The position numbers were made by a program, and so were the translations under genes. Below are positions 1 through 64,000 of a stretch of 64,000 nt of DNA, in pieces (positions within the stretch are counted from its first letter, which is position 1; each line of letters opens with the position of its first letter). The notes beneath the pieces were generated by a model, which saw nothing but the letters and a program-made list of their open reading frames with translations, was not told the DNA's origin and searched no databases. Source of the stretch: Candidatus Omnitrophota bacterium (lineage in GTDB: Bacteria > Omnitrophota > Gorgyraeia > Gygaellales > JAQTUX01); assembly GCA_028707125.1 (NCBI GenBank), contig JAQTUX010000002.1, positions 272,355 through 336,354 of the forward strand, in the 5' to 3' direction.

Positions 1-174
1 TTTGATAACCGTCCTGAAAGACAGGGCTGCCAATATAATAAAAAGGACCCAAAGCAGGGCCGCTATCCCGGGATACCCTATAATATCTAATAAGAAATTC
101 ATAACCTGCCTCATAAAAGAGGCAGAGATAAAGATAAAAGAAGCAAAAATAAGCGTTATCTTAGACGGCTTCAT
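1..174 (-). CDS. hypothetical integral membrane protein, partial (C-terminus lies beyond window start)
   Basis: Minus-strand ATG at 172-174 overlaps the trxB stop in an ATGA arrangement. Hand translation gives MKPSKITLIFASFIFISASFMRQVMNFLLDIIGYPGIAALLWVLFIILAALSF..., hydrophobic and TM-like. Not in the ORF track because it is truncated by the window edge. Confidence 0.45.
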   Translation of the reverse strand, partial: MKPSKITLIFASFIFISASFMRQVMNFLLDIIGYPGIAALLWVLFIILAALSFRTVIK

Positions 175-1076
175 TTCTGCTGCGCCAGATACCTGAATAC
201 GCTCAACGCCGCCTTGGAGCCCTCGCCCGCGGCAATGATGATCTGTTTTTCCGGCACATCTGTAACGTCTCCGGCGGCGAATACAGCCGGGACATTAGTC
301 CTGTTATAGCAATCAACCTTTATTTCGCCTTTTTCGTTTTTATCTATGTCTTTGGCGAATTCGGAATTGGGTATAAGCCCTATTTCCACGAAAACACCCT
401 GCACGTCAATGGTTTTCTCGCCGCCATCGCTATGTACCTTGATCCCGCTTACCATCTTGTCCCCGAAAACAGCGCTGACCCTGCTATTATTAAGCAATGA
501 AACCTTTTTGTTCCGCTCAACCTTTTCACGCATTATGGCGTCTCCGTCTAACTGCGCGCCTATATTGACAAGATAAACGTGGTTGGCGATGTTCATCAGC
601 TGTAAAGCCGCGTCAAGGGCGGAATTGCCGCCGCCGATAACGGCTACGTCCTTTTTGTGAAACAGAGGCGCGTCGCAGGTAGCGCAATAAGTAAGCCCCT
701 TGTTCTTGAATTCCTTCTCTCCGGGCACATCAAGCTCTCTTGACCGCTTTCCGGAGGCGATTATTACAGTCCTTGCTTCGTATGTCCCTTTGCTGCTGCC
801 GACATATATGGAACCGCGCTCACTCTTGAGGCCGGTTATCTTCTCGCCCTCTTTCAATGTTATATTGAACTTGCGCATATGCTCTTCAAACTTTGCCGCA
901 AGTTCCGGCCCGGTAATAAATTGATACCCCGTATAATTCTCTATATCACCGCTTAAAGCGGCCTGGCCGCCCATGTCTTCGCTGACTACCAGAAGGTCCA
1001 TCCCTTTGCGCGCCGCGTATACGCTTGCCGTTATGCCCGCGGGTCCCGCGCCTATTATGATCAGATCATGTATCAT
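171..1076 (-). CDS. trxB: thioredoxin-disulfide reductase family flavoprotein (TrxR-like, copy 1)
   Basis: 301 aa. N-terminal FAD motif IIGAGPAG, redox-active CATCD motif and second NAD(P)H Rossmann VIGGGNSA. Translationally coupled (ATGA overlap) to the upstream glutaredoxin-like gene. Confidence 0.85.
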   Translation of the reverse strand: MIHDLIIIGAGPAGITASVYAARKGMDLLVVSEDMGGQAALSGDIENYTGYQFITGPELAAKFEEHMRKFNITLKEGEKITGLKSERGSIYVGSSKGTYEARTVIIASGKRSRELDVPGEKEFKNKGLTYCATCDAPLFHKKDVAVIGGGNSALDAALQLMNIANHVYLVNIGAQLDGDAIMREKVERNKKVSLLNNSRVSAVFGDKMVSGIKVHSDGGEKTIDVQGVFVEIGLIPNSEFAKDIDKNEKGEIKVDCYNRTNVPAVFAAGDVTDVPEKQIIIAAGEGSKAALSVFRYLAQQK

Positions 1077-1309
1077 AACCCTAATGCCCGGCTTATCCTT
1101 TCTTTATCAAACCCCACTATGATCTCGCCGTCTATATCCAATACCGGGACACCCATCTGTCCCGACTTGCTGACCATCTCCTCCGCCATCGCCTGGTCCC
1201 GCGATACATCAATATCCTCAAACTCAATGTTCCTGTCCTTGAGGAACTGTTTGGCGCGCGTGCAGTATGGGCACGTCGGCGTGCTATATATCATAACCTT
1301 GCTTGGCAT
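1073..1309 (-). CDS. glutaredoxin-like small redoxin (CPYC active site)
   Basis: 78 aa with a TCPYC motif and thioredoxin-fold pattern (…GVPVL…). Sits directly upstream of trxB with a 4-nt overlap. Confidence 0.8.
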   Translation of the reverse strand: MPSKVMIYSTPTCPYCTRAKQFLKDRNIEFEDIDVSRDQAMAEEMVSKSGQMGVPVLDIDGEIIVGFDKERISRALGL

Positions 1310-1319
1310 GATAAACCTC

Positions 1320-1787
1320 CTACAACTTCTTTCTTAATTCTGTCAATTTATTCAAATGCCCCCGCTCCTGCTTGATCAATCCATCAATTAAGCCCTGCTC
1401 CCTTTTTTCTACACCCGTCTTCATGCCTTCGTAGAAGACGATGGATTCTTTTTCAAGCCCTATGCCCATATCAACCGCCTCTTTGTCGGTTTTTATCTTT
1501 CCGGCGATCTCCGCGCCTTTGCCCCTTCGCGTAAACACATATTTTGCCGCTATCGCGTTCATATAGGCGAAATACTCCTGCGGATATGCCTCCCTGGGCT
1601 CGTATTGATGCGCCGCCCGCAGTATCTGCTCAAATGTCTTTATGTGTTTTTCTTCCGCCTCAGCGAGATACTTAAATATCCCCTTCGCCTCAGCGTCAGG
1701 CGACCGCTCAAACAATGTATTGTAGAAATCTCTCCCGTTCTCCTCTATCTGGATCCCCAGCTCCGCTATCTCTGCCGCGCTGAACAT
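1320..1787 (-). CDS. ferritin-like diiron protein (rubrerythrin family, no rubredoxin domain)
   Basis: Contains the E..E..H diiron helix motif YLAEAEEKH. The start is trimmed to the MFSAAEI Met at 1787, which is preceded by GAGGAGAGGA and lies just downstream of the stop (1799) of the next gene; the ORF-track N-terminal extension would overlap that gene. Confidence 0.65.
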   Translation of the reverse strand: MFSAAEIAELGIQIEENGRDFYNTLFERSPDAEAKGIFKYLAEAEEKHIKTFEQILRAAHQYEPREAYPQEYFAYMNAIAAKYVFTRRGKGAEIAGKIKTDKEAVDMGIGLEKESIVFYEGMKTGVEKREQGLIDGLIKQERGHLNKLTELRKKL

Positions 1788-1798
1788 TCCTCTCCTCT

Positions 1799-2269
1799 CT
1801 AGCCCTGCTGTTTTATATGATGGGGCGTAAGATTCACGATCTCCTTTACATCCATGACAATCATATATTCGGGAGTAGGCAAGGCGACTTCGGGATGCCT
1901 GGGATGTCCTTTTTGCCCGCTGATATTCTTCAACACCCTGTGCGTTATCCGTTGGGTGATCTTGGCCTCCCACTCCCTGATGATGTGGGGCTGGAGCCGG
2001 TCCTCTCTTATTACCTTAGCCACGCCCTTAAGGCAGAAGCCGGCGAACTTATGCTCATCCACAGCGGTAATAGACATACGCCTGTTATGCCTGAGGTTTT
2101 CGTATGTCCTCTCTTTGTACAGGTCCAGCAGATAAATACGGCCGCTGCCGTCTATCTTCACTATGCCCTTGCAGGAATTATGGGGCGTGCCGTCCCTGCC
2201 GACTGTAGAAACTATGACAAAATTCTGGCTTCGCAAAAAATGCGCTATGTTCTCGTTCAATCTTTTCAT
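1799..2269 (-). CDS. pyridoxamine 5'-phosphate oxidase-like FMN-binding protein
   Basis: 156 aa. The split-barrel PNPOx family pattern (…FVIVSTVGRDGTPH…) is recognised by eye from family knowledge. Confidence 0.55.
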   Translation of the reverse strand: MKRLNENIAHFLRSQNFVIVSTVGRDGTPHNSCKGIVKIDGSGRIYLLDLYKERTYENLRHNRRMSITAVDEHKFAGFCLKGVAKVIREDRLQPHIIREWEAKITQRITHRVLKNISGQKGHPRHPEVALPTPEYMIVMDVKEIVNLTPHHIKQQG

Positions 2270-2410
2270 GACAACACCTTTATGCTGATGACTGGCGGGC
2301 AGTTTTGCGTCTTGCCCAGGACATGATACTACAGCCCTCTTTACAATGTGTAACGGGCCTGATCATCCATCTGATAATCGCCATCATCTCAATCTCACCC
2401 CCCTTATAAT

Positions 2411-2575
2411 CTATCCCTGCACCTTCTCAAACAGGTCTTTGCCTACGCCGCACTCAGGGCAAACCCAATCGGCTGGCAGGTCTTCAAAGGCGGTCCCCGG
2501 GTTGACGCCGTTGGCCGGGTCTCCCGCCGCCGGATCGTATATATAACCGCATACGGTACAACGATACTTCTGCAT
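2411..2575 (-). CDS. rub: rubredoxin (54 aa)
   Basis: Hand translation of the minus strand gives [54 protein letters not shown], with the two CxxCG knuckles and the aromatic core typical of rubredoxin. It is under 60 aa, so it is absent from the ORF track. Confidence 0.85.
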
Positions 2576-2601
2576 GGCCTCTCCCTCCTATAATGCCGTT
2601 G

Positions 2602-2778
2602 CTATTTTTCCATTTCCCGGATCTTCTTCTCAAGCAACTCCTTGTGCCTATATTCTTCGTTGCTTAAAAAAACGCAGATATCCTTTATTACCGGGTGCTC
2701 GACTCCCAGCCGTTCATAAAACTCCATTGCCTCTATTTCCTTGGACAACGCCAATTCCAATGCCTCGCTCGGTACCAT
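2602..2778 (-). CDS. small ferritin-like/rubrerythrin-like half-domain protein (58 aa)
   Basis: Hand translation gives MVPSEALELALSKEIEAMEFYERLGVEHPVIKDICVFLSNEEYRHKELLEKKIREMEK, with E..E..Y…EE..H spacing like one helix pair of a diiron ferritin-like domain. Sits between the rubredoxin and the pterin dehydratase. Not in the ORF track. Confidence 0.45.
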   Translation of the reverse strand: MVPSEALELALSKEIEAMEFYERLGVEHPVIKDICVFLSNEEYRHKELLEKKIREMEK

Positions 2779-2796
2779 CGGCCCCTCCTCCCGGAT

Positions 2797-3141
2797 CTAA
2801 ATGACAGCGTCTATCTTAGCTGCCATGATAAAATCGTTCTCGGATAAACCCTTTACGGCATGGGTAGACAGGGTAATCCTGACTTTGTTATAGGAAATGA
2901 ATATATTGGGATGGTGCCCTTCGTTTTCCGCCAGTTCCGCGACCTTATTTACAAAACTCATTGACTCTTTGAAATCCTTGAATTTAAATTCCTTCTTTAT
3001 TTTTACCGCCTCTTCCAGCTCCCAGTCCTGCAGCGCGGACGCGTACCCCCTTGCCTGTTCTTCAGGCATAGCAAGGCCTCCTGCTTCACAGGGCCGGCAT
3101 TTCTTAACCCGCAACAACTCTGCTTCTCTATTATCTGTCAT
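2797..3141 (-). CDS. pterin-4a-carbinolamine dehydratase (PCD/DCoH family)
   Basis: Motif …EGHHPNIFISYNKVRITLSTHAV… matches the PCD signature [EDKH]-x(3)-H-[HN]-P-x(5,6)-[YW]-x(9)-H-x(8,9)-D. The start is set at MTDNREAE (3141); the ORF-track alternative is 3195. Confidence 0.7.
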   Translation of the reverse strand: MTDNREAELLRVKKCRPCEAGGLAMPEEQARGYASALQDWELEEAVKIKKEFKFKDFKESMSFVNKVAELAENEGHHPNIFISYNKVRITLSTHAVKGLSENDFIMAAKIDAVI

Positions 3142-3205
3142 AACTGTCTTCCGGATATTTACTATAAAATATAACGCTTCTTTTGTAAAGCGCAAAGTGC
3201 CGCGC

Positions 3206-4381
3206 TTAACCGCGGGTATATCCGGCTATCTTTCTGCCGAACTCAAAACACTCTGATAGCTGCCCGGGCGTGGGGACGTATCTTATCTCAATACTGTCCA
3301 GCACCTCTATGTTCATCTTTGTCAATTCTTCATTTATGGCCTTTACAGCCCCTTTTCCCCAGCCGTAGCTTCCGAAAGATGCGGCCTTTTTGTTTACCGG
3401 CCTTATCCCTTTAAGAAAGGTCATAAAGCCGCCGACCGTGGGATACATCCCCATATTTAAGACGGGTGAGCCGATGGCTATTATCCGGGACTCCATTATA
3501 TCCGCCATTATCTCGCTCCAGTCGCTGGAGCGCAGGTTAAACACCGTAACATCCACGCCCTCCTGCTCAATGCCCCGCGCGATCTCCTGCGCCATCTTAT
3601 CCGTGCTCTGCCACATCGTATCAAAGACGATCGTGACCTTTGGCTCCGCCTCTCCGCTGCTCCAGCGCTTGTAGGCGTCAATTATCTTTCCGGGGCCGCG
3701 CCAGATCAAGCCGTGGGCAGGGGCTATCATTTTCAAGTTGAGCTTCATCTTTTCCAGCTCTTTGAGTTTATCCTGCGCCAGATTGGAATACATGCTTACT
3801 ATTACCGCGAAGTACCTGGCCGCCTCGCGCATGACCACATCTCCTAATTCGTCGTCAAAACGCTGATGGGTCGCTATATGCTGGCCAAAGGCGTCGTTGG
3901 TGAACAACATCTCTTCTTCTTTTACATACGTAAACATATTGTCCGGCCAGTGAAGCATGGCGGCTTCAATAAACTCAAGCGTCCTTTTGCCCAGTTTTAA
4001 TGTATCGCCTGTCTTTACGGCCTCGGCATTCCAGTCAGTACCGAAGTGCGACAGCAGGCCGTCCTTGCCCGCCTTAGTGGCGATGATCTTCGCGTTTACG
4101 GCGTATTTTTTAAGTTCCGGCAGGCATCCGGCATGGTCGCGCTCTGAATGCTGGCAGATGATATAGTCGATCTTCGCCGGGTCAACGATCTCCCTTATCC
4201 TCTCCAGCATAATATGCTCAAAACCATTCTTCACCGCGTCCACAAGCGCGATCTTATCGTCTATAATAAGATAGGAGTTATACGTTGTGCCGCGCGGCGT
4301 AGTGTAGGAACCGCAAAAGCGCAGATTCCAGTCGATCGCTCCTACCCAATAAATATCTGGCGCTATCTTTACTGCCGGCAT
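3206..4381 (-). CDS. fprA: flavodiiron protein (FprA/ROO type; metallo-beta-lactamase-like diiron domain plus flavodoxin domain)
   Basis: 391 aa. The N-terminal MBL-like domain carries HSERDH (H-x-E-x-D-H diiron ligands) and the C-terminal part is a flavodoxin-like domain; size and order are typical of class A FDPs. Confidence 0.8.
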   Translation of the reverse strand: MPAVKIAPDIYWVGAIDWNLRFCGSYTTPRGTTYNSYLIIDDKIALVDAVKNGFEHIMLERIREIVDPAKIDYIICQHSERDHAGCLPELKKYAVNAKIIATKAGKDGLLSHFGTDWNAEAVKTGDTLKLGKRTLEFIEAAMLHWPDNMFTYVKEEEMLFTNDAFGQHIATHQRFDDELGDVVMREAARYFAVIVSMYSNLAQDKLKELEKMKLNLKMIAPAHGLIWRGPGKIIDAYKRWSSGEAEPKVTIVFDTMWQSTDKMAQEIARGIEQEGVDVTVFNLRSSDWSEIMADIMESRIIAIGSPVLNMGMYPTVGGFMTFLKGIRPVNKKAASFGSYGWGKGAVKAINEELTKMNIEVLDSIEIRYVPTPGQLSECFEFGRKIAGYTRG

Positions 4382-4392
4382 ACCCTGTCCTC

Positions 4393-5241
4393 CTATATAT
4401 TCTTTTCCAGTAATTGCCTGATCTTGGATCCTCTATCTACTTGCGCGCCGTAATCCCGAAACGGCTCTTCAAATGTCGCGGCTTCCTTCTTATAAAATGT
4501 CCCCAGGGCGATCGGCGCCTCTTTGTTATAATCCCACTCCCTTATTTTTTGCAGGGCGCCGTCATAGTTACGCGGGTCATGGTCTTTTAGTTCATACGCG
4601 TGCCTGGTATAATACTGATACATATTGTAGAAGGTAACGCATACCTGCAATACGTCTACCAGGGAAAATCCCTTGTGCGCCAACGCCTCCTTAAAAATAC
4701 CCTTAAGAAGCTCTATGCCGTGGGAATAACCCCTGGCAAGGAAGGTGGCGCCGCTTGAAAGCATAAGTTCGAGGGGATTTATGGGCAACTCCCTGGTGCC
4801 GAACGGCGTGGAGCGGCCCCTGAAACCCAACGGCGAAGTAGGTGTATATTGGCCGGTTGTAAGCCCGTATACCCGGTTGTTGTGTATGATCATTGTTATG
4901 TCTATATTGCGTTTAGCGGCAAATATGAGATGCTCCAAGCCCTCCCCGTAAGCGTCTCCGTCTCCGGCGAAGCCGATTACCTTTAAATCAGGGTTCGCCA
5001 GCTTTATGCCGATGGCTACCGGCACAACCCTGCCGTGTATGGAATAAAAACTGTTGACGTTGATATAATCAACTATCTTAGCGTGGCATCCTATGCCGGA
5101 AACCAGGACAACCTTCTCCAGAGGGAAACCCTCATTCCTCAACTCATCAAGTATGGCCTTGACAGCATTAAGGATGGCGAAGTTTCCGCAGCCCGGACAC
5201 CAGGTATTTACGGCGTAAGTGCCTAAGTCATTCTGGCTCAT
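4393..5241 (-). CDS. korB: 2-oxoacid:ferredoxin oxidoreductase, beta subunit (TPP-binding)
   Basis: 282 aa. The N-terminal Cys cluster (CPGCG…, Fe-S ligands) and the GDG…N TPP-binding fold are typical of OFOR beta subunits. Overlaps the alpha-subunit gene by 4 nt. Confidence 0.8.
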   Translation of the reverse strand: MSQNDLGTYAVNTWCPGCGNFAILNAVKAILDELRNEGFPLEKVVLVSGIGCHAKIVDYINVNSFYSIHGRVVPVAIGIKLANPDLKVIGFAGDGDAYGEGLEHLIFAAKRNIDITMIIHNNRVYGLTTGQYTPTSPLGFRGRSTPFGTRELPINPLELMLSSGATFLARGYSHGIELLKGIFKEALAHKGFSLVDVLQVCVTFYNMYQYYTRHAYELKDHDPRNYDGALQKIREWDYNKEAPIALGTFYKKEAATFEEPFRDYGAQVDRGSKIRQLLEKNI

Positions 5242-6890
5242 CTCATCGCCTCGCCTAATCTGGATTCTAACTCATCCAAAGAAAACGGCCTTCCATCGTA
5301 TTTCAGTATCATTTTGTCAACCTTCAGGCCGCGCGCTGACATAAGGCCCGCGAGCATTCCTGTGGCGTTATTTTCCACGCAGATTACCTTTTTGGCGCCT
5401 TTGAGCGCTTCACTGAACTGCTTTAAGGGGAACGGTGAAAGCACAAGCGGCTGTATCACCTTAAGCCCCAACTTTTCCGCTGCCTCAACGCATACACCTT
5501 TATTAGAGCCCCAGCAGACAACCGCGCATTCAGCAGAAGGATTACCGTACGCCTTTACCGCTCTATATTTCTCCAAATCCTGCGCCAGGTATTTCTCCTT
5601 GCGCAGGCGCTTATCGTAAGAAGAGGTGATCGTCGCGGGATCTTCAGTGGTTATACCGTAGTCATCGTGCTCATAACTGCTGGCCTTTATAACCGCGCCT
5701 TTACGCGGGACAAATGCCAGGGGAGAAACCCCTGTTTCCGTATTCAGGTATCTTTTATAATCACCGTCTTTATCCCATAAGAGCGGCGGTTCCTCTTTTA
5801 CGCTGTCTACGGCGGATGCCTCAAAGCTGAATGTTGCCTCGTTTAATGTCTTATCGGTCAGGACAAAACACGGTATCTGGTATTTCCAGGCGATGTTTAA
5901 CGCGACCGCTGACCAGTAACAGGCCTCTTCCGCGTCTCCGGGGGCTGTTACAAGCCTCACAAACTCTCCGTGACCGGCGTTTAGAACAAAATTCAGGTCT
6001 GCCTGCGCCGTATATGTGGGGACCCCTGTGGAAGGGCCTGGCCGCTGCCCCATGACAATAACTACGGGCAGCTCTGCCATACCCGCCAAACTCAACCCTT
6101 CATTCATCAGGCAGAAGCCGCCGCCTGAAGTGCCTACGGCGGCCTTCTCTCCGCAATAGGCGAAACCCAGCGCCATTAATATCACGGAAATCTCGCTTTC
6201 CGGATGAACCACCTTTAAGGAAAACTCCTTTGAAAGCCCGGCGAGAAAATGCAGGACGCCGGAAGAAGGTGTCATAGGATAGGCAATGTATGACTTAAGC
6301 CCTGCCTTAATAAGGCCTAAACCGATCGCTTCATTACCTGTAAATAGAGAAAAAGGCGCCTGAGATATCGCCGGCAGGGCAAGCGACTCTTCTGTTTCGT
6401 TGTAACCCCGCAAGGCGATCTTGATATTCAAATCGGCCTCTCTGGGAATATGTTTCTTAAATACCTCCTCCAGAATATCCTGTTTTATTCCCGCCGCCCT
6501 GCAAAAGGCGCCTATAATGCAGGAGTTGCGCATTATCGCGGAGCCGCCTTCTTCCTTGATCATCTTTTCTAAAGGCAGGCCGCTGCCTTTTGACTTAACC
6601 GTATCCGAATCATAGACTATCAGTGAGTTATCTTTAAGGCGGTGTTTGTGAAGGTCCACCGTATCCTGATTTAAGGCGAGTAGAACGTCTATCTTATCAC
6701 GATGAACAGCGATCTTTTTCTCAGACGCCCGGATAATAGCAAAGTTATGCCCCCCTCTTATAAGTGAGGGATAGTCCAGGTATACATATATACGCCAACC
6801 CAGGCGGTTGAGCAGATGCGCGATAAGGGAGGCGGCCTGGTTTATGCCCTCCCCTGCCTTTCCGCCGATAAGAACCGAGAAATCAGCCAT
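5238..6890 (-). CDS. korA: 2-oxoacid:ferredoxin oxidoreductase, fused gamma-alpha subunit
   Basis: 550 aa. N-terminal gamma-type domain (MADFSVLIGGKAGEGI…) followed by an OFOR alpha domain (…AYPMTPSS…); a two-subunit, 2-oxoglutarate/2-oxoisovalerate-type OFOR. Confidence 0.8.
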   Translation of the reverse strand: MADFSVLIGGKAGEGINQAASLIAHLLNRLGWRIYVYLDYPSLIRGGHNFAIIRASEKKIAVHRDKIDVLLALNQDTVDLHKHRLKDNSLIVYDSDTVKSKGSGLPLEKMIKEEGGSAIMRNSCIIGAFCRAAGIKQDILEEVFKKHIPREADLNIKIALRGYNETEESLALPAISQAPFSLFTGNEAIGLGLIKAGLKSYIAYPMTPSSGVLHFLAGLSKEFSLKVVHPESEISVILMALGFAYCGEKAAVGTSGGGFCLMNEGLSLAGMAELPVVIVMGQRPGPSTGVPTYTAQADLNFVLNAGHGEFVRLVTAPGDAEEACYWSAVALNIAWKYQIPCFVLTDKTLNEATFSFEASAVDSVKEEPPLLWDKDGDYKRYLNTETGVSPLAFVPRKGAVIKASSYEHDDYGITTEDPATITSSYDKRLRKEKYLAQDLEKYRAVKAYGNPSAECAVVCWGSNKGVCVEAAEKLGLKVIQPLVLSPFPLKQFSEALKGAKKVICVENNATGMLAGLMSARGLKVDKMILKYDGRPFSLDELESRLGEAMR

Positions 6891-7495
6891 TATTTTAGAT
6901 TGTCTGCGACCTTACCTACCATCTCTTTACCGGGTGTAAGTGTTTTCTCTCCCGGCTGCCATCTCGCGGGGCATACCTGCGCGGGATTCTCCCTGACATG
7001 CTTGAACGCCCTGAGCTTTCTTAATAATTCATCGGAATTCCTGCCTACCGGAAAATAATTCACCTCTGAGGCAACGAGTTTTCTATCGGGATCAACAATA
7101 AATGTGCCCCGCAATGCCAGTCCGGTTGACTCGTCGTAGACCCCGAAGGTCTTGGAGACAATATGAGTGGGGTCTGCCCCCATGGGGTACCTTATACCGG
7201 CCAGCAGCGCCTCAGATCTCTGCCAGGCGTAATGCACAAAATGAGTGTCGGTGCTCAGGGAAATCAACTCCGCGCCTTCTTTCCTGAGTTCTTCGTATTT
7301 TTCCGCCACATCAGCAAGTTCGGTGGGGCAGACAAACGTATAATCGGCAGGATAAAAGAAAAGTATCAACCAGTTGCCCCTCTTGGAGATGTCCGTGAAT
7401 TTGATCTTAGCGAAATCCTTCTTCTCGGTCAGGTAAACATCTATCTCGAACTCAGGGATCTTATCGCCTATCTTTAATATATTGATCTCTTCCAT
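6890..7495 (-). CDS. peroxiredoxin (AhpC/TSA family thiol peroxidase)
   Basis: Peroxidatic motif FYPADYTFVCPTEL. The start is trimmed to MEEINILK at 7495, preceded by GGAAGGAGG. Confidence 0.85.
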   Translation of the reverse strand: MEEINILKIGDKIPEFEIDVYLTEKKDFAKIKFTDISKRGNWLILFFYPADYTFVCPTELADVAEKYEELRKEGAELISLSTDTHFVHYAWQRSEALLAGIRYPMGADPTHIVSKTFGVYDESTGLALRGTFIVDPDRKLVASEVNYFPVGRNSDELLRKLRAFKHVRENPAQVCPARWQPGEKTLTPGKEMVGKVADNLK

Positions 7496-7548
7496 AAAGG
7501 GCCTCCTTCCCAACACTTTTATATCACCGAATCAGGAAAATGACAATA

Positions 7549-9219
7549 TTATTTTCCCTGCAGCGCCGCATCCAGGTCCTGCTCCGCGGTTGAGATCGGC
7601 TTGATACCAAACTTTTCTACCAGTACCTTAAGCACATTCGGCGAAACAAACGCCGGCAGCGAAGGGCCTAATCGTATGTTCTTGATGCCCAGGGCAAGAA
7701 GCGTGAGAAGAATGCACACCGCCTTCTGCTCATACCAAGATAAGACCAGCGACAAGGGAAGCTCGTTAACTCCGCATTTGAACGCCCCTGCCAGGGCAAG
7801 CGCTATCTGGATGGCGGAATACGAATCATTGCACTGGCCGCAGTCAAGAAGCCGCGGTATGCCGCCGATGTCCCCGAACTCCAGCTTGTTAAACCTGTAT
7901 TTACCGCAGGCAAGCGTAAGTATTACCGTGTCCCCGGGCGCCTTCTCGGCAAATTCAGTATAATAGTTCCTGCCTGACTTTGCCCCGTCGCAGCCGCCGA
8001 TAAGGAAGAAACGCCTTATCTTGCCTGCCTTGACCGCATCTATCACTTTATCGGCAACGCTAAGAACTGCGTTACGGGCAAATCCCACCAGTATCTCCTT
8101 ATCTTCCCTGTCATCCTTAAAGCCGCCGGCCTCAAGCGCCTTGTCAATGACCGCGCCGAAATCCTTTTTTCCGCCTTTGCCTTCTATATGCTTGACACCC
8201 GGCCAGGCAACCAGGCCCGTGGTAAATATCCTGTCCCTATAAGAATCCCCGGGCCTCTGGATACAGTTGGTGGTCATAAGGATACTGCCGGGGAAATCAT
8301 TAAACTCCCTTATCTGGTCCTGCCAGGCGCCTCCGTAGTTGCCCGCCAGATGCTTATATTTCTTCAATCCGGGATAGCCGTGCGCGGGCAGCATCTCTCC
8401 GTGGGTATATATGTTTATGCCTTTGCCCTCTGTTTGCTTCAACAACTCCTCCAGATCAAGCAGGTCATGTCCTGAAACCAGGATCGCCGGCCCCTTCCTC
8501 ACGCCCAGTGAGACCTTGGTGGGTTCGGGATGGCCGAAACGTTCAACGTGCGCGCCGTCAAGCAACTCCAGGCACTTCAGGTTCACCCTGCCGAAATCCA
8601 TGATCATGCCCAGTAGATCATCCGCTTTCAGGCCATCCCTCGTAATAAAGGACAGCGCCTTATAGAAGAAAGAGATTATTTCCTCATCCTTCTTACCTAA
8701 TATATAGACGTGGTCCGCGTAAGCAGCCATGCCTTTGAGGCCGTAAACAAGGATCTCTTTTAAGCTTCTTATGTCTTCATCAAGCGAGGGGTCGGACATT
8801 ATGCCTACTTCCTTACCCTGATCTATGAGCCCTTCCAGCGTATCAGCCGGCTCCCAATCGGTCTCCGCGGCAAGCTTACCCCTGAATTCCGCGCCGTGCT
8901 TATCTTTATAGGCCTTAAGAAACAGGCGCCTATTCTTCTCCTTCAGCTCGTACGCGCTCAATAAAAGCCCGCGTAATCTTTCCGGGTCAAAATCCACGTT
9001 GGTAACCGTGCTGAACAGGCCTTCAATTATAAAAATGTCGGTAGCCTCATCTCTTACGCCCAGCTCTCTGGCGGCATTCCCATAGACCGATATGCCTTTT
9101 AAAGCGTATATAAGCAGGTCCTGGAGCGCTGCCGTCTCCGGTTTCTTCCCGCATACGCCCGATACCGTACAACCCTTGCCGCCTGCCGCCTGTTCACACT
9201 GATAGCAGAACATACTCAT
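7549..9219 (-). CDS. hcp: hybrid cluster protein / hydroxylamine reductase
   Basis: 556 aa with N-terminal MSMFCYQCEQAAGGKGCT, the hallmark Cys motif of Hcp (prismane protein). Confidence 0.9.
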   Translation of the reverse strand: MSMFCYQCEQAAGGKGCTVSGVCGKKPETAALQDLLIYALKGISVYGNAARELGVRDEATDIFIIEGLFSTVTNVDFDPERLRGLLLSAYELKEKNRRLFLKAYKDKHGAEFRGKLAAETDWEPADTLEGLIDQGKEVGIMSDPSLDEDIRSLKEILVYGLKGMAAYADHVYILGKKDEEIISFFYKALSFITRDGLKADDLLGMIMDFGRVNLKCLELLDGAHVERFGHPEPTKVSLGVRKGPAILVSGHDLLDLEELLKQTEGKGINIYTHGEMLPAHGYPGLKKYKHLAGNYGGAWQDQIREFNDFPGSILMTTNCIQRPGDSYRDRIFTTGLVAWPGVKHIEGKGGKKDFGAVIDKALEAGGFKDDREDKEILVGFARNAVLSVADKVIDAVKAGKIRRFFLIGGCDGAKSGRNYYTEFAEKAPGDTVILTLACGKYRFNKLEFGDIGGIPRLLDCGQCNDSYSAIQIALALAGAFKCGVNELPLSLVLSWYEQKAVCILLTLLALGIKNIRLGPSLPAFVSPNVLKVLVEKFGIKPISTAEQDLDAALQGK

Positions 9220-9953
9220 CGCCTTCCTCCTTGTAGATATATTTCCTCAGCTAATTTTTTGCCTGTGGCCGTAAGAAATATCTTGTTGATCATCTCTCTC
9301 AGTTTATCACTATCCCCTGTCTTGACCTCATCCTTAAGGTTGACCAGCCAGTCGGCATCGTACAATACCCTGAAATTATCCGTGTTAACCTTTCCGGGTG
9401 AATGATGATTGGCTATTATGAGGCATATTTCATCTATGTCCTTTTTCTCCAGCCCCATACGCCTTAAGGTCTCCTTCGCGATCGCTGGGCCCTCCCTTTC
9501 CTGATAATGGCCTGCCGATGAGCCGTATTTTTGCTCTGCCGCCTCTATCCCCACATCATGCAGCAACGCGGCAGGTATCACTATATGCCAGTCCGCCTGC
9601 TCCTTCCTTAGTATCTCCTCGGCATAGTCCATAACCTTGCGCGCGTGCCTTATCCTCTTCTTATCCTGCCCAAAATAATTCTCTAAGGCCTTTATTATTT
9701 TATCTTTAAGCATTATGGATTTGTTTTCCAGATACCTGGCATAAAGCTTATCCCCAACGCATTCCCTGGCATACTTGCACCAGTCAAGGCAGCCGGCTGT
9801 ATCCCCCTGACGCATAACCTCCTTCTTGCAGGACGGGCAGATCGCCCTGGCCTCATCGCTCCATATCTCCATCTCCTGTTTGCAATAAGGGCAGTTTATA
9901 ATTTCCGGCACCGGCTGTTTGAACCTGCCCGCGCCCGGGCATTCCAGCATCAT
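9216..9953 (-). CDS. HD-domain phosphohydrolase with N-terminal zinc-ribbon (4 Cys)
   Basis: Two CxxC pairs at the N-terminus (CPYCK…CPSCK), then an …AALLHDVG… HD motif and a downstream His/Asp. Overlaps hcp by 4 nt. Confidence 0.6.
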   Translation of the reverse strand: MMLECPGAGRFKQPVPEIINCPYCKQEMEIWSDEARAICPSCKKEVMRQGDTAGCLDWCKYARECVGDKLYARYLENKSIMLKDKIIKALENYFGQDKKRIRHARKVMDYAEEILRKEQADWHIVIPAALLHDVGIEAAEQKYGSSAGHYQEREGPAIAKETLRRMGLEKKDIDEICLIIANHHSPGKVNTDNFRVLYDADWLVNLKDEVKTGDSDKLREMINKIFLTATGKKLAEEIYLQGGRR

Positions 9954-10780
9954 TTTAATCTCTCTCCCTGAATGCTTATAATCGCTTCCTTAAAAGGCAC
10001 CTTCTTCCCGGAATCGGAAATCACCGATTGGATAACGCTTACCAGCCCGAAACAACAGGGCACCTCCATATGGGCGTATGTTATGGATTTTATCTCGTTG
10101 TTTTGCAGGATCTGGGCAAATTTTTCCTTGTAGGACTCTACATCGTCTAATTTAGGGCAGCCCACCAGCACAACTTTGCCCTTCAACAATTCGTTATGAA
10201 AATCGGCGTAGGCAAACGGCACGCAATCCGCCGCTATCAGCAAGTCCGCTCCCCGCAGATACGGCGCGAAGGGAGGGACCAGGGTGATCTGTATCGGCCA
10301 CTGCCTGAGCTGCGGCTCCATATGCCCGGCCGTGGCTGGCGAGGCGGTTTCATTCCGCTCTTTCCTGAAATCCATTAGTTTTGAGCCGGGGCAGCCGGAA
10401 CGCGCGGCATGCGAGGGCTTACTTAAATCAGGCACCTTTATATTATTCTTCTTAAGATAATCCACTGCCTGGTTAAAATATACCGTCTGATCATGCTCCT
10501 TAAGATGTAAAAGGTGCGCATTGATAACATTCCCGCCCTGTTTTGCCACATTTGCCATAACCTTGTATTCATCATATTCCTCTGCCTCCCTTTCCTCTAT
10601 TGTTATCGCCCCTTGAGGGCAGTGGCCGATACAGGCACCCAGCCCATCGCAGAACAGGTCGCTTATGAGGCGCGCCTTTCCGTCTATGATCTGCATCGCC
10701 CCCTCCGGGCAGTTGGGGACACACAGGCCGCAGCCGTTACATTTTCCTTCATCGATCTTTATGATCTTTCTCCTGGGCAT
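9950..10780 (-). CDS. 4Fe-4S dicluster ferredoxin-domain protein (Hcp-associated)
   Basis: The N-terminus carries two CxxCxxCxxxCP motifs (CNGCGLCVPNCP, CDGLGACIGHCP); a Cys-rich C-terminal domain (VGCPKLDD…PCCFG) follows. Overlaps the HD gene by 4 nt. Confidence 0.65.
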   Translation of the reverse strand: MPRRKIIKIDEGKCNGCGLCVPNCPEGAMQIIDGKARLISDLFCDGLGACIGHCPQGAITIEEREAEEYDEYKVMANVAKQGGNVINAHLLHLKEHDQTVYFNQAVDYLKKNNIKVPDLSKPSHAARSGCPGSKLMDFRKERNETASPATAGHMEPQLRQWPIQITLVPPFAPYLRGADLLIAADCVPFAYADFHNELLKGKVVLVGCPKLDDVESYKEKFAQILQNNEIKSITYAHMEVPCCFGLVSVIQSVISDSGKKVPFKEAIISIQGERLK

Positions 10781-11192
10781 CTCTACGCCCTCCTTCTTTT
10801 ACCAAAGAAGCTATGGTTATGGATCTTAATTCAGATGCCACATACCTGCCGATAGCGTCGATTTTCTTTTTTAAAACACATTCTTTGGTATTAGGACAAA
10901 TGTGCTTTTTCAGGGTGCATTCGTTTAACTTGAACGGGCCCTGGAATATATTTATCAGGTCGGTAATAAATATCCTCTGAGGCCTGACCGCGAGCCTGAA
11001 TCCGCCTGCCTGCCCCCTGATAGATATAAGCAGTCCCTCCCTATTCAGTATCTGAAGTATCTTCCTTAAAAAAGGCCGCGGTATCTTAAGGCGGCTGACA
11101 AGGTCGCTTGCAGGGATTAATGCCCCTTTCCTGCCCGCTATGAACACAAGCGCCCTGACCGCGTAATCCGTATTCCTGGTGATCAGCTTCAC
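10749..11192 (-). CDS. Rrf2-family transcriptional regulator with three-Cys cluster motif (NsrR/IscR-like)
   Basis: 147 aa. N-terminal wHTH (…TDYAVRALVFIA…) and C…C….C spacing (NECTLKKHICPNTKEC) as in Fe-S-containing Rrf2 regulators. It is the first gene of the co-directional array. Confidence 0.8.
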   Translation of the reverse strand: MKLITRNTDYAVRALVFIAGRKGALIPASDLVSRLKIPRPFLRKILQILNREGLLISIRGQAGGFRLAVRPQRIFITDLINIFQGPFKLNECTLKKHICPNTKECVLKKKIDAIGRYVASELRSITIASLVKEGGRRDAQEKDHKDR

Positions 11193-11216
11193 TCCCTTCT
11201 CCTTTCAGTTCTTGAT

Positions 11217-11241
11217 AAATGATACCATAATAGTATCATTT
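11217..11241. promoter_or_regulatory. perfect inverted repeat AAATGATAC-N7-GTATCATTT, candidate Rrf2 operator
   Basis: Seen directly: 9-bp arms around a 7-bp spacer, about 25 bp upstream of the Rrf2 start codon. An AT-rich dyad of this geometry is what Rrf2 regulators typically bind. Confidence 0.5.
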
Positions 11242-11294
11242 GTCAAGAAAAAAATAATTTTATTTAACCGGCAACGCCTGTCTGGGATCACGCG

Positions 11295-12338
11295 TCAACT
11301 ATGTTTCTTCAAACGAATGCTGTTAAGCATCAACATGATCAGAAGCCAGGAAGCGCATACCTTGATATAGCGCGGCATAACCTCTCCCGCCCCACCCAGC
11401 GCGCTCTTCACATCAATCCCCGAGGCCAGATAGATCTGATTAAGCAATAACCCCAATACTATTGAACAAACCGCGATAGACGCCAGATATATCGCTACGG
11501 ACCTCATTCCCAGGAACCTGCCGGTGGTAATTATGCCGGCGATATTGGTTGCCGGTCCGGCTAAAAGGAATACCAGCGCCGCTCCCGGGCTCATGCCTTT
11601 TGCGATCAAGGCGGCGGCTATAGGGGTTGAGGCTGAAGCGCAGATATAGAGAGGGATGCCTATTATCAACATTATGAACATCGCCTGCCAGTTATAACCG
11701 AGATACCCCTCAATTAATCTCTGCGGGACAAAATACGCTATGATGCCGGCCATTATTATGCCGAAGGCAAGCCATACCGCGATATCCGCCAGCAGGTCTA
11801 CAAACGCGTAACGCATACCGTATTTAAATTTCTCGATTAAATTGTGGGTATGCGCCTCTTCCTCTTCGCAGAAAACGCAGGAACCCGGCCTGATTGATGA
11901 ATGCGCCCCGTCTTTTCTGCCGAAGATATTCTCCGTGATGCCGGCGATAATAGCCGTGATAAAGGCGGCCGCCGGCCGGAACACGGTCATTATGGGGTCC
12001 AGTAACGCGTAAGACAGGGCGATCGAGTCCACGCTTGATTCAGGCGTTGAGATCAAGAAAGAAAGCACCGCGCCTCTGGACGCGCCGTTCTTTCGTAAAG
12101 ATACGGCTGTGGGGATCACGCCGCAAGAACATAAAGGCAGGGGAATGCCGCAGACAGCCGAAAGCAGGACTGATTTTATCCCCCGGCCGCCCAGATGCCT
12201 GGCGATCTTGTCTTTATTTATGAACATCTGGATCACGCCGGAAATAAAAATACCGAAAAGAAGGTAGGGGGCGGCCTCTTCCATAGTATGCCAGATCTCC
12301 CCAATCAAGCTTTCTATAACGTAACCGATATCCGCCAT
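11295..12338 (-). CDS. permease, COG0701/DUF318 family (two-repeat membrane permease with Cys-rich loop)
   Basis: 347 aa, polytopic, with the …CGIPLPLCSCGVIP… motif characteristic of the YraQ/ArsP-like permease family. Confidence 0.6.
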   Translation of the reverse strand: MADIGYVIESLIGEIWHTMEEAAPYLLFGIFISGVIQMFINKDKIARHLGGRGIKSVLLSAVCGIPLPLCSCGVIPTAVSLRKNGASRGAVLSFLISTPESSVDSIALSYALLDPIMTVFRPAAAFITAIIAGITENIFGRKDGAHSSIRPGSCVFCEEEEAHTHNLIEKFKYGMRYAFVDLLADIAVWLAFGIIMAGIIAYFVPQRLIEGYLGYNWQAMFIMLIIGIPLYICASASTPIAAALIAKGMSPGAALVFLLAGPATNIAGIITTGRFLGMRSVAIYLASIAVCSIVLGLLLNQIYLASGIDVKSALGGAGEVMPRYIKVCASWLLIMLMLNSIRLKKHS

Positions 12339-12348
12339 TCTTAATGTA

Positions 12349-13092
12349 TTAATGATTATGGAAAAAGAATTTCATTACCCACATAATAAGCAGCCCGAAG
12401 AGAAAAAACGCCACGGAAAGGTTCGCCCGCTTGAAAGGGCCGTGCTTACGCAGCTCGGGTATGAGGTCGCAGGTGGAGATATACAAAAATCCTCCGGCCG
12501 CGAACGGCAGTATGAATAGAGAGAACTGCCCTGCCTGACGGGAGAAATAATAGCCGATCAACGCCCCAAGCACAGCCCCCAGGGCGCAGATAAAATTAAA
12601 AGCAAGCGCCTTGAAACGATGGAATCCGCCGTAAACCAGGACTCCGAAGTCGCCTATCTCCTGCGGTATCTCGTGAAAGATGACCGCGACCGTGGTAACG
12701 ATGCCGAAATGGATCCCCGCGTTAAAGCTGGCGCCGATCATTATCCCGTCTATAAGATTGTGTATGCCGTCGCCGATGAGGTTAAGATAAGTAAAGATAT
12801 GCACATCACATACGCCGTTGTGGCAATGGTGCCAGTAAAGGTATTTCTCCAGGACAAAAAACGCGGAAAACCCCAGAATACAGGAGCCAAAAACTAAAGG
12901 AACGCTGAGATGCTCAAATGCCTCCGGCAATAAATGAAACAACGCTCCCCCGATAAGCGCCCCTGCCGACAGGGCGATCAATAGGATGAGGGCCCTGTTC
13001 AGGATCTTCTCATTAAGCATCAGGCTGAATACGCCTACCAGAGAAACCAGGCTTACCACTAAAGTAGCGCCTATCGCCCAAACCAGATTCAT
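12349..13092 (-). CDS. ZIP-family divalent metal transporter (ZupT-like)
   Basis: 247 aa with the …HEIPQEIGDFGVL… and …HNLIDG… motifs of the ZIP family. Confidence 0.8.
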   Translation of the reverse strand: MNLVWAIGATLVVSLVSLVGVFSLMLNEKILNRALILLIALSAGALIGGALFHLLPEAFEHLSVPLVFGSCILGFSAFFVLEKYLYWHHCHNGVCDVHIFTYLNLIGDGIHNLIDGIMIGASFNAGIHFGIVTTVAVIFHEIPQEIGDFGVLVYGGFHRFKALAFNFICALGAVLGALIGYYFSRQAGQFSLFILPFAAGGFLYISTCDLIPELRKHGPFKRANLSVAFFLFGLLIMWVMKFFFHNH

Positions 13093-13179
13093 TATACCGC
13101 CTTATTATAAATCCCAGCCTCAACTGCCTTCTGAAGCTGGGATCTATACATCTTGCTTAAAATCGGGACTACAACCTTC

Positions 13180-13350
13180 TTATTTCTTAAGGTCCTTTAC
13201 CTTGTCTTTGCTGACCACCCTCCAACATTCATGGGGGCCGTTGGGTGATTTGGCAACGGCGAAACACCTGCCGCCCTTCTCTCTGATCTGATATTCGGTG
13301 GTCTTGAATTTATTTTTCGTCTTTACATCAAAGAATTCAATTTCCTGCAT
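13180..13350 (-). CDS. hypothetical small protein (56 aa)
   Basis: Hand translation gives MQEIEFFDVKTKNKFKTTEYQIREKGGRCFAVAKSPNGPHECWRVVSKDKVKDLKK. A hairpin followed by a U-rich run lies at 13110-13145. Under 60 aa, so not in the ORF track. No family recognised. Confidence 0.35.
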   Translation of the reverse strand: MQEIEFFDVKTKNKFKTTEYQIREKGGRCFAVAKSPNGPHECWRVVSKDKVKDLKK

Positions 13351-13375
13351 CTCTTCCTCCTTTAAGTTGCCGGCG

Positions 13376-13810
13376 CTATTTGTAATAGTCCAATCCCCTC
13401 TTTATAAAACGTTCGTCCATCCGCCTGGGTTCAAAAAACCTTCTGACGAACTGCCTTGCCTTTTGGATATCAAATTCCTTGCAGCAATAGATATCTATAC
13501 TGATGAAGTTTTTGGGGCTCAGGGTATGAATTACTATTGAGCTTTCAATAAGCGGGACCCAGCCCGAAAGGCCGGCCTTATCGGGGAACCTTACCCCGTC
13601 GCTCCTGAATATGTCCGGCGGGGCCTGCTTTTCCATTCCTAAATAACCTACGATCTCATCAAGGAACTGATAGCAGGTATGCAGGTCATCGCATACGCCG
13701 GGCTTGCAGTCATAAAGGTCAAGCAGCAGTTGATACCCGAAAACAGCCTTGATCTTTGGCTTCAGGTTTATCGCTGCTTCCTGCAGAGCTGCTGCGCTTT
13801 CTCTTGCCAT
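13376..13810 (-). CDS. speH: S-adenosylmethionine decarboxylase proenzyme (pyruvoyl-dependent, SpeH/class 1b)
   Basis: 144 aa. Contains the …LLLDLYDC… motif and the ESS self-cleavage site (…LIESSIVIHT…). Confidence 0.75.
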   Translation of the reverse strand: MARESAAALQEAAINLKPKIKAVFGYQLLLDLYDCKPGVCDDLHTCYQFLDEIVGYLGMEKQAPPDIFRSDGVRFPDKAGLSGWVPLIESSIVIHTLSPKNFISIDIYCCKEFDIQKARQFVRRFFEPRRMDERFIKRGLDYYK

Positions 13811-13882
13811 GTTTTTTATAATAAGTCCCTTCCTCTATCTGTGGTATATAATAAAACTAAGAAATAAAATAGTCAAGAAAAA

Positions 13883-14254
13883 TTATTGGGGCGAACCCGC
13901 CGCCCCGGCTTCCTTACGCGACCAATCCGACAGGAGGCCGTCTTTGTCAAAATAAACATAGATCTTCCCGGTATTGAAAAACTCCAGCGGATACCTGTAA
14001 AGCAGCCTCAGGCCGCCTTCATGCCGGCCCTCCAGGACCGGCTCGCCGTAAATATTTATGAACCTCTCCCGCGGCATGCCTCTTGCGATCTTTCCGTTTT
14101 TGATGTCGGAGGCAAGCAGATCAAACTTGGCTTCCTGCCTGCCGACCTGCCGTTGCATACTGCCCTGGCTTTCTCCCAGCGCCTTAAGCGTCATCAGCGG
14201 CCGGCCGCAGCCTGAGAGCATAATACAGAAACCAACATATAGAACTCTAATCAT
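13883..14254 (-). CDS. hypothetical lipoprotein
   Basis: Signal peptide with lipobox (…MLSGCGR…); no recognisable domain. Confidence 0.4.
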   Translation of the reverse strand: MIRVLYVGFCIMLSGCGRPLMTLKALGESQGSMQRQVGRQEAKFDLLASDIKNGKIARGMPRERFINIYGEPVLEGRHEGGLRLLYRYPLEFFNTGKIYVYFDKDGLLSDWSRKEAGAAGSPQ

Positions 14255-14397
14255 ATTGAATCTTAAACCCTAAACTCTAAATCCTAAACCCTAAATAAAC
14301 CCAAAACCCAAAATTCCAAACCCAAAACGCTATTGCTTTGTAATTGCGTGTTTTGAGTTTTGTGTTTTGACATTTGAGTTTGTTTAGAGTTTAGTGT
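14255..14397. repeat. long imperfect palindrome of 7-bp units: (AAAYCCT/CCCAAAA)n arm facing a (TTTRGGG-like)n arm
   Basis: The left arm (aaaccctaaactctaaatcctaaaccctaaataaacccaaaacccaaaattccaaacccaaaacgc) reads as CCCTAAA-type heptads. The right arm (gcgtgttttgagttttgtgttttgacatttgagtttgtttagagtttagtgtttagggtttagtgtttt) is its imperfect complement with TTTAGGG-type heptads. It lies between the pgi stop and the lipoprotein start. Confidence 0.8.
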
Positions 14398-15690
14398 TTA
14401 GGGTTTAGTGTTTTCCCTACCCAGCAACTCAAACATATTCTTTTTATATGCCTCAACACCCGGCTGATTAAACGGGTTGACACCCTGTATATACGCCGAT
14501 ATCGCTACCGCCTTTTCAAAAAAGAAAAACAGCGAGCCCAAAGAATACGCGCTTCTGTCGGCAATCTTGATTGACATATTAGGCACGCCGCCGTCCATAT
14601 GGGCCTTCCTGGTGCCCACGCGCGCCTGGTTATTGATAAAACTGAAGCCCTTGCCTTTTATATAGTCCAACCCGTCGATGTTTTTGTCCATGGCGGGGAC
14701 TTTAATTTCCCTCTTGGGCTTTTCTACGGCCATAAAGGTCTCAAACAGGTTCCTCGCGCCCTCCTGTATCATCTGGCCTATAGAATGCAGGTCCGTGGTC
14801 AAAACACACGACGCCGGGAATATGCCTTTGCCCTGTTTGCCTTCGCTCTCGGCGAAAAGCTGCCTCCACCACTCCGCGAGATAATACAGGCAGGGATTGA
14901 AACCGGAAAGTATCTCTATATTTTTTCCCTTACGATAAAGCAGCTGCCTTGCCGCGGCGTACCTGTAGGAAATGTTTTTCTCAAGGTCAAGCGCGGAACA
15001 AAGATCTTTCATATCAGAGCCGCCCCTAAGCAGTTCCCTTATGTCTATCCCCGAGGCGGCCTGCGGCAATAAACCTACGGGGGTGAGCACGGAAAACCTG
15101 CCTTCAACGTCCTGGGGTATGAAAAATTTCCGAAAGCCCTCTGAATCGGCTATCTTCTTCAGCGTCCCCTTTTGCCTGTCCGTTGTGCAGATGATCCTTT
15201 TCTTGAGCTGCCGGCTGGAATACCTCTTCTTCATATAGTTATATATCACCCTGAACGCGGCTGCCGGCTCAAGCGTCGCGCCTGATTTGGAGATCACATT
15301 TACGCAAACATCCCTGCCCTTTAGCCCGTCCAACACATCCTGAAGGTAATCAGCGTCAAGGTTAATGCCGGCAAACACGACCTTAAGCCCCTCAGGGCGG
15401 CAAAATTCCAAAGCAGCCCGCGAACCTAAGTAAGACCCGCCGATCCCTATGACTACCAATACCTCGCTTGTCTCCCGAATCTCTCCGGCGCAATTCTCAA
15501 TATCTCTGATCAGCTCATCAGGCGTATCATCCGGCAGATCAAGCCAGCCCAGGGAAGCCCCGCCTTCCCCGGTTCTGTCGATAAGAAGCTCATGCGCCCG
15601 TTTTACTTCACTGAAAATAGAAGCAAAATCTCTGCCGGATATAAAAGGCGATAAATTACCACAATCTAGCTCTATCCTGGTCTTCGGCAT
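14398..15690 (-). CDS. pgi: glucose-6-phosphate isomerase (short bacterial form)
   Basis: 430 aa with conserved PGI motifs (…GIGGSYLG…, …VISKSGATLE…). Confidence 0.85.
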   Translation of the reverse strand: MPKTRIELDCGNLSPFISGRDFASIFSEVKRAHELLIDRTGEGGASLGWLDLPDDTPDELIRDIENCAGEIRETSEVLVVIGIGGSYLGSRAALEFCRPEGLKVVFAGINLDADYLQDVLDGLKGRDVCVNVISKSGATLEPAAAFRVIYNYMKKRYSSRQLKKRIICTTDRQKGTLKKIADSEGFRKFFIPQDVEGRFSVLTPVGLLPQAASGIDIRELLRGGSDMKDLCSALDLEKNISYRYAAARQLLYRKGKNIEILSGFNPCLYYLAEWWRQLFAESEGKQGKGIFPASCVLTTDLHSIGQMIQEGARNLFETFMAVEKPKREIKVPAMDKNIDGLDYIKGKGFSFINNQARVGTRKAHMDGGVPNMSIKIADRSAYSLGSLFFFFEKAVAISAYIQGVNPFNQPGVEAYKKNMFELLGRENTKP

Positions 15691-15691
15691 T

Positions 15692-15988
15692 CTACTTTTG
15701 GATCGGTTTTAATTCCGCGCCGTCAACAGGGCAGTATTTAACGCCCTCTTTATACCTTTTGCCGCATACCGGGCAAAACTTGGCATCCATCTGTTCTCCG
15801 ATAAGCGCCCCTGCCGCGGCGCCGCCCAAGCCTCCGATCACAGCCCCCTCCATCGTATTCCCCGATTGGTGCCCTATGATCGCGCCTAACCCCGCGCCGG
15901 CCGCGGCGCCCACGCCCGCGCCCTTCTGAGTAGTGGTGCATCCGGCCATAACTACCGCCAGAACAATAATAAATATTATTCTTTTCAT
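15692..15988 (-). CDS. glycine-zipper lipoprotein with C-terminal Cys4 zinc-ribbon
   Basis: Start MKRIIFII with lipobox VMAGC, preceded by GGGAGG. Gly-zipper segment GAGVGAAAGAGLGAIIGH…GGLGGAAAGALIG; C-terminal CPVCG-x11-CPVDG. Confidence 0.6.
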   Translation of the reverse strand: MKRIIFIIVLAVVMAGCTTTQKGAGVGAAAGAGLGAIIGHQSGNTMEGAVIGGLGGAAAGALIGEQMDAKFCPVCGKRYKEGVKYCPVDGAELKPIQK

Positions 15989-16005
15989 ATCAACCTCCCT
16001 TTCTT

Positions 16006-17034
16006 CTAAAACAAACCTTCGACCCTGGTATTGCAGGACGGACACAAGCCGCCCTTAAGGTTATTCCGGGAAACGCTGAAACCCTGCCTTTTTATAAGAA
16101 CGGTATTACAATTACCGCAGAATGTGTCTTCCCTGCCTCCGGGCACATTCCCGGTATACACATACTTAAGCCCGGCCGCCTTCCCTAAACCATACGCCAT
16201 CTCTAACGTCTCAACGGGAGTGGCCTCCACATCATTCATTTTGTAATCCGGATGAAACCTTGATATGTGCCAGGGGATCTCCCTGCCGACGGAAGCGATG
16301 AACGCGGCGGCCTCTCCCAGCTCTTCCTTTGAATCGTTAAGGCCGGGGATGACCAGCGTTGTCACCTCGACCCAGATGCCGATCTCCTTCATATGCCGTA
16401 TTGATTCGCATACCGGCTTAAGGCGCGCCTTGCAGACCTTGCGGTAAAACTCGTCGGAAAACGCCTTCAGGTCAACGTTGGCGGCGTCAAAATAACCTTT
16501 TGAAAGATCAAGCGCCTCCCGGGTCATATAGCCGTTTGTCACAAGGATATTAAGCAGCCCCTCTTTTCCGGCAAGCCCCGCGGTCTCATAGGCGTATTCA
16601 AAGAAAATCGTGGGCTCGGTATAGGTATAGGAGATGCTGGCCGCGCCGCCCGCCTTTGCCTGCTTCACTACCTCACGCGGCGGCATTCTCTGCGCCTTGT
16701 CATCCCCGCCTTCACTGTACCCTGTCTGTGAGATCTGCCAGTTCTGGCAAAAACCGCACCTGAAATTACAGCCGTATGCGGCTATGGAAAAGGATTTAGA
16801 ACCCGGAAGCACATGAAAGAGCGGCTTTTTTTCTATAGGGTCAAAATTCGCGGCCGCTACATCAGCGTAAGCGTAAGTATAAAGCCGGCCTTTTTTGTTC
16901 TGCCTGACGCCGCAGAAACCAAACTCACCGTCTTTTATCAAACAACGATGGGAACACAGAAAACAGGAAACGTCATTGCCGGAAACCTGCCTGTAAAGCA
17001 GCGCCTCACTGCGCATTTGAAAACAGGGACACAT
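16006..17034 (-). CDS. amrS: AmmeMemoRadiSam-system radical SAM enzyme (PflA-like activase family)
   Basis: 342 aa. CNFRCGFCQN is a radical SAM CxxxCxxC motif, and an N-terminal Cys cluster (CFLCSHRC…FCG) is present. Overall similarity to the AmrS family is recognised from knowledge. Confidence 0.75.
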   Translation of the reverse strand: MCPCFQMRSEALLYRQVSGNDVSCFLCSHRCLIKDGEFGFCGVRQNKKGRLYTYAYADVAAANFDPIEKKPLFHVLPGSKSFSIAAYGCNFRCGFCQNWQISQTGYSEGGDDKAQRMPPREVVKQAKAGGAASISYTYTEPTIFFEYAYETAGLAGKEGLLNILVTNGYMTREALDLSKGYFDAANVDLKAFSDEFYRKVCKARLKPVCESIRHMKEIGIWVEVTTLVIPGLNDSKEELGEAAAFIASVGREIPWHISRFHPDYKMNDVEATPVETLEMAYGLGKAAGLKYVYTGNVPGGREDTFCGNCNTVLIKRQGFSVSRNNLKGGLCPSCNTRVEGLF

Positions 17035-17077
17035 CCCATCTTTTAGCCGGAAACGAACAGGATGTGTCCCTTTTTTT
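17026..17077 (-). promoter_or_regulatory. 11-bp perfect GC-rich hairpin (GGGACACATCC / GGATGTGTCCC) that pairs the amrS start codon, followed by a T-run
   Basis: Seen directly. The arm at 17026-17036 contains the complement of ATG-TGT-CCC (amrS codons 1-3). The pairing arm is at 17060-17070 and TTTTTTT follows on the plus strand (17071-17077). The 23-nt loop carries a weak SD. Confidence 0.6.
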
Positions 17078-17753
17078 ATTTCTTTGCCTTAACCTTGTCA
17101 ATAAAAGCGGCTACTGAATCCCCGATTATGTCTTTGCAACCCAGGCCTATCGCGATGGCAAGGCCCAAACCCAAAGAGCCGATCAAGATAGTCAAGACCC
17201 TTTCTACTATAACGGCGCCTATCTTCAACTGCTCAAGGACGATCGCGATCGTGAATATTATGGTTATTACCTCGGCAATCTTGCCCAGAAGCTTGCTCTG
17301 TACAACGCCCGCGTTGGCGGTGGCCGCCTGCACGAGCGAACTTAATAAAGTGGCTACGAACATACCCAGGATCAAAACAAAGATAGCGGCGATTATATTA
17401 GGTATGTAAAGCACGATCCTGTTGAGTATGTCGGCGGCGGCAGTCAAGCCCAGGGTATTGACCGCTATAACCAGCGCGATCAACAATATCAACCAATAAC
17501 TGACCACGCTTATGAGTTCAGATACGCTGTACTTAATGCCGCCCTTTGCGAGGATCTCGCCGAGTTTGATCTGTTCGCAGAGCTTGTCCAGAGAAATGAT
17601 ATCCAGCACCTTCAGCACGAGCCTCTTCACAATGCGCGCAATGACCCATCCGACCGCGAGGATCGCCAAGACCCCCAGTATGGCCATAATAAATTCGCCG
17701 ATCTGGCCAAGCATGGTCTTGATGGGCTCCAGCAAAACTACTGTCCAACTCAT
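17076..17753 (-). CDS. membrane protein with repeated conserved TM-helix motifs (MscS-N-terminal-like TM_helix family)
   Basis: Start MSWTVVLL (17753), preceded by GGAGGTG. There are several similar TM segments (…LGQIGEFIMAILGVLAILAVGWVIARIV…, …LLGKIAEVITIIFTIAIVL…). The family assignment is tentative. Confidence 0.5.
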   Translation of the reverse strand: MSWTVVLLEPIKTMLGQIGEFIMAILGVLAILAVGWVIARIVKRLVLKVLDIISLDKLCEQIKLGEILAKGGIKYSVSELISVVSYWLILLIALVIAVNTLGLTAAADILNRIVLYIPNIIAAIFVLILGMFVATLLSSLVQAATANAGVVQSKLLGKIAEVITIIFTIAIVLEQLKIGAVIVERVLTILIGSLGLGLAIAIGLGCKDIIGDSVAAFIDKVKAKK

Positions 17754-17807
17754 ACGCACCTCCTTTTTGCTAACTCTATCACTCCTGAAAAGGCGTGTCA
17801 AGGGTTT

Positions 17808-18584
17808 TTAGACGGGTAAGGTCATACCGTCGTACGCGGCAGAAACGTCTATGCCGCTTTCCCGGGCAAAGGCCTCGCAGAGGATATGCGGCTTATGCGC
17901 GAGCATGGTCATGCCGAAATGCGTAAGTACCGCCTTTTTCGGCCTGATATTCTCAATTATCTTCTTTGCCTCGGGAAAAGAAAGGTGCTGCACATCGGGG
18001 CGCGGTTCATAGAAAACTACGGAAATTATTAATATATCCGCTTTATAGAAATCCTCCAGTCCGCCGAAATAAGCCGTATCCGTGATCAAAGAAACGCTGC
18101 TGCCGGCCAGTTTAATCTTAAGGCCGTATGTCTCTGCCGGATGCCGGTGCCTGGGAGAGGTCATGAATTTAAGATCCTTGACCGCGTACTCCGACTCCGA
18201 CTCCAGAAATTCAATGCGCTCGGGAAAGGCCTCGGCATGCTTTAATATCACGGAGTCAACGCCTATTGTATCCTTGGGACAAAAAACAACTCCTCGTTTT
18301 TTGGACCCGCCTTCGGTCATCGCCTCGATCATAACGTTTATATCGCCTGAATGGTCAAGGTGCCTGTGGGTAAGTATGATGCCGTCCAATTTGGAGGGGT
18401 CAAGCTTCGGCCTGCTCATCGCGCAGCGCGCGATGCTGCCGGGCCCGGGGTCCACGATCACATTGGCTGCCTGCGAATGGATCCATAGCCCGCCTGAGGC
18501 GCGAAGCTGCTTTATCATTACGAACCTCGCGCCGGCGGTACCTAAGAATTTGATCCAGTTATCCGGCTTGGATTCTGTCTTCAT
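17808..18584 (-). CDS. MBL-fold metallo-hydrolase
   Basis: 258 aa with a beta-lactamase-fold metal-binding motif (THRHLDHSGD) and downstream His/Asp residues. Confidence 0.7.
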   Translation of the reverse strand: MKTESKPDNWIKFLGTAGARFVMIKQLRASGGLWIHSQAANVIVDPGPGSIARCAMSRPKLDPSKLDGIILTHRHLDHSGDINVMIEAMTEGGSKKRGVVFCPKDTIGVDSVILKHAEAFPERIEFLESESEYAVKDLKFMTSPRHRHPAETYGLKIKLAGSSVSLITDTAYFGGLEDFYKADILIISVVFYEPRPDVQHLSFPEAKKIIENIRPKKAVLTHFGMTMLAHKPHILCEAFARESGIDVSAAYDGMTLPV

Positions 18585-18618
18585 ATAAACCTTGACGCTT
18601 TAGCACCTTGATACTTGA

Positions 18619-19092
18619 TCACTTAAGCCAGACCTTACGCAGCTCCTCCGTGATCCTGCGTTCCTGAGAAGAATCGATCTCTGCCTTAGGGATACGCCCT
18701 GATATGTCCTTCTTTTGGCCCTTCATAATAAAATCTGATGAGCCCATAACGCACACGCCCAGCGCCTTCATTGAAGCGCGAAGCTCCCTGTCATCGGAAA
18801 CAACTATTATGTCCCGAGGTTTACCGCCTGCCCCCGCGATCTGCCGTATCTTATCGTCCGCGGAGGACGAGCCGCTGAAGACCACCTCAATTCCCCCGCG
18901 TCTTTCCTGAAAGGCGGGATCGGCATTACCGTCAAAGACAACCGTTACCCTGTTCCTTTTGGAACCGCAGACATTATTATTGATTATGAAATCAACCAGG
19001 CGTGTTTTATGGTCTTCGAGAGCCGAATTAACTTTAGGAAAGCCGCGCCTTTTTGCGACGTTGAAGCCATCTAGAATGTAATGCAAAGGCAT
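18619..19092 (-). CDS. NYN-domain (YacP/Rae1-like) predicted ribonuclease
   Basis: 157 aa. N-terminal …ILDGFNV… and acidic residues (…VVFDG…, …VVSDD…) typical of YacP-like NYN/PIN nucleases. Confidence 0.6.
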   Translation of the reverse strand: MPLHYILDGFNVAKRRGFPKVNSALEDHKTRLVDFIINNNVCGSKRNRVTVVFDGNADPAFQERRGGIEVVFSGSSSADDKIRQIAGAGGKPRDIIVVSDDRELRASMKALGVCVMGSSDFIMKGQKKDISGRIPKAEIDSSQERRITEELRKVWLK

Positions 19093-20011
19093 ATACTATC
19101 CCTCCGGCAATGCCGGCCAGAAGAAGAAAGCCGAAATTTATAAGCGACATTGCCAACGCGGCGTTATGCGCCATGCCCACCTTTGTAAAAAAGAACACCG
19201 TGCTCATATCCCTTAAGCCAAGCCCGCCTATGGAAACAGGCAGGATGGTAATGGTAGTAACCACAGGTACGAATATAAAAAAATATATGAGCGGGATGTC
19301 GGCCCCCAGCGCCCTGGCAGTCAGCCAGAAGATCAACGGCGTCATCGCCTGAATGGCCACGGAAATAAAGAAATTCTTCGTGATCACGGCTGAACGCGAA
19401 CGAAAATGGTAGATCTCCTGATGAAGGTTCTTAAGGTAGGCCCTTATGCCCTTTTCGTGATGCGACTTAAGCAGGCTATTCACAAACAAAAACACCCTCT
19501 CGTTAAACAGGACGATGATCAGCGCTAACAGGATAAAGGCGACCGCCGCTATAATGAAAAACACAACCGGCTCGTCGCTTATATACCTGTAACCCAAAAG
19601 CAGGGCAACGATGGCAACAGATACCAGCCCCACAAAACCGCTTATCCTGTCCAGCAAAACCGTGGCTACTACCTCCTTTGAACTCCTGGTGTGTATGACC
19701 AGGTCCATGGAACGGACCACATCCCCGCCGATAGTGGAAGGCAGGAATAGATTAAAGAAGTTACCGCCTAAGAAAGAGACCGCTACGCGGCGCAAGGGTA
19801 TATGGAGCATCACCCCTCTTAAAAGCATATCCCAGCGTATAAGCGCCAACAGATAAAGGAAAAGTAATAGTAAAAACGCGGCTATTATGTAAACAGGGTC
19901 CGCCTTTGAAATAGTAACCCGCAATTCTTCTATATTAACCTTGCTGAACAAAAAGAACAGCAGCAGGATGCTTACGCTGACCCTTAGACCAATATTAAGC
20001 GCCTTTTTCAC
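19034..20011 (-). CDS. polytopic membrane protein, lysylphosphatidylglycerol-synthase-TM / flippase-like (UPF0104) family
   Basis: 325 aa with about 8 TM segments, a Gly-rich loop and basic tails. Its 3' end overlaps the NYN gene start by 59 nt. Confidence 0.45.
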   Translation of the reverse strand: MKKALNIGLRVSVSILLLFFLFSKVNIEELRVTISKADPVYIIAAFLLLLFLYLLALIRWDMLLRGVMLHIPLRRVAVSFLGGNFFNLFLPSTIGGDVVRSMDLVIHTRSSKEVVATVLLDRISGFVGLVSVAIVALLLGYRYISDEPVVFFIIAAVAFILLALIIVLFNERVFLFVNSLLKSHHEKGIRAYLKNLHQEIYHFRSRSAVITKNFFISVAIQAMTPLIFWLTARALGADIPLIYFFIFVPVVTTITILPVSIGGLGLRDMSTVFFFTKVGMAHNAALAMSLINFGFLLLAGIAGGIVYAFALHSRWLQRRKKARLS

Positions 20012-20940
20012 TTAACGGCCCCTTCCAGATACTTTACCGCCGAGAACCCTGCCTGCGCCCCGTCGCCGCAGGCGGTAATGAATTGATACAGGTCCTTCCT
20101 GCGGCAGTCGCCGCAGGCAAATATGCCGGATGAGCCGGTATTCATCAGCTCATCCGTAAGGATAAAGCCGTCTTTATCCAACTTCAACGCGCCCCCGGCA
20201 AACTCTGTATTGGGCAATATACCTACAAAAATAAACACGCCGTCGGCAGGCATCGCGTCTTTCTTTCCCGTCTTTACATTTGTTATTTTCACCGCCTCAA
20301 CCCTGGCGCTGCCGGTTATTTCTTCAACCACGCTGTCAAGGGCAAAATGGATATTTCCGCTTGCCTCCGCGCGTTTCTGAAGTATCCTTGATGCCCTGAA
20401 TCTATCCCGCCTGTGCACTATGGTTACTTTTTTCGCTATCCGGGAAAGGAAGAGCGCCTCTTCGATCGCTTTGTCGCCTCCGCCTATTACTATTACCTCT
20501 TTACCTCTGTACAGCGGACCGTCGCAGGTAGCGCAATAGGAAACGCCCTTACCGCTGAGTTCGGACTCGCCGGGGATACCAAGCTTTTTCGGACTGGCCC
20601 CTGAGGCGATTATCAAGGCCCTTGACCTGAACTCCCTGTCTGCCGTAAAGACCTGTTTTTCGTCGGCCGCGTGGCCGGCTCCGATGCGTATTGCTTCTCC
20701 TTCTTCTATTCTAACGCCGAAACCCTCTGCCTGTTTACGCAGCCGCTCTGCCAGCTCAAAACTGCCTATGCCTTCCGGAAAACCGGGATAGTTCTCTATT
20801 CTTTCTGTAAGGATGATCTGGCCGCCTACACACAGCCGCTCCAGGATAAGCGTGTTGTAAAGCGCCCTGCCGGTATAAATGCCGGCGGTAAGCCCTGCTG
20901 CCGAAGCGCCTATTATAATACAGTCATACGTGTCATTCAT
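20008..20940 (-). CDS. trxB: thioredoxin-disulfide reductase (copy 2)
   Basis: 310 aa. FAD motif IIGASAAG, redox-active CATCDG and VIGGGDKA. Paralogous to the gene at 171-1076. Confidence 0.85.
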   Translation of the reverse strand: MNDTYDCIIIGASAAGLTAGIYTGRALYNTLILERLCVGGQIILTERIENYPGFPEGIGSFELAERLRKQAEGFGVRIEEGEAIRIGAGHAADEKQVFTADREFRSRALIIASGASPKKLGIPGESELSGKGVSYCATCDGPLYRGKEVIVIGGGDKAIEEALFLSRIAKKVTIVHRRDRFRASRILQKRAEASGNIHFALDSVVEEITGSARVEAVKITNVKTGKKDAMPADGVFIFVGILPNTEFAGGALKLDKDGFILTDELMNTGSSGIFACGDCRRKDLYQFITACGDGAQAGFSAVKYLEGAVK

Positions 20941-20944
20941 ACGG

Positions 20945-21682
20945 CTAAAAGTACACGGGAAATATCAATCTCATGATCGGCTCATACCAGAATATGGAAA
21001 CAAGCGCGGCCAGCGAAAGAAAGGGCCCGTAGGGTATAGTGTGGTCTTTTTTCTTTAATAAAATATAAACGCCTACGGCCGTGCCGAAAAAAGGCGCGGC
21101 GAAAAACGTAAACAGCGCTTTTTTGTATCCCAAAAAAGCGCCTATCATGGCCAGAAGCTTCACATCCCCTCCGCCCATGGTCTCCTTCTTGAAGATAAAA
21201 TCGCCTAAAAGGCCCGTAAGATATATGACGCCTCCTCCGATCAGGATCCCAAGCAGCGAGTCAATGTTATGGTTAAAGACAAAACCGGCTATTATCCCTC
21301 CTATCGAAACCTCATCCGGTATAATGCGGTGTTTCAAATCCACAAATGTGGCGACGATCAGGCCGCAGGACAGGACCGCGTAAGAAACACTTTCAAATCC
21401 CAACCCGAATCTGCTGTATAAGGAAAAAAACGCGCCTGCCGTAAGTAATTCAACAAAAGGATAGACAAAGGATATCCTGCCGCCGCATGACCTGCATTTG
21501 GCCCTGAGTATCAGAAAGCTGACAATAGGTATGTTATCGTACCAGGATATTACATGATCGCATCTGGGGCAGAATGACCGGGGGGGCTTGTTGACCGGCT
21601 TTCCCAGCGGCAGGCGGTATATGCAGACATTGAGGAAACTGCCTACGCACAGGCCTAAAATTAATACAATGGCTATAGCCAA
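20945..21682 (-). CDS. prepilin peptidase (A24 family)
   Basis: 245 aa with the N-terminal Cys-rich Zn-binding region (CPRCDH…CRSCG) and a polytopic peptidase domain with a conserved Asp (…IPDEV…, …GGGDVKL…). Confidence 0.8.
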   Translation of the reverse strand: MAIAIVLILGLCVGSFLNVCIYRLPLGKPVNKPPRSFCPRCDHVISWYDNIPIVSFLILRAKCRSCGGRISFVYPFVELLTAGAFFSLYSRFGLGFESVSYAVLSCGLIVATFVDLKHRIIPDEVSIGGIIAGFVFNHNIDSLLGILIGGGVIYLTGLLGDFIFKKETMGGGDVKLLAMIGAFLGYKKALFTFFAAPFFGTAVGVYILLKKKDHTIPYGPFLSLAALVSIFWYEPIMRLIFPVYF

Positions 21683-21685
21683 TTA

Positions 21686-22543
21686 TTACCTACTTTTCTC
21701 TATCGCCAACTGCAGGGCCTTTCTCATGGTCTCTATGGGGGGAGTCCGCTTCTCCCAGATCTCAAAGGCGAGAACGCCCTGATAAAGAAGCATACCCAGG
21801 CCGTTTGTCACCTTGAACCCTCTTCTCTTGGCCTCGCGCAGCAGCCTTGTTTCCTGCGGGTTGTAAAGCAAGTCATAGACCAATATGCGGGAGGGCAGCC
21901 TGTCGATATCTATGATCAGCGGATCGTCTTTATGAAGCCCTGTCGGGGTAGCGTTAATAAGAAGGTCGCTTTTCTCTACCGGCAGATCCGCTATGCTGCC
22001 GTAACTCCGGATATCACAATCGGGGAATTTGGCCGACATATCCCTGGCCAGCGTACCGCACTTTGACTGGTCTATGTCAAACAGAGAGATGCTCGATGTA
22101 CGCGCCTTTGCCAGATAATAGGTAAGCGCCCTTGCCGCTCCACCCGCGCCCACGATCGAGGCCGCCTTGCCCACGGGGCCAAACTTCATCTCGCTGCTTA
22201 AGTGCTGCAGGAAGCCGGCTCCGTCGGTATTAAACCCGCTCATCCTGTCCTTTTCAATTACTATTGTATTTACCGCGCCGATCGCGCGGGCGTCCTCCGA
22301 TAATTCATCTATAAAGGCGATCACCGCTTCCTTATGCGGCAGGGTAACGTTCAGGCCGCGGATACCCAGATACCTGACCTTGCCCATAAAATCAGGCAGG
22401 TTGGGCGGCTCAACTGAAAACAGCCGGTACTCCGCCTTTATGCCCATTTCTTTGAACGCGGCATTATGCATTATGGCGGAAAAGCTGTGGGACACAGGAT
22501 GGCCTATCACTCCGTAAACCGCTTTTGTGTGTTTGGTATTCAT
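21686..22543 (-). CDS. aroE: shikimate dehydrogenase
   Basis: 285 aa. Shikimate-binding N-terminus (…VIGHPVSHSFS…) and NADP Rossmann (…VGAGGAARA…). Confidence 0.85.
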   Translation of the reverse strand: MNTKHTKAVYGVIGHPVSHSFSAIMHNAAFKEMGIKAEYRLFSVEPPNLPDFMGKVRYLGIRGLNVTLPHKEAVIAFIDELSEDARAIGAVNTIVIEKDRMSGFNTDGAGFLQHLSSEMKFGPVGKAASIVGAGGAARALTYYLAKARTSSISLFDIDQSKCGTLARDMSAKFPDCDIRSYGSIADLPVEKSDLLINATPTGLHKDDPLIIDIDRLPSRILVYDLLYNPQETRLLREAKRRGFKVTNGLGMLLYQGVLAFEIWEKRTPPIETMRKALQLAIEKSR

Positions 22544-22545
22544 TT

Positions 22546-23025
22546 TTATTTACTCTTTAAGGCGACGCCGAAGAATACCCCCCACTGTTCATCAGAAAAT
22601 CTGGCGAAAGGAAAAGTGTACATATCCACTAGTTTGATCCGTATTTCCTCAATAGTTAACTGGCGGTATACCTTGGGCCAGTTCCTGCCGCGGGGGTTGT
22701 CCATGTAGCGCCGTCCGTAAACAATGTCCCAGAATTCCTGCCACTCCAACCGGTCAAAATTCTTGAACGGCTCTCCCACATAAAGGGCAAGCTGCGTCTC
22801 CGCGATCGCCGTGCTCAGCGGCCTTCTCCTTTGTTCCTGTTTCACGCCGCCGGCAAACTCTTTCTTGAACTTGCCCAGGGAATTTAACAGGGCCAGCCAA
22901 TCCCCCCTTAAGTTAGACCTGGCAGCCAACATAAGCGCCGCGACCACAAAGCCCGAGACGATCAGTACCCTTAAGAAATGCCTATCTTCCATGGTAAACA
23001 CCTGCCATGGACTTATTGACGGCAT
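22546..23025 (-). CDS. hypothetical membrane-anchored protein
   Basis: 159 aa with an N-terminal TM segment and no recognisable domain. The start is uncertain (an alternative Met at 22992 would reduce the overlap with the upstream gene). Confidence 0.35.
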   Translation of the reverse strand: MPSISPWQVFTMEDRHFLRVLIVSGFVVAALMLAARSNLRGDWLALLNSLGKFKKEFAGGVKQEQRRRPLSTAIAETQLALYVGEPFKNFDRLEWQEFWDIVYGRRYMDNPRGRNWPKVYRQLTIEEIRIKLVDMYTFPFARFSDEQWGVFFGVALKSK

Positions 23026-24502
23026 TTAAATACGCCTTTACAGACGCCTCTATTATATCCGTACTTGAGGCGCGGGAGGCGATTACCGCGTCTTTTATCC
23101 TGGCCTTGATATTCACTTCGCCTAAAGCGTCTTTTCCGGAAGTGACCGCCTCAATGCGGTAATCCAGAAGTTTCCCGCGTAAGCCCGTGATCTTATCCAC
23201 AGCCTTGTAGCAGGCGTCGACCGGCCCATCGCCGCTGGAGCGGGCCTCATGGATCTTTTTCCTGTATTTTATCCTGACCGTCGCCTCAGGCACGATATCC
23301 GTGCCTGTGACCACGCGTACTGAAATCAGCTCATAGGCCTTTTTTTTCTGAGCCGTCTCTTCCTCCACCAGGGCGATCAGATCATCATCGTAGACTTCTT
23401 TCTTCTTATCGGCCAGCCGCTTGAAATTCTTAAAGATCTCATTGATCTTGCCCCGGTTAAACTTAAACCCTAAGCCATTCAATCTCCCGGAGAGCGCGTG
23501 CCTTCCAGAATGTTTACCGAGGACCAGTTCCGTTGAGCTGAACCCTACGTCCCTGGGGTCCATTATTTCATATGTGGTCCTCTTCTTGATCACCGCGTCC
23601 TGATGAATGCCGGACTCATGGCGAAAGGCGTTCCTGCCCACCACCGCCTTGTTAGGCGCGACCACAAAACCGGTGAAACTGCTCACTAAACGCGAGACCT
23701 TAAAAAGGTTCCTGGTATTTATACCGGTATAGAGATCACCGAAGGTATCCTTGCGCGTCTTAAGCGCCATAACGATCTCCTCCAAAGACGCGTTGCCGGC
23801 GCGCTCGCCGACGCCGTTTATGGTGCAATGCGCCTGCCTCGCTCCGGCCAAAACCGCGGACAACGAGTTGGCGGTAGCCATCCCCAGGTCGTCATGGCAG
23901 TGGATAGAGAGTACGGCCTTATTTATATTAGGCACATTGTCCAGGATATCGGTCACCAGAGAATATATCTCCTGCGGATAGCTGTAGCCGACCGTATCGG
24001 GGATATTGATCGTAGAGGCGCCCTCATTGATCACCGCCTCGATAACGCGGTAGATAAAATCCCGCTCGGTGCGCGTAGCGTCTTCCGGAGAAAATTCTAT
24101 ATCACTACAGAGCCGGCGCGCGTCCCGGGTTGAGCTCGCGGCCAACCTGAGTATCTCATCCTCCGCCTTGCGGAATTTATAGCGCATATGTATTTTTGAA
24201 GTAGCCAGAAATAAGTGCACGCGCGGATGCCTGGCGGCCTTGACGGATTTAGCCGCGGCTGTAATATCGCCCTTAACGCAGCGGGCAAGCGCGCATACGG
24301 CGCTGCGCCTGATATTCCTGGCGACCGCGCTTACCGCCTTAAAATCATCGGGGCTGGCAATGGGGAAACCCGCTTCGATCACATCCACGCCCAGTTTTTC
24401 CAACTGATAGGCCAGCTCAAGCTTCTGTTCCGAGGCCATAGACGCGCCCGGCGCCTGTTCCCCATCCCTCAACGTTGTATCAAAAATAATTATCTTTTCC
24501 AT
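22982..24502 (-). CDS. leuA: 2-isopropylmalate synthase / (R)-citramalate synthase family (LeuA/CimA)
   Basis: 506 aa. DRE-TIM metallolyase N-terminus (…FDTTLRDGEQAPG…), …HCHDDLG… motif and a C-terminal LeuA regulatory domain. Confidence 0.8.
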   Translation of the reverse strand: MEKIIIFDTTLRDGEQAPGASMASEQKLELAYQLEKLGVDVIEAGFPIASPDDFKAVSAVARNIRRSAVCALARCVKGDITAAAKSVKAARHPRVHLFLATSKIHMRYKFRKAEDEILRLAASSTRDARRLCSDIEFSPEDATRTERDFIYRVIEAVINEGASTINIPDTVGYSYPQEIYSLVTDILDNVPNINKAVLSIHCHDDLGMATANSLSAVLAGARQAHCTINGVGERAGNASLEEIVMALKTRKDTFGDLYTGINTRNLFKVSRLVSSFTGFVVAPNKAVVGRNAFRHESGIHQDAVIKKRTTYEIMDPRDVGFSSTELVLGKHSGRHALSGRLNGLGFKFNRGKINEIFKNFKRLADKKKEVYDDDLIALVEEETAQKKKAYELISVRVVTGTDIVPEATVRIKYRKKIHEARSSGDGPVDACYKAVDKITGLRGKLLDYRIEAVTSGKDALGEVNIKARIKDAVIASRASSTDIIEASVKAYLNAVNKSMAGVYHGR

Positions 24503-24508
24503 TTTATT

Positions 24509-24566
24509 TCTTCATTAAAACAAAGTCTGCCTCTGGCGTTTAGACTTTGTTTTATCCTGTGCTCTG
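24509..24566 (-). terminator. two stem-loops between ilvC and leuA/cimA (possible partial terminator/attenuator)
   Basis: Seen directly: CCTGTGC-tct-GCACAGG (7-bp stem) and AAACAAAGTCT-n13-AGACTTTGTTT (11-bp stem). On the minus-strand transcript the second hairpin is followed by UUUUAAUG, immediately before the leuA start. Confidence 0.45.
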
Positions 24567-24575
24567 CACAGGACC

Positions 24576-25610
24576 TTATTTCTTCATCCACGGCATCATC
24601 TCTCTAAGTTGTTTGCCGACTTTCTCTATCAGATGCTCGTCCCCTTCTTTTAATAATTTGTTAAATACGGGGCGGCCCTTTTCGTTCTCCGCTATCCACT
24701 CTTTCGCGAAAGAGCCGTCCTGCACCTCTTTGAGGATCTGCTTCATCTCAGAGCGCGTCTTTTCGGTAATAACGCGTTTCCCGCGGCTCAGGTCTCCGTA
24801 GCAGGCGGTGTTGGAAACCCTGCGCCTCATGCCGCTTATGCCTGTTTCCTGTATAAGGTCTGTGATAAGCTTCAGTTCGTGAAGGACTTCAAAATAGGCG
24901 ATCTCCGGCTGATAGCCGGCCCCGATCAACGTGTCAAATCCGGCTTTGATCAATTCGCTGACGCCGCCGCAGAGCACTGCCTGCTCTCCGAAAAGGTCTG
25001 TCTCCGTCTCCTCTTTGAACGTTGTCTCAATTACGCCTGCCTTGGTCGCCCCTAACGCCTTCGCGTAGCTCAACCCCAGCTTCAAGGCGTTGCCGCTGGC
25101 GTTCTGGAATACCGCTATCAACGACGGAACGCCTTTCTTTTCCTCATACATCCTTCTCACCAATGCCCCCGGCCCTTTAGGCGCGACCATAAATACGTCT
25201 ATGTCCTTAGGCGGGACTATCTGCTGGAAATGTATGTTAAAACCGTGTGAGAAACATAATGCTTTCTGGCTTTGGCTATTGGAGGCCAAACCACCGCCCC
25301 CTGGCTTGCCTTTCTTCAGGTTCGGCTCTATGGATTCCTTATATACCTTTGCCTGCACATGGTCCTGAGTCAATATCTGGATTATGTCCGCCTGCTTTGC
25401 CGCCTCGGCTGCCGCCACCGGCTTAAATCCGTCTTTTTTGGCTATCTCAAAATTAGGGGACTGCTCTACCTCGGACACAATGACATCTACGCCGGAATCC
25501 CGCAGGTTTAAACTCTGTCCCCTGCCTTGTATCCCGTATCCTATGATCGCCACCTTCTTACCATTCAATAAATTCAGATCAGCGTCCTTATCGTAATAAA
25601 TCTTTAACAT
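24576..25610 (-). CDS. ilvC: ketol-acid reductoisomerase
   Basis: 344 aa. N-terminal Rossmann (…[10 protein letters not shown]…) and conserved KARI C-terminal domain. Carries an atypical Gly-rich insertion (…[19 protein letters not shown]…). Confidence 0.85.
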
Positions 25611-25630
25611 ATTTTCCTCCGATTATATTG

Positions 25631-26104
25631 TTATTCTAACGTGGCTATCCTTCCGGTCCTGACCAGCTCCTTGACCCCGAGATCCCCTAACGCCTCCAGC
25701 AGCTGCCTGATCTGCTGATGGTCTCCTACCGCCTCGATGATCGCCGTGTCTCCTTTATGCTTGATGATCTTTCCCACGCACTTGCTTAAAAGATGCTCGA
25801 GTTTTATCTTATCCCCGGGGGAATAAGCAACCTTTGCCAGCACAAGCTCGCGGTCAATATGCTCCTTTTTGGTAAAATCGGTCACGGTGATCACATCAAT
25901 AAGTTTATTGAGTTGTTTTTTTATCTGTTCCAGGATCTTCTCGTCCTGCGCCTCCACCACGATGGTCATATAGGATACGGCCGGATCCAGCGTCTGGCTT
26001 ACTGCCAGGGAGGCGATATTGTAGCCGCGCGCGCTGAACAACCCCGATATGCGCGCCAGCACCCCGAATTTATTCTCAACCAAAACTGAAATTATATGGC
26101 GCAT
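25631..26104 (-). CDS. ilvN: acetolactate synthase small (regulatory, ACT-domain) subunit
   Basis: 157 aa; ACT-domain start (MRHIISVLVENKFGVLARISGLFSARGYNI). Confidence 0.85.
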   Translation of the reverse strand: MRHIISVLVENKFGVLARISGLFSARGYNIASLAVSQTLDPAVSYMTIVVEAQDEKILEQIKKQLNKLIDVITVTDFTKKEHIDRELVLAKVAYSPGDKIKLEHLLSKCVGKIIKHKGDTAIIEAVGDHQQIRQLLEALGDLGVKELVRTGRIATLE

Positions 26105-27775
26105 TTAAGCCATGCCTCCTATCATGCGATTAATTGCCTCGCCCGCGGGCACCATAGGAAAGACATTCTCCTCCTCTTCTATCTGAAAATCCATGAACAC
26201 AACATTGTCTATTGAGAGCGCCTTCTCAATCGCCGGGCGCACCTCTTCCTTTTTCGTAACGCGTATGCCGGCCGCTCCGTAGCTCTCTGCCAACTTCACA
26301 AAGTCAGGGCCGGTAATACAGGTCTGGGAGTAACGCCTGTTATAAAACAGCTCCTGCCACTGCCTCACCATGCCTAGATAATGATTATTTAGTATCGCCA
26401 CCTTGACCGGGATCTTATTGCAGACGCAGGTCGCCAACTCCTGGATGTTCATCTGGATAGAGCCGTCCCCGGCGATATCAAACACTATTTTGTCCGGACA
26501 ACCCATCTTCGCGCCCATCGCCGCGGGAAAGCCAAAACCCATAGTGCCCAGGCCGCCGCTGGAAATGAAGGTGCGCGGTTTTTCGTATTTATACCACTGC
26601 GCCGCCCACATCTGATTCTGCCCCACCTCAGTCGTTATTATCGCCTCGCCCCTGGTCGCCTCATAGATCTGTTCTATGACGTACTGCGGCTTTATCTTTC
26701 CGGAACTGCCGTACTTGAGAGGAAGGTCCTTCCGCCATTTTTCCACCTGTTTTAACCAGGCGGCTGTATCCGGAGCTTTCTTTATAAGAGGCAGCAGACC
26801 AGCCAGTATCGTCTTCGCGTCGCCAACTATAGGTATATCCACGTTCACATTCTTGCTTATGGAAGCCGGGTCTATATCAATATGTATTATCTTCGCGTAA
26901 GGCGCGAAAACGTCAAGCCGGCCCGTCACCCTGTCGTCAAACCTCGCGCCGACGGCGATGATCAGGTCCGACTCCATTATAGCGTGGTTGGCGAAAGCCG
27001 TCCCGTGCATACCGAGCATGCCTAAAAATAATTTATGGCCTCCGGGAAAGCCGCCCATGCCCATCAATGTGGTTGTGACCGGTATGTTTGTCTTCTCCGC
27101 CAGCGCCTTCAGCTCTTTATCCGCTCCGGAAATGATCACGCCTCCTCCGGCGTAAAGAATGGGTTTCCTGCTCGCCTCTATTGCCTTTGCCGCCTTTTTT
27201 ATCTGTCCGTGATGCCCCTCATAAGTAGGGCTGTAGCCCCTCATCTTGACCTCTTCCGGCCAGACAAAATCTGTTTCCCCCAACTGCACGTCAACCGGCA
27301 AGTCGATCACAACCGGCCCGGGCCTGCCGGTAGATGCAACATAAAACGCCTCCCTTATTATCGTGCTCAATTCACCGGCGTCCTTCACCAGATAATTATG
27401 CTTTGTTATCGGGCGGGTAATGCCGGTAATATCGGCCTCTTGAAAGGCGTCGCTGCCGATAAGGTTGGTCTTGACCTGCCCTGTTATGGCGATAATGGGA
27501 ATGGAATCCATAAAGGCCGTGGCAATGCCTGTTATCAAGTTGGTTGCCCCCGGCCCGGACGTGGCAAGGCAGACCCCCACCTTACCCGTTGCGCGGGCGT
27601 AACCGTCCGCGGCGTGCGCCGCTGCCTGCTCGTGGCGCGTAAGGATGAATTTTATATCGGCGTCATACAGCTTGTCAAAAATAGGCAGCACAACGCCGCC
27701 GGGATAACCAAACATCACCCGCACGCCTTCTTTTTTAAGGCACTCGATTAAGACCTGCGCTCCCGTCATCTTCAT
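26105..27775 (-). CDS. ilvB: acetolactate synthase large (catalytic, TPP-dependent) subunit
   Basis: 556 aa with the TPP motif …[12 protein letters not shown]…NN… and biosynthetic AHAS-type sequence. Confidence 0.9.
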
Positions 27776-27778
27776 AGT

Positions 27779-29431
27779 TTACCCCAATATCGCGCCTTTG
27801 TCCGCGGAACTCACCAGCCTGGAATACCTGGCAAGGTAACCGGTCTTAATTTTAGGCGCGACAGCTTTCCAGCCCTTAAACCTCTGTTTTATTTCAGAGG
27901 CGGTGAGCTTCGCCTCTAATTTCCTGCCAGGTATATCTATAATTATCGTATCTCCGTCCTTCAAGACCGCGATGGCGCCGCCATTGGCCGCCTCGGGAGA
28001 CACATGGCCGATGCAAGGCCCCTTTGTGCCGCCGGAGAATCTTCCGTCGGTGATCAATGCCACTGAATCCTCAAGCCCCAGCCCCACAATGGCTGCCGTC
28101 GGCGCGAGCATCTCACGCATGCCCGGCCCGCCGGCGGGCCCCTCATAACGGATGACCAGGCAGTCCCCCGGCCTTATCTTCCCGCCGAGGATCGCCCGCA
28201 TCGCCTCCTCCTCGCGGTCAAACACCTTTGCCTTGCCCGTGAATTTCATCATCTTCGCGGAAACGCCGCTCTGTTTTACTACCGCGCCGTCGGGAGCGAT
28301 ATTGCCGCGCAGGACCGCGATACCTCCCTGTTTATGATAGGCGCGGCCAAAAGGCCTGATCACCTCTTCATCGTAAATCCGCGCCGCGTCCGCGATCTCA
28401 AATATGCTCTGTCCGCTTACGGTAGCGGCATTATTCAGTTTTTCCTTCAGGCGCTTAAGCACCGCTGGTATGCCTCCGGCATACTCTAAGTCCTCCATGA
28501 AGTGTTCGCCTGCCGGTTCAAGACTCGTGATATGAGGCGTAATTTTGCCGATTTTATCAAAAATCCTTAAGTCCAACTCTATTTTGGCTTCATTGGCGAT
28601 AGCCATTAAATGCAGGACGGTATTGCTTGAACCCCCCAGGGCCATATCCGCGATAATGGCATTTTCCATGGACTTCTCTGTGATGATCTTAAGAGGAGTA
28701 ATATTTTCCCTCACCAATTCCACTATGCGCTCTCCGCTTGCTTCAGCAAGGCGGCGTTTCTTAGCAGAGGCGGCCAAAGCGCAAGCCGCGCCTGGCAAAG
28801 ACATCCCCATTGCCTCAGTAAGGCAGGCCATGGTATTCGCCGTATATAAGCCCTGGCAGGAGCCGGCGCCCGGACAGGCCTCCATTTCCAGACAGGAAAG
28901 CTCGTCCATTGAAATTGAGCCCTTTTTAGCCCGCGCCACCCCTTCAAAGGTATCGTGCACAAAGGCAAGCCGCCTCCTGCCGATACGCCCGCCGAGCATC
29001 GGGCCGGCGGTCAAGATTATCGCCGGAATGTTCAGGCGCGCCACGCCCATAAGCATACCCGGGGTGATCTTGTCGCAATTAGTAAGGCAGACGATCCCGT
29101 CTAATTGATGGGCGTTACAGACCGTCTCAATGGTATCGGCAACCAGCTCTCTTAAGGCCAATGGATAGCACATGCCTAAATGCCCCATTGCCAGCCCGTC
29201 GCAGATCCCCGGCACGCCGAAGAAAAACGGCACGCCGCCGCCGTAACATATGCCGCGCTCAATAAAACGCTCCAGATCCCTCATGCCTATGTGGCCGGGT
29301 ATCAGATCGGTGAACGATGTCGCCACGCCGATGAACGGGCGCGACATGGACCTTTTGCTCAACCCTGTCGCGTATAACAGGGCTCGGTGCGGAACGCGCT
29401 CTATGCCTTTCTTGATCGCGTCGCTTCTCAT
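27779..29431 (-). CDS. ilvD: dihydroxy-acid dehydratase
   Basis: 550 aa with IlvD/EDD-family motifs (…CDKITPG…, Fe-S ligating Cys, …SGGTKG…). Confidence 0.9.
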
Positions 29432-30757
29432 TTAATCGTCCCCCTCGCCGGTCTTCTCCACCGGCGCCACCTCTTCGCGTTTTCTTTTTATTACGCGCTT
29501 TAACTTTATATGCTTGTCAACCAGGTCCTTGTTATTGACCGCGTTTAACTGCTTGAAAAGAAAATCAAACTTCTCCTCTACCGCGTTAGCGATTGCGTCC
29601 CTTGCCTCCTGAGTAAGGTTCATAATATCTTTCTTAAACGGCCCCAACACCTTCTTCCTTGTCTTATAGAAGAACTGTTCGTCGGTCTGGCCTTCCTTTC
29701 TCTCTTCAGAGGCATTTACCTTAAGCCATTCATACATCCTTGCCTTCAATTCCTGAGGGAAACTGCCGTGTTCATAAACCATATTCTGGAACTCCGTGGC
29801 AAGATGCACCTCCGCCGTATCTGATTCAACGAATTTATGGAACGCCTCGGCGGGCAGGGTGGACGCGCCGTGCTGCACCGCGCCTGCCAGGCCGTATTCT
29901 TTCTTTGCCAACTCCGACAACGCCTTTAACGTATCAAAGTCCAGATTCACCTTCGCTATGGAACCGTCGGGCAGGACTACCCCTCCGTGCGATGTGCCTG
30001 TTTGTATGCTGATCTTACTGATGCCTTCCCTGCCCTTTCTCAGGGACTCGGTGTATCCTCCCATAAAAGCGCGCAGGTCTTCAGGCGTTGAGTTCTTGCT
30101 GCCTACCTCGCCTATCTCTCCGCCCACGGAAACCTGTATGCCTCTGGGCTGTATCTGGCGTATATACTGGGTGAGTTTGGCGCATACCTCATAGTTATCC
30201 CTCTGCTGCTTCTTTATGTCTGTCTTACTCAGGTCGACCAGCGTGGAAGAATCAATATCTATATTGTAAAAATGGGCGTCTATTGCCTCGTTAATGATCG
30301 CCTTTAGCCCCTCTATTTCTTTATCTGGGTTATCGGCAAATTTCTTCGCGTTGACCTGAAAGTGGTCTCCCTGTATGAATACGGGCCCCCTGTATCCCTC
30401 CTTGACCGCCGCGGCCAAAACTACCGCGCTATACTCTATGGGCGGCTGGTTAGTGTACCCCATCTCTGATTTGGCGATCTCAAAGATAAAGGCGCCGGAG
30501 TTATTCTTTAAGGCGACCCGGAAGATCGCCTTTGCCAGGTCATAGGTAAGGGTGCGCAGGTTTATCGCCGGAACAGTAAGGCCGGAAAATTCTCCTCTGC
30601 CCCTGGCCTTATAGAAGTCATGTATAGAAGAAGGGTATACCCCTTTCTTGTAGGCGATATCAACCAGCTTCTTTGCCAGCGCCTTCTTTTTGCCGAAATC
30701 ATCTTCCAGCACCAATTCCTTTACCAGTTTGTCCATATCAAGCGGCCGCCTTCCCAT
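29432..30757 (-). CDS. fba: class II (metal-dependent) fructose-bisphosphate aldolase, long form
   Basis: 441 aa. Class II aldolase pattern (…PVFIQGDHFQ… metal-binding His, TIM-barrel periodicity). The long-form assignment is made by eye; its position between ilvD and pfkA supports a glycolytic role. Confidence 0.6.
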   Translation of the reverse strand: MGRRPLDMDKLVKELVLEDDFGKKKALAKKLVDIAYKKGVYPSSIHDFYKARGRGEFSGLTVPAINLRTLTYDLAKAIFRVALKNNSGAFIFEIAKSEMGYTNQPPIEYSAVVLAAAVKEGYRGPVFIQGDHFQVNAKKFADNPDKEIEGLKAIINEAIDAHFYNIDIDSSTLVDLSKTDIKKQQRDNYEVCAKLTQYIRQIQPRGIQVSVGGEIGEVGSKNSTPEDLRAFMGGYTESLRKGREGISKISIQTGTSHGGVVLPDGSIAKVNLDFDTLKALSELAKKEYGLAGAVQHGASTLPAEAFHKFVESDTAEVHLATEFQNMVYEHGSFPQELKARMYEWLKVNASEERKEGQTDEQFFYKTRKKVLGPFKKDIMNLTQEARDAIANAVEEKFDFLFKQLNAVNNKDLVDKHIKLKRVIKRKREEVAPVEKTGEGDD

Positions 30758-30769
30758 ATAATTACCCCC

Positions 30770-31735
30770 TTAGCTGAGCAGTTTGATTAAAGCGTAAAAT
30801 TCATCCGTATTAAATTCTTTCCTGGTTATAGCCGATTTCAGGTCTACTTCGCCTATATTGCCGTCGCGTAATCCCACGACCTTATTGACCTTGCCCTTAA
30901 GCAGGCAATCTACGGCGTGCCTGCCCAGCCTCAACGCCAATTCGCGGCTGGCGGCGGTAGGGCGGCCGCCTCTTTGCACATGGCCCAGCACTACCGCGCG
31001 CGTATCCAGATCAGTCAGGTCTTTGATCTGAGCGGCGATGTCTTCTGCCCTGGCCGCGCCCTCGGCAACGACAATGATCCAGCTGACCTTCCCCCTTAGA
31101 TTGCCCTCTACTATATCGTGGCAGATATTCCCTATATCAAATTTTCTCTCCGGGATTATCACCTCTTCGCATCCGCCGCAGAGAGCCACAGAGAGCGCGA
31201 TATAGCCGCTGTCCCTGCCCATCACCTCTACCACAAAGACCCTCTCCATAGAGGTCGCGGTATCGCGTATATTATCAATGGCGGAAAGCGCCGTGTTTAT
31301 CGCCGTGTCCGAACCTATGGTCGCGTCTATTCCGTTAATATCATTATCTATGGAGGCGGGGATGCCGGCCACGGGCACCTTGTATTTCAGATAAAATTCA
31401 TGTGCCGCCGTGAAACTGCCGTTGCCGCCGATGACCGCCATCGCGTCTATGGAATACTTCTTCAGGGTCTCGTATGCCCTCTTCTGGCCTTCCTCGGTAT
31501 GGAACTCCGGGCAGCGCGCGGTCTTAAGTATCGTCCCTCCCTGATTGATTATCCCGGAGACAGAACGGCTGTTCAATATCCTGGTCTCATCGTTGATCAG
31601 GCCCCACCAGCCGCGTTCTATCCCCCTTACCTCTAAACCATGGGCTTGCGCTGAACGCACCACTGACCGTATTGCCGCGTTCATCCCCGGCGCGTCCCCG
31701 CCGGTGGTCAATACAGCTATCTTCTTAATGGACAT
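30770..31735 (-). CDS. pfkA: ATP-dependent 6-phosphofructokinase
   Basis: 321 aa with GGDAPGMNAAIR, …GGNGS…, and a GRDSG-type substrate motif (MGRDSG); the GGDGS motif reads GGNGS here. Confidence 0.9.
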   Translation of the reverse strand: MSIKKIAVLTTGGDAPGMNAAIRSVVRSAQAHGLEVRGIERGWWGLINDETRILNSRSVSGIINQGGTILKTARCPEFHTEEGQKRAYETLKKYSIDAMAVIGGNGSFTAAHEFYLKYKVPVAGIPASIDNDINGIDATIGSDTAINTALSAIDNIRDTATSMERVFVVEVMGRDSGYIALSVALCGGCEEVIIPERKFDIGNICHDIVEGNLRGKVSWIIVVAEGAARAEDIAAQIKDLTDLDTRAVVLGHVQRGGRPTAASRELALRLGRHAVDCLLKGKVNKVVGLRDGNIGEVDLKSAITRKEFNTDEFYALIKLLS

Positions 31736-31740
31736 ATGCT

Positions 31741-31836
31741 TTAGCGAAAAGTGTAAAGCGCAAAGCGTAAAACCAAAACTTAAAGTTTAAAGTTTTACAC
31801 TTTAGTTTTGCGCTTTTCGCTTTACGTTTTACGCTT
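31741..31836. repeat. heptad-phased imperfect palindrome (GCGNAAA)n…(TTTNCGC)n, copy A
   Basis: Seen directly: agcgaaaagtgtaaagcgcaaagcgtaaaaccaaaacttaaagtttaaagttttacactttagttttgcgcttttcgctttacgttttacgctt. Shares a 42-nt core (1 mismatch) and a 23-nt block with the element at 50221-50345. Lies between the pfkA start and the ahcY stop. Confidence 0.85.
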
Positions 31837-33102
31837 CTAAGTTCCTTCTTCCCAACTGGAAAGATACTTCTCCTGCTTTGGCGTCAATCTATCCACCCTT
31901 ATCCCCAGGGATTTCAATTTCAAAGCGGCGATGTCTTTGTCTATTTCTTGAGGCACCGAATACACCTTCTTCTCAAGAAAGCTGTAATTCTTACTTATAT
32001 ATTCCGCTGAAAGCGCCTGGTTCGCGAACGACATATCCATGACCGAAGCGGGATGGCCTTCTGCGGCGGCGAGGTTGATCAGGCGGCCTTCTCCTAAAAG
32101 ATATACCCTCTTTCCCGCGGCAAGCGTGTATTCATCCACGAATTCCCTGATCCTGCGTTTCTTCCTTGCCATCTTTTCCAGGTCGGATATGTCTATCTCC
32201 ACGTTAAAATGGCCTGAATTGCATACTATGGCGCCATCCTTCATCTTTTGAAAATGTTCCTTTCTTATTACGCTTATATCGCCCGTGGTGGTCACGAATA
32301 TATCGCCTATGGCGGCGGCCTGCGCGACAGGCATGACCATATTGCCGTCCATTACCGCCTCAAGCGCCCTTAAGGGGTCTGTCTCCACGACTATTACGTT
32401 AGACCCCATCCCCTTAGCCCTCATGGCTACGCCCCTGCCGCAGAAACCGTAACCGCAGACAACAAAGCTCAGGCCGCAGAGGAGCTTGTTGGTCGCGCGC
32501 AATATGCCGTCTATTGTGGACTGGCCGGTGCCGTAACGGTTGTCAAAAAGATGCTTTGTATCCGCGTCATTGACGGCTATGATCGGGTATTGCAGCGCCG
32601 CGTCCTTCTCCATCGCCTTAAGCCGTATTACTCCGGTCGTGGTCTCCTCTGTCCCCCCCAATATCCCCTCAAACGCGCCTCTCTTGTGAATGGTGGAAAC
32701 CAGGTCCGCTCCGTCATCCATGGTTATGTTCGGATTTATGGAAAGCGCCGCGTCAATATGCTTATAATAGGTCTTTGTGTCTTCGCCTTTGATGGCAAAG
32801 ACAGGGATGCGGAAATCCTTCACTAAAGACGCTGCCACGTCATCCTGAGTGGACAGCGGGTTTGAGGCGCAGATCGTAACGTCTGCCCCGCCAATTTTTA
32901 GCGCGTTAGCCAACACGCCGGTCTCAGTCGTAACGTGAAGACAGGCGGCGAGTTTTATGCCCTTAAGCGGCCTCTCTTTTTTAAACCTTTCTTCTATCAG
33001 CCCCAGAACAGGCATATTATTCTTTGCCCATTCTATCCTTAATTTACCCTTTGCCGCTAATCCTAAGCTCTTGACATCATACTTCACTTTAATCCTCCTC
33101 AT
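31837..33102 (-). CDS. ahcY: adenosylhomocysteinase
   Basis: 421 aa with a NAD Rossmann (…[11 protein letters not shown]…) and conserved SAHH motifs. Confidence 0.9.
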
Positions 33103-33128
33103 TCCCCACGCGTAAGTGTGGGGTAAGA

Positions 33129-34286
33129 TTATGCTCCTTTTTGCAAGGCGTGCGCCTTATCCGTTTTCTCCCAGGTAAAGCCCTCTTCTTCTCTGCCGAA
33201 ATGGCCGTAGGCGGCGGTCTGCCTGAACTTCGGCTTGAGCAGGTCCAGGGTCTTGATCATCCCCTTGGGCGTAAGATCGAAATTCTTTTCTATCAGCATG
33301 ATTATCTTTTCATCCGGCATCTCGGTCGTCCCGTAGGTATCAACCATTATGGATACCGGTTCCGGCCTTCCGATGACATAGGCAAGCTGGACCCAGCATT
33401 TCCGGGCAAGCTTTGCCGCCACTATGTTCTTGGCGATATAGCGCGCCATATACGCCCCGGAACGGTCAACCTTTGTGGGGTCCTTGCCGGAAAACGCGCC
33501 TCCGCCGTGCGAAACCGTGCCCCCATAAGTATCAACCACTATCTTTCTGCCGGTCATGCCGGTATCGGACTGCGGCCCGCCGATAAGGAATTTTCCCGTT
33601 TCATTTACGTAAAACTTGGTATTCTTGTCTATCCGGTCCGCCACAATGGGCTTTGCTATGACCTCTATCATTTCCTCTCTTGCCCTGGGCGTTATCTTGT
33701 CTCCGCCGGCATCAAGTATGTCGTCGGTATGCTGGCAGGCGAGGGTAACTGCCTCGATCCTCCCGGGATGGCCGCCGTCATACTCAACCGTAACTTGAGA
33801 TTTACAGTCAGGCCCCAGGTATTTAAGCACTCCCTCTTTCCTGACCTGCGCTACGCGCCTCACCAGCCTGTGTGAAAGCATTATGGGCAAAGGCATAAGT
33901 TCCGGCGTCTCATCGCAGGCAAACCCTATCATAACACCCTGGTCCCCGGCGCCGCCCCTGTCAACTCCCTGGGAAATATCGGGCGACTGGGAATGTATCG
34001 TATTGATTATGGCGCAGGTCTCATAATCCAGCCCGTATTTGGGATGGGTATACCCTATTTCTTTAAGAACGCGCCTAGCCAACTTATGGACATCAACATA
34101 GGTATGCGTGGTGATCTCGCCGCCCACTATAGTCAAACCCATGGTGACGTACGTTTCGCAGGCAACCCTGCCATGAGGATCGTTTTTCAGAACCTCGTCC
34201 AATACCGCGTCCGAGATCTGGTCGCAGACCTTATCCGGATGCCCCTCGCCTACCGACTCCGAAGTAAAAAATCGCTTGTATTCCAT
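33129..34286 (-). CDS. metK: S-adenosylmethionine synthetase
   Basis: 385 aa with …GEGHPDK…, …GAGDQG… and …GGGAFSGKD… MAT signatures. Confidence 0.95.
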
Positions 34287-35054
34287 TTAACTTTGCTCTC
34301 CTTTCTGTACGCCCGGCTTTGCAAACTGCAATTTTGCCTGATTGTAAAGATTATGGTGGCCGATATCAAACCACCTGCCGCTGAAAACAAACCCGTATAC
34401 AGGGCACCTGCCCCTGAGCCAATCTATGTAGAAACCCGATGCGTCCTGGTTGTTTTTTCTGTCGCTCATATACTCTCCGATAAGCCCGACCCGCGCCCTG
34501 GGAAAATAATACAGGCACATCGCGATCAGCGCCGAGACGGGTTCTTTCGGCTTTTCCTTGAAATCAAGGATCTTATTATCCTCGTCAATATACGCTACGC
34601 CGTATTTCTTCGCCTGTTCCCTGCTCTTTATGTCATAGAGCCCTACGCAGGGAGAGCCGCCTTTTTCCTTCGCGAATTTTACGAAGCCGCTTAAAGAGCC
34701 GTCAAACAGGTTGTCTCCCCCCACCACCAGCAGATCGTCGTCTATGCGCTCATGCTTCAGCGCGTAAAACATATCGCCTATCGCGCCGAGCTTTTCCTTC
34801 TCGCCCTTTGTCCGGTCGTTAATGATCTTGATGTCTTTATCCGTCTTCAGCGCTGACGCCCACTTCTGAAAACGGCTGAAAAACCTGTCGTTGGTTATCA
34901 CGAATATTGTATCTACCTCTTTAACACCTTCTATTTTCCCGACTATGTAGTCTATTATGGGCCTTCTGCCTACCTTGAGCAGGGGTTTGGGAAAGTCCCT
35001 GGTCAAAGGATAAAGCCGGGTGGCATATCCTGCGGCAAGGATCAACGCTTTCAT
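34287..35054 (-). CDS. sugar-phosphate nucleotidyltransferase (NTP_transferase family)
   Basis: 255 aa with an N-terminal LILAAGYATRLYPLT nucleotidyltransferase motif. Substrate cannot be assigned from sequence. Confidence 0.65.
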   Translation of the reverse strand: MKALILAAGYATRLYPLTRDFPKPLLKVGRRPIIDYIVGKIEGVKEVDTIFVITNDRFFSRFQKWASALKTDKDIKIINDRTKGEKEKLGAIGDMFYALKHERIDDDLLVVGGDNLFDGSLSGFVKFAKEKGGSPCVGLYDIKSREQAKKYGVAYIDEDNKILDFKEKPKEPVSALIAMCLYYFPRARVGLIGEYMSDRKNNQDASGFYIDWLRGRCPVYGFVFSGRWFDIGHHNLYNQAKLQFAKPGVQKGEQS

Positions 35055-36790
35055 TTAGACAGCTCTTTAAATTTTTTCTGAATGAAATCCTCTACTTCCC
35101 GGCCGGTAGAAAAGGTCAACGCCTTACGGGAGATCTCCGACGCCTCTTTCATCGTCACCGACCTTATGACCTGTTTTACCTCCGGTATATTAACAGGGGG
35201 CATGCTGAATTCATCGAGGCCAAGCCCTAAAAGGACCAGCACAAAATAAGGGTCGCCGGCCATTTCTCCGCACATACCCACCCATCTGCCCGCGTTATGC
35301 CCCGCTTCAATTACGCTCTTTATCATCCTAAGCACCGCCGGATGCGCCGGCTCATAAAGATAGGCGATCTTTTCGTTGGTCCTGTCTATTGCCAGAGAAT
35401 ACTGGATAAGGTCATTGGTGCCTATACTGAAAAAAGAGGCCTCCTTTGCCAGGATGTCTGCCGTAAGCGCCGCCGAAGGCACCTCTATCATCGCGCCGAC
35501 CTCCAATTTATCGTTGAAGGGTGTCTTTTGCTTCTTCAGTTCCGCCTTGCATTCTTCAAGGATCAAATTGGTCTGTTTCAGCTCTTCTATGCCGGAGATC
35601 ATCGGATACATAAGCTTAAGGTTGCCGTAGACCGACGCCCTCAATATCGCCCGAAGCTGCACCTTGAAGATATCCGGCCGCGCCAGGCAGAACCTTATCG
35701 CCCTCCAGCCAAGGAACGGATGCATGTCGTGCGGCACCTCTAATTGCGACACGAATTTATCCCCGCCCAGGTCCAGCGTCCTGATGATCACGGGGTGGGG
35801 CTTGACCTTTTCGGCAACATGTTTATACGCCTGGAAATGCTCCTCCTCCGAAGGCAGGCCCTTCCTGTTCATATAGAAGAACTCCGTCCTGTAAAGCCCT
35901 ATGCCCCGCGCCCCGTGCTCGATCACCGACGGCAGCTCTTCGGGCAATTCCATATTCGCGGCGATCTCCACGCGCTTTCCGTCAAGCGTCTCCGGGGGCA
36001 GGTCCCTTAAGGAAGAGTACCTGCGCGTAAGTTCAATATAGCGCGACTGCTCCTTTACATATTCCTTGAGCGTCTTCTCGTCCGGATTGACGATCACGAT
36101 ACCCGCCGAGCCGTCCACTATCAGCATATCGCCGTGCGCTATCTTCTTTGTGGCCTCCTCCACGCCTACCACCGCGGATATCTCAAGCGACTTTGCCATG
36201 ATCGCCGTATGCGAGGTCTTGCCGCCTATATCGGTGACAAAGGCGCAGACGTTCTGCTTGTGCATTGCCGCGGTATCCGAAGGAGAAAGGTCATGCGCTA
36301 CCACGATCACCTTATCTTTTATATCTCCCAGCCCTCTTTTCTTCTCCCCCAACAGGTGGCGCAACACCCTTCTGGAGACGTCGTTTACGTCCGCTATCCT
36401 CTCCCTGAGATACTCGTCTTTAGTGCGCGAAAGCACGGATACATACTTCTTTAAGACCTCGGAAAATATAAATGCCACCGAGAGGCGCTCCTTCTTCAGG
36501 CGGGAGATGACCTCCTCTATGAGCATGCGGTCTTCCAGCACCAGCAGGTGCGCGTCAAAGATCTCCGCCGCCTCCTGGCCCATATCGTCGGAGATCTTCC
36601 GCTGAAGCGATACTATCTCTTTTCTGGTGTTAATAAGCGCCTCTTCCAATGCCTGTATCTCAAAAGGGATGCGTTCGGCGCCTATGGCAGAGCGCGGCAC
36701 GATAAAATCCTCCTTGCCCAGGATATAGGCCGGGCCCGAAGTTATCCCCGGCGCGGCCGGTATGCCTTTTAATTTGACCATCTCATTCAT
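35051..36790 (-). CDS. ptsI: phosphoenolpyruvate-protein phosphotransferase (PTS enzyme I)
   Basis: …GGKTSHTAIMAKSLEI… active-site His region and PEP-utilising C-terminal domain. The start is set at MNEMVKLKG (36790), overlapping the ptsH stop; the ORF-track start is 36859. Confidence 0.85.
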   Translation of the reverse strand: MNEMVKLKGIPAAPGITSGPAYILGKEDFIVPRSAIGAERIPFEIQALEEALINTRKEIVSLQRKISDDMGQEAAEIFDAHLLVLEDRMLIEEVISRLKKERLSVAFIFSEVLKKYVSVLSRTKDEYLRERIADVNDVSRRVLRHLLGEKKRGLGDIKDKVIVVAHDLSPSDTAAMHKQNVCAFVTDIGGKTSHTAIMAKSLEISAVVGVEEATKKIAHGDMLIVDGSAGIVIVNPDEKTLKEYVKEQSRYIELTRRYSSLRDLPPETLDGKRVEIAANMELPEELPSVIEHGARGIGLYRTEFFYMNRKGLPSEEEHFQAYKHVAEKVKPHPVIIRTLDLGGDKFVSQLEVPHDMHPFLGWRAIRFCLARPDIFKVQLRAILRASVYGNLKLMYPMISGIEELKQTNLILEECKAELKKQKTPFNDKLEVGAMIEVPSAALTADILAKEASFFSIGTNDLIQYSLAIDRTNEKIAYLYEPAHPAVLRMIKSVIEAGHNAGRWVGMCGEMAGDPYFVLVLLGLGLDEFSMPPVNIPEVKQVIRSVTMKEASEISRKALTFSTGREVEDFIQKKFKELSK

Positions 36791-37043
36791 CCTGTGTAAG
36801 CAGCCTTTCCAATTCTTCCAACGCTTTATCCGCGTCTTCTCCTTCAACGGTGACCTCAAGACGGCTGCCCTTCTCCGCCGCGAGCATAAGTATGCCCATA
36901 ATGGACTTACCGTTTACCTCCTCGCCGCCCTTCTTGACCTTTATACTGGAGTCGTATTTATTAGCCGCCTGCACAAACAGGGCGGCCGGCCGCGCGTGCA
37001 GGCCTTGCTTGTTCTTAATAACTATCCTCCTGGATAACTTCAT
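36783..37043 (-). CDS. ptsH: phosphocarrier protein HPr
   Basis: 86 aa; His15 region …KQGLHARPAA…; Ser46 region (…GKSIMGI…) is present. Confidence 0.9.
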   Translation of the reverse strand: MKLSRRIVIKNKQGLHARPAALFVQAANKYDSSIKVKKGGEEVNGKSIMGILMLAAEKGSRLEVTVEGEDADKALEELERLLTQDE

Positions 37044-37051
37044 AGCGATAA

Positions 37052-38299
37052 CTAACCTTCTTCCGCCACAAGATTTATTACCACCCTGCCCAATTTCTCC
37101 GGGTCATGGCGCACATAATCAAGGGCGCTGACAAAATTTCCCTCGATCACGCCGCAGCCTAACGACTTTACGCGGTTGGCGTCCACGGTTATAGGGTAGG
37201 AGTTCTCCATTTTATATTTCTCCAGCAGCGCCTCAGGTATCCTGGACTTATTCACTACGCAATAGTCTATGATCTTCGGGTGGCTGTGGTCTATAAGCGT
37301 CTTAACGTGGTCGTAACAGCTGAAATTATCGGTCTCTCCGGGCTGGGTCATAACATTGCATATGTAAACCTTAAGCGCCGGTGAAACCAGAAGCGCGTCA
37401 ACTATATCCTTTATAAGAAGATTAGGTATAATGCTTGTGTATAAACTGCCCGGCCCCAGCACTATCGCGTCTGCCTCGGATATCGCCTTAAGCGCCTCGG
37501 GCGCGGCAGTAGAGGTGTCCGGTTTTAAATATACTCTTTTTATCGCGACGCCTTTTTTCGGTATCTCTGCTTCGCCTTCCGTAATGGCCCCATTCTTATG
37601 CTCCGCCACAAGCACAACCTTATTCAAGGTAGAGGGCACAACCTTGCCCCTTATGGCAAGCACGCGGCTGGATTCCTTAACTGCCTTGTCAAAATCGCCG
37701 GTAAGCTGCGTCATGACCGTGATGAACAGATTGCCGAAACTGTGGCCGGCGAACTCGCTGTCGGCATTAAACCGGAACTGGAACAGGTCCTGCATCAGCG
37801 CCGGAGCGTCTGCCAGCGCCACAAGACAGTTGCGTATGTCCCCCGGGGGCAGTATATCAAACTGCTCCCTGAGCCGGCCGGAAGAACCGCCGTCATCGGC
37901 AACGGTCACGATAGCCGTGATATTGGAGGTGAACTCCTTAAGCCCCCTGAGGATCACCGACAAACCGCTGCCGCCGCCTATTACCACGATGCGCGGGCCG
38001 CGTTGCAGCAATCTCGTGCGGAACATTATGTCCAGAAGTTCCTTATCGCTCTGGGGAAGAAATAATGTTATGAAAGAACGCAGCATCTTTTTTATGCCAA
38101 AGTACAAAAAGATGAGCCCGCAGGTGACCAGCGCCGCGTCTATGAACTTATATACGTATTCTATCTCCGACAGGAACTTGGCAGAGCCGAAGACGATAAG
38201 AGAGACGCCGAAGATGGTCAGCACTATCCATCTTTTCACCCTCATGCCGGGGTAGAGCCATTTAAAAGGCCTGATTATATCAAATCTTCTTTTCATCAC
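37052..38299 (-). CDS. YvcK/UPF0052 (CofD-like) family protein with N-terminal transmembrane extension
   Basis: …IVVIGGGSGLS…, …GPGSLYTSIIPNLL… CofD/YvcK signatures. About 95 N-terminal residues are hydrophobic (two predicted TM segments), which is atypical. Confidence 0.75.
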   Translation of the reverse strand: MMKRRFDIIRPFKWLYPGMRVKRWIVLTIFGVSLIVFGSAKFLSEIEYVYKFIDAALVTCGLIFLYFGIKKMLRSFITLFLPQSDKELLDIMFRTRLLQRGPRIVVIGGGSGLSVILRGLKEFTSNITAIVTVADDGGSSGRLREQFDILPPGDIRNCLVALADAPALMQDLFQFRFNADSEFAGHSFGNLFITVMTQLTGDFDKAVKESSRVLAIRGKVVPSTLNKVVLVAEHKNGAITEGEAEIPKKGVAIKRVYLKPDTSTAAPEALKAISEADAIVLGPGSLYTSIIPNLLIKDIVDALLVSPALKVYICNVMTQPGETDNFSCYDHVKTLIDHSHPKIIDYCVVNKSRIPEALLEKYKMENSYPITVDANRVKSLGCGVIEGNFVSALDYVRHDPEKLGRVVINLVAEEG

Positions 38300-38750
38300 C
38301 CTGCGAAATGGCCTGTATTACTGACTTGGCATCCTTGCAGTTTTTCAGAGTATCCCTGAAGTATTTATCCTTGAGCAGGCGCGATATCTTGGCGAGCGCC
38401 TTTAAATGGGGGCCCGCGGAATCCTGCGGCGCAAGAAGCAGAAAGAATATGTACGCCGGCTCCCCGTCCAGAGAATCAAAATCAACGCCGCCGCGCGAAA
38501 TACCGAATGCCGCGACCAGCTTACCGACGCAGTCCGCCTTGGCGTGCGGTATGCCTATGCCCTGGCCTATGGCCGTTGAACCCAGCGCCTCCCGCGCCAT
38601 AAGCAGTTCTATTATCTTGCCGCGGTTCTTCTTGTCAATGTCGCCGCTATTCACGAGCAGCTCTACGAGCTCCTTGATCACATCCTCTTTCTTTGCGCTT
38701 TTGATCTCACAGCTGATGGCATCCTTGGAGAGAAAATCCATGACCTTCAT
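38280..38750 (-). CDS. ptsN: PTS EIIA (fructose/mannitol type; EIIA-Ntr/PtsN-like)
   Basis: 156 aa with the phosphorylatable His in …GIGIPHAK…. No cognate EIIB/EIIC is present in the window. Confidence 0.7.
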   Translation of the reverse strand: MKVMDFLSKDAISCEIKSAKKEDVIKELVELLVNSGDIDKKNRGKIIELLMAREALGSTAIGQGIGIPHAKADCVGKLVAAFGISRGGVDFDSLDGEPAYIFFLLLAPQDSAGPHLKALAKISRLLKDKYFRDTLKNCKDAKSVIQAISQGDEKKI

Positions 38751-38785
38751 ACAGTAGCCTCCTCTTGTGTATTTTTTTATCTAAG

Positions 38786-38858
38786 AGCGGGAGACGGGGT
38801 TCGAACCCGCGGCAACGACGTTGGCAACGTCGCACTCTACCAACTGAGTTACTCCCGC
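38786..38858 (-). tRNA. tRNA-Gly (anticodon GCC)
   Basis: Hand-folded cloverleaf: acceptor GCGGGAG/CTCCCGC, anticodon loop TTGCCAA, T-loop GGTTCGAAC, discriminator U. CCA is not encoded. Confidence 0.85.
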
Positions 38859-38983
38859 AGTAAAGCAGAACTAAGAATTAAGAGCTAAGAACTAAGATGA
38901 CATCTATGAACCCATCCAAAACAAACAACAAAAAAATTCCCTTTTGCCCCTTAATTTTTTCTTAGTTCTTAATTCTGCCTTTA

Positions 38984-39065
38984 TGGGCGGAAGAGGATTT
39001 GAACCTCCAAGGGTTGCCCCAATAGCTCCTAAGGCTATCGCGTATCCCAATTCCGCCATCCGCCC
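38984..39065 (-). tRNA. tRNA-Leu (anticodon TAG), type II with long variable arm
   Basis: Acceptor GGGCGGA/TCCGCCC, 3-bp D-stem, anticodon loop CTTAGGA (U33, G37), variable stem GGGG/CCCT, T-loop TTCAAAT, discriminator A. CCA is not encoded. Confidence 0.8.
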
Positions 39066-39075
39066 CGCATTCTAA

Positions 39076-39148
39076 TGAGCCACGGAGGACTCGAACCTCC
39101 CACAGCCATCTTAAAAGGATGGTGCTCTGCCGGATGAGCTAGTGGCCC
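39076..39148 (-). tRNA. tRNA-Lys (anticodon TTT)
   Basis: Acceptor GGGCCAC/GTGGCTC, D-arm GCTC…GAGC, anticodon loop CTTTTAA, T-loop TTCGAGT, discriminator A. CCA is not encoded. Confidence 0.85.
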
Positions 39149-39163
39149 AGATTATTCAAAGAA

Positions 39164-39733
39164 CTAAAACTCCATCAACTCTTTTTCTTTACCGGCCAGG
39201 ATCTCGTCTATCTTTTTAATATGCTTATCGGTCAGCTTCTGGACCTCTTCCTGCGCCTTGAACCTGTCGTCCTCCGAGATCACCTTGTCCTGTTCGGTCT
39301 TCTTTATCGACTCGTTAATATCGCGCCTGATAGTGCGCAAAGATACCCTGCCTTCCTCGGCCATCTTTTTGACTACCTTTGCCAATTCCTCCCTTCTTTC
39401 CTTGGAAAGCTGCGGCAGTGGAAGCCGCACAACCTTGCCGTCGTTAACCGGCGTGACGCCTATGCTCGATTTGAGCACGGTCTTCTCTATTTCCGGTATG
39501 GAAGACGCGTCCCAGGGCTGTATTACGATAAGGTGGGCGTCCGGAGCGGATATCGACGCCATCTGCTTCAACAATGTGGGCGTGCCGTAATAATCCACGA
39601 ACAGCCCCTCAACCAGTCCGGGGTGCGCCCTGCCCGTGCGGATCTCGGAAAATGACCTGGTGACTGAATCAACCGCTTTCCTCATTTTTTCTTCGGCGCC
39701 CGACAAAATATCTCTGGTATTCATATCCTGCAT
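39164..39733 (-). CDS. frr: ribosome recycling factor
   Basis: 189 aa; family recognised by the Frr consensus and the conserved frr-pyrH-tsf-rpsB context. The start may be the Met four residues in (39724). Confidence 0.85.
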   Translation of the reverse strand: MQDMNTRDILSGAEEKMRKAVDSVTRSFSEIRTGRAHPGLVEGLFVDYYGTPTLLKQMASISAPDAHLIVIQPWDASSIPEIEKTVLKSSIGVTPVNDGKVVRLPLPQLSKERREELAKVVKKMAEEGRVSLRTIRRDINESIKKTEQDKVISEDDRFKAQEEVQKLTDKHIKKIDEILAGKEKELMEF

Positions 39734-39741
39734 AGCCTCCG

Positions 39742-40470
39742 TTATTTTACGATCGTCCCTATTCGTTCCCCGAAGATCACACGCCTGATGTTGCCCTCTT
39801 TGTTGAGATTAAAGACGACTATCGGCAGTTTATTATCCATGCAAAGGCTCACGGCAGTGGCATCCATGACCTTAAGCCCCCTCTTAAGCACATCAATATA
39901 TTTCAGGGAAGAGAACTTTCTGGCATTCCTGGCCTTCATCGGGTCGGCGGAATAGACCCCGTCCACCTTGGTCGCTTTTAAGATAGCGTCCGCGTTTATC
40001 TCCATAGCGCGAAGCGCTGCCGCGGTGTCGGTGGTAAAATAAGGGTTGCCTGTGCCGGCGACAAAAATGACTATCCTTGCCTTTTCCAGATGCCGAACAG
40101 CGCGCCTGCGTATATACGGCTCGGCGATCTGGTGCATCTCTATGGCGGTCATAAGCCGGGTGGGCATATTCAATTTCTCCAAGACGTCCTGAAGCGCCAG
40201 CCCGTTTATGACCGTGGCCAGCATCCCCATGTAATCCGCCACAGACCTGTCCATGTCCAGGCCCTGCCTCCCGGTATTTTCCTGGCCCCTGAAGATATTC
40301 CCCGCGCCCAAAACCACGGCCACCTCAACCCCCAGATCCTTTATGTCTTTCAGCTGCCTGCCGATGGAATTAAGCACTCTTTCGTCAATGCCGTGCTGGC
40401 CCTTTCCCTGCAGGGCCTCACCGCTTAACTTAAGCACCACTCTCTTATAAAGCGGCCTGTGCTTGATCAT
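39742..40470 (-). CDS. pyrH: UMP kinase
   Basis: 242 aa; amino-acid kinase fold with UMPK pattern (…KLSGEAL…, …GAGNIFRG…, …[17 protein letters not shown]…). Confidence 0.9.
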
Positions 40471-40997
40471 GCCCGCTCCCCCAACTTATAACGCGCGAAT
40501 CTCTTTACTACTATGTTCTCTCCCAGCTTGCCTATAACAGAGCCAAGGTAATCCTTAATGATAACGGAGCCGTCCTTCACGAACGGCTGTTCCATCAGGC
40601 AGTGCGCCTTGAAGAATTCATCTTTCTTATCAACATCGGCCAGCGCCTCCTTTGGCACGTCTTCCTTCTTTATATATAAAGGCGCCGCGGCCGCTATCTG
40701 TATGGTAATGTCCTTCACAAAGTGCCGAAAGTCTTCGTTTCTTGCCACGAAATCCGTCTCGCAGTTGACCTCAAGCAAAACGCCTGTCTTGTGGTCATGA
40801 TGCACGTAGGAGGCGATAAGGCCCTGTTTGGCCGACCTGTCGGCTTTTTTCGCCGCCATCTCCAGCCCCCTCTTACGCAATATCTGCTCCGCCTTTTTTA
40901 TGTCTCCTTCGGCCTCTTCCAGCGCGCGGCGGCAGTCGGCCACGCCCGCGGATGTCTTCTCCCTGAGTTGTTTGATTAAATCCAAGCTGATATTCAT
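40467..40997 (-). CDS. tsf: elongation factor Ts (short form)
   Basis: 176 aa; N-terminal UBA-like …[16 protein letters not shown]… and …[12 protein letters not shown]… motifs. Confidence 0.85.
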
Positions 40998-41905
40998 TAT
41001 TTCTTACCCTTCCTTTCCCTGGCCTTCTCTTCATCTTCCTGCGCCCTTAACTTCTTCGCGATCTTTTCCTTCTTTTTTTCCTCTTCGAGCAGCGCCTCCG
41101 CGTCTATTTCCAACTCGGGCTTTTCAACCGCGGGCTCCGTTGGCTCCGCCGGGGCCTCGCTTCCCTTCTCCATGCGCACGCCCTCCTGCGACAGATAAGA
41201 AAGGAACTTCTTGCGGCCTTCGGCAACGCTGTCGGCTACCAAAGAGGTGATTATGCTGATCGACTTCATAGCGTCGTCGTTGCCCGGTATGGGATAATCC
41301 ACCAGTTCAGGGTCGGAGTTTGTGTCTATTAAAGCTACGATGGGTATACCCAGCTTCCTCGCCTCTTTCACCGCCGTCTCTTCTTTCTTCGTGTCTATCA
41401 TAAATATCGCTGCCGGCATCTTTTCCATTTTAATTATCCCGGAAAAATTCTTCTTTAACTTCTCGAGCTCTTTGGTCAGCTGCGACACCTCCTTCTTGGA
41501 AAGCATATCAAAGGTGCCGTCTTCCCTCATTTTCTCCAGCTCGTTAAGTCTGCCGATACTCCTTCTTACGGTGGCAAAATTGGTAAGCAGCCCGCCAAGC
41601 CATCTGTTGACCACATAAAACACCCCGCAGCGCTCGGCCTCTTTTCTAACTATCTCCTGCGCTTGATGTTTTGTGCCGACAAAAAGGAGCCCTTCGCCTT
41701 TGGCAGCCAGGTCCATCAGGAAATCCCTCGCGGCATTAAGGCAATCCACCGTTTTTTCCAGGTCGATTATATATATGCCGCTTCTCTGGCCAAAGATGAA
41801 CTTCTTCATCTTGGGGTTCCACCTCTTCTTCTGATGGCCGAAATGAACCCCTGCTTCTAACAGTTTTTTAAGTAATTCGTCTGACAAAACGCCTCCCTCC
41901 TTCAA
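40997..41905 (-). CDS. rpsB: 30S ribosomal protein S2 with about 50-aa charged C-terminal extension
   Basis: 302 aa; S2 core (…VHFGHQ…RWNPKM…) plus a low-complexity Glu/Lys-rich tail. Preceded by GGAGGGAGG. Confidence 0.9.
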   Translation of the reverse strand: MKEGGVLSDELLKKLLEAGVHFGHQKKRWNPKMKKFIFGQRSGIYIIDLEKTVDCLNAARDFLMDLAAKGEGLLFVGTKHQAQEIVRKEAERCGVFYVVNRWLGGLLTNFATVRRSIGRLNELEKMREDGTFDMLSKKEVSQLTKELEKLKKNFSGIIKMEKMPAAIFMIDTKKEETAVKEARKLGIPIVALIDTNSDPELVDYPIPGNDDAMKSISIITSLVADSVAEGRKKFLSYLSQEGVRMEKGSEAPAEPTEPAVEKPELEIDAEALLEEEKKKEKIAKKLRAQEDEEKARERKGKK

Positions 41906-41964
41906 AGAATCTGCTTTACTAACGCTTCTTCCTTGATTTTAGTTTATTTGACTATATTTTATAA

Positions 41965-41992
41965 ATTATACCAAAAAAAACCTAATATGCAA
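41965..41992 (-). promoter_or_regulatory. sigma70-like promoter for rpsB operon: -35 TTGCAT, 16-nt spacer, -10 TATAAT
   Basis: Seen on the minus strand as ttgcat-attaggttttttttgg-tataat, about 60 nt upstream of the rpsB start. U-rich spacer. Confidence 0.55.
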
Positions 41993-42055
41993 GATTTTTC
42001 CCTGAATTTTGCCATTAAGCGGGGATTATCCTCCTTCGCTCATCAAATTGCTAAC

Positions 42056-42099
42056 GATGGTAGAGCTTCGGAGGATTAATCCGCCGAAGCCCTACCATC
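42056..42099. promoter_or_regulatory. 44-bp perfect palindrome GATGGTAGAGCTTCGGAGGATTAATCCGCCGAAGCCCTACCATC
   Basis: Seen directly. The centre is GGATTAATCC, and related GGATTATCC motifs lie at 42023-42031 and 42125-42133, the last overlapping the msbA-like stop. It sits between the msbA-like 3' end and the rpsB promoter and is not followed by a U-run on the transcribed strand. Confidence 0.6.
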
Positions 42100-42127
42100 A
42101 TTTACCCATTGATGTGGCGTAGGCGGA

Positions 42128-43915
42128 TTATCCTATTTCCTGGAGGGAATATAATTGCTTGTATAGGCCGTTTTGACCCAGCAGTTCTTCGTGGCTGCCC
42201 TGCTCAACTATTCTGCCCGCGTCAAGCACGATGATCCTGTCCGCGCTCCTCACGGTTGAAAGCCGATGGGCGATAATAAAAACCGTCCTGCCGGCAATAA
42301 GCGTATCCAGCGCCTCCTGCACTATCCTTTCGGACGTGCTGTCCAGCTGAGAAGTGGCCTCATCCAGAATAAGTATGGGCGGGTCCTTAAGCAACGCCCT
42401 TGCTATGCATAAACGCTGTTTTTCGCCTCCTGATAACTTAGCCCCCCTGTCTCCGATAAGCGTATCATACGCGTCGGGAAGCGACTCTATGAACTCATGG
42501 GCATGCGCCTTCTTTGCCGCCTCCATGATCTGAGCGTCTTTCGCGTCCTTCCTGCCGTAGGCAATGTTCTCCCTTATCGTATCGTTAAAAAGTATTGTTT
42601 CCTGGGTAACAATGCCCATCTGCCCCCTGAGAGACCTCAAGGATACGCCGCGTATATCCACGCCATCAATAAGAATACGGCCGCGGCCGGGGTCGTAGAA
42701 CCTCGGCAATAGATCGACGAGGGTGGACTTGCCTACGCCGCTTTTGCCTACTATCGCGAGCACCTCTCCCTTCTTGATCTCTATGTTGATATCCTCAAGC
42801 ACCGGCTGTGAGCCGTAGCTGAAATTGACCCCTTCATACACTATCTTATGCTTGATGACTGCCAGCAAGGGCGCTTGCGGCCCTTCCGCGACTGTGGAAA
42901 CAGTATCCAGCACATCGTAAACCCTGCTTGAAGCCACCAGCGCCTGCTGGTTTAACGTGCTGACCTGGCTCAACTTTTTAAGCGGCCTGATCAGAGAGAA
43001 AAGCGAACCCAGGAATAAGCCGAACACGCCGAAAGAGATCTTCCCGGAAATCACATCTTTGCCGACCCATGCCAGGATAAATACGCCGAATATTACGCCG
43101 ATCAATTCCGTCGCCGGGCTCAACAAGAGCGTGCGCTTGATGGACTTCATTGACAGCTTATAATAACCCTGATTCTGGCTTCTAAACTTCTCTATTTCAT
43201 GGTCTTCCATGCAAAATGCCTTCACTATCCGCGCGCCGCTTATCGTCTCAACTAAAAGCGAGTTTATATCCGCCATCTTGTCCTGGGAGCGCCGGGAGAT
43301 CTTACGCAGCACCTTGCCGACCTTAATGATGGGCAGCGCGACCATGGGAAGAAGCAAAAGCGATACTAAAGCCAGTTTCCAGTGTATATAGAATATGGTG
43401 AAGGAAAAAACAACCACCAGAAACGACTGATACACCAGGTCCGTCGTGCCGTAGGAAAGGGCGTTCTCCACCAGCTTCACGTCATTGGTGATCCTGGAAA
43501 TGAGCTCGCCTGTGCGCTTCTTGATAAAATACTCCAGCGATAAGCCCTGGATCTTCTCGTAAAGGCGGTTACGGATATCGCGCACGCACAACTGCCCTAT
43601 ATCGGACATATAATAGGAATATAAGAAATTAAACAGGCCCTTTAGTAAAAATAAAACGGGCATGATCAGGATGATGATCCTCAGCAACTCCATCTGGGAC
43701 ATAGAGTTAATAAGCGAGATCAGCTTCTCCATGCCGGAAGGCAGCCCCACAGGGAAAACGATCTTGCCGTTATTGAAGACCTTGTCCACTACGGGCACAA
43801 ACATGGCGATAGAAACCCAGTCAAATAAGCTGGAAATCGCCATAAACAATACGGCTAAGCCGAGAGTCCCTTTATGCGGCCTGAGAAAACGCAAAAACCT
43901 CATATAATCTTTCAT
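42128..43915 (-). CDS. ABC transporter, fused permease/ATPase (MsbA-like lipid exporter family)
   Basis: 595 aa. Six-TM N-terminal domain, Walker A GKSGVGKST, ABC signature LSGGEKQR, Walker B ILILDEATS. Divergent from the lpxB pair. Confidence 0.8.
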   Translation of the reverse strand: MKDYMRFLRFLRPHKGTLGLAVLFMAISSLFDWVSIAMFVPVVDKVFNNGKIVFPVGLPSGMEKLISLINSMSQMELLRIIILIMPVLFLLKGLFNFLYSYYMSDIGQLCVRDIRNRLYEKIQGLSLEYFIKKRTGELISRITNDVKLVENALSYGTTDLVYQSFLVVVFSFTIFYIHWKLALVSLLLLPMVALPIIKVGKVLRKISRRSQDKMADINSLLVETISGARIVKAFCMEDHEIEKFRSQNQGYYKLSMKSIKRTLLLSPATELIGVIFGVFILAWVGKDVISGKISFGVFGLFLGSLFSLIRPLKKLSQVSTLNQQALVASSRVYDVLDTVSTVAEGPQAPLLAVIKHKIVYEGVNFSYGSQPVLEDINIEIKKGEVLAIVGKSGVGKSTLVDLLPRFYDPGRGRILIDGVDIRGVSLRSLRGQMGIVTQETILFNDTIRENIAYGRKDAKDAQIMEAAKKAHAHEFIESLPDAYDTLIGDRGAKLSGGEKQRLCIARALLKDPPILILDEATSQLDSTSERIVQEALDTLIAGRTVFIIAHRLSTVRSADRIIVLDAGRIVEQGSHEELLGQNGLYKQLYSLQEIG

Positions 43916-43939
43916 GGCTGCTTGATTATATCAGATATG

Positions 43940-43968
43940 TTGACTTTCCACAAGGTATTTGTTATGAT
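43940..43968 (+). promoter_or_regulatory. sigma70-like promoter: -35 TTGACT, 17-nt spacer, -10 TATGAT; predicts a near-leaderless transcript for the downstream oxidoreductase-lpxB pair
   Basis: Seen directly. The -10 ends 8 nt before the ATG at 43977 and no SD is visible. Confidence 0.45.
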
Positions 43969-43976
43969 GATGAATT

Positions 43977-44897
43977 ATGCCTGACAAAATTAACATAGCC
44001 GTGATAGGGGCCGGCCGGCTGGGCAGGCTGCACCTGCGGAAATATAAAGAAATTGGAAACGTCGGCCTGGCAGGGGTATGCGACGTTGACGGGCAAAAGG
44101 CCGACTCCGCCGCCTGCGAGTTCTTAACGCGGGCATTTCACAACTACAGAGAAATACCCCAAACCGTGGACGCGGTAAGCGTAGCCACCCCTACCTCAAC
44201 GCACTACGAGGTTGCCGAATATTTCCTTAAACGCGGGGTACACTGCCTTGTGGAAAAACCTATCACGCTGACCCTCAAAGAAGCGGACGCGCTGGTCAAG
44301 ATCGCCAGGAACAATAAGGCCATACTCCAGGTGGGCCACGTGGAAAGGTTTAATTCCGCCTTTGCCGCGGTCAAGGATATGATCAAAGAGCCCAAATTTA
44401 TAGAGGCGCACCGGCTTTCTCCCTTCCCCAACCGCTCCCTGGACGTAGGCGTAACGCTGGACCTTATGATACACGATATAGATATCATTTTAGGGTTGAT
44501 AAACTCCCCCATAAAGAGGATAGACGCCGTAGGCGTTAAAGTGCTGAGCGAATATGAAGACATTGCCAACGCGCGTATCAGTTTTAAGAACGGCTGCGTA
44601 GCCAACCTTACGGCCAGCAGGGTATCGGAGGAATGGATGAGAAAGATCCGCATCTTTCTGCCGCAGGCCTACATCTCCCTTGATTACAAAGCGGCGGAGG
44701 CGACCCTCTACACGAAAAAAGGCGGCTCCATATCCAAACAAGACCTGCCCATTGAAAAGGAAGAACCCCTGAAGAAAGAATTGGAGTCATTTGTCCACTG
44801 CGTCGCTCATAAATGCCAGCCCCTGATATCCGGGAAGGAAGGCCGGCAGGCGCTGGCTGTGGCGTTGAAGATCCAGAAGAAGATACGCGATGGCTGA
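43977..44897 (+). CDS. Gfo/Idh/MocA-family NAD(P)-dependent oxidoreductase (candidate GnnA-like UDP-GlcNAc 3-dehydrogenase)
   Basis: 306 aa. N-terminal Rossmann (IAVIGAGRLGRLH) and the …EKP… Gfo/Idh/MocA motif. Its position directly upstream of and overlapping lpxB is the only basis for the GnnA suggestion. Confidence 0.6.
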   Translation: MPDKINIAVIGAGRLGRLHLRKYKEIGNVGLAGVCDVDGQKADSAACEFLTRAFHNYREIPQTVDAVSVATPTSTHYEVAEYFLKRGVHCLVEKPITLTLKEADALVKIARNNKAILQVGHVERFNSAFAAVKDMIKEPKFIEAHRLSPFPNRSLDVGVTLDLMIHDIDIILGLINSPIKRIDAVGVKVLSEYEDIANARISFKNGCVANLTASRVSEEWMRKIRIFLPQAYISLDYKAAEATLYTKKGGSISKQDLPIEKEEPLKKELESFVHCVAHKCQPLISGKEGRQALAVALKIQKKIRDG

Positions 44898-46029
44898 CAA
44901 AAAGATAATGATAGTTGCCGGCGAGGCATCCGGCGATATGCATGCCGCGCACCTGATAAAGGCGCTCAGGGAACTTGAGCCGTCGGCGCAATTCTCCGGC
45001 CTGGGCGGAGAACGCATGGAACAGGCGGGGGCGCGCGTCTATTACGACCTCACCAGGATCGCGGTGGTAGGATTCCAGGAAGTATTAAGAAACCTGGGGA
45101 AATTCCGAGGCGCGTTCAAGCTGTTCCTCAAAGAAGCCCGGGCGATCCGGCCTGACTGCGTTGTGCTGGTTGACTATCCGGGGTTTAACCTCGCGCTGGC
45201 GAAACAACTCAAGCGGTTAAAGATAAGGACCGTCTATTACATTTCCCCGCAGGTCTGGGCCTGGCACAGGGGACGGGTAAAGGCGATACGCAAATTCGTA
45301 GATAAAATGCTGGTGGTATTCCGGTTTGAAAAGGAATTCTACGAAGAAGAAGGCATTGAGGCGGAATACGTGGGCCACCCCCTGCTTGACATAGTCAGGC
45401 CGTCCATGAATAAAGAAGAGGCGTTCACCCGTCTCTGCCTTTCCTTTAAAAGAATAACCGTGGCGCTCCTGCCCGGCTCAAGGCAGCAGGAGGTAAAGAA
45501 ACTGCTGCCTGTCATGCTGGAGGCGGCAAAGTTAATAAATAAAACAATACCTCCCACGCAGTTCGTGATACTAAGATCCGAGGCGGTAGCAAAAGAAATA
45601 TTTGAGGGGGCTATCTCCAGATCCGGCTTACGGGTAAGCCTGCTTGAGGGCAATACATACGACGGAATAAATATAGCCGATTTCTGTATCGTTGCCTCGG
45701 GAACGGCGACCCTGGAAGTAGCTATAATGGAAAGGCCGATGGTAGTGGTTTACAAGACCTCCCTGCTTACCTCATTTATCGCCAGGTGCCTGGTCAGGAT
45801 ACCGGATATCGCGCTGGTAAACGTGGTCGCCGGAGGGCGCATCGTGCCCGAACTGATACAGTCAGACGCGACAGCGCAAAAGATCGCCAAAGAATCGGTG
45901 GGCATCCTTTCCGACCCGGAAAGGATCATATCTATCAGGCGCCAGCTGCAGGAAATAAAAGAAATGCTCAAACCCTACGGCGCGGCGCAAAGAGCGGCAA
46001 AGATTATCGTTGATTTCATACACCCCTGA
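44890..46029 (+). CDS. lpxB: lipid-A-disaccharide synthase
   Basis: 379 aa. GT19-family pattern (MIVAGEASGD…, …VDYPGFNL…, …YISPQVWAW…). Confidence 0.85.
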   Translation: MADKKIMIVAGEASGDMHAAHLIKALRELEPSAQFSGLGGERMEQAGARVYYDLTRIAVVGFQEVLRNLGKFRGAFKLFLKEARAIRPDCVVLVDYPGFNLALAKQLKRLKIRTVYYISPQVWAWHRGRVKAIRKFVDKMLVVFRFEKEFYEEEGIEAEYVGHPLLDIVRPSMNKEEAFTRLCLSFKRITVALLPGSRQQEVKKLLPVMLEAAKLINKTIPPTQFVILRSEAVAKEIFEGAISRSGLRVSLLEGNTYDGINIADFCIVASGTATLEVAIMERPMVVVYKTSLLTSFIARCLVRIPDIALVNVVAGGRIVPELIQSDATAQKIAKESVGILSDPERIISIRRQLQEIKEMLKPYGAAQRAAKIIVDFIHP

Positions 46030-47170
46030 GAAATTCCCCTATCCTGCGCAGCGCCTCTTTCAGGTCCTGAAAACTTGAGGCGTATGACATGCGTATATAA
46101 CCGTCAAATTCCCGTCCAAAGGCAGTGCCCGGCACAACGGCGACCTTTTTTTTCTTTAAAAGCCCCTGCGCGAACTCCAGGGACTTAAGCCCTGTTTTCT
46201 TAAGCGAAACAAACACATAAAACGCCCCCTGCGGCTCCACGTATTCAAGGCCTGATCTACCGAGCTCGGCCAACACAAACTCCCTGCGCCTTTTGTATTC
46301 GCGCTTCATCTCTTCCACCGATTTTCTGCCGGAATGCAGCGCCTCGCAGGCAGCCATCTGTCCGGTTATAGGGACGCACATGATCGTATACTGGTGGATC
46401 TTGGTCATAGCCGCGATAATATCTTTGGGGCCGCAGGCAAAACCCACGCGCCAGCCGGTCATGGCGTATGATTTGGAAAATCCGTTAAGGTAGAGGGTAT
46501 TATTCCTCGCTCCGCTCAACGTGGCAAAAGGCGTATGCTCAAAATCATAGGTAAGGTCGGCGTATATCTCATCGCTGATACATAAGACATCGTGCTTAAG
46601 CAGGACTTTATTCAACCGGCCCAGTTCCTTTCTGGTATAGGATATGCCCGTGGGATTAGCGGGATAATTAAATATGATCGCCTTTGTCTTTCTGTCTATG
46701 CTCTTCTCCAGATTCTCAGGCGTAAGCTTGAAGCCGTCGCCTTCGGTATCTATATATATAGGTATGCCGCCTGCCAGCTCCGCCATAGGGCCGTAAGAAA
46801 CGTAACTCGGCTGCGGCACCAGGATCTTATCCCCGGGGTTGATAATGGCGCGCAGGCACAGGTCCATCGCCTCGCTTACCCCCACCGTAATAAGTATTTC
46901 ATCATCGGCAGAATAAACTACGCCGTAATTGTTCTTCAGGTAACGGCTTATCTCCAGCCGCAGCTTATAAAGCCCCTTGTTGGAGGTATATGAGGTAAAC
47001 CCCTGCTCCAGCGAATAAATGCCCGCCTCGCGTATCTGCCAGGGCGTGACGAAATCCGGCTCGCCTACGCCCAGTGATATAACGTCCTCCATGCCCAGCA
47101 CAAGGTCGAAGAACACCCTTATGCCTGAAGGAGCGAGTTGCGCGACTTTCTTAGATACAATATTTTTCAT
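46016..47170 (-). CDS. pyridoxal-phosphate-dependent aminotransferase, class I (aspartate aminotransferase-like)
   Basis: 384 aa with an …NPTG… loop and the SKS(YAMTG) PLP-lysine region. Its 3' end overlaps the lpxB 3' end convergently by 14 nt. Confidence 0.75.
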   Translation of the reverse strand: MKNIVSKKVAQLAPSGIRVFFDLVLGMEDVISLGVGEPDFVTPWQIREAGIYSLEQGFTSYTSNKGLYKLRLEISRYLKNNYGVVYSADDEILITVGVSEAMDLCLRAIINPGDKILVPQPSYVSYGPMAELAGGIPIYIDTEGDGFKLTPENLEKSIDRKTKAIIFNYPANPTGISYTRKELGRLNKVLLKHDVLCISDEIYADLTYDFEHTPFATLSGARNNTLYLNGFSKSYAMTGWRVGFACGPKDIIAAMTKIHQYTIMCVPITGQMAACEALHSGRKSVEEMKREYKRRREFVLAELGRSGLEYVEPQGAFYVFVSLKKTGLKSLEFAQGLLKKKKVAVVPGTAFGREFDGYIRMSYASSFQDLKEALRRIGEFLRGV

Positions 47171-47659
47171 TTAATATGATATCGCTATCCTCTTATTCTC
47201 CTGCCTTTGCTTCAACACGACCCCGTCTTCCTTGTATTTCTTTAACAGGAAATGCGTGACCGTGCCGCGCACGTTCTCAAGGCAGGAAAGCTTCTCAGCG
47301 ACAAAATTGGACACAGTATTGATATTCCTGCCTTCCACAACCACCAGAAGGTCGTAGGTGCCGGAGATCAGATAACAGCTTGTAACCTCCGGAAAAGAAT
47401 ATATGCGCTCCGCGATCTTATCAAAACCCGCGTCCTTCTGAGGGGTAATATTGACCTCTATCAAAACCCTGACATTGGAATCATCGTCATTGATAAGGTC
47501 TTTATTAATAACCGTCTTGTACTTTAATATTATGCCCGACTTTTCGTATTTCCCGATCTTTGCCTTTACTTCTGCCGGCTTTTTCTTCAGCATCCTGGCT
47601 ATATCCTCGGGCGTGGTGCGCGCGTCCTTCTCCAAAACCTCCAGTATCTCGTCCATCAA
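47171..47659 (-). CDS. Lrp/AsnC-family transcriptional regulator
   Basis: 162 aa; N-terminal HTH (…LEKDARTTPEDIARML…) and C-terminal RAM/ACT-like domain. Confidence 0.75.
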   Translation of the reverse strand: MMDEILEVLEKDARTTPEDIARMLKKKPAEVKAKIGKYEKSGIILKYKTVINKDLINDDDSNVRVLIEVNITPQKDAGFDKIAERIYSFPEVTSCYLISGTYDLLVVVEGRNINTVSNFVAEKLSCLENVRGTVTHFLLKKYKEDGVVLKQRQENKRIAISY

Positions 47660-47666
47660 ACCCTCC

Positions 47667-48401
47667 TCACTTTATATGGAAGATCTCAGGCATGCGCCTC
47701 TTGTGCCCTGATCTCCTGATAGCGCCTTTAACCTTCGCCGCCTTGCCTTTGGAAACGGGCGGCCTCTTTTTATTTTCTAAACATTCTAAGATGCCGTCTA
47801 ACTCCCTGTAGGTTATGCCCATCTCGCCTTCATCTGTCTGCCCCAGCCACAGGCCCGCGCTGGGAGGTTTATAAATGATATGGCGGGGGATGCCCAATTC
47901 CTCCGCCAGCGTCCTTACCTCCGACTTAAGCAGGTCTCCCAGGGGCAGTATATCCACTCCGCCGTCTCCGTATTTGGTAAAATAACCCATCATAATTTCG
48001 GATTTGTTGCCTGTGCCGCACACTAAATAATTGTATTTATTGGCAAAATAATAGAGCGTGATCATGCGCAGCCGCGGCTTCAGGTTATGCGCGGCCATAC
48101 TGCCTCCGGCAGGCAGGATCCTCACCAATCTGTCAAATATCTCCGATAGATCCACGGTCCTGGTCTTTATGCCGATTTTCTTTGCCGCGATCCTGGCGTC
48201 CCTGAAGTCGGCGATATTGCTGTGGCAGGGCATGATCAAACCCAGGGTGTTATTCCTGCCTGCCGCCTCCTTCACCAGGGCAGCCGCTACCGAAGAATCC
48301 ACTCCGCCTGAGAGCCCTATAACCACTCCCCGCGCGCCTGACTGCCTTAGCTGCCCCTTGATCCAACTGATCATCCTGCGCTTAACGCCGCTTTTCTTCA
48401 T
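47667..48401 (-). CDS. nadE: NH3-dependent NAD+ synthetase
   Basis: PP-loop …GLSGGVDSSV…; size fits the short ammonia-dependent form. The start is uncertain (alternative Met at 48374). Confidence 0.8.
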   Translation of the reverse strand: MKKSGVKRRMISWIKGQLRQSGARGVVIGLSGGVDSSVAAALVKEAAGRNNTLGLIMPCHSNIADFRDARIAAKKIGIKTRTVDLSEIFDRLVRILPAGGSMAAHNLKPRLRMITLYYFANKYNYLVCGTGNKSEIMMGYFTKYGDGGVDILPLGDLLKSEVRTLAEELGIPRHIIYKPPSAGLWLGQTDEGEMGITYRELDGILECLENKKRPPVSKGKAAKVKGAIRRSGHKRRMPEIFHIK

Positions 48402-48790
48402 TATTGCGAATCCTTCAAGGCCATCAGCGAGATCTTATGCAGGACCACCTTTTCCAGAAAATCAAGGGTGAACGGCTTGTTTATATAATCATCCGCGCCC
48501 AATTCCTTTGCCCTCCTGATATTCTCTTCATCCTGTAGTCCGGTAAGCATCAGGATGCGGGTCCGCGGGCTTTCCTCTTTGATCTCTTTCAATACATCCA
48601 TCCCCGAAGAGCTCCCCAGCTTGATGTCCAGAAGGACAACCGCGGGAGAAAAGCTGCGGAATATGTCCAACGCCGCGTCCTTATCCTGCGCGGCCAATAC
48701 CTCATAGCCCCTCTTTTCCAGGAAGGACCTGGTTATATCGCAAATGTCCTGCTCGTCATCCACAATGAGAATCTTGGTCTTCTGCCGCAT
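48401..48790 (-). CDS. stand-alone response-regulator receiver domain (CheY-like)
   Basis: Start MRQKTKILIVDD, preceded by AGGAGG. Has the acidic pocket DD, the phospho-acceptor Asp in …VLLDIKL… and a conserved Lys (…YINKPF…). No output domain. Confidence 0.8.
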   Translation of the reverse strand: MRQKTKILIVDDEQDICDITRSFLEKRGYEVLAAQDKDAALDIFRSFSPAVVLLDIKLGSSSGMDVLKEIKEESPRTRILMLTGLQDEENIRRAKELGADDYINKPFTLDFLEKVVLHKISLMALKDSQ

Positions 48791-48821
48791 TATCTTGCCT
48801 CCTGGCTCCACTGTGTGGTCG

Positions 48822-49511
48822 CTATTTTATCTCCGCGCTCAGTATTACTGCCTCGGCGATCTGCCGCATTGATTTCCTGCTGTCCATTGAATGCCGCTGC
48901 ATTACTTTGTATGCCTCTTCCTCCGACAGCCCCTTCTGCTTCATTAATATCCCTTTTGCCCTTTCAATAAGCTTGCGGCTCTCAAGCTCCTCCTGAATGA
49001 CCTTGGTCTTTACCATCAGCTCGGTATTTTCAATGACCAGAGCCGCCTGGTTTGCCACCGTGGTCAATATCTCGATCTCGCTCTCTGTAAATTTATGCGG
49101 CTTTGAAGTATACAGGTTGAGCGCGCCTATGGCCTTATTCTTGACCATCATCGGGACGCACAAAAGCGACACCAGGCCGTCTTTCCCGGCGATATCTTTA
49201 AACTTGTAGTCCTTGTCTTCAAGGACATTATAGACCGTGCGCGGCTTCTTGCTCAGGACAACCTTGCCTGCCACGCCTTCGCCGATCCTGAGCGGCCCCT
49301 TTTTGTTGTATCCTTCCGAAATTGACTGGGACGCCCTTATGGCCAGCACCTTCTGCTTTTCATCTATCAACATAAGCGAACAGACGTTTGAGCCCATCGC
49401 CTGGGCGGTGACAGTGACGATCAGCTTCAAGATATCCTCTAAATAAAGGTCGGAGGTGATCGCCTTGCCTATCTTATAAAGCGCCTCTATTTTATCCTTT
49501 GTCTGAGCCAT
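48822..49511 (-). CDS. GAF-domain plus ANTAR-domain RNA-binding antiterminator
   Basis: 229 aa; N-terminal GAF-like region and a C-terminal ANTAR helix pattern (…EELESRKLIERAKGILMKQKGLSEEEAYKVMQRHSMDSRKSMRQIAEAVI…). Confidence 0.7.
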   Translation of the reverse strand: MAQTKDKIEALYKIGKAITSDLYLEDILKLIVTVTAQAMGSNVCSLMLIDEKQKVLAIRASQSISEGYNKKGPLRIGEGVAGKVVLSKKPRTVYNVLEDKDYKFKDIAGKDGLVSLLCVPMMVKNKAIGALNLYTSKPHKFTESEIEILTTVANQAALVIENTELMVKTKVIQEELESRKLIERAKGILMKQKGLSEEEAYKVMQRHSMDSRKSMRQIAEAVILSAEIK

Positions 49512-49542
49512 AGCAATATTGTAATCGGAAAATCGGGTATAG

Positions 49543-50226
49543 TCAATATCTTCCCTTGCAGGCCTTCACACACACCCCGCAGATATACTGGCCGACCAGG
49601 CCGCTGTTTTGAAACTCCTTCAGTTTTTCAAAACAAGCGGTGTGATCAAAATCTTCCCGTCTTTGCTTTATGGCCCCTCGGGGGCAGGCCTGTATGCAGG
49701 CGCGGCAGTCCCCGCAGCCATCCGCGGCCGGGCTGTCCGACTTAAGCGGCATATCGGTAAGAATGGTAACGATCCTGAACCGGCTGCCCAACTGCCTGTT
49801 TACCAGAAGGTTATTCCTGCCGATCCAGCCCAGGCCCGCGAGGTAACCGATCTTTTTATGAGAAAGATGCGCGCTCTGTTTTACCCAATCCAGGATCTGA
49901 GAAGCGGGTATGGGTAACGCGGAAAAACCCCTGCCGGATATCAAACCTGACAGCCTCAATGCAATCTGGTCAAGCATCATATTGACAGCGCGGTAATGAT
50001 GAAAATAAAGTTTGGTGGGGTGGTCTTCTATTTCATCCAGTATCGGCCCTGACAGCGCGGCCCCCAGGCACACAGCCCTGTCTAATTTCTCTAAGACAGC
50101 GGCGGCGATAGTAAATTCATTCTTTACCCCGGATATATCCGCCACGCCGAACAGCCGCGCCCCAAGCTCCATCGCCTTCTCTTTGAGCAGATTGTAATTA
50201 TTCGTAGTATCCATATCACTCAACAA
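49543..50226 (-). CDS. QueG-like (DUF1730 plus 4Fe-4S dicluster) protein, short form
   Basis: 227 aa; …GLGWIGRNNLLVN…GSRFRIVTILTD… resembles the epoxyqueuosine reductase core, followed by CGDCRACIQACP and CGVCVKAC. It is shorter than canonical QueG (about 380 aa). Confidence 0.45.
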   Translation of the reverse strand: MLSDMDTTNNYNLLKEKAMELGARLFGVADISGVKNEFTIAAAVLEKLDRAVCLGAALSGPILDEIEDHPTKLYFHHYRAVNMMLDQIALRLSGLISGRGFSALPIPASQILDWVKQSAHLSHKKIGYLAGLGWIGRNNLLVNRQLGSRFRIVTILTDMPLKSDSPAADGCGDCRACIQACPRGAIKQRREDFDHTACFEKLKEFQNSGLVGQYICGVCVKACKGRY

Positions 50227-50345
50227 ACGTAGAGCGTAGAGCGCAAAGCGTAAAACTAAAACTTAAAGTTTAAAGTTTTTTGTTCTGTAGTTTTAAGCTT
50301 TACACTTTAGTTTTGCGCTTTTCGTTTTACGCTTTTCGCTATCTT
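50221..50345. repeat. heptad-phased imperfect palindrome (GCGNAAA)n…(TTTNCGC)n, copy B; right arm overlaps the mnmG 3' coding end
   Basis: acgtagagcgtagagcgcaaagcgtaaaactaaaacttaaagtttaaagtttt…acactttagttttgcgcttttcgttttacgcttttcgc. Shares a near-identical core with copy A. The segment 50293-50334 encodes the Lys-rich MnmG tail KRKTKSAKLKCKA. Confidence 0.85.
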
Positions 50346-52209
50346 TCAAACCAATCTTCTTAATCCACACCATCAACACCGCGACCGCCGCGGGCGTGAC
50401 CCCGGGTATACGCAGCGCCTGCCCCAGAGACAGCGGCCTTACCCTGCCCAATTTATCCCTGATCTCGCGTGAAAGGCCGTTGAGCCCGTTATAATCCATG
50501 CCCGCCGGGACCTTTATCTTTTCCAGGTGGCGGAAGCGTTCAACCTCCGCCTTTTGCCTCTCGATGAACCCGGAGTATTTCATTTCCGTTTCAATTAAAA
50601 ATGCCGCCCTTTCATCGAGGCGCAAGCCCCGGCAATCCAGCTCCCGTAATCTGCGCAGGTCTATCTGCGGGCGCTTCAGCAATTCCGCGAGCGTAACCTC
50701 TTTTCTCAAGGCCGGGCTGCCGAATGAGTTAAGCTTTGAGTTAACCTCCCGCGTCGGCTTTATCCTGCTTGACATTAGCGCCTCTGTGCCTTCCTTTACC
50801 GCCTTTATTTTATCCCGGGTCTCTCTGTATTCCTCCCTGCTTACAAGGCCGAGCCCAAACCCCATCTCTCTTAACCTTATATCGGCGTTGTCCTCTCTCA
50901 ACAGGAGCCGGTATTCTACCCGCGAGGTAAACATGCGGTAGGGCTCATCAGTGCCTTTTGTGGTAAGGTCGTCTATTAAAACGCCTATGTAGGCCCGCGA
51001 CCTTTCCAATACAAAAGGGCCTTTGCCCTTTACCGTTAAGGCGGCGTTTATCCCGGCGATCAGGCCCTGGGCAGCCGCCTCTTCGTAACCGGTCGTCCCG
51101 TTTATCTGGCCGGCGAGATAGAGATTTTTTACGCGCTTTGTCTCTAAACTTGGCAGATTTTCCCTGGGGTCCACGACGTCGTGTTCTATGCCGTATCCGA
51201 AATCTATGATCCCGGCATGTTCCAGCCCTTCTATGGAATGGACCATTTCAACCTGCGCCTCTTCAGGTAAACTTGTGGATATGCCGTTAGGGTAGATCCG
51301 GTTATCCTCTCTGCCTTCCGGCTCAAGGAAAACCTGGTGCCTCACCCTGTCGGGGAATTTCACTACTTTATCTTCAATGGACGGGCAATAACGCACACCC
51401 GTTGCCTTTATCAGGCCTGTATAAAGAGGCGAATACTTCAGGTTGTCGCGGATGATCTTGTGCGTGCGTTCGTTTGTATATGTTATATAACAAGGCGCCT
51501 GTTTTAATTTAAGCCCCTTATTGGTAAAAGAGAACGGCCTGGGGTCGGCATCGCCTTCCTGGATCTTGAGACGGGAAAAATCTATCGTCGCCTTATCAAG
51601 CCGGGCGCAGGTGCCTGTTTTAAAACGCATGATCCCAAACCCCAGGGACCTCAATGACTCGGATAATCCCATGGCCGCCTCTTCATCCTGCCTGCCTCCG
51701 GGAAAATTCCTCAAGCCTATATGGATCTTGCCTCCGGAGAATGTTCCGGGCGCGATAACAACCGTTTTTGAGAATATCTCTTCATCTTTAGTCCTGACGC
51801 CGTTTACGCTGCTGCCTTTGACCAGCAGGGATATGACCTCCGCCTGTTTAAGGCAGATGTTGCTTTGTTTTCCCAGGGCCTTTCTCATATATTCTTTATA
51901 CCGAAAGCGGTCTATCTGGGCCCGGCTTGACCAGACAGCAGGCCCCTTTGACGCGTTTAAGATCCTGAACTGCAGTCCGCAGGCATCTGCCGCCTTTGCC
52001 ATCTCCCCGCCCAGGGCGTCTATCTCCTTTACCAGCTGGCCCTTGCCTACACCGCCGATCGCGGGATTGCAGGACATATGGCCGATCTGCTCCAATCTCA
52101 AGGTAACCAGCAGGGTATTACAACCCATCCTTGATGCAGCTAATGCAGATTCAATACCTGCGTGCCCGGCGCCGATGACTATGACATCATACATATTATT
52201 TGTCGTCAA
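50293..52209 (-). CDS. mnmG: tRNA uridine-5-carboxymethylaminomethyl(34) synthesis enzyme MnmG (GidA)
   Basis: …YDVIVIGAGHAG… FAD motif and a conserved MnmG body. The ORF-track start is TTG at 52209; a canonical ATG (MYDVIVIG) lies at 52194. Confidence 0.85.
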   Translation of the reverse strand: MTTNNMYDVIVIGAGHAGIESALAASRMGCNTLLVTLRLEQIGHMSCNPAIGGVGKGQLVKEIDALGGEMAKAADACGLQFRILNASKGPAVWSSRAQIDRFRYKEYMRKALGKQSNICLKQAEVISLLVKGSSVNGVRTKDEEIFSKTVVIAPGTFSGGKIHIGLRNFPGGRQDEEAAMGLSESLRSLGFGIMRFKTGTCARLDKATIDFSRLKIQEGDADPRPFSFTNKGLKLKQAPCYITYTNERTHKIIRDNLKYSPLYTGLIKATGVRYCPSIEDKVVKFPDRVRHQVFLEPEGREDNRIYPNGISTSLPEEAQVEMVHSIEGLEHAGIIDFGYGIEHDVVDPRENLPSLETKRVKNLYLAGQINGTTGYEEAAAQGLIAGINAALTVKGKGPFVLERSRAYIGVLIDDLTTKGTDEPYRMFTSRVEYRLLLREDNADIRLREMGFGLGLVSREEYRETRDKIKAVKEGTEALMSSRIKPTREVNSKLNSFGSPALRKEVTLAELLKRPQIDLRRLRELDCRGLRLDERAAFLIETEMKYSGFIERQKAEVERFRHLEKIKVPAGMDYNGLNGLSREIRDKLGRVRPLSLGQALRIPGVTPAAVAVLMVWIKKIGLKDSEKRKTKSAKLKCKA

Positions 52210-52337
52210 TTACCAATTAGCCAATTCCCAAATCCCAATAAATGACCAATTAGTCAATTCCCAATTGGACCTTGGGTAATTGAGCATTTATTTGGCATTG
52301 GTAATTGGTCATTGGAAATTTATTCGGATTTATTATA
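52206..52337. repeat. heptad-phased imperfect palindrome (CCAATTN)n…(NAATTGG)n
   Basis: caattaccaattagccaattcccaaatcccaataaatgaccaattagtcaattcccaattgg / ccttgggtaattgagcatttatttggcattggtaattggtcattggaaatt. Fills the whole mnmG-apgM intergenic space. Confidence 0.8.
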
Positions 52338-53621
52338 TTACTCTTTGGCCAGCTTTACAAGGAGGGGCATGATCTCAACACCCTTGAGCTCTCCGATGCT
52401 GCCTTCTCTGGCTGCCTTCTCCGAGAAGCTCATTGAGCCGTCGGCCTTTATAGGGCCGCCCGCGGTTAAAAGCGGCACGGGGTCAGAGGAATGCGCTTTA
52501 AGTTTACAGGGCGTGGAATGATCAGCGGTCACCGCGATTATGGAATTCTTAAAATCGATATTTTTAAGCAGTTCACTGAAGAAGAACTTATCTATCTCTT
52601 CAATGGATTGTTTTTTAAGCTCGTATTTTCCGTCGTGCGCCGGCTCATCCGGGCCTTTGATATGGATATACAGGGCGTCGTGGGCCTCTATGGCATTATG
52701 CGCTATCTTTGCCCAGGCAGCGTAATCCACATCGCTGTGGCCTGTCCTCTTGGGGACATCCACTATCTTGATGCCTGTGAGAAGGGCGATGCCTTTCTCA
52801 ACCGGCATCTCCACAAATGAACCCACGTTTAAGTTATAAAACGAACCTATAGGGGGAAACTCCGGAAGATGGTCTCCCGCGTCGCGGCTCAAGATAACAT
52901 TACCCGGCATCTTGCCTTCCGAAACCCGCCTCTTATTCACCGCCGAATCATTAAGCGCCTTGATAGATAATCTGGTAAACTCATTTAAAAGCCGCGCTGC
53001 CGTCTGCGCCTCTTTTGAATCCTCGTATCCGGGCATGGGCGAGGACTCCTGAACCTTGTTCTCAAATTTCTCCTTGGCAACGCCAAACACCCCTTCCCTG
53101 TCATACGCCGGGTCTGTATTGGTTAGCCAGCCGGATAATTTAGAACGCATTCCCCTTATGACCAAGACACCCCTATGGCCTATGGTGTTCTTAAATTCAA
53201 ACACGCCTTCAGAAAGCGTGACTTTGGAATTTATCTCTCTGGAAAGCGACGACGCCTCCTCGGTAGTAAGGTTCCTGCCCACCCTTCTGTCTTTTATATT
53301 TACGCCGTCGTCATCCACCGTGGCAAAGTTCACCCTGAATGCCACGTCTCCCGGGTTGACCGCGACGCCCTCCGCGAAACATTCAAGCGGCCCCCTTCCC
53401 GTATAGTATTTGTGCGCGTCATACCCCAGCAGGCTTATGACCGCGATATCCGATTCCGGCGCGATGCCCTTGCCTACCGTATACACAATGCCGGTTCTGC
53501 CCATCTGGGCCAGCCTGTCCATATTAGGGGTAAAGGCCGCCTCAAGCGGTGTCTTGTCGCCGAGTTCCTTGATCGGCAAATCGCCTAAGCCATCCAATAC
53601 TATGTAGAATATCTTTCGCAT
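52338..53621 (-). CDS. apgM: cofactor-independent phosphoglycerate mutase, archaeal type (ApgM family)
   Basis: 427 aa. N-terminal …YIVLDGLGD… metal-binding Asp and an alkaline-phosphatase-superfamily body; size and pattern match ApgM. Confidence 0.75.
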   Translation of the reverse strand: MRKIFYIVLDGLGDLPIKELGDKTPLEAAFTPNMDRLAQMGRTGIVYTVGKGIAPESDIAVISLLGYDAHKYYTGRGPLECFAEGVAVNPGDVAFRVNFATVDDDGVNIKDRRVGRNLTTEEASSLSREINSKVTLSEGVFEFKNTIGHRGVLVIRGMRSKLSGWLTNTDPAYDREGVFGVAKEKFENKVQESSPMPGYEDSKEAQTAARLLNEFTRLSIKALNDSAVNKRRVSEGKMPGNVILSRDAGDHLPEFPPIGSFYNLNVGSFVEMPVEKGIALLTGIKIVDVPKRTGHSDVDYAAWAKIAHNAIEAHDALYIHIKGPDEPAHDGKYELKKQSIEEIDKFFFSELLKNIDFKNSIIAVTADHSTPCKLKAHSSDPVPLLTAGGPIKADGSMSFSEKAAREGSIGELKGVEIMPLLVKLAKE

Positions 53622-53622
53622 A

Positions 53623-55920
53623 TCAACACTTTGTGAATCCGCAGGAAGGACACTTCACGCACCCTTCCTCATGCATAAGCGCGCCTCCACAATCAGGGCA
53701 AACGCCCACTATGGTCGCGACGCGCTTTTGCGCCTGTTGCTCCTCAAACACAGACAGATTGTTGCTAAGGCCGTCGTCTTTTTCTTCTTTGATCTGACCA
53801 TTGACCAGCCGGCGCTCGATCACCCTCGCCATCGCGTCCGCGCAGGAAAATATGCGCACGCCCTTCTCCCAGGAAGGCGAAGGGCAGCGTATGTTCCTTA
53901 GCTGCTCTATAATGGACTTGACCTCTATGCCTGAGCGGAACGCCAGTGATACCAACCTGCCTATCGCCTCAAGCTGGGACGCGGCGCAGCCGCCGGCCTT
54001 GCCCATATGAGTAAAAAGCTCAAACGGCTTACCCTGTTCGTCGGAGTTAATGGTTATGTAAAAATTACCGCAGCCGGTAGGGACCTTCGTGGTCGTGCCC
54101 TGAGTGACCTCCGGCCTGGGGCGGGGAGATATGTCATACCTCTCCTTGGACGCGGAGGCGGGCTGCGCTTTATCCTCGTCTTTCTTTCTGGCTATATTCA
54201 ATACCTGCTCATCCCTGCTTCCGTCGCGATAAATGGTCACGCCTTTGCACCCCAATTTATAGGCAAGCAGATATACCCCTGCCACATCCTTCTCGGCCGC
54301 CCTGTTGGGGAAGTTAACCGTCTTTGAAGTGGCGTTGTCCACGTATTTCTGGAACGCGGCCTGCATCCTTATGTGGAATTCCGGAGAGATATCGTGCGCG
54401 GTGACAAACAGCCGCCTCACGTCTTCCGGCACTTCATTTATATGTTTCACTGAGCCGGACTCCGCCACCTTCTCCATCAGTTGGCGGGAATAAAACCCGC
54501 GCTCCTTGGCGGTCTCTTCAAACAAAGGATCGACCTCAACAAGCTTATCATTATCCATAACGTTGCGGTAGTAACTTACCGCGAATAACGGCTCGATACC
54601 GGAAGAACAGGGCCCGGCTATAATGCTTATCGTGCCCGTCGGGGCGATAGTGGTCAGGGTGGCGTTGCGCTGCCTGTTAGCCGCCCCGCCTTTTGCGTAA
54701 AGCGCGCTGCCTATAAACGCCGCGAATGCCCCCCGTTCTTCGGCCAGCATCGCCGACTCGGCCCTTGACTCGTTGGCGATAAAAGCCATCACGGTCTCGG
54801 CAAGCTGCAATGCCTCCTCGGAATCATAAGGTATACCTAATCGTATCAATAATGTGGCCCATCCCATGACACCCAGCCCTATCTTCCTCGTCAGTTTCGT
54901 ATTCTCTTCTATCTGGGGCAGGGGGAATTTATTGATGTCTATGACATTATCAAGAAAATGCACTGCCCCGCGCACAGTTACGCGCAGCCTCTCCCAGTCA
55001 ACCTCGCATCTGCCGCTTAAAGAATCCTTCTTATATAATCTGGCCAGGTTGATGGATCCCAGATTGCAGGACTCATAGGGCAAAAGCGGCTGCTCTCCGC
55101 ATGGGTTGGTGCTTTCAATGCTGCCTATGTTTGGGGTAGGGTTGTCTTTGTTGATATTGTCTATGAAAACGATCCCGGGCTCGCCGTTCTTATGCGCCTG
55201 CTTTACGATCAGGTCAAATACCTTTTTTGTGTTAAGGCGCCCTGCCGTCTGTTTTGTGCGCGGCTCTATAAGGTCGTAGTCCTCGCCGTTTTCAAGCTTC
55301 TTCATGAAATCGTCTGTAAGCGCGACCGAAATATTAAAATTTGTGATGTCTTTATCGCTCTCCTTGCAGGCGATAAACTCAAGGATGTCCGGATGGTCAA
55401 CCCTTAATATGCCCATATTCGCCCCGCGCCGGGACCCCCCCTGCTTGACTGCCTGGGTCGCGGCATCGTATACCTTAAGGAACGATACGGGGCCGGAGGC
55501 GATGCCTCCGGTGGACCTCACCACGCTGTTTTTAGAGCGCAGTTTGGAAAAGGAAAACCCCGTGCCGCCGCCGGATTTATGTATTAAACTTGCCGCTTTC
55601 AACGTCTCAAAAATTGACTCCATTGAATCCTCAATAGGAAGCACAAAGCAGGCGGAAAGCTGGCCCATATCCTTGCCGGCATTCATCAGGGTCGGCGAGT
55701 TAGGCATAAATTCCAAAGCGGACATCGCGGAATAAAACTCTTCCTCTGTCCTCAAGATCTCTTCCGGCGGCCTGCCGTATAGAACGTCTGCCGAGGCAAC
55801 GGCGCGCGCCACCCGCCGGAACATCTCTTCAGGGGTCTCAACACACCTGCCCGAAGGATCCTTAACAAGGTATCTTCTGTTCAAAACTTTGAGCGAGTTC
55901 TCCGAAAGCTCAAGCGGCAT
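53623..55920 (-). CDS. nrdJ: adenosylcobalamin-dependent ribonucleoside-diphosphate reductase (class II, NrdJ)
   Basis: 765 aa with class II RNR N-terminal allosteric/ATP-cone-less pattern (…LKVLNRRYL…). Catalytic Cys/Asn/Glu loop (…NPCGEQ…, ligands Cys, Glu). C-terminal Cys pairs (CPDCGG…CVKCPSCG). Confidence 0.85.
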   Translation of the reverse strand: MPLELSENSLKVLNRRYLVKDPSGRCVETPEEMFRRVARAVASADVLYGRPPEEILRTEEEFYSAMSALEFMPNSPTLMNAGKDMGQLSACFVLPIEDSMESIFETLKAASLIHKSGGGTGFSFSKLRSKNSVVRSTGGIASGPVSFLKVYDAATQAVKQGGSRRGANMGILRVDHPDILEFIACKESDKDITNFNISVALTDDFMKKLENGEDYDLIEPRTKQTAGRLNTKKVFDLIVKQAHKNGEPGIVFIDNINKDNPTPNIGSIESTNPCGEQPLLPYESCNLGSINLARLYKKDSLSGRCEVDWERLRVTVRGAVHFLDNVIDINKFPLPQIEENTKLTRKIGLGVMGWATLLIRLGIPYDSEEALQLAETVMAFIANESRAESAMLAEERGAFAAFIGSALYAKGGAANRQRNATLTTIAPTGTISIIAGPCSSGIEPLFAVSYYRNVMDNDKLVEVDPLFEETAKERGFYSRQLMEKVAESGSVKHINEVPEDVRRLFVTAHDISPEFHIRMQAAFQKYVDNATSKTVNFPNRAAEKDVAGVYLLAYKLGCKGVTIYRDGSRDEQVLNIARKKDEDKAQPASASKERYDISPRPRPEVTQGTTTKVPTGCGNFYITINSDEQGKPFELFTHMGKAGGCAASQLEAIGRLVSLAFRSGIEVKSIIEQLRNIRCPSPSWEKGVRIFSCADAMARVIERRLVNGQIKEEKDDGLSNNLSVFEEQQAQKRVATIVGVCPDCGGALMHEEGCVKCPSCGFTKC

Positions 55921-56036
55921 ATCTTGTTCTCCTTATTTTTTGGGAGTTATCTAATGGTGATGAACCACAGTATAACGGCCGGATGGCCTCCTGTCAAGGG
56001 AAAATATACTATATGTTGTGTTCTATTTTAATTATA

Positions 56037-57044
56037 CTACGATATCTGGCGGCAGGAATCCCTTACCACCAACTCCACCGGCAGCCGCACCTTTTTCACC
56101 CTGGCAGCGCCTTCGCTGATGTATTTCCTGAGTTCCTTCACCGCCTCCTGCGCCATAGCGGCAAACGGCTGCCTTACCGTAGTGAGGGCGACCTTGCCGT
56201 AGAGCCCGGAAGGATCATCGTCAAATCCGATAATTGAAATATCTTTCGGCACATCCAGCTTTCTTTCGTATATAACGTTTATCGCCTCAAGCGCCATAGA
56301 GTCAGAGGCGACGAATACCGCCGTAGGGGGATGGCCCAGATCAAGCAGCGCCTCCATCGCGGTGCGCGCCGCGCCGCGCGAATAGTCCGCCTTGATAACG
56401 TAACCCTCATTGTATGCTATATTGCCACCCTCAAGCGCCCGCCTGTACCCCTTAAGGCGCTCTGAGGCCGCCTGGGTTATCAGGTCGCCGGTAATATGCG
56501 CTATTTTCTTATGCCCCAGATCTATAAGGTATTTTACCGCCGTATACGCGCCTTTCTCATTGTCTATGGCAATGCAGCTTACGGCAAGGTCCTGCACAAA
56601 ATTATTTATTACGACCGCCGGGATATTCTCTTTCAGCGCCGATTCAAGCTGGCCCCTGTTCTTGATCACATCGGCGAATATCACCCCTGCCACTGAACCG
56701 GTGCTTAGAAAAGAGCCTGAACCGGTAATGTGCAGCAGCAGGTCAAACTTCATCACGTCGCACATCGTGCCCACGCCCTTTATTATCTCCAGGGCATAAT
56801 AAGAATAAAATATCCCTTCATAATGCGGGATAACCAGGCCTATGGCGTTGGCCTCTCCGCGCGCCAATGCCCTGGCAGCCGCGGAAGGCATAAACTTAAG
56901 GTCTTTTATCGCCTCTTCGATCCGCGCCTTGCTTGCCTTGCTTACCGGCCCGCTTTTATTAAGCACCCGTGAAACCGTGGTGATAGACACCCCACAGGCG
57001 CGCGCCACATCTTTAATTGAGATCTTCTTTTTGGAGGGACCCAT
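56037..57044 (-). CDS. LacI-family transcriptional regulator
   Basis: N-terminal HTH …IKDVARACGVSITTVSRVLN… and a periplasmic-binding-protein-like effector domain. Confidence 0.85.
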   Translation of the reverse strand: MGPSKKKISIKDVARACGVSITTVSRVLNKSGPVSKASKARIEEAIKDLKFMPSAAARALARGEANAIGLVIPHYEGIFYSYYALEIIKGVGTMCDVMKFDLLLHITGSGSFLSTGSVAGVIFADVIKNRGQLESALKENIPAVVINNFVQDLAVSCIAIDNEKGAYTAVKYLIDLGHKKIAHITGDLITQAASERLKGYRRALEGGNIAYNEGYVIKADYSRGAARTAMEALLDLGHPPTAVFVASDSMALEAINVIYERKLDVPKDISIIGFDDDPSGLYGKVALTTVRQPFAAMAQEAVKELRKYISEGAARVKKVRLPVELVVRDSCRQIS

Positions 57045-57057
57045 ATGATACGAAGGG

Positions 57058-58236
57058 CTATCTTACAATGTCGCCTGCTTTTATCTCCCTGGTTGACTGC
57101 AGTATATCTGCCGCCGAAATTGACTTGCGCGTCTGTATGACCCTTGCCGTGCCTACGCGCTCGCCGTTCTGATAAACCTCAAAATCCATTCCGATGCCGA
57201 CCCCCGCGTCTTCTCCGATGTCAATGACTACAAAATTATGCTCCACATCAACGGCGGCGATCCTGCCCACCATCTCTTTGCCGGACACCTGTATGCCGGC
57301 GGCATCGGGAGCGTGCACTACAATGGGCGAGAGCTCAACCGCCTTCTCGTCGGTCTTAGCCGCTTCGCTGCCGGCCGGACCGCCTTTGATCCTGGAAAGC
57401 TTCTCGTCTGAGGCCTGCAGCGCGGTCCGCTTTTCCATGGCTACGGTCTCAACATCCTCAACCTTATCCTTCAATACCGCTTTTTCTTCCTCAATATTTA
57501 CTATCTTTTCCTGCAGCTTCAATTTCGCGTCAACCGCCAGTTTAAGCTGCCTTCTCAAAACCCCGTTTTCCTTCCTTATTTCATTGACCTGCGCTGTTAT
57601 GGCCTGCTTATCGTTCTTCTCCCTGACCAGCTCCGAACTCAACGAATCAAGTAATTTCTCATTGTAGTCGTAACGCCGCTGGAGGTCTGAATTCTTATGC
57701 TGAAGGTTCGTCAATTCCAGCTCAAGCTCGGTCTTCTCCTTTGTAAGCTCTTCTATGTGCAGCCGCAGTTTTTTATATTCGTCCTTGACATTGCCGAGAT
57801 CAAACTCCAGGGCCGCCTTATCTTTAAGCACGCTTCCCCAATATTGATCGCTTACTGAAGACGGCGCTTCGGAAGAGCCCATACCCGCGGAACGCGAAGA
57901 AACAGGCGCCTTCGGCTTCTCCTTCAATCTCCGGACCAGCTCATCCCGCTCCCTGGCTACAATGTCATATTTAGACCTGAACTCGCCCTTCTCCCGCTCC
58001 GCGCTGTCCAATTCCTTCTGTATAGCGTTAACGCGCTCCTGAAGGCTGTCTTTTTGCTTCTTTATGATTTCGGCATTTTGCCGCAGCTTGCCCTCCTTAA
58101 GCCCCCAGGCCTCCCTCTCTTCCTGATATTCCCTCAACACTGCCTGCTTTTCATTATTGAGCTTGGCTGCGAATAAAATAGAAATGAGCGTTAGTATGCC
58201 TAATATGACTATTATGATTTTTGACTTCTGGTCCAT
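57058..58236 (-). CDS. membrane-anchored coiled-coil protein with small C-terminal beta-rich domain
   Basis: Start MDQKSKIIIV (58236), preceded by AAGGGGG. Single N-terminal TM segment, about 250 aa of heptad-rich charged coiled coil, and a C-terminal …GRIAAVDVEHNFVVIDIGEDAGV…EVYQNGERVGTARV… domain of unknown family. Confidence 0.45.
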   Translation of the reverse strand: MDQKSKIIIVILGILTLISILFAAKLNNEKQAVLREYQEEREAWGLKEGKLRQNAEIIKKQKDSLQERVNAIQKELDSAEREKGEFRSKYDIVARERDELVRRLKEKPKAPVSSRSAGMGSSEAPSSVSDQYWGSVLKDKAALEFDLGNVKDEYKKLRLHIEELTKEKTELELELTNLQHKNSDLQRRYDYNEKLLDSLSSELVREKNDKQAITAQVNEIRKENGVLRRQLKLAVDAKLKLQEKIVNIEEEKAVLKDKVEDVETVAMEKRTALQASDEKLSRIKGGPAGSEAAKTDEKAVELSPIVVHAPDAAGIQVSGKEMVGRIAAVDVEHNFVVIDIGEDAGVGIGMDFEVYQNGERVGTARVIQTRKSISAADILQSTREIKAGDIVR

Positions 58237-58246
58237 CGACCCCCCC

Positions 58247-59461
58247 TTACTGTGCGAATACCCTGCGCACAATTAAACTTGCCGCGCCAACCGCAACGGC
58301 ATTCTCCGCCAGGTCAGAATAAACTATCTTCAAATCGGCCGTCATTTCTTTAAAAGCCCATTCATTTACCGCGAAACGCAGCTTGGTCAGAAATAACTCT
58401 CCGGCCTCCTCAAAACCGCCCCCTATTATAACCATATCGGGATTAAGCAGATTGACCAGGAAGGCGGTCTTTATCCCCAGGCGTATTGCCCCCTGCTCTA
58501 TGAGTTCGCAGGCGAGCGCGTCCTTTGCCTTCGCCGCCTGGAACACGCTCCTCAAGGAAAGATTATTTATATCGCCCTGGCAGAATTCAACCAGCCGGCT
58601 CTCCCTCTCCTGGACCATCTTCCTTGCCTCTTCAACTATGCCCAGATCCGCTTCCCAACGCTCGATCAGGCAGGACTCAGCGAAAACGCAGGGAGATTTT
58701 TTAGCGGCAGATGGATTGTGCACGGATATCTCGCCGGCAAAACCGCCTGAGCCGGTATAAATGTCGCCTTTTATCATTATGCCGCAGCCCACGCCGGAAA
58801 ACATGAACATGGCATTTTTACAGCTGAGGTCCTTTCTCGCCCACTGCTCCGCGAAACAGGCGCAGGTAGAATCATTCTCCACGAAAACCGGAAGGTCAAA
58901 CTCTTTCTCCAGGGCGTCCCTTAAATTGATGTTCAGGCCCACGTAGTTATAACCGCCGCCGTTGCGCTGCGGCCAATGCACGGAACCGCTTTTTTTATCT
59001 ACGAGTCCGGCGATGCCTATGCCCAGCCCCTTTATTTTATCCGCGTAACTTTTTGCCTTAAGTAAAAGTTCCCTGATCAAATTTATGCTGCAGTCGGCTG
59101 CCGCCTGGGCGGAGAGCGGCACTTCCTCCGTTTTCGCCCTCGCGACAATATTGCCCTTCAGATCCACAAGCACGGCAACGCTGTTAAAAAGATTGATACC
59201 CACTCCCACGGCATACGCGGCATCGGGATTCAGGTCCAGGAGCACCGGGCGCCTGCCGCCCTCGGATACATCCAGCGTTTTTTCAAAGACCAGTCTTTCT
59301 TTTAAAAAAGAATCTATATAATTTGAGACCGTAACTACATTCAGCCCTATATGTTGAGATATCTCCGGGCGCGACAAAGGGCCCATCCGCCTCAATGTTT
59401 CCAATATAGAGATATTACGCCGTTCTCTTTCGGATAGGACCTCGCTATCTAAAGTTTGCAA
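58247..59461 (-). CDS. ROK-family transcriptional regulator (N-terminal wHTH plus sugar-kinase-like domain)
   Basis: 404 aa; N-terminal …ILETLRRMGPLSRPEISQHIGLNVVTVSNYI… HTH. ROK body with …GVGINL…, CxCGxxGC-like Cys/His zinc motif (…FSGVGCGIMIKGDIYTGSGG…). Confidence 0.75.
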   Translation of the reverse strand: MQTLDSEVLSERERRNISILETLRRMGPLSRPEISQHIGLNVVTVSNYIDSFLKERLVFEKTLDVSEGGRRPVLLDLNPDAAYAVGVGINLFNSVAVLVDLKGNIVARAKTEEVPLSAQAAADCSINLIRELLLKAKSYADKIKGLGIGIAGLVDKKSGSVHWPQRNGGGYNYVGLNINLRDALEKEFDLPVFVENDSTCACFAEQWARKDLSCKNAMFMFSGVGCGIMIKGDIYTGSGGFAGEISVHNPSAAKKSPCVFAESCLIERWEADLGIVEEARKMVQERESRLVEFCQGDINNLSLRSVFQAAKAKDALACELIEQGAIRLGIKTAFLVNLLNPDMVIIGGGFEEAGELFLTKLRFAVNEWAFKEMTADLKIVYSDLAENAVAVGAASLIVRRVFAQ

Positions 59462-59589
59462 ATTCCCGGCACCCCGTCCCTCTTATGCCGCGGCTGAAAA
59501 TCATAAGAAGGGCCTTAAAAAATATTGTAAAAATAACACCTTCAATAGTTTATCACACTATTTTCAGTTTTGTCTATATTTTTTTTATT

Positions 59590-61158
59590 TTATTGCACGT
59601 CGATTATCGCGATCGCCCTGCTGGCTGCTCCCGATGGGTTCACGGCAACTATATTCACGACCTTTGTGCCTGCCTGGCCGTAAGTTACGCTGAATTCGGG
59701 AGAATCGGAAAGCGGTTTTTCACCGGGTATCTGGCCTGACCATAGATAACCGGTCTTCTGAGGGAAACATCCGGCGGAGGAAATAAAGGCGGGGACGGAA
59801 AAATCTACCTCTTTATTTTTCGGTATGGGGATCGGGGAGGCCTTCAGGTCCAATATCGGTATCGCGGCCTGCCCGGTTTCCTGCCTTAAACAGGCATCAA
59901 GGAACGTCTTCAGGTTATGTTCTATGGAGGAACCGTTATTGATCTCTGAGATCCTCAGGCCGGCCTCATCTTTAATGTCCGAAGACATCTCTTCATCCAT
60001 TGACAATATCTTCCCATAATGATCAAGCGCGCATTTGTGATCATTATTCCATTGGCATATAAGCCCCAGATGATAAAGCGAAAGCGGATAGTACGCGCCG
60101 GCGGCAGGCCTCGCGATTATGCCGCTAAGAAGCTCTCGGCCGCGGCCCTGGTTACCGACCACGTAAAGGTTTATGATCCCAAGCTTGAACTCCGCCTCAT
60201 CCAGATGCCTGCCTTTGGGAAAATTATAGAGCAGTTTCTCAAACTCTACCGCCGCCGGGACAAGGAGCCCGGCGTGCTGTAGATTCTTCGCTCTGAGATA
60301 CAACAGATCTTCGCCGGGGCTGCCCGCGCTGATCTCATTGAGCATCGCGAAGACCTTCTCTGAATACTCCACGTCAAAATTCTCCCCTTCGCAGGAAAAC
60401 CTTTCAACTATCCCGGATAACTCTCCGGCCGCGTCCTCTTTTTGCTGCGGCCTTATCCTCTCTATAAATGAATCAAACAATGCCTGCGCCAGTTCCACGC
60501 TGCCTTCCTCAAGCGCCTGCAGCGCCTTCTCTTTTATCTCATCAGGGGACTTGACGGTTGAGTCCACCTTCCGGGCATACAGGGCATAGACCGATCTCGC
60601 GGAGGCATCCGCCCCTTCCTGTTTAAGCCGGTCCGCCATACCTCTAATGCTTTCAATATCTTTTGTCTGCTGAGAATAATGCTTTAACGCGGAGAATAAT
60701 TCTTCAAGTATTGTGTTGTCTTCGGCGCCCCCTTCGCGTTTCAGGAATTTCCACTTAAGAAATAAGGCTTCGGGCAGAAGGATATCGGACCTGGAAATAT
60801 GCTCGATGGCGAATTGGAGGTTCTCCGTAAATTCTTTCCTGAAGTCATCGCCCTTGTTAAAATATTCGTCCCACATCTTATTTGTCTCCAGAAAGCCGAA
60901 CTGCGTAAAGCGCGTCAGGGCGATAAAATACGCTACGGCCGCCTTCTCGGATTCCTTTGCCTCAGGCAGCATGCTTTTCAAAAAATCCACAAACTCATTA
61001 TACTGGTTGAGCCCGAAATACACCCCCCTCAACTCATCTATGCCGTCCAGGAGCTGCGCCCGTCCGGCATCAGCGGTAAAGCCGCGTTGAGACAGGCAGA
61101 GAAACAGCGCCAGCGCCGAGGCCAGAACTATCTTTTTCTTTCTTTTTCCGTTATCCAT
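59590..61158 (-). CDS. secreted hypothetical protein
   Basis: 522 aa with a signal peptide (…ALALFLCLSQRGFTADA). Helical N-terminal two-thirds, possibly TPR-like. The beta-rich C-terminal ~70 aa (…FSVTYGQAGTKVVNIVAVNPSGAAS…) suggests an Ig/PKD-like module. Confidence 0.4.
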   Translation of the reverse strand: MDNGKRKKKIVLASALALFLCLSQRGFTADAGRAQLLDGIDELRGVYFGLNQYNEFVDFLKSMLPEAKESEKAAVAYFIALTRFTQFGFLETNKMWDEYFNKGDDFRKEFTENLQFAIEHISRSDILLPEALFLKWKFLKREGGAEDNTILEELFSALKHYSQQTKDIESIRGMADRLKQEGADASARSVYALYARKVDSTVKSPDEIKEKALQALEEGSVELAQALFDSFIERIRPQQKEDAAGELSGIVERFSCEGENFDVEYSEKVFAMLNEISAGSPGEDLLYLRAKNLQHAGLLVPAAVEFEKLLYNFPKGRHLDEAEFKLGIINLYVVGNQGRGRELLSGIIARPAAGAYYPLSLYHLGLICQWNNDHKCALDHYGKILSMDEEMSSDIKDEAGLRISEINNGSSIEHNLKTFLDACLRQETGQAAIPILDLKASPIPIPKNKEVDFSVPAFISSAGCFPQKTGYLWSGQIPGEKPLSDSPEFSVTYGQAGTKVVNIVAVNPSGAASRAIAIIDVQ

Positions 61159-62405
61159 TCCTGATCCGGGTCTTGGAAGAACTTCTTCAGCACGTAATAA
61201 CTCTTTCTGGGCACGCGCTTATTCAACCCCGAGTCTGATTCTTCGGATAGAGCGACTATCCCGAACCACTCCTCATTCATATTCATACCGCCGGGGACTT
61301 CAATGTCAAAATAGTATTCGCCCTTAGACCAGTTTGAGCCGGTATCGTGCGCCGGCCACCCCTGAAGGTCGTATTCGTTATGTTTCCACCATTCGTCATT
61401 CCACTCAAACATGACCCCTCCCACGCAGTTGCCCGCGCCCTTGGGGCCTCCAGCCAGATTTTCGTAGATCTGCCTCCACTGTGACTCAAGAAAGAACGCC
61501 TGCATGCCTTCGTCTTCCTCTTTAAGCTTGGCGTTATACGCGTCGGCGCCGAACTCGGAAATGATCACCGGCTTGTCAAAGGTAAATTTAAGCGAATCGA
61601 ACAGATTACCGAATGTCTTGCCCCTGTAGATAACGCAGGCGATAAGGTCAATATCGGGGCAGATCCCGGCGGAGGCAACCTCCAGATACTTGAGCTCTCC
61701 GTTGCCGAGGGCGACGGGATGATCAGGGTCAACCTGTTTTATTTCCCTGGCTATCTCGTTAATGAACGAATAATAAATCCTTGCCCGCTCAAGCTGCCTC
61801 TGCCATAGATCCGGTATCGCGTCTATTTCAGGCGATGACCAGGGGTTTACCTGGCCGTTGAAGGAATAATTGTTTTCGTTACCCAGGACCCACATAAGTA
61901 TACCGGGGGTATCCTTATAAGTATTTACCATCTCCAGCACCTGTTTCTTTATGCGTCCCCTGAACTCTGCATCCGCGTATCCCAGGGGATATTCCCAGAA
62001 CCCCGCCCACGAACCCATTATGGTATATATGCCGTGATCATTATACAGGCCGCTGATAAGCTCTTTTACCACCTCGGCGTGAGGCCCGGGCTGATAAAAG
62101 CGCACCGTGTTTATCCCCGCCGCCTTCATCAACTCAGCGTCTTTTTTCCAGGGCTTATTCGGATCGGAGAAAAAGTCATATTCGTGGTTCTTGCCGACAG
62201 GAACGGGAGAATAACAGACGCCCCGGACAACAAACGGCGCCCCTGCCGCGATCAACCGGTAGTGCCCCTTGCGGTCCTTGTGTATAAAAACATCGCCTTT
62301 TCCCTTACAGCCCGCGAGGGATAGAAACAGGCAGGCTGCAAAGAATAAAATCCCTCCTTGCAGCCTGCCCCTGATCCTTAAACCATCACTCATACTTGAT
62401 CTCAT
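61128..62405 (-). CDS. glycoside hydrolase, clan GH-A TIM-barrel (GH5/GH2-like), lipoprotein
   Basis: 425 aa; signal peptide/lipobox (…LSLAGCKG). Catalytic acid/base …WVLGNENNY… and nucleophile …VIISEFGAD…; …FEWNDEWWK… aromatic motif. Confidence 0.65.
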   Translation of the reverse strand: MRSSMSDGLRIRGRLQGGILFFAACLFLSLAGCKGKGDVFIHKDRKGHYRLIAAGAPFVVRGVCYSPVPVGKNHEYDFFSDPNKPWKKDAELMKAAGINTVRFYQPGPHAEVVKELISGLYNDHGIYTIMGSWAGFWEYPLGYADAEFRGRIKKQVLEMVNTYKDTPGILMWVLGNENNYSFNGQVNPWSSPEIDAIPDLWQRQLERARIYYSFINEIAREIKQVDPDHPVALGNGELKYLEVASAGICPDIDLIACVIYRGKTFGNLFDSLKFTFDKPVIISEFGADAYNAKLKEEDEGMQAFFLESQWRQIYENLAGGPKGAGNCVGGVMFEWNDEWWKHNEYDLQGWPAHDTGSNWSKGEYYFDIEVPGGMNMNEEWFGIVALSEESDSGLNKRVPRKSYYVLKKFFQDPDQEWITEKERKR

Positions 62406-63585
62406 CCAGATAGAATGTAGCTCCCTCTGGATTCACATCCAGGTTTGTTGACCAGACAAAACCCCCTAATATATAGGAAAGGTCTTTGCCCTTCAGGTCT
62501 ATGGTATATTGCTTCCATTCCGTGCTGAGCATGACCGGGCCTATGCCGGCGACATCGGAATCGGAATATTCATTACTGACACCGCCTACCTTAAATTCCT
62601 CGATCCTCTCGGTGCCCTTCTCGCCGCGCGCCCAGAAGGTAAGCTTTGTGGCGTTGGAAAGGTCAAAGCCGGCGTCAATAGTGCCCCAGTTGTTAGCGGG
62701 GTTAAGCCAGTAAACGCCTACCCAACGCTGCCCCTTGGTCGCCTTGTTGCTGTAAACCACCTTTATGCAAGTATCCCCGAGGTAGGGGTTTTCCCTGGAA
62801 TCGTTGACAAGCATTACGTCTTCGGAGCTGTAATCGCCCATGTAACCCGAAGGCACAAAATGATTATTCAAAGACGACTTATCGGTATAGACATAAAACG
62901 GCATAACCTCCTTATTCCTGGTCTGCGGCTTAATGTTGGGGTCAGCGACATATTTTATGTCATCAAGATAAAACACAACTCCGTTGGGAGACAGGTCGGT
63001 ATTGGCAACCCAGCAAAACCCGCCGGCTATAGAGGTGAGGTCCCTGCCCGCCAGGTTTATGGCGTACTCCTTCCAGGTGTTGGTCAATTCTATGGGGCCT
63101 GACTCCACCGTGGCGGAATCAGGATACAGCCCTTTGATCCCGCCGACGACAAACTTCTGGATGATCTCGCCGCCCTTCTCGCCGCGCGCCCAGAAGGTAA
63201 GCTGGGTCATGCCGGTCAGGTCAAATCCGCCCTTCTTGGTCCCCCAGTTGTTCGCGGGATTCTGCCAGTAAACGCCTGCCCAACCCTCATTCTCCGGGGC
63301 ATACGACACCTTTACACAAGTGGTGCCGGAACGCGGGTTATCCATACTGTCTTCCACAAGCTTGACTACGCGGCCTATAACGGAGACCGTCTGGTTATCG
63401 CCCATATAACCGGAAGGTATGTAATGGTTATCCGGGGAATTTTTGTCCGCGTAGACATTGAATGTCTTGTAGCTTGCCGCTTCGTCTTTCAGCGCCGCCG
63501 CGCCTTCTTCGGCAGCGCGGACTGGATCCGGCGCGGAAACCGAAACCGCGAGAAACATAGACAACGCAACTGCTAAAAACTTCAT
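62386..63585 (-). CDS. secreted protein composed of two tandem copies of an uncharacterised ~170-aa beta-rich domain (candidate carbohydrate-binding module)
   Basis: 399 aa with a signal peptide. Repeat 1 (YADKNSPDNHYIPSGYMGD…GVYWQNPANNWGT…LTFWARGEKGGE…FYLDDIKY) and repeat 2 (YTDKSSLNNHFVPSGYMGD…GVYWLNPANNWGT…LTFWARGEKGTE…FYLDEIKYE) align end to end. Confidence 0.55.
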   Translation of the reverse strand: MKFLAVALSMFLAVSVSAPDPVRAAEEGAAALKDEAASYKTFNVYADKNSPDNHYIPSGYMGDNQTVSVIGRVVKLVEDSMDNPRSGTTCVKVSYAPENEGWAGVYWQNPANNWGTKKGGFDLTGMTQLTFWARGEKGGEIIQKFVVGGIKGLYPDSATVESGPIELTNTWKEYAINLAGRDLTSIAGGFCWVANTDLSPNGVVFYLDDIKYVADPNIKPQTRNKEVMPFYVYTDKSSLNNHFVPSGYMGDYSSEDVMLVNDSRENPYLGDTCIKVVYSNKATKGQRWVGVYWLNPANNWGTIDAGFDLSNATKLTFWARGEKGTERIEEFKVGGVSNEYSDSDVAGIGPVMLSTEWKQYTIDLKGKDLSYILGGFVWSTNLDVNPEGATFYLDEIKYE

Positions 63586-63603
63586 ACTGCACCTCCTTTT
63601 TTT

Positions 63604-64000
63604 TCAGTGTTTGCTTAAAAGATCCTTGAATTCCCACGGCTCATCCCTAAGCCATGAGTCCCTGTATAGAAAATAACTCTTCCTTAAATGCCGAAGGAAC
63701 GGGCTTAACGCCCCGCTGCCCTGTCCGCAGACGCCCAGCCATTCCTCATGCATATACCCGTCGGGGAACGGCCCGGTGAACAGGCCCTGCCTGTCGTGGA
63801 TGAACGGCTCGTATGCCTTCCACCATTCATCCAGCCATTCAAATACGATGCCGCCCAGAGAGTTGCCCGCGCCCTCGCTGAATGCCGTATTGTTTTCTAT
63901 GTCCTGCCAGCAGCCCCTGTGATACTCCGCCTGAAGCCCTTCGGCGTCACTAAGCGATCTGCCTTTGGCGTACGCGGGGCAGCCGTATTCACTGATAAAT
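63604..64000 (-). CDS. glycoside hydrolase, GH-A clan, paralog of 61128-62405 (partial; N-terminus beyond window end)
   Basis: Hand translation of the minus strand gives …FEWLDEWWKAYEPFIHDRQGLFTGPFPDGYMHEEWLGVCGQGSGALSPFLRHLRKSYFLYRDSWLRDEPWEFKDLLSKH*, matching the …FEWNDEWWK…EEWFGIVA…RKSYYVLKKFF… C-terminus of the upstream GH. Truncated by the window, so absent from the ORF track. Confidence 0.6.
   Translation of the reverse strand, partial: FISEYGCPAYAKGRSLSDAEGLQAEYHRGCWQDIENNTAFSEGAGNSLGGIVFEWLDEWWKAYEPFIHDRQGLFTGPFPDGYMHEEWLGVCGQGSGALSPFLRHLRKSYFLYRDSWLRDEPWEFKDLLSKH

Follow-up and report, generated by a model that had tools for sequence, protein, structure and literature searches.

A predicted Rrf2 regulon of oxidative and nitrosative stress genes that recurs in Candidatus Omnitrophota

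PerR-controlled oxidative-stress clusters in Clostridium and Desulfovibrio, and the rbo-rub and rbr-fprA-hrb units of Moorella thermoacetica, bring together flavodiiron protein (FDP), rubredoxin (Rd), SOR, rubrerythrin (Rbr), and peroxiredoxin (Prx) genes that are derepressed under oxidative stress. The array described here has this clustering and, by prediction, this logic, but PerR is a Fur-like protein, not an Rrf2 protein, and the PerR and Moorella regulons are smaller or dispersed; to our knowledge none of their cluster units includes a hybrid cluster protein (Hcp) or a 2-oxoacid:ferredoxin oxidoreductase (OFOR), both of which are present in the array. NsrR is an Rrf2 [4Fe-4S] repressor that senses NO and controls hmp, hcp-hcr, and ytfE (Rodionov et al. 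2005, PMC1274295). In Desulfovibrio, clostridia, and other organisms, HcpR-hcp-frdX units encode Hcp beside a ferredoxin-like protein under a dedicated nitrosative-stress regulator (PMC1274295); the likeness to our array is in the gene pairing, HcpR being a CRP/FNR-type protein and a predicted activator of hcp-frdX. In gut Clostridia, an uncharacterised Rrf2 protein (UniRef50_C0FN14) adjoins an FDP/BOOR system and rubrerythrin (bioRxiv 2026, PMC13404960), and the computational proposal there, as here, is of an Fe-S Rrf2 (3 Cys and Asp8 in that case) derepressing FDP-based O2 detoxification in anaerobes. The partners in that system are BCR-FDP and RNR and its operator is undefined, whereas for the present family a promoter-operator is defined and the array is far larger. 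Finally, the rubredoxin operon of Clostridium pasteurianum encodes, in the outline given by Reynolds, Meyer and Poole (2002, PMID 11827546), the Cp34/Cp9/Cp20 system, to which we return below.

The window analysed is a stretch of 64,000 nt from an uncultivated Omnitrophota bacterium, in which 17 genes, all on the minus strand, form the array once a micro-gene is counted. Most of the O2, peroxide, and NO defences known from anaerobes are among them, behind one Fe-S-type Rrf2 regulator gene. The initial annotation had placed sixteen genes in 171-11241. Their identities and order hold: Pfam and NCBIfam matches confirm each named gene, and each part is an established defence of anaerobes against O2, NO, or H2O2, or a redox protein; fifteen do lie in that interval, but the sixteenth, a VanZ membrane protein, is at 1-174 and leaves the window edge. 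A limit of 70 nt on all gaps had also been given, which with that gene list is exceeded by the 141 nt between the rubredoxin and PNPOx-like genes; the list had omitted the micro-gene in that gap, and with it included all junctions are at most 64 nt.

The first gene is rrf2 (10749-11192), encoding 147 aa from a GTG start with a Shine-Dalgarno sequence and matching PF02082 at E = 1.8 × 10−29. Its cluster ligands Asp9, Cys92, Cys99, and Cys105, an NsrR-type set, are invariant among orthologues, and in the orthologue profile they align with D8/C93/C99/C105 of S. coelicolor NsrR, PDB ID: 5N07, so that the ligand set called for by the earlier designation as an Fe-S-type Rrf2 is present. Within NCBIfam the protein matches the superfamily model only and every named Rrf2 subfamily model failed, the best sub-threshold matches being SUF regulator and RirA. 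The NsrR equivalog model is among those failed, scoring 59.8 against the 182 bits needed. The best reading of the sequence is a putative NsrR-like Fe-S repressor.

Before rrf2 is a sigma-70-type promoter on the minus strand (11219-11246), composed of TTGACA at 11246-11241, a 16-nt spacer, and TATCAT with a TG extension at 11224-11219; with 11/12 matches it is the best promoter match in 14.5 kb. The spacer and −10 box are covered by the predicted Rrf2 operator (11218-11240, no strand), a 23-bp palindrome AATGATAC-N7-GTATCATT, which here extends to 20-nt arms (11209-11249) and is unique in the 64-kb window even allowing 3 mismatches. With at most 2 mismatches it precedes rrf2 in 79 of the 80 genome loci that have an orthologous Rrf2, mostly from Ca. 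Omnitrophota, and it is usually single per 20-kb locus. In 76 of the 80, cTTGACA directly adjoins the palindrome and the −10 box is TATCAT, giving a near-consensus promoter just upstream of rrf2, and in 23 loci the start codon follows the motif by 4-8 nt, as expected of leaderless transcripts from exactly this promoter. An independent motif-first metagenome scan obtained 120 loci, 114 of them informative, and ~95 of these (about 85%) begin with rrf2 or micro-ORF-rrf2, again with one site per locus. Because the palindrome overlaps the one strong promoter, which heads the array, both here and in ~200 related loci, Rrf2 is very probably the regulator of the array, as initially annotated, and the same recurrence makes the array a recurrent regulon of known parts rather than a one-off. 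Elsewhere, further predicted operators lie before NifS-IscU, MsrAB, Prx, ferritin-SOR-Rbr, and hemerythrin, and these targets are a coherent oxidative/Fe-S-damage regulon.

With NsrR regulons this one shares the Rrf2 winged-helix fold, the 3 Cys and N-terminal Asp ligands, a predicted repressor logic, a palindromic operator of ~23 bp overlapping the promoter, and Hcp and hemerythrin/RIC-type proteins as targets. It differs in that the operator departs from the NsrR consensus gATGyAT-N5-ATrCATc (PMC1274295) in both sequence and half-site spacing, no flavohaemoglobin was noted in the arrays, O2/ROS enzymes of strict anaerobes (FDP, Rd, SOR, Rbr, Prx) dominate one long and apparently autoregulated array, and the regulon is found in uncultivated phyla.

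Overlapping rrf2 by 32 nt is the gene of a two-domain Fe-S protein of 276 aa (9950-10780; Fer4 families and PF27217, AF_0155), with an N-terminal 2x[4Fe-4S] ferredoxin domain and a C-terminal AF_0155 domain having an invariant Cys. An identical protein carries a Ca. Omnitrophica MAG name, and a Fer4 plus AF_0155 protein is what relatives most often encode directly 3' of rrf2. Next, with an ATGA overlap at each end, a 245-aa fusion (9216-9953; HD PF01966) joins a zinc-ribbon-like Cys-rich domain of ~80 aa to an HD phosphohydrolase domain; at least 15 relatives have the Cys-rich domain as a separate protein of 76-86 aa between ferredoxin (Fd) and Hcp. The Hcp itself (556 aa, 7549-9219) matches PF03063 with E = 7.8 × 10−174 and NF003658 with 837.7 bits (cut-off 367), and its N-terminal motif CX2CX8CX5C, read from the translation, indicates the class I type. 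It is followed by an AhpC-type 2-Cys peroxiredoxin (201 aa from ATG, 6890-7495) with AhpC-TSA and 1-cysPrx_C domains and the motifs FVCPTE and VCPA, scoring ~200 bits, under the cut-offs, against each of the NCBIfam AhpC and PrxU models.

The OFOR is encoded as a gamma-alpha fusion subunit of 550 aa (5238-6890; POR, POR_N; TIGR03710 546.9 bits, cut-off 482.75) and a TPP- and [4Fe-4S]-binding beta subunit of 282 aa (4393-5241; TPP_enzyme_C, PFO_beta_C; TIGR02177 285.2 bits, cut-off 261.9), the delta subunit being absent from the array. The class-A FDP (391 aa, 3206-4381) has ODP/Lactamase_B and Flavodoxin_1 domains, scoring 412 bits, under the cut-off, with NF008887. Then come a pterin-4a-carbinolamine dehydratase (PCD)-like protein of 114 aa (2797-3141; PF01329), in which the HMM spans residues 10-113 and so supports the ATG at 3141, its domain being fused to Tpx peroxidase in relatives; a 58-aa "half-ferritin" (2602-2778) of two helices with E...ExxH and a weak Rubrerythrin match (E = 3.9 × 10−4), kept directly 3' of FDP in four related loci; and a 54-aa rubredoxin (2411-2575; PF00301, E = 6.6 × 10−26). 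The micro-gene (2280-2387), conserved and unannotated, encodes the 35-aa MMAIIRWMIRPVTHCKEGCSIMSWARRKTARQSSA. It has 69 homologues in 200 related loci with the consensus MDIT[IV][KR]YMLRPVAHCKEGCS..S[RW]ARR, an entropy by codon position of 0.39/0.24/1.22, and a Shine-Dalgarno-like element before 68 of the 69; no Pfam or NCBIfam family matched it, and 0 of 10 variants were present in a collection of 15 billion proteins.

Past the micro-gene are a PNPOx-like FMN-binding split-barrel protein of 156 aa (1799-2269; PF01243), whose gene in relatives belongs to a conserved block FDP-PNPOx-Grx-TrxR, and an Rbr-like diiron four-helix protein of 155 aa without a rubredoxin domain (1320-1787; PF02915), for which the best solved relative is TM1526, PDB ID: 1VJX. 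A YruB/Cp9-family glutaredoxin-like (Grx) protein of 78 aa with a CPYC motif (1073-1309; TIGR02196 100.4 bits, cut-off 88.55) precedes a low-Mr TrxR-like flavoprotein of 301 aa with a CATC motif (171-1076). The latter reaches neither the AhpF nor the TrxR equivalog cut-off, and it scores 229 bits against PDB ID: 1FL2 and 120 bits against FFTR, PDB ID: 6GNA. Since it is thus nearest to the C-terminal half of AhpF and not to the ferredoxin-dependent FFTR, the Grx/TrxR-like branch is probably driven by pyridine nucleotide, and the label "low-potential" that it had been given probably does not suit it. An AhpF-C-terminal-half-like TrxR flavoprotein, a YruB/Cp9 Grx-like protein, and an AhpC-type Prx encoded with rubredoxin are also what the outlined Cp34/Cp9/Cp20 system offers; compared with that outline, nine genes separate Prx from Grx/TrxR here, and the regulator is Rrf2.

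We favor, with moderate confidence, a conserved and so far undescribed Rrf2 regulon of Ca. Omnitrophota and some other anaerobic candidate phyla, in which an NsrR-like repressor releases one long stress operon. An Rrf2 dimer, probably with a [4Fe-4S] cluster ligated by Cys92, Cys99, Cys105, and Asp9, would bind the 23-bp palindrome and block RNA polymerase by occupying the spacer and −10 box, until O2, ROS, or NO damages the cluster and the repressor leaves the DNA. The single promoter would then transcribe rrf2 and the tightly packed, often overlapping genes behind it, we infer all 17 together. The Fe-S protein, the Cys-rich/HD protein, and Hcp may serve NO and hydroxylamine detoxification; the Prx would be reduced by the distal YruB-Grx/TrxR-like pair; the two-subunit OFOR with FDP and rubredoxin may reduce O2 and NO, perhaps with electrons taken directly from 2-oxoacid oxidation; and the diiron proteins, the PNPOx-like flavoprotein, and the micro-protein would be released in the same operon.

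How far one transcript extends cannot be argued from packing, although the initial annotation spoke of a "gap-free" supra-operon. The 16 array junctions, micro-gene included, run from −32 to +64 nt (median 10, 7 overlapping), but the 47 non-array junctions in the window have a median of 7 nt with 36 at or below 70 nt, ~60 of 62 window genes are on the same strand, and an 18-gene same-strand run at 14398-31735 with no gap above 75 nt holds unrelated functions (including pgi, radical SAM, MscS, prepilin peptidase, aroE, leuA, ilvCNBD, fba, and pfk); close packing is the genome norm. Taken to its limit, this would make the clustering a mere product of compaction without common regulation, which we consider highly improbable, being contradicted by ~200 loci, drawn from many genomes and metagenomes, in which these families again stand behind this operator. 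The synteny comparison initially suggested shows these families in dozens of other genomes too, behind the rrf2 orthologue, and hence functional clustering far beyond chance. There, the selection of these defence genes that comes after the operator, all in one orientation, differs between loci, the most frequent being Hcp, FDP, SOR, Rd, Prx, and Rbr, and uninterrupted arrays of 12-16 genes behind rrf2 are common in the lineage (six loci are examples), so the consolidation is not unusual for it. A tentative alternative, which we hold to be rather unlikely, is a stress island of several transcription units, where Rrf2 controls itself and a proximal module (Fe-S protein, Cys-rich/HD, Hcp, perhaps Prx-OFOR-FDP) while PCD to TrxR are expressed from internal promoters, constitutive or otherwise controlled. 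By counts resting on rough ORF calls, genes in relatives lying before the first gap above 120 nt are Fd in 31/32, Hcp in 27/34, and CysRich in 15/15, a tightly linked module with Rrf2, against FDP in 8/22, SOR in 9/23, Grx/TrxR in 3/13, and PNPOx in 2/12; in many relatives distal FDP, SOR, Grx, and TrxR are past such gaps without a second operator, so several units are possible. The largest true gap in our array, the 64 nt from FDP to PCD, moreover contains a weak promoter-like site, TTTACA-17-TATAGT at 3189-3161 (10/12 matches), which we count against the single operon. Yet the window and five of the long-array loci have no array gap above about 75-105 nt, the internal gaps of relatives yielded no common motif, the array interior has no convincing terminator or structured gap, and stress genes without an operator of their own would be left unregulated.

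The signal is a further point counted against the favored regulon, as it could be Fe-S or iron status instead of O2/NO, and so are the failed NsrR equivalog and the operator unlike the NsrR consensus. It seems improbable that the regulator responds to the supply of Fe-S clusters or iron in the manner of IscR, RirA, or SufR, with the array as an Fe-S homeostasis and iron-sparing regulon: the SUF regulator and RirA matches, operators before NifS-IscU in two loci (L073, L064), and the recurrence in related arrays of ferritin, VIT1, NifU-C, ZIP, and the Fe-S enzymes NadA and IlvD speak for it, but the core and commonest members are detoxification enzymes, and the ligands, Cys3 and Asp, are those of NsrR, whereas IscR uses Cys3 and His. 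The line between the two readings is not sharp, since it is through the destruction of Fe-S clusters that O2 and NO act. The embedding of OFOR noted initially does recur in six such arrays, and there is an appreciable, somewhat less than even chance that the enzyme is made under stress as a spare for a housekeeping 2-oxoacid oxidoreductase damaged by oxygen, and is not an electron source for detoxification. Only about 7 of 200 related loci have an OFOR, and other oxidant-labile Fe-S enzymes (NadA, IlvD, and a radical SAM protein) occur in arrays of relatives, both of which fit a spare; pointing to an electron source are the 11 nt between OFOR beta and FDP, and the position of OFOR next to Rd, Hrb, or FDP in four of those arrays. 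Relatives also have an NAD(P)H:rubredoxin reductase, an FNR-like protein, or Hrb directly upstream of FDP, whereas the window array has none of these, and a Chlorobium tepidum PFOR can, as outlined by Yoon et al. (1999, PMID 10514453), reduce rubredoxin.

At the distal end, the VanZ-like gene (5' part at 1-174, starting at 174 with an ATGA overlap or at 101) runs off the window. It was not found in related Rrf2 arrays and is therefore probably a passenger. The gene is complete (165 aa) in an identical Logan contig (L001), where it is followed by a 97-nt gap and then a new promoter-like site for LPS-heptose genes. At the other end, upstream of the operator and on the same strand, Pfam identifies an ArsP_1-family permease (11295-12338) and a ZIP metal transporter (12349-13092); families that here precede the promoter are found within the related Rrf2 arrays of L004, L047, L195, and others.

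The array headed by rrf2 is encoded entirely on the minus strand, where the ORF list, Pfam, and NCBIfam give the following order from upstream to downstream: the Rrf2 regulator (10749-11192), a 276-aa Fe-S protein with Fer4 and AF_0155 domains (9950-10780), a Cys-rich/HD fusion (9216-9953), the hybrid cluster protein Hcp (7549-9219), an AhpC-type 2-Cys peroxiredoxin (Prx, 6890-7495), the gamma-alpha (5238-6890) and beta (4393-5241) subunits of a 2-oxoacid:ferredoxin oxidoreductase (OFOR), a class-A flavodiiron protein (FDP, 3206-4381), a pterin-4a-carbinolamine dehydratase (PCD, 2797-3141), a 58-aa half-ferritin (2602-2778), a rubredoxin (Rd, 2411-2575), a PNPOx-like protein (1799-2269), a rubrerythrin-like (Rbr-like) protein (1320-1787), a YruB-family Grx-like protein (1073-1309), and a TrxR-like protein (171-1076). 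Hcp is identified by NF003658 at 837.7 bits versus a cut-off of 367, and the CX2CX8CX5C N-terminal Cys motif can be read in its translation. An NCBI entry identical to the Fer4-AF_0155 protein is named as coming from a Candidatus Omnitrophica MAG. The gene set named by the initial annotation is present, all of it on this strand, with one amendment to its count of sixteen genes within 171-11241: the sixteenth, encoding a VanZ-like membrane protein, starts at 174 and continues past the window edge. An identical Logan contig of 19.7 kb includes the whole gene; there, a gap of 97 nt and a promoter-like site separate it from LPS-heptose genes.

The array had been described as gap-free, with spacings of 0-70 nt, and this was taken as the sign of an operon. 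By the gene list used there, the spacing fails at one place, the 141 nt between the Rd and PNPOx-like genes, but that gap contains a 35-codon ORF (2280-2387, minus strand) with a good Shine-Dalgarno sequence and homologues in related loci. This micro-gene brings the array to 17 genes, whose 16 junctions range from -32 to +64 nt (median 10, seven of them overlapping). The packing of the rest of the window is no looser. About 60 of 62 genes are on the minus strand by a crude gene call, the plus strand being used only at 43977-46029; junctions outside the array have a median of 7 nt, with 36 of 47 at most 70 nt; and an 18-gene run at 14398-31735, with gaps of at most 75 nt, mixes unrelated functions, including pgi, a radical SAM enzyme, MscS, an MBL hydrolase, a prepilin peptidase, aroE, leuA, ilvCNBD, fba, and pfk. 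Because unrelated neighbors are equally tight, a common strand and short junctions discriminate poorly for an operon, and the packing of the array is not beyond chance for this genome. The caution applies to any genome with extreme strand bias, where a gap-free array is by itself no evidence of an operon. What exceeds chance here is the combination of regulator, operator, and synteny. GC skew is negative across the window except at 44-46 kb.

Among sigma-70-like sites in 14.5 kb, the strongest is TTGACA-16-TATCAT, TG-extended and matching at 11 of 12 positions, located 25 nt upstream of rrf2 and leaving a 25-nt leader with a Shine-Dalgarno sequence. This promoter sits within a 41-bp palindrome with no second copy in the 64 kb, even at three mismatches. 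Scanning genomes with the window Rrf2 protein gave 80 loci with identities of 50-67%, most of them Ca. Omnitrophota MAGs and some labelled Planctomycetota, Clostridia, Atribacterota, Auribacterota, or Aminicenantes. The pattern AATGATAC-N7-GTATCATT, allowing up to 2 mismatches, is found upstream of rrf2 in 79 of the 80, usually as the sole site in 20 kb, and cTTGACA abuts the palindrome in 76, so the operator fills the promoter spacer and the -10 box. The rrf2 start codon comes only 4-8 nt after the motif or TATCAT box in 23 loci (for example L009, L013, and L039), a spacing which implies that many relatives would make leaderless rrf2 mRNAs from exactly this promoter. When metagenome contigs were scanned by the promoter-operator pattern alone, with protein information unused, at least 120 loci were found; among the matches listed, about 95 of the 114 informative loci begin with rrf2 or with a micro-ORF and then rrf2, at one site per locus. 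A relaxed scan of related loci for a second operator again gave essentially one site per locus. A few loci do have extra operators, placed ahead of NifS-IscU, NadA-NifS-IscU, MsrA-MsrB, a YHS-domain protein, Prx, ferritin-superoxide reductase-Rbr, hemerythrin, and Hcp; these targets make up a coherent predicted regulon of oxidative and Fe-S damage.

Two smaller observations concern the operator region. Logan contig SRR22315508_144682 (L202/L001), an independent assembly of this sequence, starts 53 nt upstream of rrf2, within the 41-bp palindrome, and the inverted repeat may have broken the Logan assembly at that point. Directly upstream of the operator, at 11295-13092 on the minus strand, are genes for an ArsP_1-family permease and a ZIP metal transporter; no operator is found ahead of them in the window, and both families are found within the Rrf2 arrays of L004, L047, and L195.

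The regulator itself belongs to the Rrf2 superfamily over its full length, with a winged-helix domain scoring E 1.8e-29 against PF02082 (residues 4-133) and 102.2 bits against TIGR00738 (cut-off 73.3). None of the equivalog models for NsrR, IscR, RirA, the SUF regulator, CymR, or HypR is reached, only the superfamily model. As a single sequence it is distant from solved structures, with a best E of 3e-10 and only 8e-4 for NsrR in the PDB, but the orthologue profile aligns full-length with Streptomyces coelicolor NsrR, 5N07, at E 2.4e-11. In that alignment D9, C92, C99, and C105, which are invariant in 30 to 77 orthologues, fall on D8, C93, C99, and C105 of 5N07, the ligands of its [4Fe-4S] cluster. 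The three C-terminal Cys plus Asp8 set of NsrR is therefore present, in keeping with the earlier description of an Fe-S-type Rrf2. IscR cluster ligation is by Cys3 plus His107, and IscR was rejected on TIGR02010 (57.2 bits vs. 207.55) and on the absence of a conserved His after C105. NsrR and IscR type-1 sites are also 23 bp long, as is the predicted palindrome. The regulator is nonetheless not an NsrR equivalog, scoring 59.8 bits on NF008240 against a cut-off of 182, and its operator differs too, since the NsrR consensus gATGyAT-N5-ATrCATc has another sequence and another half-site spacing (PMC1274295).

The micro-gene is the one member of the array that annotation had passed over. Its product has the consensus MDIT[IV][KR]YMLRPVAHCKEGCS..S[RW]ARR, with an HCKEGC motif and a basic tail, and is usually 25-27 aa long in relatives and 35 aa in the window. 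Among 200 related loci, 69 copies were counted (for example L030 9794-9931, L081 1471-1548, and L002 12795-12872), every one on the array strand. The gene is mostly first, between operator and rrf2, while in four of the genome loci it is directly 3' of hcp. Entropy by codon position is 0.39, 0.24, and 1.22 over 66 distinct nucleotide versions, and a Shine-Dalgarno-like element precedes 68 of the 69 copies; on the coding-type codon variation and these sites, the micro-ORF is predicted to be a translated gene. The protein has no family match in Pfam or NCBIfam, and exact look-up of ten variants found 0 in a 15-billion-protein collection. Common gene callers apply a 90-nt minimum, below which most members fall, and the micro-protein would constitute an unannotated family.

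Array content in the related loci was obtained from tBLASTn with the window proteins and from clustering of array ORFs. Relatives carry variable subsets of the same families, trailing rrf2 on its strand. Common to window and relatives are the Fer4-AF_0155 protein, the Cys-rich domain (stand-alone or HD-fused), Hcp, Rd, FDP, half-ferritin, PNPOx-like, Rbr-like, Grx, TrxR-like, PCD, and Prx; found only in relatives are superoxide reductase, hemerythrin, ferritin, classical Rbr, NifU-C, DJ-1, VIT1, Tpx-PCD fusions, and the Fe-S enzymes NadA and IlvD. The OFOR embedded in the array is real and recurs as alpha-beta genes within the arrays of other loci (L011, L015, L048, L067, L176, and L177), and arrays that run uninterrupted for 12-16 genes are common (L079, L081, L125, L144, L173, and L193). 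Such consolidation had been called unusual; this genome shares it with its lineage, for which it is typical.

Taking the ligands, the operator position, and the regulon content together, the best-supported reading is that an NsrR-like Fe-S repressor would occlude its own promoter by binding the operator, and that damage to the cluster by O2, ROS, or NO would release it. Such control would extend to all 17 genes if one transcript spans them, and the array may instead be several transcription units. Packing is uninformative on this point, the FDP-to-PCD gap holds a 10-of-12 promoter-like site, and in many relatives, by rough ORF calls, distal genes follow gaps exceeding 120 nt in which neither an operator nor a common motif is found; 8-mer enrichment in 81 internal gaps of relatives produced only A/T-rich low-complexity words. 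On the other side, the sole operator is at the head of the array, no junction exceeds 64 nt, and relatives with equally continuous arrays exist. The internal promoter-like sites, including that at 3189-3161, are weaker (9-10 of 12) than the head site. Terminator-like matches in the array region are at chance level (17 vs. 15.2 expected), none of the internal gaps folds into more structure than its shuffles, the operator palindrome alone standing out at z -3.4, and an Rfam scan of 1-14000 at E ≤0.1 returned nothing.

The source of electrons for these enzymes would divide into two branches. The initial annotation termed the array low-potential, and for TrxR/Grx/Prx this is not supported. The TrxR-like protein has its best PDB match in 1FL2, the C-terminal half of AhpF, at 229 bits, and an AhpF model as top NCBIfam match; an identity as ferredoxin-dependent flavin thioredoxin reductase (FFTR) was rejected at 115-120 bits to 6GNA, 6GNC, and 6GND, compared with about 195-209 for NAD(P)H TrxRs. 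The HRR motif is typical of NADPH-TrxR and is absent from this sequence. The Grx-like protein has 100.4 bits on TIGR02196 (cut-off 88.55) and a CPYC motif, and Prx has FVCPTE and VCPA motifs, with an AhpC model score of 209 bits that is below the cut-off of 272. An AhpF-C-half-like TrxR, a YruB/Cp9-family Grx with CxxC, and an AhpC-type Prx resemble the Cp34/Cp9/Cp20 system reported for the C. pasteurianum rubredoxin operon (PMID 11827546), and with this match to an AhpF-like and not an FFTR system, low-potential is unsupported for the branch. A second TrxR-family flavoprotein of 310 aa (Pyr_redox_2) is encoded among unrelated genes at 20008-20940 on the minus strand, and may be the housekeeping thioredoxin reductase.

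The OFOR branch is different. It is of the two-subunit KorAB type by subfamily cut-offs, with gamma-alpha at 546.9 bits on TIGR03710 (482.75), beta at 285.2 bits on TIGR02177 (261.9), and no delta subunit. Compared with the NROR-Rd-FDP chain, the array has class-A FDP and Rd but no dedicated NAD(P)H:rubredoxin reductase, and OFOR is located 11 nt upstream of FDP, in the slot where relatives have an FNR-like NAD-binding reductase or a flavin-reductase-Rd fusion (Hrb). With this arrangement, and with rubredoxin reduction by PFOR reported in Chlorobium tepidum (PMID 10514453), a route from 2-oxoacid through OFOR to Rd or the Fe-S protein and on to FDP and Hcp is plausible. The competing account is that OFOR is a stress-induced spare isozyme and not an electron source, as NadA and IlvD in the arrays of relatives would likewise be; against it stands the reductase slot that OFOR occupies beside FDP. 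The fullest version of the electron-source reading, a self-contained, pyridine-nucleotide-independent O2/NO-reducing chain in which OFOR oxidises a 2-oxoacid and passes electrons by the Fe-S protein and/or Rd to FDP and Hcp, we consider rather unlikely. It would parallel the recently described butyryl-CoA:O2 oxidoreductase, and if true, the invariant head module of micro-protein, Rrf2, Fer4-AF_0155 protein, and Cys-rich domain would make up a novel unit for sensing and electron delivery in uncultivated anaerobic phyla.

The array enzymes are all of known kinds, and Rrf2 Fe-S repressors of nitrosative-stress genes are also known. Omnitrophota are widespread and uncultivated, and we know of no account of how they withstand O2 and NO at redox interfaces. 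The known oxidative-stress regulators of anaerobes are PerR, OxyR, sigma-B, MsvR, and HcpR, beside which the predicted Rrf2-type controller would be an added class, and a candidate master regulator for Omnitrophota and several other candidate phyla. With the promoter-operator defined to the base and the ligand set in hand, the regulator hypothesis is directly testable in vitro or in a heterologous host. Literature searches on Rrf2 with Hcp, rubredoxin, FDP, superoxide reductase, or Omnitrophota turned up no account of this regulon, nor of the Rrf2 subfamily, operator, leaderless promoter architecture, micro-protein, or Omnitrophota arrays. By description, the nearest case is an uncharacterised Rrf2 beside FDP and Rbr genes in gut Clostridia, proposed in a 2026 preprint that does not give an operator (PMC13404960). 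Judged from sequence, the outcome is a solid regulon prediction that can be tested, made for phyla without cultivated members; the surprise is moderate, not high.

Leads for enzymology are the Tpx-PCD fusions, the Cys-rich/HD fusion, and the OFOR in the slot of NAD(P)H-type reductases. In relatives, a PCD domain is fused to a Tpx-type thiol peroxidase in a 283-aa protein (L060 14139-14990, L030 13642-14493, and others), which suggests a peroxide-related role rather than pterin recycling for the stand-alone PCD of the window. The window HD protein (9216-9953, minus strand) has an N-terminal zinc-ribbon-like domain of about 80 aa with 8 Cys, for which no significant family match was found; in at least 15 relatives it is encoded as a small protein of its own, with its gene between those for the Fe-S protein and Hcp, as at L081 2572-2802. 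In several relatives a second, distant Rrf2 paralogue (27-30% identity) directly follows the TrxR-like gene (L008 15411-15803, L032, L050 15268-15678, and L056 5868-6242) and leads another block; with a NifU-C-like gene among its members, this block may be an Fe-S assembly unit that has a regulator of its own. One subgroup of relatives (L009, L013, L025, L029, L034, L038, L041, and L043) has a gene for a PtsI-like PEP-utilising enzyme (about 560 aa) immediately 3' of rrf2 and ahead of hcp, with radical SAM, NadA, and IlvD genes next.

Follow-up and report, generated by a model that had tools for sequence, protein, structure and literature searches.

Does the perfect inverted repeat that stands directly ahead of an Rrf2-family regulator gene in this Omnitrophota contig serve as the operator through which the regulator controls its own transcription, as a preliminary description of the sequence had proposed, and which genes and which signal would such a circuit connect? 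We addressed these questions in the window itself (the whole stretch of 64,000 nucleotides that was analysed), in genome loci that encode related Rrf2 proteins, and in metagenome contigs that carry the DNA motif.

The dyad is a single site within a predicted promoter

The dyad described previously, two 9-nt arms around a 7-nt spacer (AAATGATAC-CATAATA-GTATCATTT), is present at 11217-11241 with no mismatch. It is the sole match in the 64-kb window when up to three mismatches are allowed, and its 7-nt half-sites with a gap of 5-9 nt occur once in the window and in none of 100 shuffles. The Rrf2 gene (10749-11192) is encoded on the minus strand, so "upstream" is the right word in that orientation: the measured distance from the dyad to the start codon is 24 nt (about 25 nt had been given), and the site falls within the 102-nt gap that follows the stop codon (11295) of an SO_0444-type permease gene.

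Three loci in the window have perfect inverted repeats whose arms measure 9 nt or more and whose spacer does not exceed 10 nt, compared to 2.5 ± 1.7 in dinucleotide shuffles. A perfect 9-nt dyad in 64 kb is therefore at chance level, and the case for this site rests on its conservation instead. The other two perfect repeats lie at 21115-21141 and 45904-45926; one of the pair, GCGCTTTTTTG-TATCC-CAAAAAAGCGC, resembles a bidirectional terminator, and the other is ATCCTTTCC-GACCC-GGAAAGGAT.

On the minus strand, the sequence ahead of the Rrf2 gene reads, in order, as an AT-rich tract that may act as an UP element (11247-11266), the -35 hexamer TTGACA (11241-11246, located by a promoter scan), a 16-nt spacer, the extended -10 element TGgTATCAT (11219-11227; hexamer 11219-11224), the ribosome-binding site AAAGGAG (11199-11205), and, 6 nt further on, the GTG start codon. 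TTGACA-16 nt-TGgTATCAT agrees with the sigma-70 consensus at 11 of 12 positions, in addition to its extended -10, and is the best promoter-like site of the first 13.5 kb. The left half-site of the dyad, ATGATAC, occupies the spacer between the -35 and -10 elements, while the right half-site, GTATCAT, coincides with the -10 box.

A search for further operators returned this site only. With a symmetrised position weight matrix built from 78 related sites, the dyad scores 39.7 bits and the runner-up in 64 kb scores -0.6 bits, which is the level of shuffled sequence. Allowing two half-site mismatches and variable spacing produced no match outside coding sequence (the hits at 1057-1076 and 2323 are both coding). 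The ATGATAC half-site that had been placed at 2308-2316 actually lies at 2323-2329, inside a minus-strand micro-ORF where it is part of the codons for C-S-I-M, and the same 7-mer occurs 10 times in the window. The earlier hint of a small regulon within the window was thus not borne out: the unit regulated here would be the single long operon downstream of the operator.

The site and the Rrf2 gene are linked in both directions across genomes

To assess conservation, we gathered 80 genome loci by Rrf2 protein patterns alone. Their Rrf2 proteins are 52-67% identical, and most of the loci belong to Omnitrophota, with some labelled Atribacterota, Aminicenantes, Auribacterota, Nitrospinota, Clostridia or Planctomycetia. 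Of these loci, 78 have a single ATGATAC-N7-GTATCAT site (≤2 mismatches) ahead of the Rrf2 gene and essentially no further copy within ±4 kb; one more locus breaks off within the site. The distance from the site to the start codon falls into three classes: 27-100 nt; about 170 nt, with a micro-ORF in between; and, rarely, 500-700 nt, where another gene (e.g. that for AhpC) comes first. One locus (L061) carries two tandem copies of the operator, at 3927-3947 and 3963-3983, that are 36 bp apart; the second copy, nearer to the Rrf2 start, has two mismatches.

A logo of 79 unique sites delimits what is conserved. The half-sites AATGATAC and GTATCATT are identical in 76-79 of the 79 sites at each position, and within the 7-nt spacer an inner symmetric pair is retained (A in 71/79, T in 76/79), whereas the flanks are unconserved (<0.5 bit). 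The conserved core is therefore 23 bp long (11218-11240), an 8-7-8 dyad with inner A/T symmetry that can be written AATGATAC-nAnnnTn-GTATCATT.

The symmetry seen in the window extends beyond this core. The outermost A/T pair of the 9-7-9 dyad is symmetric in the window, with its right-hand position being T in only 25 of 79 family sites. The dyad is also embedded in a 41-bp near-palindrome (20-1-20, two mismatches; 11209-11249), a degree of symmetry reached by 0 of 20 shuffles. We rejected an extended or tetrameric operator of this size, because the extension is not conserved in 190 related sites: flank complementarity over these sites equals a shuffled-pair null, with the window as the extreme case (8/10). 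Judged by these alignments, neither the outermost pair nor the 41-bp extension is a feature of the family, and the extension is probably lineage-specific and fortuitous. A mirror-image promoter-like sequence on the plus strand (TTGATA-16-TATCAT, 10/12; 11212-11239), antisense to the permease gene, exists because the window site is an extended palindrome; since that extension is absent elsewhere, the mirror-image promoter is probably fortuitous as well.

The promoter is conserved together with the core, and remains near consensus across the family (TTGACA, 16 or 17 nt, TGnTATCAT). The logo retains the TG of the extended -10 and also displays A/T enrichment at -10 to -18. TTGACA is found in two registers that differ by 1 nt relative to the operator (26 versus 51-53 sites, with 16- and 17-nt spacers). 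The spacer of a promoter is normally free in sequence. The invariance of the half-site that fills the spacer, and of the non-consensus C of TATCAT (kept in 79/79 sites), despite the presence of two -35 registers, indicates that promoter and operator are separate, overlapping constraints.

We then approached the linkage from the DNA side: a search of metagenome contigs for exact matches to TTGACAAATGATAC-N7-GTATCAT returned at least 120 contigs. Among the matches listed, an Rrf2 homologue is the first recognisable downstream gene in 98 of 120 contigs. Twelve of the 120 end too soon, leaving 98 of 108 informative contigs among those listed. Nothing recognisable lies downstream of the motif in 5/120, a rubrerythrin-like gene comes first in 1/120, and the operator stands directly before a ferredoxin-like gene, with no Rrf2 gene in the operon, in 4/120 of the listed contigs (L098, L146, L180 and L200). 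The Rrf2-less operon of L146 encodes the ferredoxin-like protein, pterin dehydratase, both 2-oxoacid:ferredoxin oxidoreductase (OFOR) subunits (alpha and beta) and a flavodiiron protein. Such occasional operons imply a factor that acts in trans, and we regard these four contigs as sequence evidence for trans targets in some genomes.

Together, the 78 of 80 loci found through the protein and the 98 of 108 contigs found through the motif link the site to the Rrf2 gene both ways. With the logo, they lend strong comparative support to the original proposal of a putative autoregulatory operator that overlaps the regulator's own promoter. Related sites are non-independent samples, and their conservation could be overestimated if the cassette has moved horizontally as a whole; the unconserved flanks argue against a recent common origin of the sites.

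The regulator appears to belong to an uncharacterised Rrf2 subfamily

The protein encoded next to the site is 147 aa long and matches the Rrf2 family in Pfam (PF02082, 1.8e-29). It is identical to an Rrf2 regulator from a Candidatus Omnitrophota MAG and has approximately 2000 relatives, the nearest at 60-68% identity. Only one NCBIfam model is passed, the TIGR00738 superfamily model (102 bits versus a cut-off of 73). The NsrR equivalog NF008240 fails (59.8 bits versus 182), as do the IscR models TIGR02010 (57.2 versus 207.55) and NF008110 (36.4 versus 275). The models for the SUF regulator and RirA reach 75 and 71 bits; the SUF, RirA, NsrR and IscR equivalog cut-offs, at 111-208, were all failed.

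Structure comparison places the protein in the family. All of the top 37 PDB matches that Foldseek returned for its AF2 model (pLDDT 83.6) are Rrf2 proteins, the best being RsrR, CymR, IscR and NsrR, with TM scores of 0.6-0.77 at 20-26% identity; by sequence, the closest solved relative is found at only E = 3e-10. In an alignment of 24 relatives, three cysteines (C92, C99 and C105) never vary, and their aligned counterparts in E. coli NsrR and IscR are the cluster cysteines. An invariant T8-D9-Y10 aligns with T7-D8-Y9 of E. coli NsrR, and the position aligned with IscR H107 holds Lys, not His. With three Cys and the Asp aligned (residues that we take to be cluster ligands) and the IscR His absent, the ligand set is NsrR-like.

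The label "NsrR/IscR-type" that had been given to the operator is thus apt only loosely, in the sense of Rrf2-type: the equivalog thresholds are failed, and the geometry of the site is unlike the NsrR consensus. On its model scores the protein falls outside the NsrR and IscR orthologous groups and, together with its different operator, would represent an uncharacterised Rrf2 subfamily with an operator of its own. For the same reasons, the signal that it perceives is not transferable by homology.

The putative operator precedes a long operon of redox and stress-defence genes

Behind the Rrf2 gene, the minus strand carries tightly packed, co-directional genes (2797-10780) whose ORFs overlap or lie 10-32 nt apart. 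They encode, in order, a ferredoxin-like protein with two [4Fe-4S] motifs (9950-10780), an HD-domain protein (9216-9953), the hybrid-cluster protein Hcp (7549-9219), an AhpC-type peroxiredoxin (6890-7516), the alpha and beta subunits of OFOR (5238-6890 and 4393-5241), a flavodiiron protein (3206-4381) and a pterin dehydratase (2797-3195). A further set of minus-strand genes at 171-2778 is probably the distal part of the same operon, judging by spacing alone: a short rubrerythrin-like ORF (2602-2778), a rubredoxin-like ORF (2411-2575, recognised by eye), a micro-ORF (2280-2387), genes for a PNPOx-like protein (1799-2269) and a rubrerythrin-like protein (within 1320-1973), and a thioredoxin-reductase-like gene (171-1076, recognised by eye) that is followed by a terminator-like site (46-61). 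A gap of 243 nt before position 1076 makes the membership of this last gene uncertain. No IscS, IscU or Suf genes are present in the window operon.

Related loci repeat the order Rrf2, ferredoxin-like, HD, then Hcp and/or flavodiiron protein. The most constant downstream genes are those for Hcp, its ferredoxin-like partner and the flavodiiron protein. Other frequent members encode an FNR-like FAD/NAD reductase, a desulfoferrodoxin-type superoxide reductase (SOR), a small NifU-like protein (in 16 of 80 loci), AhpC, a flavin-reductase-rubredoxin fusion, DUF2249, rubrerythrin and ferritin, so that genes concerned with O2, reactive oxygen species (ROS) and iron (SOR, rubrerythrin, AhpC, ferritin) accompany the constant core. 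No second regulator gene is frequent in the 80 loci.

Two further aspects of gene content deserve mention. The HD-domain protein, a conserved regulon member whose gene nearly always accompanies those for Rrf2, the ferredoxin-like protein and Hcp, could be assigned to no family more specific than HD; at its N terminus is a Cys-rich, zinc-ribbon-like segment. In the window, the minus strand encodes an SO_0444-type Cu/Zn permease and a ZIP transporter directly ahead of the operator (11295-13092). Transporters of both types lie inside the Rrf2-headed unit in five related loci (L006, L016, L030, L155 and L161) and just upstream of it elsewhere, a placement suggesting that the regulon and metal transport are connected.

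A conserved micro-ORF and hairpin accompany the regulon

The least ordinary feature of the locus, separate from the operator, is a conserved micro-ORF with a 3' hairpin. In the window it has 35 codons (MMAIIRWMIRPVTHCKEGCSIMSWARRKTARQSSA; 2280-2387, minus strand) and stands before the PNPOx-like gene. Its core is present in 80 unique copies in related loci (L004-L201; e.g. L057, 3876-3959), most of which encode 27 aa (MDITIKYMLRPVAHCKEGCSxLSWARR), with the consensus MDITIKYMLRPVAHCKEGCS.. and a strong ribosome-binding site. Sixty-one of the 80 copies lie between the operator/promoter and the Rrf2 gene, an arrangement found in about 45% of related loci.

Two segments of the micro-ORF differ in the way that they vary. 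The part that encodes HCKEGC varies at third codon positions only. In the 26 nt that follow (GTCCyGGGCAnGACGTTAAACTGCCC), no codon position varies, although the reading frame does not always close at the same point of this stretch (TGA, TAA or, as in the window, read-through). These 26 nt fold into a hairpin of 5 bp whose conserved 11-nt loop contains the stop codon. Pairing is maintained in 94.6% of cells in register, compared to about 40% with a slid partner; there are a few compensatory changes (L010, L082, L093, L151 and L162), and in divergent loci this position is taken by other, stronger hairpins (ViennaRNA).

No Pfam family matches the micro-ORF, and a 43-aa read-through query retrieved only four unnamed proteins from a database of 5.8 billion. 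Rfam has no match over the leader and micro-ORF: at gathering thresholds it returned only three tRNAs elsewhere in the window (a gene cluster at 38786-39148, minus strand; RF00005, 55-66 bits), and the matches at E ≤ 10 are at chance level. Automated annotation misses the micro-ORF because it is shorter than the limits of gene callers. We raise, tentatively and as less probable than not, the idea that the micro-ORF and its 26-nt hairpin form a second, undescribed cis-regulatory layer of the regulon. The peptide might be a regulatory leader that causes ribosome arrest or attenuation on a thiol-, metal- or redox-related signal; another option is that it might be a very small protein with Cys residues that serves the Rrf2 system as an effector.

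Proposed mechanism and alternative explanations

We consider it probable, on the comparative evidence above, that a dimeric Rrf2 regulator has this dyad as the core of its 23-bp operator, and that it would act by promoter occlusion and be released by Fe-S damage. In this proposal, a holo-dimer would bind the 23-bp site within the regulator's own sigma-70-type promoter. Because the half-sites fill the spacer and the -10 element, the bound dimer should exclude RNA polymerase at both, and repression would cover the regulator gene and the long operon behind it. Nitric oxide (NO), O2 or ROS would damage or remove the Fe-S cluster, the repressor would leave the DNA, and the regulator and the detoxification genes would be induced together in a negative autoregulatory loop.

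The DNA-binding form of the protein and the acting signal are the less certain part of this mechanism. The three-Cys-plus-Asp set, which is that of [4Fe-4S] NsrR, makes damage to or loss of an Fe-S cluster the likeliest signal. The operon mixes genes for NO, O2/ROS and iron/Fe-S functions with some metal transporters, so iron or Fe-S status would be an equally possible one.

A regulator that binds the same site with other logic, sensing iron or Fe-S supply as IscR and RirA do or binding in its apo form, would account for the ferritin, NifU-like, ZIP and SO_0444 genes in the operon family, and for the fact that the best partial NCBIfam scores are those of the SUF regulator and RirA (75 and 71 bits, versus 60 for NsrR). 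The most constant genes, however, are Hcp, its ferredoxin-like partner and the flavodiiron protein, a classical NO/O2 defence set; isc and suf assembly genes are not adjacent; and the Asp aligned with NsrR D8, in the absence of the IscR His, points to NsrR-like coordination. We therefore judge this alternative unlikely. A site for some other regulator, such as a member of the Fur/PerR family, with the Rrf2 gene merely the first of the genes regulated, is formally compatible with the co-localisation, which a different trans-acting factor could also produce. The TGATA/TATCA half-site resembles those of the Fur box, and rubrerythrin, AhpC and flavodiiron genes are common PerR targets in anaerobes. 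But TGATA and TATCA stand 9 nt apart here and 5 nt apart in the 7-1-7 Fur box, the 80 loci share no recurrent second regulator gene, and the site tracks Rrf2 (78/80, and 98/108 among the contigs listed) across several phyla even where the operons differ, all of which makes such a regulator very improbable.

An explanation that dispenses with a repressor altogether is harder still to credit. If the site were only a strong promoter with constitutive activity, or if it formed a hairpin or terminator in the permease transcript, its symmetry would be incidental. In favour of this, perfect 9-nt dyads are no more numerous in the window than chance predicts, the right half-site doubles as the -10 box, and RNA read from upstream could fold along the 41-bp palindrome. 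None of this explains why the half-site in the spacer, AATGATAC, is nearly invariant (77-79/79) and mirrors the -10 region, or why the non-consensus C of TATCAT is kept in every one of the 79 sites. The site also stays in place while the upstream genes vary between loci. As a hairpin it would have an AT-rich stem with no T-run on the coding strand, it displays invariance instead of covariation, and the extension that would make it long is not conserved. We return, then, to an Rrf2 operator as the preferred reading.

This reading provides a concrete recognition sequence and a target set for an uncharacterised Rrf2 clade. Defence genes for Hcp, flavodiiron protein, SOR and rubrerythrin appear to be under the control of this clade in Omnitrophota, Atribacterota, Aminicenantes and further uncultured anaerobes; we know of no regulators of oxidative or nitrosative stress in these uncultured phyla. 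The promoter documents use of a canonical -35 and an extended -10 element there, and the operator, being nearly invariant, could be used as a genomic marker for the regulon in metagenomes. The operator/repressor pair is directly testable in a heterologous host.

Comparison with known systems

We found no description of this operator or clade in open-access papers. The system has a functional analogue in HcpR, a member of the CRP/FNR family that likewise has Hcp and ferredoxin-like targets in anaerobes. HcpR is an activator that acts through a TTGAC-N4-GTCAA-type site; it belongs to an unrelated protein family, whereas the site here is of the Rrf2 repressor type and lies inside the promoter.

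Within the Rrf2 family, IscR, the [2Fe-2S] autorepressor of iscRSUA, is also encoded by the first gene of the operon that it represses, has an operator over its own promoter, and shares the fold and the three aligned Cys. It differs in its low identity (24%), in its His107 ligand, which is absent here, and in its targets, since the operon contains no isc or suf genes; the motif, too, is presumably unlike IscR type 1 or type 2 sites. RsrR of Streptomyces venezuelae, a redox-sensing [2Fe-2S] protein, is the closest match by structure (Foldseek E 4e-9, TM 0.74-0.77). RsrR is likewise autoregulatory, and its operator is an inverted repeat with 11-nt arms. The two proteins are only 24-26% identical, and the three Cys plus Asp found here contrast with the Cys/Cys/His/Glu ligands of RsrR.

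NsrR of Streptomyces coelicolor, a [4Fe-4S] protein that senses NO, represses its own gene together with hmpA1 and hmpA2 through 23-bp operators. The resemblance of the present system to NsrR includes the Rrf2 fold, the three aligned Cys and the Asp in a common T-D-Y motif, as well as an AT-rich 23-bp dyad over the promoter, putative targets in NO/oxidant defence including hcp, and an apparently autoregulatory, very small regulon. The length of 23 bp is that of the operator crystallised with NsrR (7b0c entry description). The differences lie in the protein, which is 30% identical to E. coli NsrR, in the targets, among which no hmp gene was found, in the hosts, which are anaerobic candidate phyla, and in the operator itself. 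The published NsrR consensus is gATGyAT-N5-ATrCATc (11-1-11 in its extended form), and identity with this motif was rejected: AATGATAC-N7-GTATCATT differs from it because the outer ATG and CAT triplets are 4 bp further apart, spanning 21 bp here compared to 17 bp in NsrR. An Rrf2 repressor on its own promoter is a textbook mechanism, probably encountered here with a previously undescribed recognition sequence.

Follow-up and report, generated by a model that had tools for sequence, protein, structure and literature searches.

Short tandemly repeated repetitive (STRR) heptanucleotide sequences were reportedly described from heterocystous cyanobacteria by Mazel et al. in 1990, and Elhai et al. 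are said to have described, in 2008, small palindromic elements nested in cyanobacterial heptamer arrays. The ERIC/IRU and Correia/NEMIS elements of enterobacteria and Neisseria are MITE-like, imperfect intergenic palindromes of ~100-150 bp, dispersed in either orientation through transcribed intergenic regions of operons and present or absent at orthologous sites; their long RNA hairpins can be processed (by RNase III for Correia), altering mRNA stability. The foldback (FB) elements of Drosophila and other eukaryotes are kilobase-scale, with sub-repeats of 10-31 bp. The cyanobacterial STRR are tandem heptanucleotides able to form hairpins between genes transcribed together (hupS-hupL), and they have been proposed to act in transcript stability or translational coupling (PMC2670836). 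The G-rich heptamer arrays of Xanthomonas (GGGAATC) and Nostoc (GGGGAYT) are intergenic, mostly between co-directional genes and mostly transcribed, and vary in length and sequence among close species; closely spaced inverted pairs capable of forming stem-loops number 70 in Xcc (186 arrays) and 75 in Xac (183 arrays) (PMC4692102). Roles in mRNA stability have also been proposed for REP/BIME/REPIN elements (PMC3116915, PMC3733652), and ERIC/IRU and Correia/NEMIS are named in the first of these sources.

The DNA analyzed here, a window of 64,000 nt from a Candidatus Omnitrophota MAG, contains five elements (E1-E5, Table 1) of what is apparently an undescribed, fast-changing repeat class: AT-rich imperfect palindromes of 100-160 bp (31-34% GC, vs. 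51%) whose arms are phased 7-nt units. An earlier note on this DNA had described four of them plus a tRNA-spacer variant, and all were located, at or a few bases from where it had placed them. The proposed 7-nt period stands above shuffled controls in all five (lag-7 z of 5-10; the window mean autocorrelation is 0.25), four of the five fold far better than shuffles, and the inverted arrangement places the elements 1st, 2nd, 3rd, 8th, and 15th (I1, I2, I3, I8, and I15) in the ranking of inverted repeats across the whole window. A constant period and inverted arms with varying unit sequence are a real and general architecture, and by lag-7 z and fold z the pattern far exceeds random expectation, as had been supposed. 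Variation of the heptamers between copies holds for E1, E4, and E5, but not for E2 and E3, which are homologous; the idea that these are the only sizeable gaps has to be given up, as other large spacers carry no heptamer array (11193-11294, 13093-13375, 41906-42127, 55921-56036, 59462-59589). Low-complexity sequence arising by chance, or misassembly, might be suspected in regions this AT-rich, and two further short-read Logan contigs do terminate within arms of E1 and E2; this reading is already refuted by the periodicity and by the folding (z down to -8.4), by an independent Logan assembly that reproduces E4 exactly (contig L001, 100% identical), and by identical architecture in >50 contigs from unrelated projects.

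Table 1. Elements and associated features of the window, with period-7 arrays (TRF), lag-7 autocorrelation (z vs. shuffles), and fold z (RNA of the transcribed strand; single-stranded DNA).
Feature	Positions	Strand	Period-7 arrays	Lag-7 (z)	Fold z	Remarks
123-aa ORF	13883-14254	-				E1 neighbor
E1 foldback	14259-14414		14264-14332, 14350-14413	0.62 (9.6)	-8.4; -7.9	CYCTAAA/CNCAAAA-type heptamers facing TTTAGRG/TTTTGNG units
PGI-family gene	14398-15690	-				E1 neighbor
PGI-family ORF, last codons and TAA stop	14398-14415	-				Encoded by outer units of E1 arm
E2 foldback	31741-31838		31743-31771, 31794-31836	0.65 (8.4)	-4.1; -4.6	GCGNAAA/ACTNAAA (“GCG”) family; I2, 42-nt arms, 79% complementary
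E5 hairpin	38862-38981		38867-38897	0.49 (5.1)	-3.7; -3.0	Outer stem of AGAACTA-type heptamers; I15, 94% complementary
E3 foldback	50221-50345		50228-50252, 50306-50338	0.64 (9.1)	-2.4; -2.9	Second GCG-family copy, between mnmG and Fer4-domain gene; I1, 47-nt arms
MnmG C-terminal tail (KDSEKRKTKSAKLKCKA) and stop codon	50293-50346	-				Encoded by E3 arm
E4 foldback	52204-52337		52207-52266, 52297-52320	0.50 (6.2)	-4.3; -4.4	CCAATTN-type units; fills apgM-mnmG spacer; I3
Promoter-like TTGTAA-N17-TATAAT	52332-52360	-				Overlaps the stop codon of apgM, immediately upstream of E4

The elements fit closely against their neighbors, and in places run into them. E1 (10.3 TRF copies; RNA MFE -54.6 kcal/mol) had been placed at 14255-14397; it is present there, but its right arm overruns the upstream gene's stop codon, reaching ~14414, and the PGI-family ORF ends ...GAAAACACTAAACCCTAA. 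In MnmG (ORF 50293-52209), the Pfam domain SAM_GIDA_C ends at residue 613 of 638, and relatives stop before the tail. E2 reaches from the AdoHcy hydrolase stop codon (TAG, 31837-31839) to 5 nt short of the PFK start codon (31735), and E5 fills the gap between two minus-strand tRNA genes, tRNA-Leu (38984-39065) and tRNA-Gly (38785-38858). The period attributed to E4 is there, though it is the weakest, a mixture of 7 and 8 nt (68% matches, 17% indels). The adjoining promoter-like sequence has 10/12 consensus matches in a consensus scan, and its hexamers are conserved in three other genomes (L002, L037, L059); going by the consensus match, it is a possible mnmG promoter, in which case E4 would be a 5' leader hairpin.

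Judged by their alignment (97.5% over 40 nt, 90% over 52 nt, with a 22-nt loop indel between them), E2 and E3 are two copies from a single family, and nhmmer matches both arms of E2. The unit order of this main, GCG family is AGCGTAA, AACTCAA, AGCGCAA, AGCGTAA, AACYAAA, ACTTAAA, ACTYAAA, then the loop and the complement; the AAA and GCG positions are near-invariant, with one free position per unit. A check for further copies found the E2/E3 arm pattern at many loci outside the window. As an exact pattern of 21 specified bases it occurs at 29 metagenome loci, ~24 of them with the full foldback architecture and conserved flanking units, and with 22 specified bases at 43 GTDB loci, 27 of which come from 18 Omnitrophota MAGs (≤5 loci per MAG). 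It also matches a bona fide Parcubacteria (candidate phyla radiation) ribosomal-protein operon, rplF-rpsE-rplO-secY-adk-map (L041, the spc operon), which holds three elements. E1 has a relative in another Omnitrophota MAG (L054 3345-3499, 86% over 63 nt); many foldbacks with other heptamers lie at the pattern-matched GTDB loci, one of which (L075) has six heptamer arrays in 8 kb, five of them foldbacks, and GC-rich mini-palindromes are nested within foldbacks of other genomes. Across 307.5 kb from Omnitrophota, 63 segments (3470 nt) have period 7, vs. 13 (416 nt) with period 6 and two (99 nt) with period 8. The class comprises several sequence families, has copies at unrelated loci of one genome, and is abundant in Omnitrophota and present in at least one Parcubacteria genome.

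These foldbacks lie between cistrons or between tRNA genes and span the spacer almost exactly from stop to start codon. Where both neighbors were called, 41 of 43 elements lie between co-directional ORFs, usually ≤10 nt from both; this excess (41:1:1) is no different from the background of these genomes (388:24:24), and the context statistics are ascertained, since most analyzed loci were retrieved with the family pattern. At orthologous spacers the elements are gained, lost, or replaced, and they differ even between strains that are 97-98% identical: a different element occupies the same site in L016 and L027, whose flanks are 97% identical, L034 and L064 differ by a block replacement and an 8-nt unit indel, and a strain with 98% identical PFK (L148) differs in the 33 nt preceding the PFK ATG. 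The closest relative (L002/L149) lacks both E2 and E3 at the orthologous spacers, and E3 is missing from those of L002, L003, and L037. Conversely, that closest relative carries a foldback between ilvD and ALS, which in the window are separated by a 3-nt gap. At the apgM-mnmG spacer, L002 has a short hairpin related to E4, and L037 and L059 have foldbacks of the GCG family.

What might such elements be doing? One possibility is that they are selected intercistronic RNA modules, hairpins acting in a polycistronic transcript or tRNA precursor as RNase III processing sites, 3'-exonuclease barriers, or 5'-leader stabilizers that set relative cistron stability, or as folds juxtaposing stop and start codons for termination-reinitiation coupling. 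The stop-to-start and tRNA-to-tRNA spans are what such modules would show, as is presence within operons that need read-through, such as the spc operon of L041; the apgM-mnmG spacer carries a foldback in four genomes despite differing sequence family, and selection for a hairpin there could be the reason. The window genes downstream of E1-E4 have no ribosome-binding site of the AGGAG type; the AdoHcy-PFK spacer of L149, free of any element, carries GAGGAGAG. Transcript stability and translational coupling are the roles also proposed for STRR hairpins (PMC2670836). Against this, the RNA-level function suggested in the earlier note finds no support in the strand test: among 40 elements, the transcribed strand folds more stably in 16 and less stably in 24 (Wilcoxon p = 0.72), G-U pairs number 159 on it vs. 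158 on the opposite strand, and the pattern arm falls 15 times on the coding strand and 16 times on the opposite one. The variable position of the unit usually shows a mismatch instead of a compensating change (19/34, 24/37, 31/41, and 23/40), the unit sequences are numerous and unrelated, and elements are missing from the orthologous spacers of close relatives or replaced between near-identical strains; we consider selected RNA modules a doubtful explanation, at perhaps one chance in four.

Two further possibilities seem very unlikely. The elements could be unusual bidirectional intrinsic terminators: whichever strand is transcribed, the RNA is A-rich in its 5' arm and U-rich in its 3' arm, and because the units end in UUU(U), short U-runs repeatedly trail the growing hairpin. 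The A-rich arm does come first in 46 of 62 foldbacks, and elements are found at gene 3' ends and adjoining tRNA genes, but outside the GCG family this polarity is weaker (8 A-first, 7 mixed, 4 T-first). The stems, AT-rich and 45-61 bp in length, lack a U-tract following the base; a terminator scan flags none of the elements except one sub-hairpin internal to E4, while canonical terminators with a GC stem and T-run occur elsewhere in the window (e.g., 17020-17076). With the next start codon ~5-20 nt on, a promoter would not fit, and elements are present within a ribosomal-protein operon: they are not classical terminators. Alternatively, the 7-bp units could be cooperative sites for a conserved DNA-binding protein, much as the omega repressor of pSM19035 binds 7-bp heptads, or uptake-signal-like motifs accumulating through bias in DNA uptake or recombination, and one short motif common to many genomes would then be accounted for. 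The conservation of AAAGCGNAAAGCGNAAAACNAAAAC in 18 Omnitrophota MAGs and Parcubacteria despite rapid local turnover, and the near-invariant unit positions, speak for some version of this; it is hard to reconcile with many unrelated unit families in one genome and with sites that are intercistronic spacers of housekeeping operons rather than promoters or partition sites, and no candidate protein was identified, so that we give it as little credence as termination.

The reading that fits best, to which we give a probability of about 0.6, is the “propagating element” also raised in the earlier note: a slippage-prone class of DNA repeats, maintained mostly at the DNA level, copied between loci, and tolerated through foldback of the transcript. 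It fits best: E2 and E3 are homologous copies, and their family recurs in dozens of other genomes. New copies would arise by inter-locus copying, through a putative transposition-like or recombination route, and arms may lengthen, shorten, and re-symmetrize via unit slippage and intrastrand template switching. Operons would tolerate the repeats because their transcript pairs with itself, probably bringing the upstream stop codon and downstream start codon together; 7 and 3 are coprime, so each of the three frames would hold stop codons, capping any ORF that enters a foldback. Side effects on mRNA processing or stability (e.g., as an RNase III substrate or exonuclease barrier) are likely, though secondary. 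The 22-base pattern is common to 18 MAGs divergent enough that MnmG is ~65% identical, and to a second phylum, despite fast local turnover; horizontal spread or drive would be needed for this, or alternatively it could reflect constraint through a conserved binding factor. Searches and element alignments found no transposase, target-site duplication, or autonomous partner.

How, then, does this propagating class compare with known repeats? The earlier note's judgment that it is no REP/BIME family was borne out, and an Rfam search of the elements matched no family, but the kind has precedents in cyanobacterial STRR and Xanthomonas heptamer pairs. REP/BIME/REPIN elements, associated with RAYT transposases, are likewise dispersed extragenic palindromes, often in hairpin doublets (PMC3116915, PMC3733652), but REPs are 20-40 bp, GC-rich, and headed by GTAG/CGTC, whereas the foldbacks are longer, GC-poor, and built of heptamers. 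No RAYT gene lies in the window; a Y1_Tnp gene is present in the related genome L003. ERIC and Correia elements share the size, the imperfect palindromy, the dispersal, and the presence or absence at orthologous sites, but lack an internal 7-nt periodicity; Correia elements end in defined repeats and duplicate a TA target, whereas alignments of the foldbacks revealed no target duplication and no defined terminus beyond whole units. FB elements also have long inverted arms of short tandem sub-repeats varying in length by whole units, but, being eukaryotic, far larger, and built of longer sub-repeats, they offer an analogy of architecture only. With STRR the foldbacks share non-coding 7-nt tandem units, several unit families per genome, hairpins between co-transcribed genes, and nested palindromes, as reported for cyanobacteria; unlike STRR, they occur in Omnitrophota and Parcubacteria, their units are different and AT-rich, and in place of runs of one heptamer they are discrete and two-armed, with non-identical units in a conserved order recognizable across many genomes. 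The Xanthomonas and Nostoc heptamers are alike in forming intergenic arrays mostly between co-directional genes, in their inverted pairs, and in varying among close species, but they are built of a single G-rich unit with the potential to form G-quadruplexes; the units here are many and AT-rich, with G3 tracts only in the TTTAGGG-type arm of E1; a conserved multi-unit order is not reported for them, and they are confined to Proteobacteria and cyanobacteria (PMC4692102). On this comparison, the class is best read as resembling STRR and the Xanthomonas heptamer pairs, but organized as discrete, MITE/ERIC-like foldbacks.

All five heptamer foldbacks of the window, the four elements listed in the earlier note (E1-E4) and its tRNA-spacer variant (E5), are present (see table), and the properties proposed for them hold up well. 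TRF finds period-7 arrays in both arms of each; lag-7 autocorrelation reaches 0.49-0.65, where the window averages 0.25 (z = 5.1-9.6); and when all inverted repeats of the window are ranked, the five elements between them take places 1, 2, 3, 8, and 15. On the transcribed (minus) strand the RNA fold energies of E1-E5 are -54.6, -36.4, -33.5, -39.9, and -35.7 kcal/mol (z = -8.4, -4.1, -2.4, -4.3, -3.7), and folding with DNA parameters gives z = -7.9 to -2.9. The folds are runs of 5-12 pairs broken by single mismatches at the unit's variable position. The elements are 100-160 bp long, have a GC content of 31-34% compared with 51% for the window, and are built of GCGNAAA, ACTNAAA, CCCTAAA, CCAATTN, and AGAACTA units. 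At gathering threshold Rfam assigns no element, its only window matches being three tRNAs; in a permissive search the elements score no higher than 36 bits where the thresholds are 77-211, and all these matches, found on either strand, are to eukaryotic miRNA-precursor hairpins. E4 is unchanged in an independent Logan assembly (L001), and two further Logan contigs break off within the arms of E1 and E2.

Positions and gene neighbors of the heptamer foldbacks (window coordinates)
Element	Position	Upstream gene	Downstream gene	Minus-strand start behind element
E1	14259-14414	PGI-family gene	123-aa ORF	14240-14254
E2	31741-31838	AdoHcy hydrolase	PFK	31722-31735
E3	50221-50345	MnmG	Fer4-domain protein	50200-50214
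E4	52204-52337	ApgM	MnmG	52180-52194
E5	38862-38981	tRNA-Leu	tRNA-Gly	

Some details of the earlier description need revision. E1 was correctly placed, but its right end reaches ~14414; the period, described as constant, is 7 nt overall, except in E4, the least regular element, where it is a mixed 7/8 nt. The heptamers were said to differ between copies, which is not so for E2 and E3: these are copies of one another (97.5% identity over 40 nt and 90% over 52 nt; their loops differ by a 22-nt indel), not mere architectural likenesses. Nor do the elements occupy the only sizeable gaps, several other window spacers of 100-280 bp being free of heptamers.

Other spacers have features of their own. 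One of 222 bp (41906-42127) lies upstream of the gene at 42128-43915; in it are a palindrome with 40-nt arms (42041-42114) and recurring GGATTATCC/GGATTAATCC motifs, and Rfam has no match there at gathering threshold. The 283-bp “gap” at 13093-13375 holds a 56-aa gene, called in Logan contig L147 (943-1113), and is therefore probably not non-coding. CCTTGAN-type heptamers in short direct repetition, with a lag-7 identity of 0.48 and no inverted arm, fill a 34-nt spacer (18585-18618) and may be a remnant or seed of an array. Directly 5' of an Rrf2-family regulator gene (10749-11192) is a 20-nt arm palindrome (11209-11249; TTCTTGATAAATGATACCAT / ATAGTATCATTTGTCAAGAA), probably this gene's operator, at which a Logan contig ends.

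Further copies of the GCG family (GCGNAAA/ACTNAAA foldbacks, E2 and E3 in the window) were found at 29 metagenome and 43 GTDB-genome pattern loci. The former are exact matches in JGI metagenome contigs to the E2/E3-arm pattern GCGCAAAGCGTAAAACNAAAAC (21 specified bases). About 24 have the complete foldback architecture, and members agree beyond the pattern: AGCGTAA AACTCAA precedes it, ACTTAAA ACTYAAA follows it, and a loop leads into the complementary arm. The latter are matches to a generalized pattern, AAAGCGNAAAGCGNAAAACNAAAAC (22 specified bases), in one-genome-per-species GTDB contigs, where ~0.07 would be expected by chance (an estimate for uniform base composition). Eighteen Omnitrophota MAGs account for 27 of the 43, with a maximum of five loci per MAG, a lower bound because most comparison loci were retrieved through the family pattern. 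Parcubacteria, Atribacteria, and unclassified MAGs likewise have foldback-type matches; those left over, from Limisphaerales, Flavobacteriaceae, Alistipes, and others, consist of simple (GCGAAAA)n runs or of coding sequence. The source genome itself is represented by 64 kb and an 8-kb flank. A protein annotated on a 510-kb contig of a Candidatus Omnitrophica MAG is identical to its MnmG, whose close homologues are all in Omnitrophota. A protein scan of GTDB representative contigs with MnmG found no match; neither the source genome nor any close relative is therefore among those representatives.

MAG bins may include misassigned contigs; the bin check covered one contig, L041 (Parcubacteria), whose rplF-rpsE-rplO-secY-adk-map operon has three inter-cistron heptamer foldbacks. 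This locus is genuine, its SecY having homologues only in the candidate phyla radiation. On contig L050, binned as Saccharibacteria, the loop of a heptamer palindrome encloses a tRNA gene (2610-2996), with a T-rich GCG-type arm upstream, an A-rich arm downstream, and CCAAATT-type, E4-like arrays adjoining.

A periodicity scan of all retrieved loci revealed many extra foldbacks built of different units, among them GTTAGGA/TCCCAAC, TACAAGC/CCTGCAG, ATACTNG/CGAGCAT, CGTACAG, CCAACAG, and GCACAAA/ATCCAAA; one contig (L075) has six heptamer arrays within 8 kb, five of them foldbacks. A relative of E1 (86% over 63 nt) occurs at an unrelated locus in another Omnitrophota MAG (L054). In 307.5 kb of Omnitrophota sequence there are 63 segments of period 7, 13 short ones of period 6, two of period 8, and none of periods 9-12. 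The 7-nt period and inverted layout are thus general, with several coexisting sequence families, of which the GCG family is common to many genomes. An apparent conserved asymmetry between GCG-family arms proved to be an artefact of picking arms by the search pattern; an order with the A-rich arm first is common, but is no rule outside this family. GC-rich mini-palindromes lie inside heptamer foldbacks of different genomes (L015, L037, L043, L046, L075; L009, L028, L070, L071, L076; L022, L044; L057, L060), for example CCTGCCTGCCGGCAGGCAGG, TCCCGC..GCGGGATCCCGC..GCGGGA, AAGGTCCGAAGGACGC, and AAGGTCGCGAAGCGACAC. None is found within the window; they have the look of a further layer of mobile repeats, of very small size.

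Copies turn over at orthologous spacers. The closest relative (L002/L149) is syntenic, with MnmG 75% and PFK 82% identical, and has no element in its mnmG-fer4 spacer (38 nt) or its AdoHcy-PFK spacer (62 nt), the latter carrying a GAGGAGAG ribosome-binding site. Its apgM-mnmG spacer contains a related short hairpin, and its ilvD-ALS spacer a foldback where the window has a 3-nt gap. In the more distant, syntenic L037 and L059, the apgM-mnmG spacer holds GCG-family foldbacks, as opposed to the window's CCAATTN-type E4. Two loci with 97% identical flanks (L016 and L027) have different elements at one site; another pair (L034 and L064, 88% identity) shows block replacement and an 8-nt unit indel; and in a strain with a 98% identical PFK, the 33 nt ahead of the PFK start codon differ.

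Two traits of MITEs are recognizable: dispersed similar copies (E2/E3 90-97% identical; at most five pattern loci per MAG) and terminal inverted repeats, the whole element being a foldback with AGCG.../...CGCT as the outermost unit in most members. In the flanks of ~40 members no consistent target-site duplication is visible; filled and empty orthologous spacers are too diverged for their junctions to be defined. No transposase is among the annotated window genes, and tblastn of the 64-kb window with the Y1_Tnp protein of L003, as a RAYT/Y1 query, gave no significant match (best E = 5.5). The Y1_Tnp (IS200/RAYT-like) gene of L003 (9405-9881; also in L004), from a related Omnitrophota genome, has ~40-nt flanking inverted repeats and lies upstream of mnmG, occupying apgM's place. 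In the 22 kb covered for the L003 lineage there is no foldback. There were no matches to the GCG pattern in viral contigs or to E2 in plasmids, and thus nothing points to a vehicle of phage or plasmid type. The telomere-like E1 pattern TAAACCCTAAACNCTAAAC was uninformative in viral contigs, finding plain (CCCTAAA)n repeats only, several on giant-virus (GVMAG) contigs.

The window genes are nearly all on the minus strand and housekeeping or metabolic, and E1-E4 each lie between one gene's stop codon and the following start codon. The PGI-family and MnmG reading frames enter an element arm and terminate inside it, because NNNTAAA-type units, 7 being coprime to 3, put TAA in all three frames. The lysine-rich C-terminal 17 residues of MnmG (KDSEKRKTKSAKLKCKA) are encoded by E3 (50293-50346). 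The foldbacks in this way append spurious or novel tails to proteins. The annotated C-terminus of the PGI-family protein is encoded by the E1 arm (14398-14415).

The four genes directly downstream of E1-E4 have no AGGAG-type ribosome-binding site and share the start context ATATG; a canonical site is found in operon-first window genes such as that for ribonucleotide reductase (RNR; AAGGAGA), and also in L149's AdoHcy-PFK spacer, which has no element. The window RNR (53623-55920, 765 aa) has no intein, and that of the closest relative (L002 5081-8536, 1151 aa) contains one with a LAGLIDADG endonuclease. A promoter-like TTGTAA-N17-TATAAT overlaps the apgM stop codon (52332-52360, minus strand), and a -10-like TAYAAT just past this stop is non-coding, yet kept in L002, L037, and L059. 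The sequence may be an internal mnmG promoter, with the E4 foldback as its 5' leader.

Could the elements be ordinary intrinsic terminators? Their stems are long and AT-rich, with no U-tract behind the base, the next start codon is ~5-20 nt downstream, and three foldbacks of the class lie inside a Parcubacteria spc ribosomal-protein operon (L041). A terminator scan left them unflagged apart from an internal sub-hairpin of E4. Such terminators are in use in this genome, as seen from a canonical bidirectional one at 17020-17076 (AAAACAGGGACACATCC ... GGATGTGTCCCTTTTTT). Stem type, spacing, operon context, and the presence of ordinary terminators elsewhere in the window together show that the elements are not classical terminators.

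The main rival explanation is a selected RNA role, possibly in RNase III processing, as an exonuclease barrier, as a 5' leader (as E4 might be, behind the conserved TTGTAA-N17-TATAAT at the apgM end), or in juxtaposing stop and start codons for coupled translation. It is supported by the repeated occupation of the apgM-mnmG spacer by foldbacks, and by the lack of ribosome-binding sites ahead of the genes that follow E1-E4, PFK and mnmG among them. Selection of the hairpin in mRNA would be expected to make G-U pairs favor the transcribed strand, and they do not: of 40 elements, 16 fold more stably as the transcribed strand and 24 as the opposite one (Wilcoxon p = 0.72), with a mean difference of 0.3 kcal/mol and 159 vs. 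158 G-U pairs. The coding strand carries the arm with the pattern in 15 cases and the other strand in 16; orientation relative to transcription is random. Across 41 members of the GCG family, bases in the AAA and GCG columns are almost always paired, and the fourth (variable) unit position is mismatched in 19/34, 24/37, 31/41, and 23/40 cases; this position is therefore free, not compensated. Gene context does not distinguish the elements: where both neighboring ORFs were called (crudely, at ascertained loci), 41 of 43 foldbacks lie between co-directional, one between convergent, and one between divergent ORFs, no greater an enrichment than the compact-genome background of 388:24:24. They nearly always occupy the spacer to within ~10 nt of either ORF.

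The earlier note had left a choice between a structural or RNA-level function and a propagating element; the E2/E3 copies and the gains and losses strengthen the latter, and the null strand test weakens the former. The foldbacks fit best as a DNA-level, dispersed, rapidly evolving repeat class. Copies would move or be copied between spacers, as shown by the E2/E3 pair, by MAGs with more than one copy, and by orthologous sites that gain or lose an element; variation of the arms by whole units indicates slippage. Apart from the free position, the arms stay complementary, presumably through intrastrand template switching or selection against fold loss. The elements are tolerated in spacers only, probably because the transcript folds back, making an insertion near-neutral for the operon, and because stop codons in the arms would cap invading reading frames.

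No reading explains the exact 22-base pattern in 18 divergent MAGs and a second phylum despite fast copy turnover; horizontal spread, molecular drive, or constraint by a conserved factor is required. One doubtful proposal is a mobile or self-generating element spanning Omnitrophota and Patescibacteria, with arms made or moved by a dedicated enzyme; it may also act at the RNA level as a “self-closing spacer,” ribosomes reinitiating across the hairpin base. Stop and start codons brought together there would account for the lack of ribosome-binding sites behind E1-E4. If true, an enzyme-driven element or self-closing spacer would provide a handle on the unexplained prokaryotic excess of 7-nt repeats.

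What is new here is a heptamer foldback architecture common in Omnitrophota and shared by one or more genomes of Parcubacteria (candidate phyla radiation); discrete families recognizable by sequence across many genomes; locations within essential operons, which in one genome include the spaces between ribosomal-protein genes; and turnover between near-identical strains. Three questions become tractable with this system: where such repeats come from and how they spread, what sets the unit length at 7 nt, and in what way a 100-bp hairpin between cistrons is tolerated or exploited by operons. At a practical level, two short-read contigs end in elements, annotation acquires spurious C-terminal tails, and the elements are possible strain markers.

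For Omnitrophota and Patescibacteria, full-text literature searches turned up no account of elements like these. As the earlier note had suspected, they are not a REP/BIME family: REP/BIME/REPIN units are 20-40 bp and GC-rich, with a GTAG or CGTC head, while the present elements have the length and low GC content described, and neither head appears in their alignments. ERIC/Correia-type MITEs are closer in organization, the elements being discrete (~100-150 bp), in either orientation, present or absent at orthologous sites, and made of unlike units in conserved order; those MITEs, however, lack the 7-nt substructure.

Heptamer repeats, recognized in cyanobacteria since 1990, occur in excess in many bacteria, their origin and role not being understood. 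The nearest known system is the STRR repeats of heterocystous cyanobacteria, with CCCCAGT, TTGGTCA, and CAACAGT as the units of STRR1-3; the window host is instead a Candidatus Omnitrophota, and its units are not these. STRR heptanucleotide repeats form hairpins between co-transcribed genes (hupS-hupL type), with function unknown (PMC2670836). Shared with E1-E5 are tandem 7-nt units in non-coding DNA (TRF, lag-7, period census) and hairpin-capable arrays between co-directional genes (fold z down to -8.4). Next nearest are the G-rich arrays of Xanthomonas (GGGAATC) and Nostoc (GGGGAYT); in Xanthomonas, 70-75 closely spaced inverted pairs occur among 183-186 arrays, and the heptamer excess has been tentatively attributed to the polymerase footprint in slippage (PMC4692102). 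The window elements likewise are closely spaced, intergenic inverted array pairs, but a G3-4 tract in each unit, with G-quadruplex potential, is typical of those arrays, and in the window only the TTTAGGG/TTTTGGG arm of E1 has G3, which E2-E5 lack. The foldbacks are thus a variation on the known heptamer-repeat theme.
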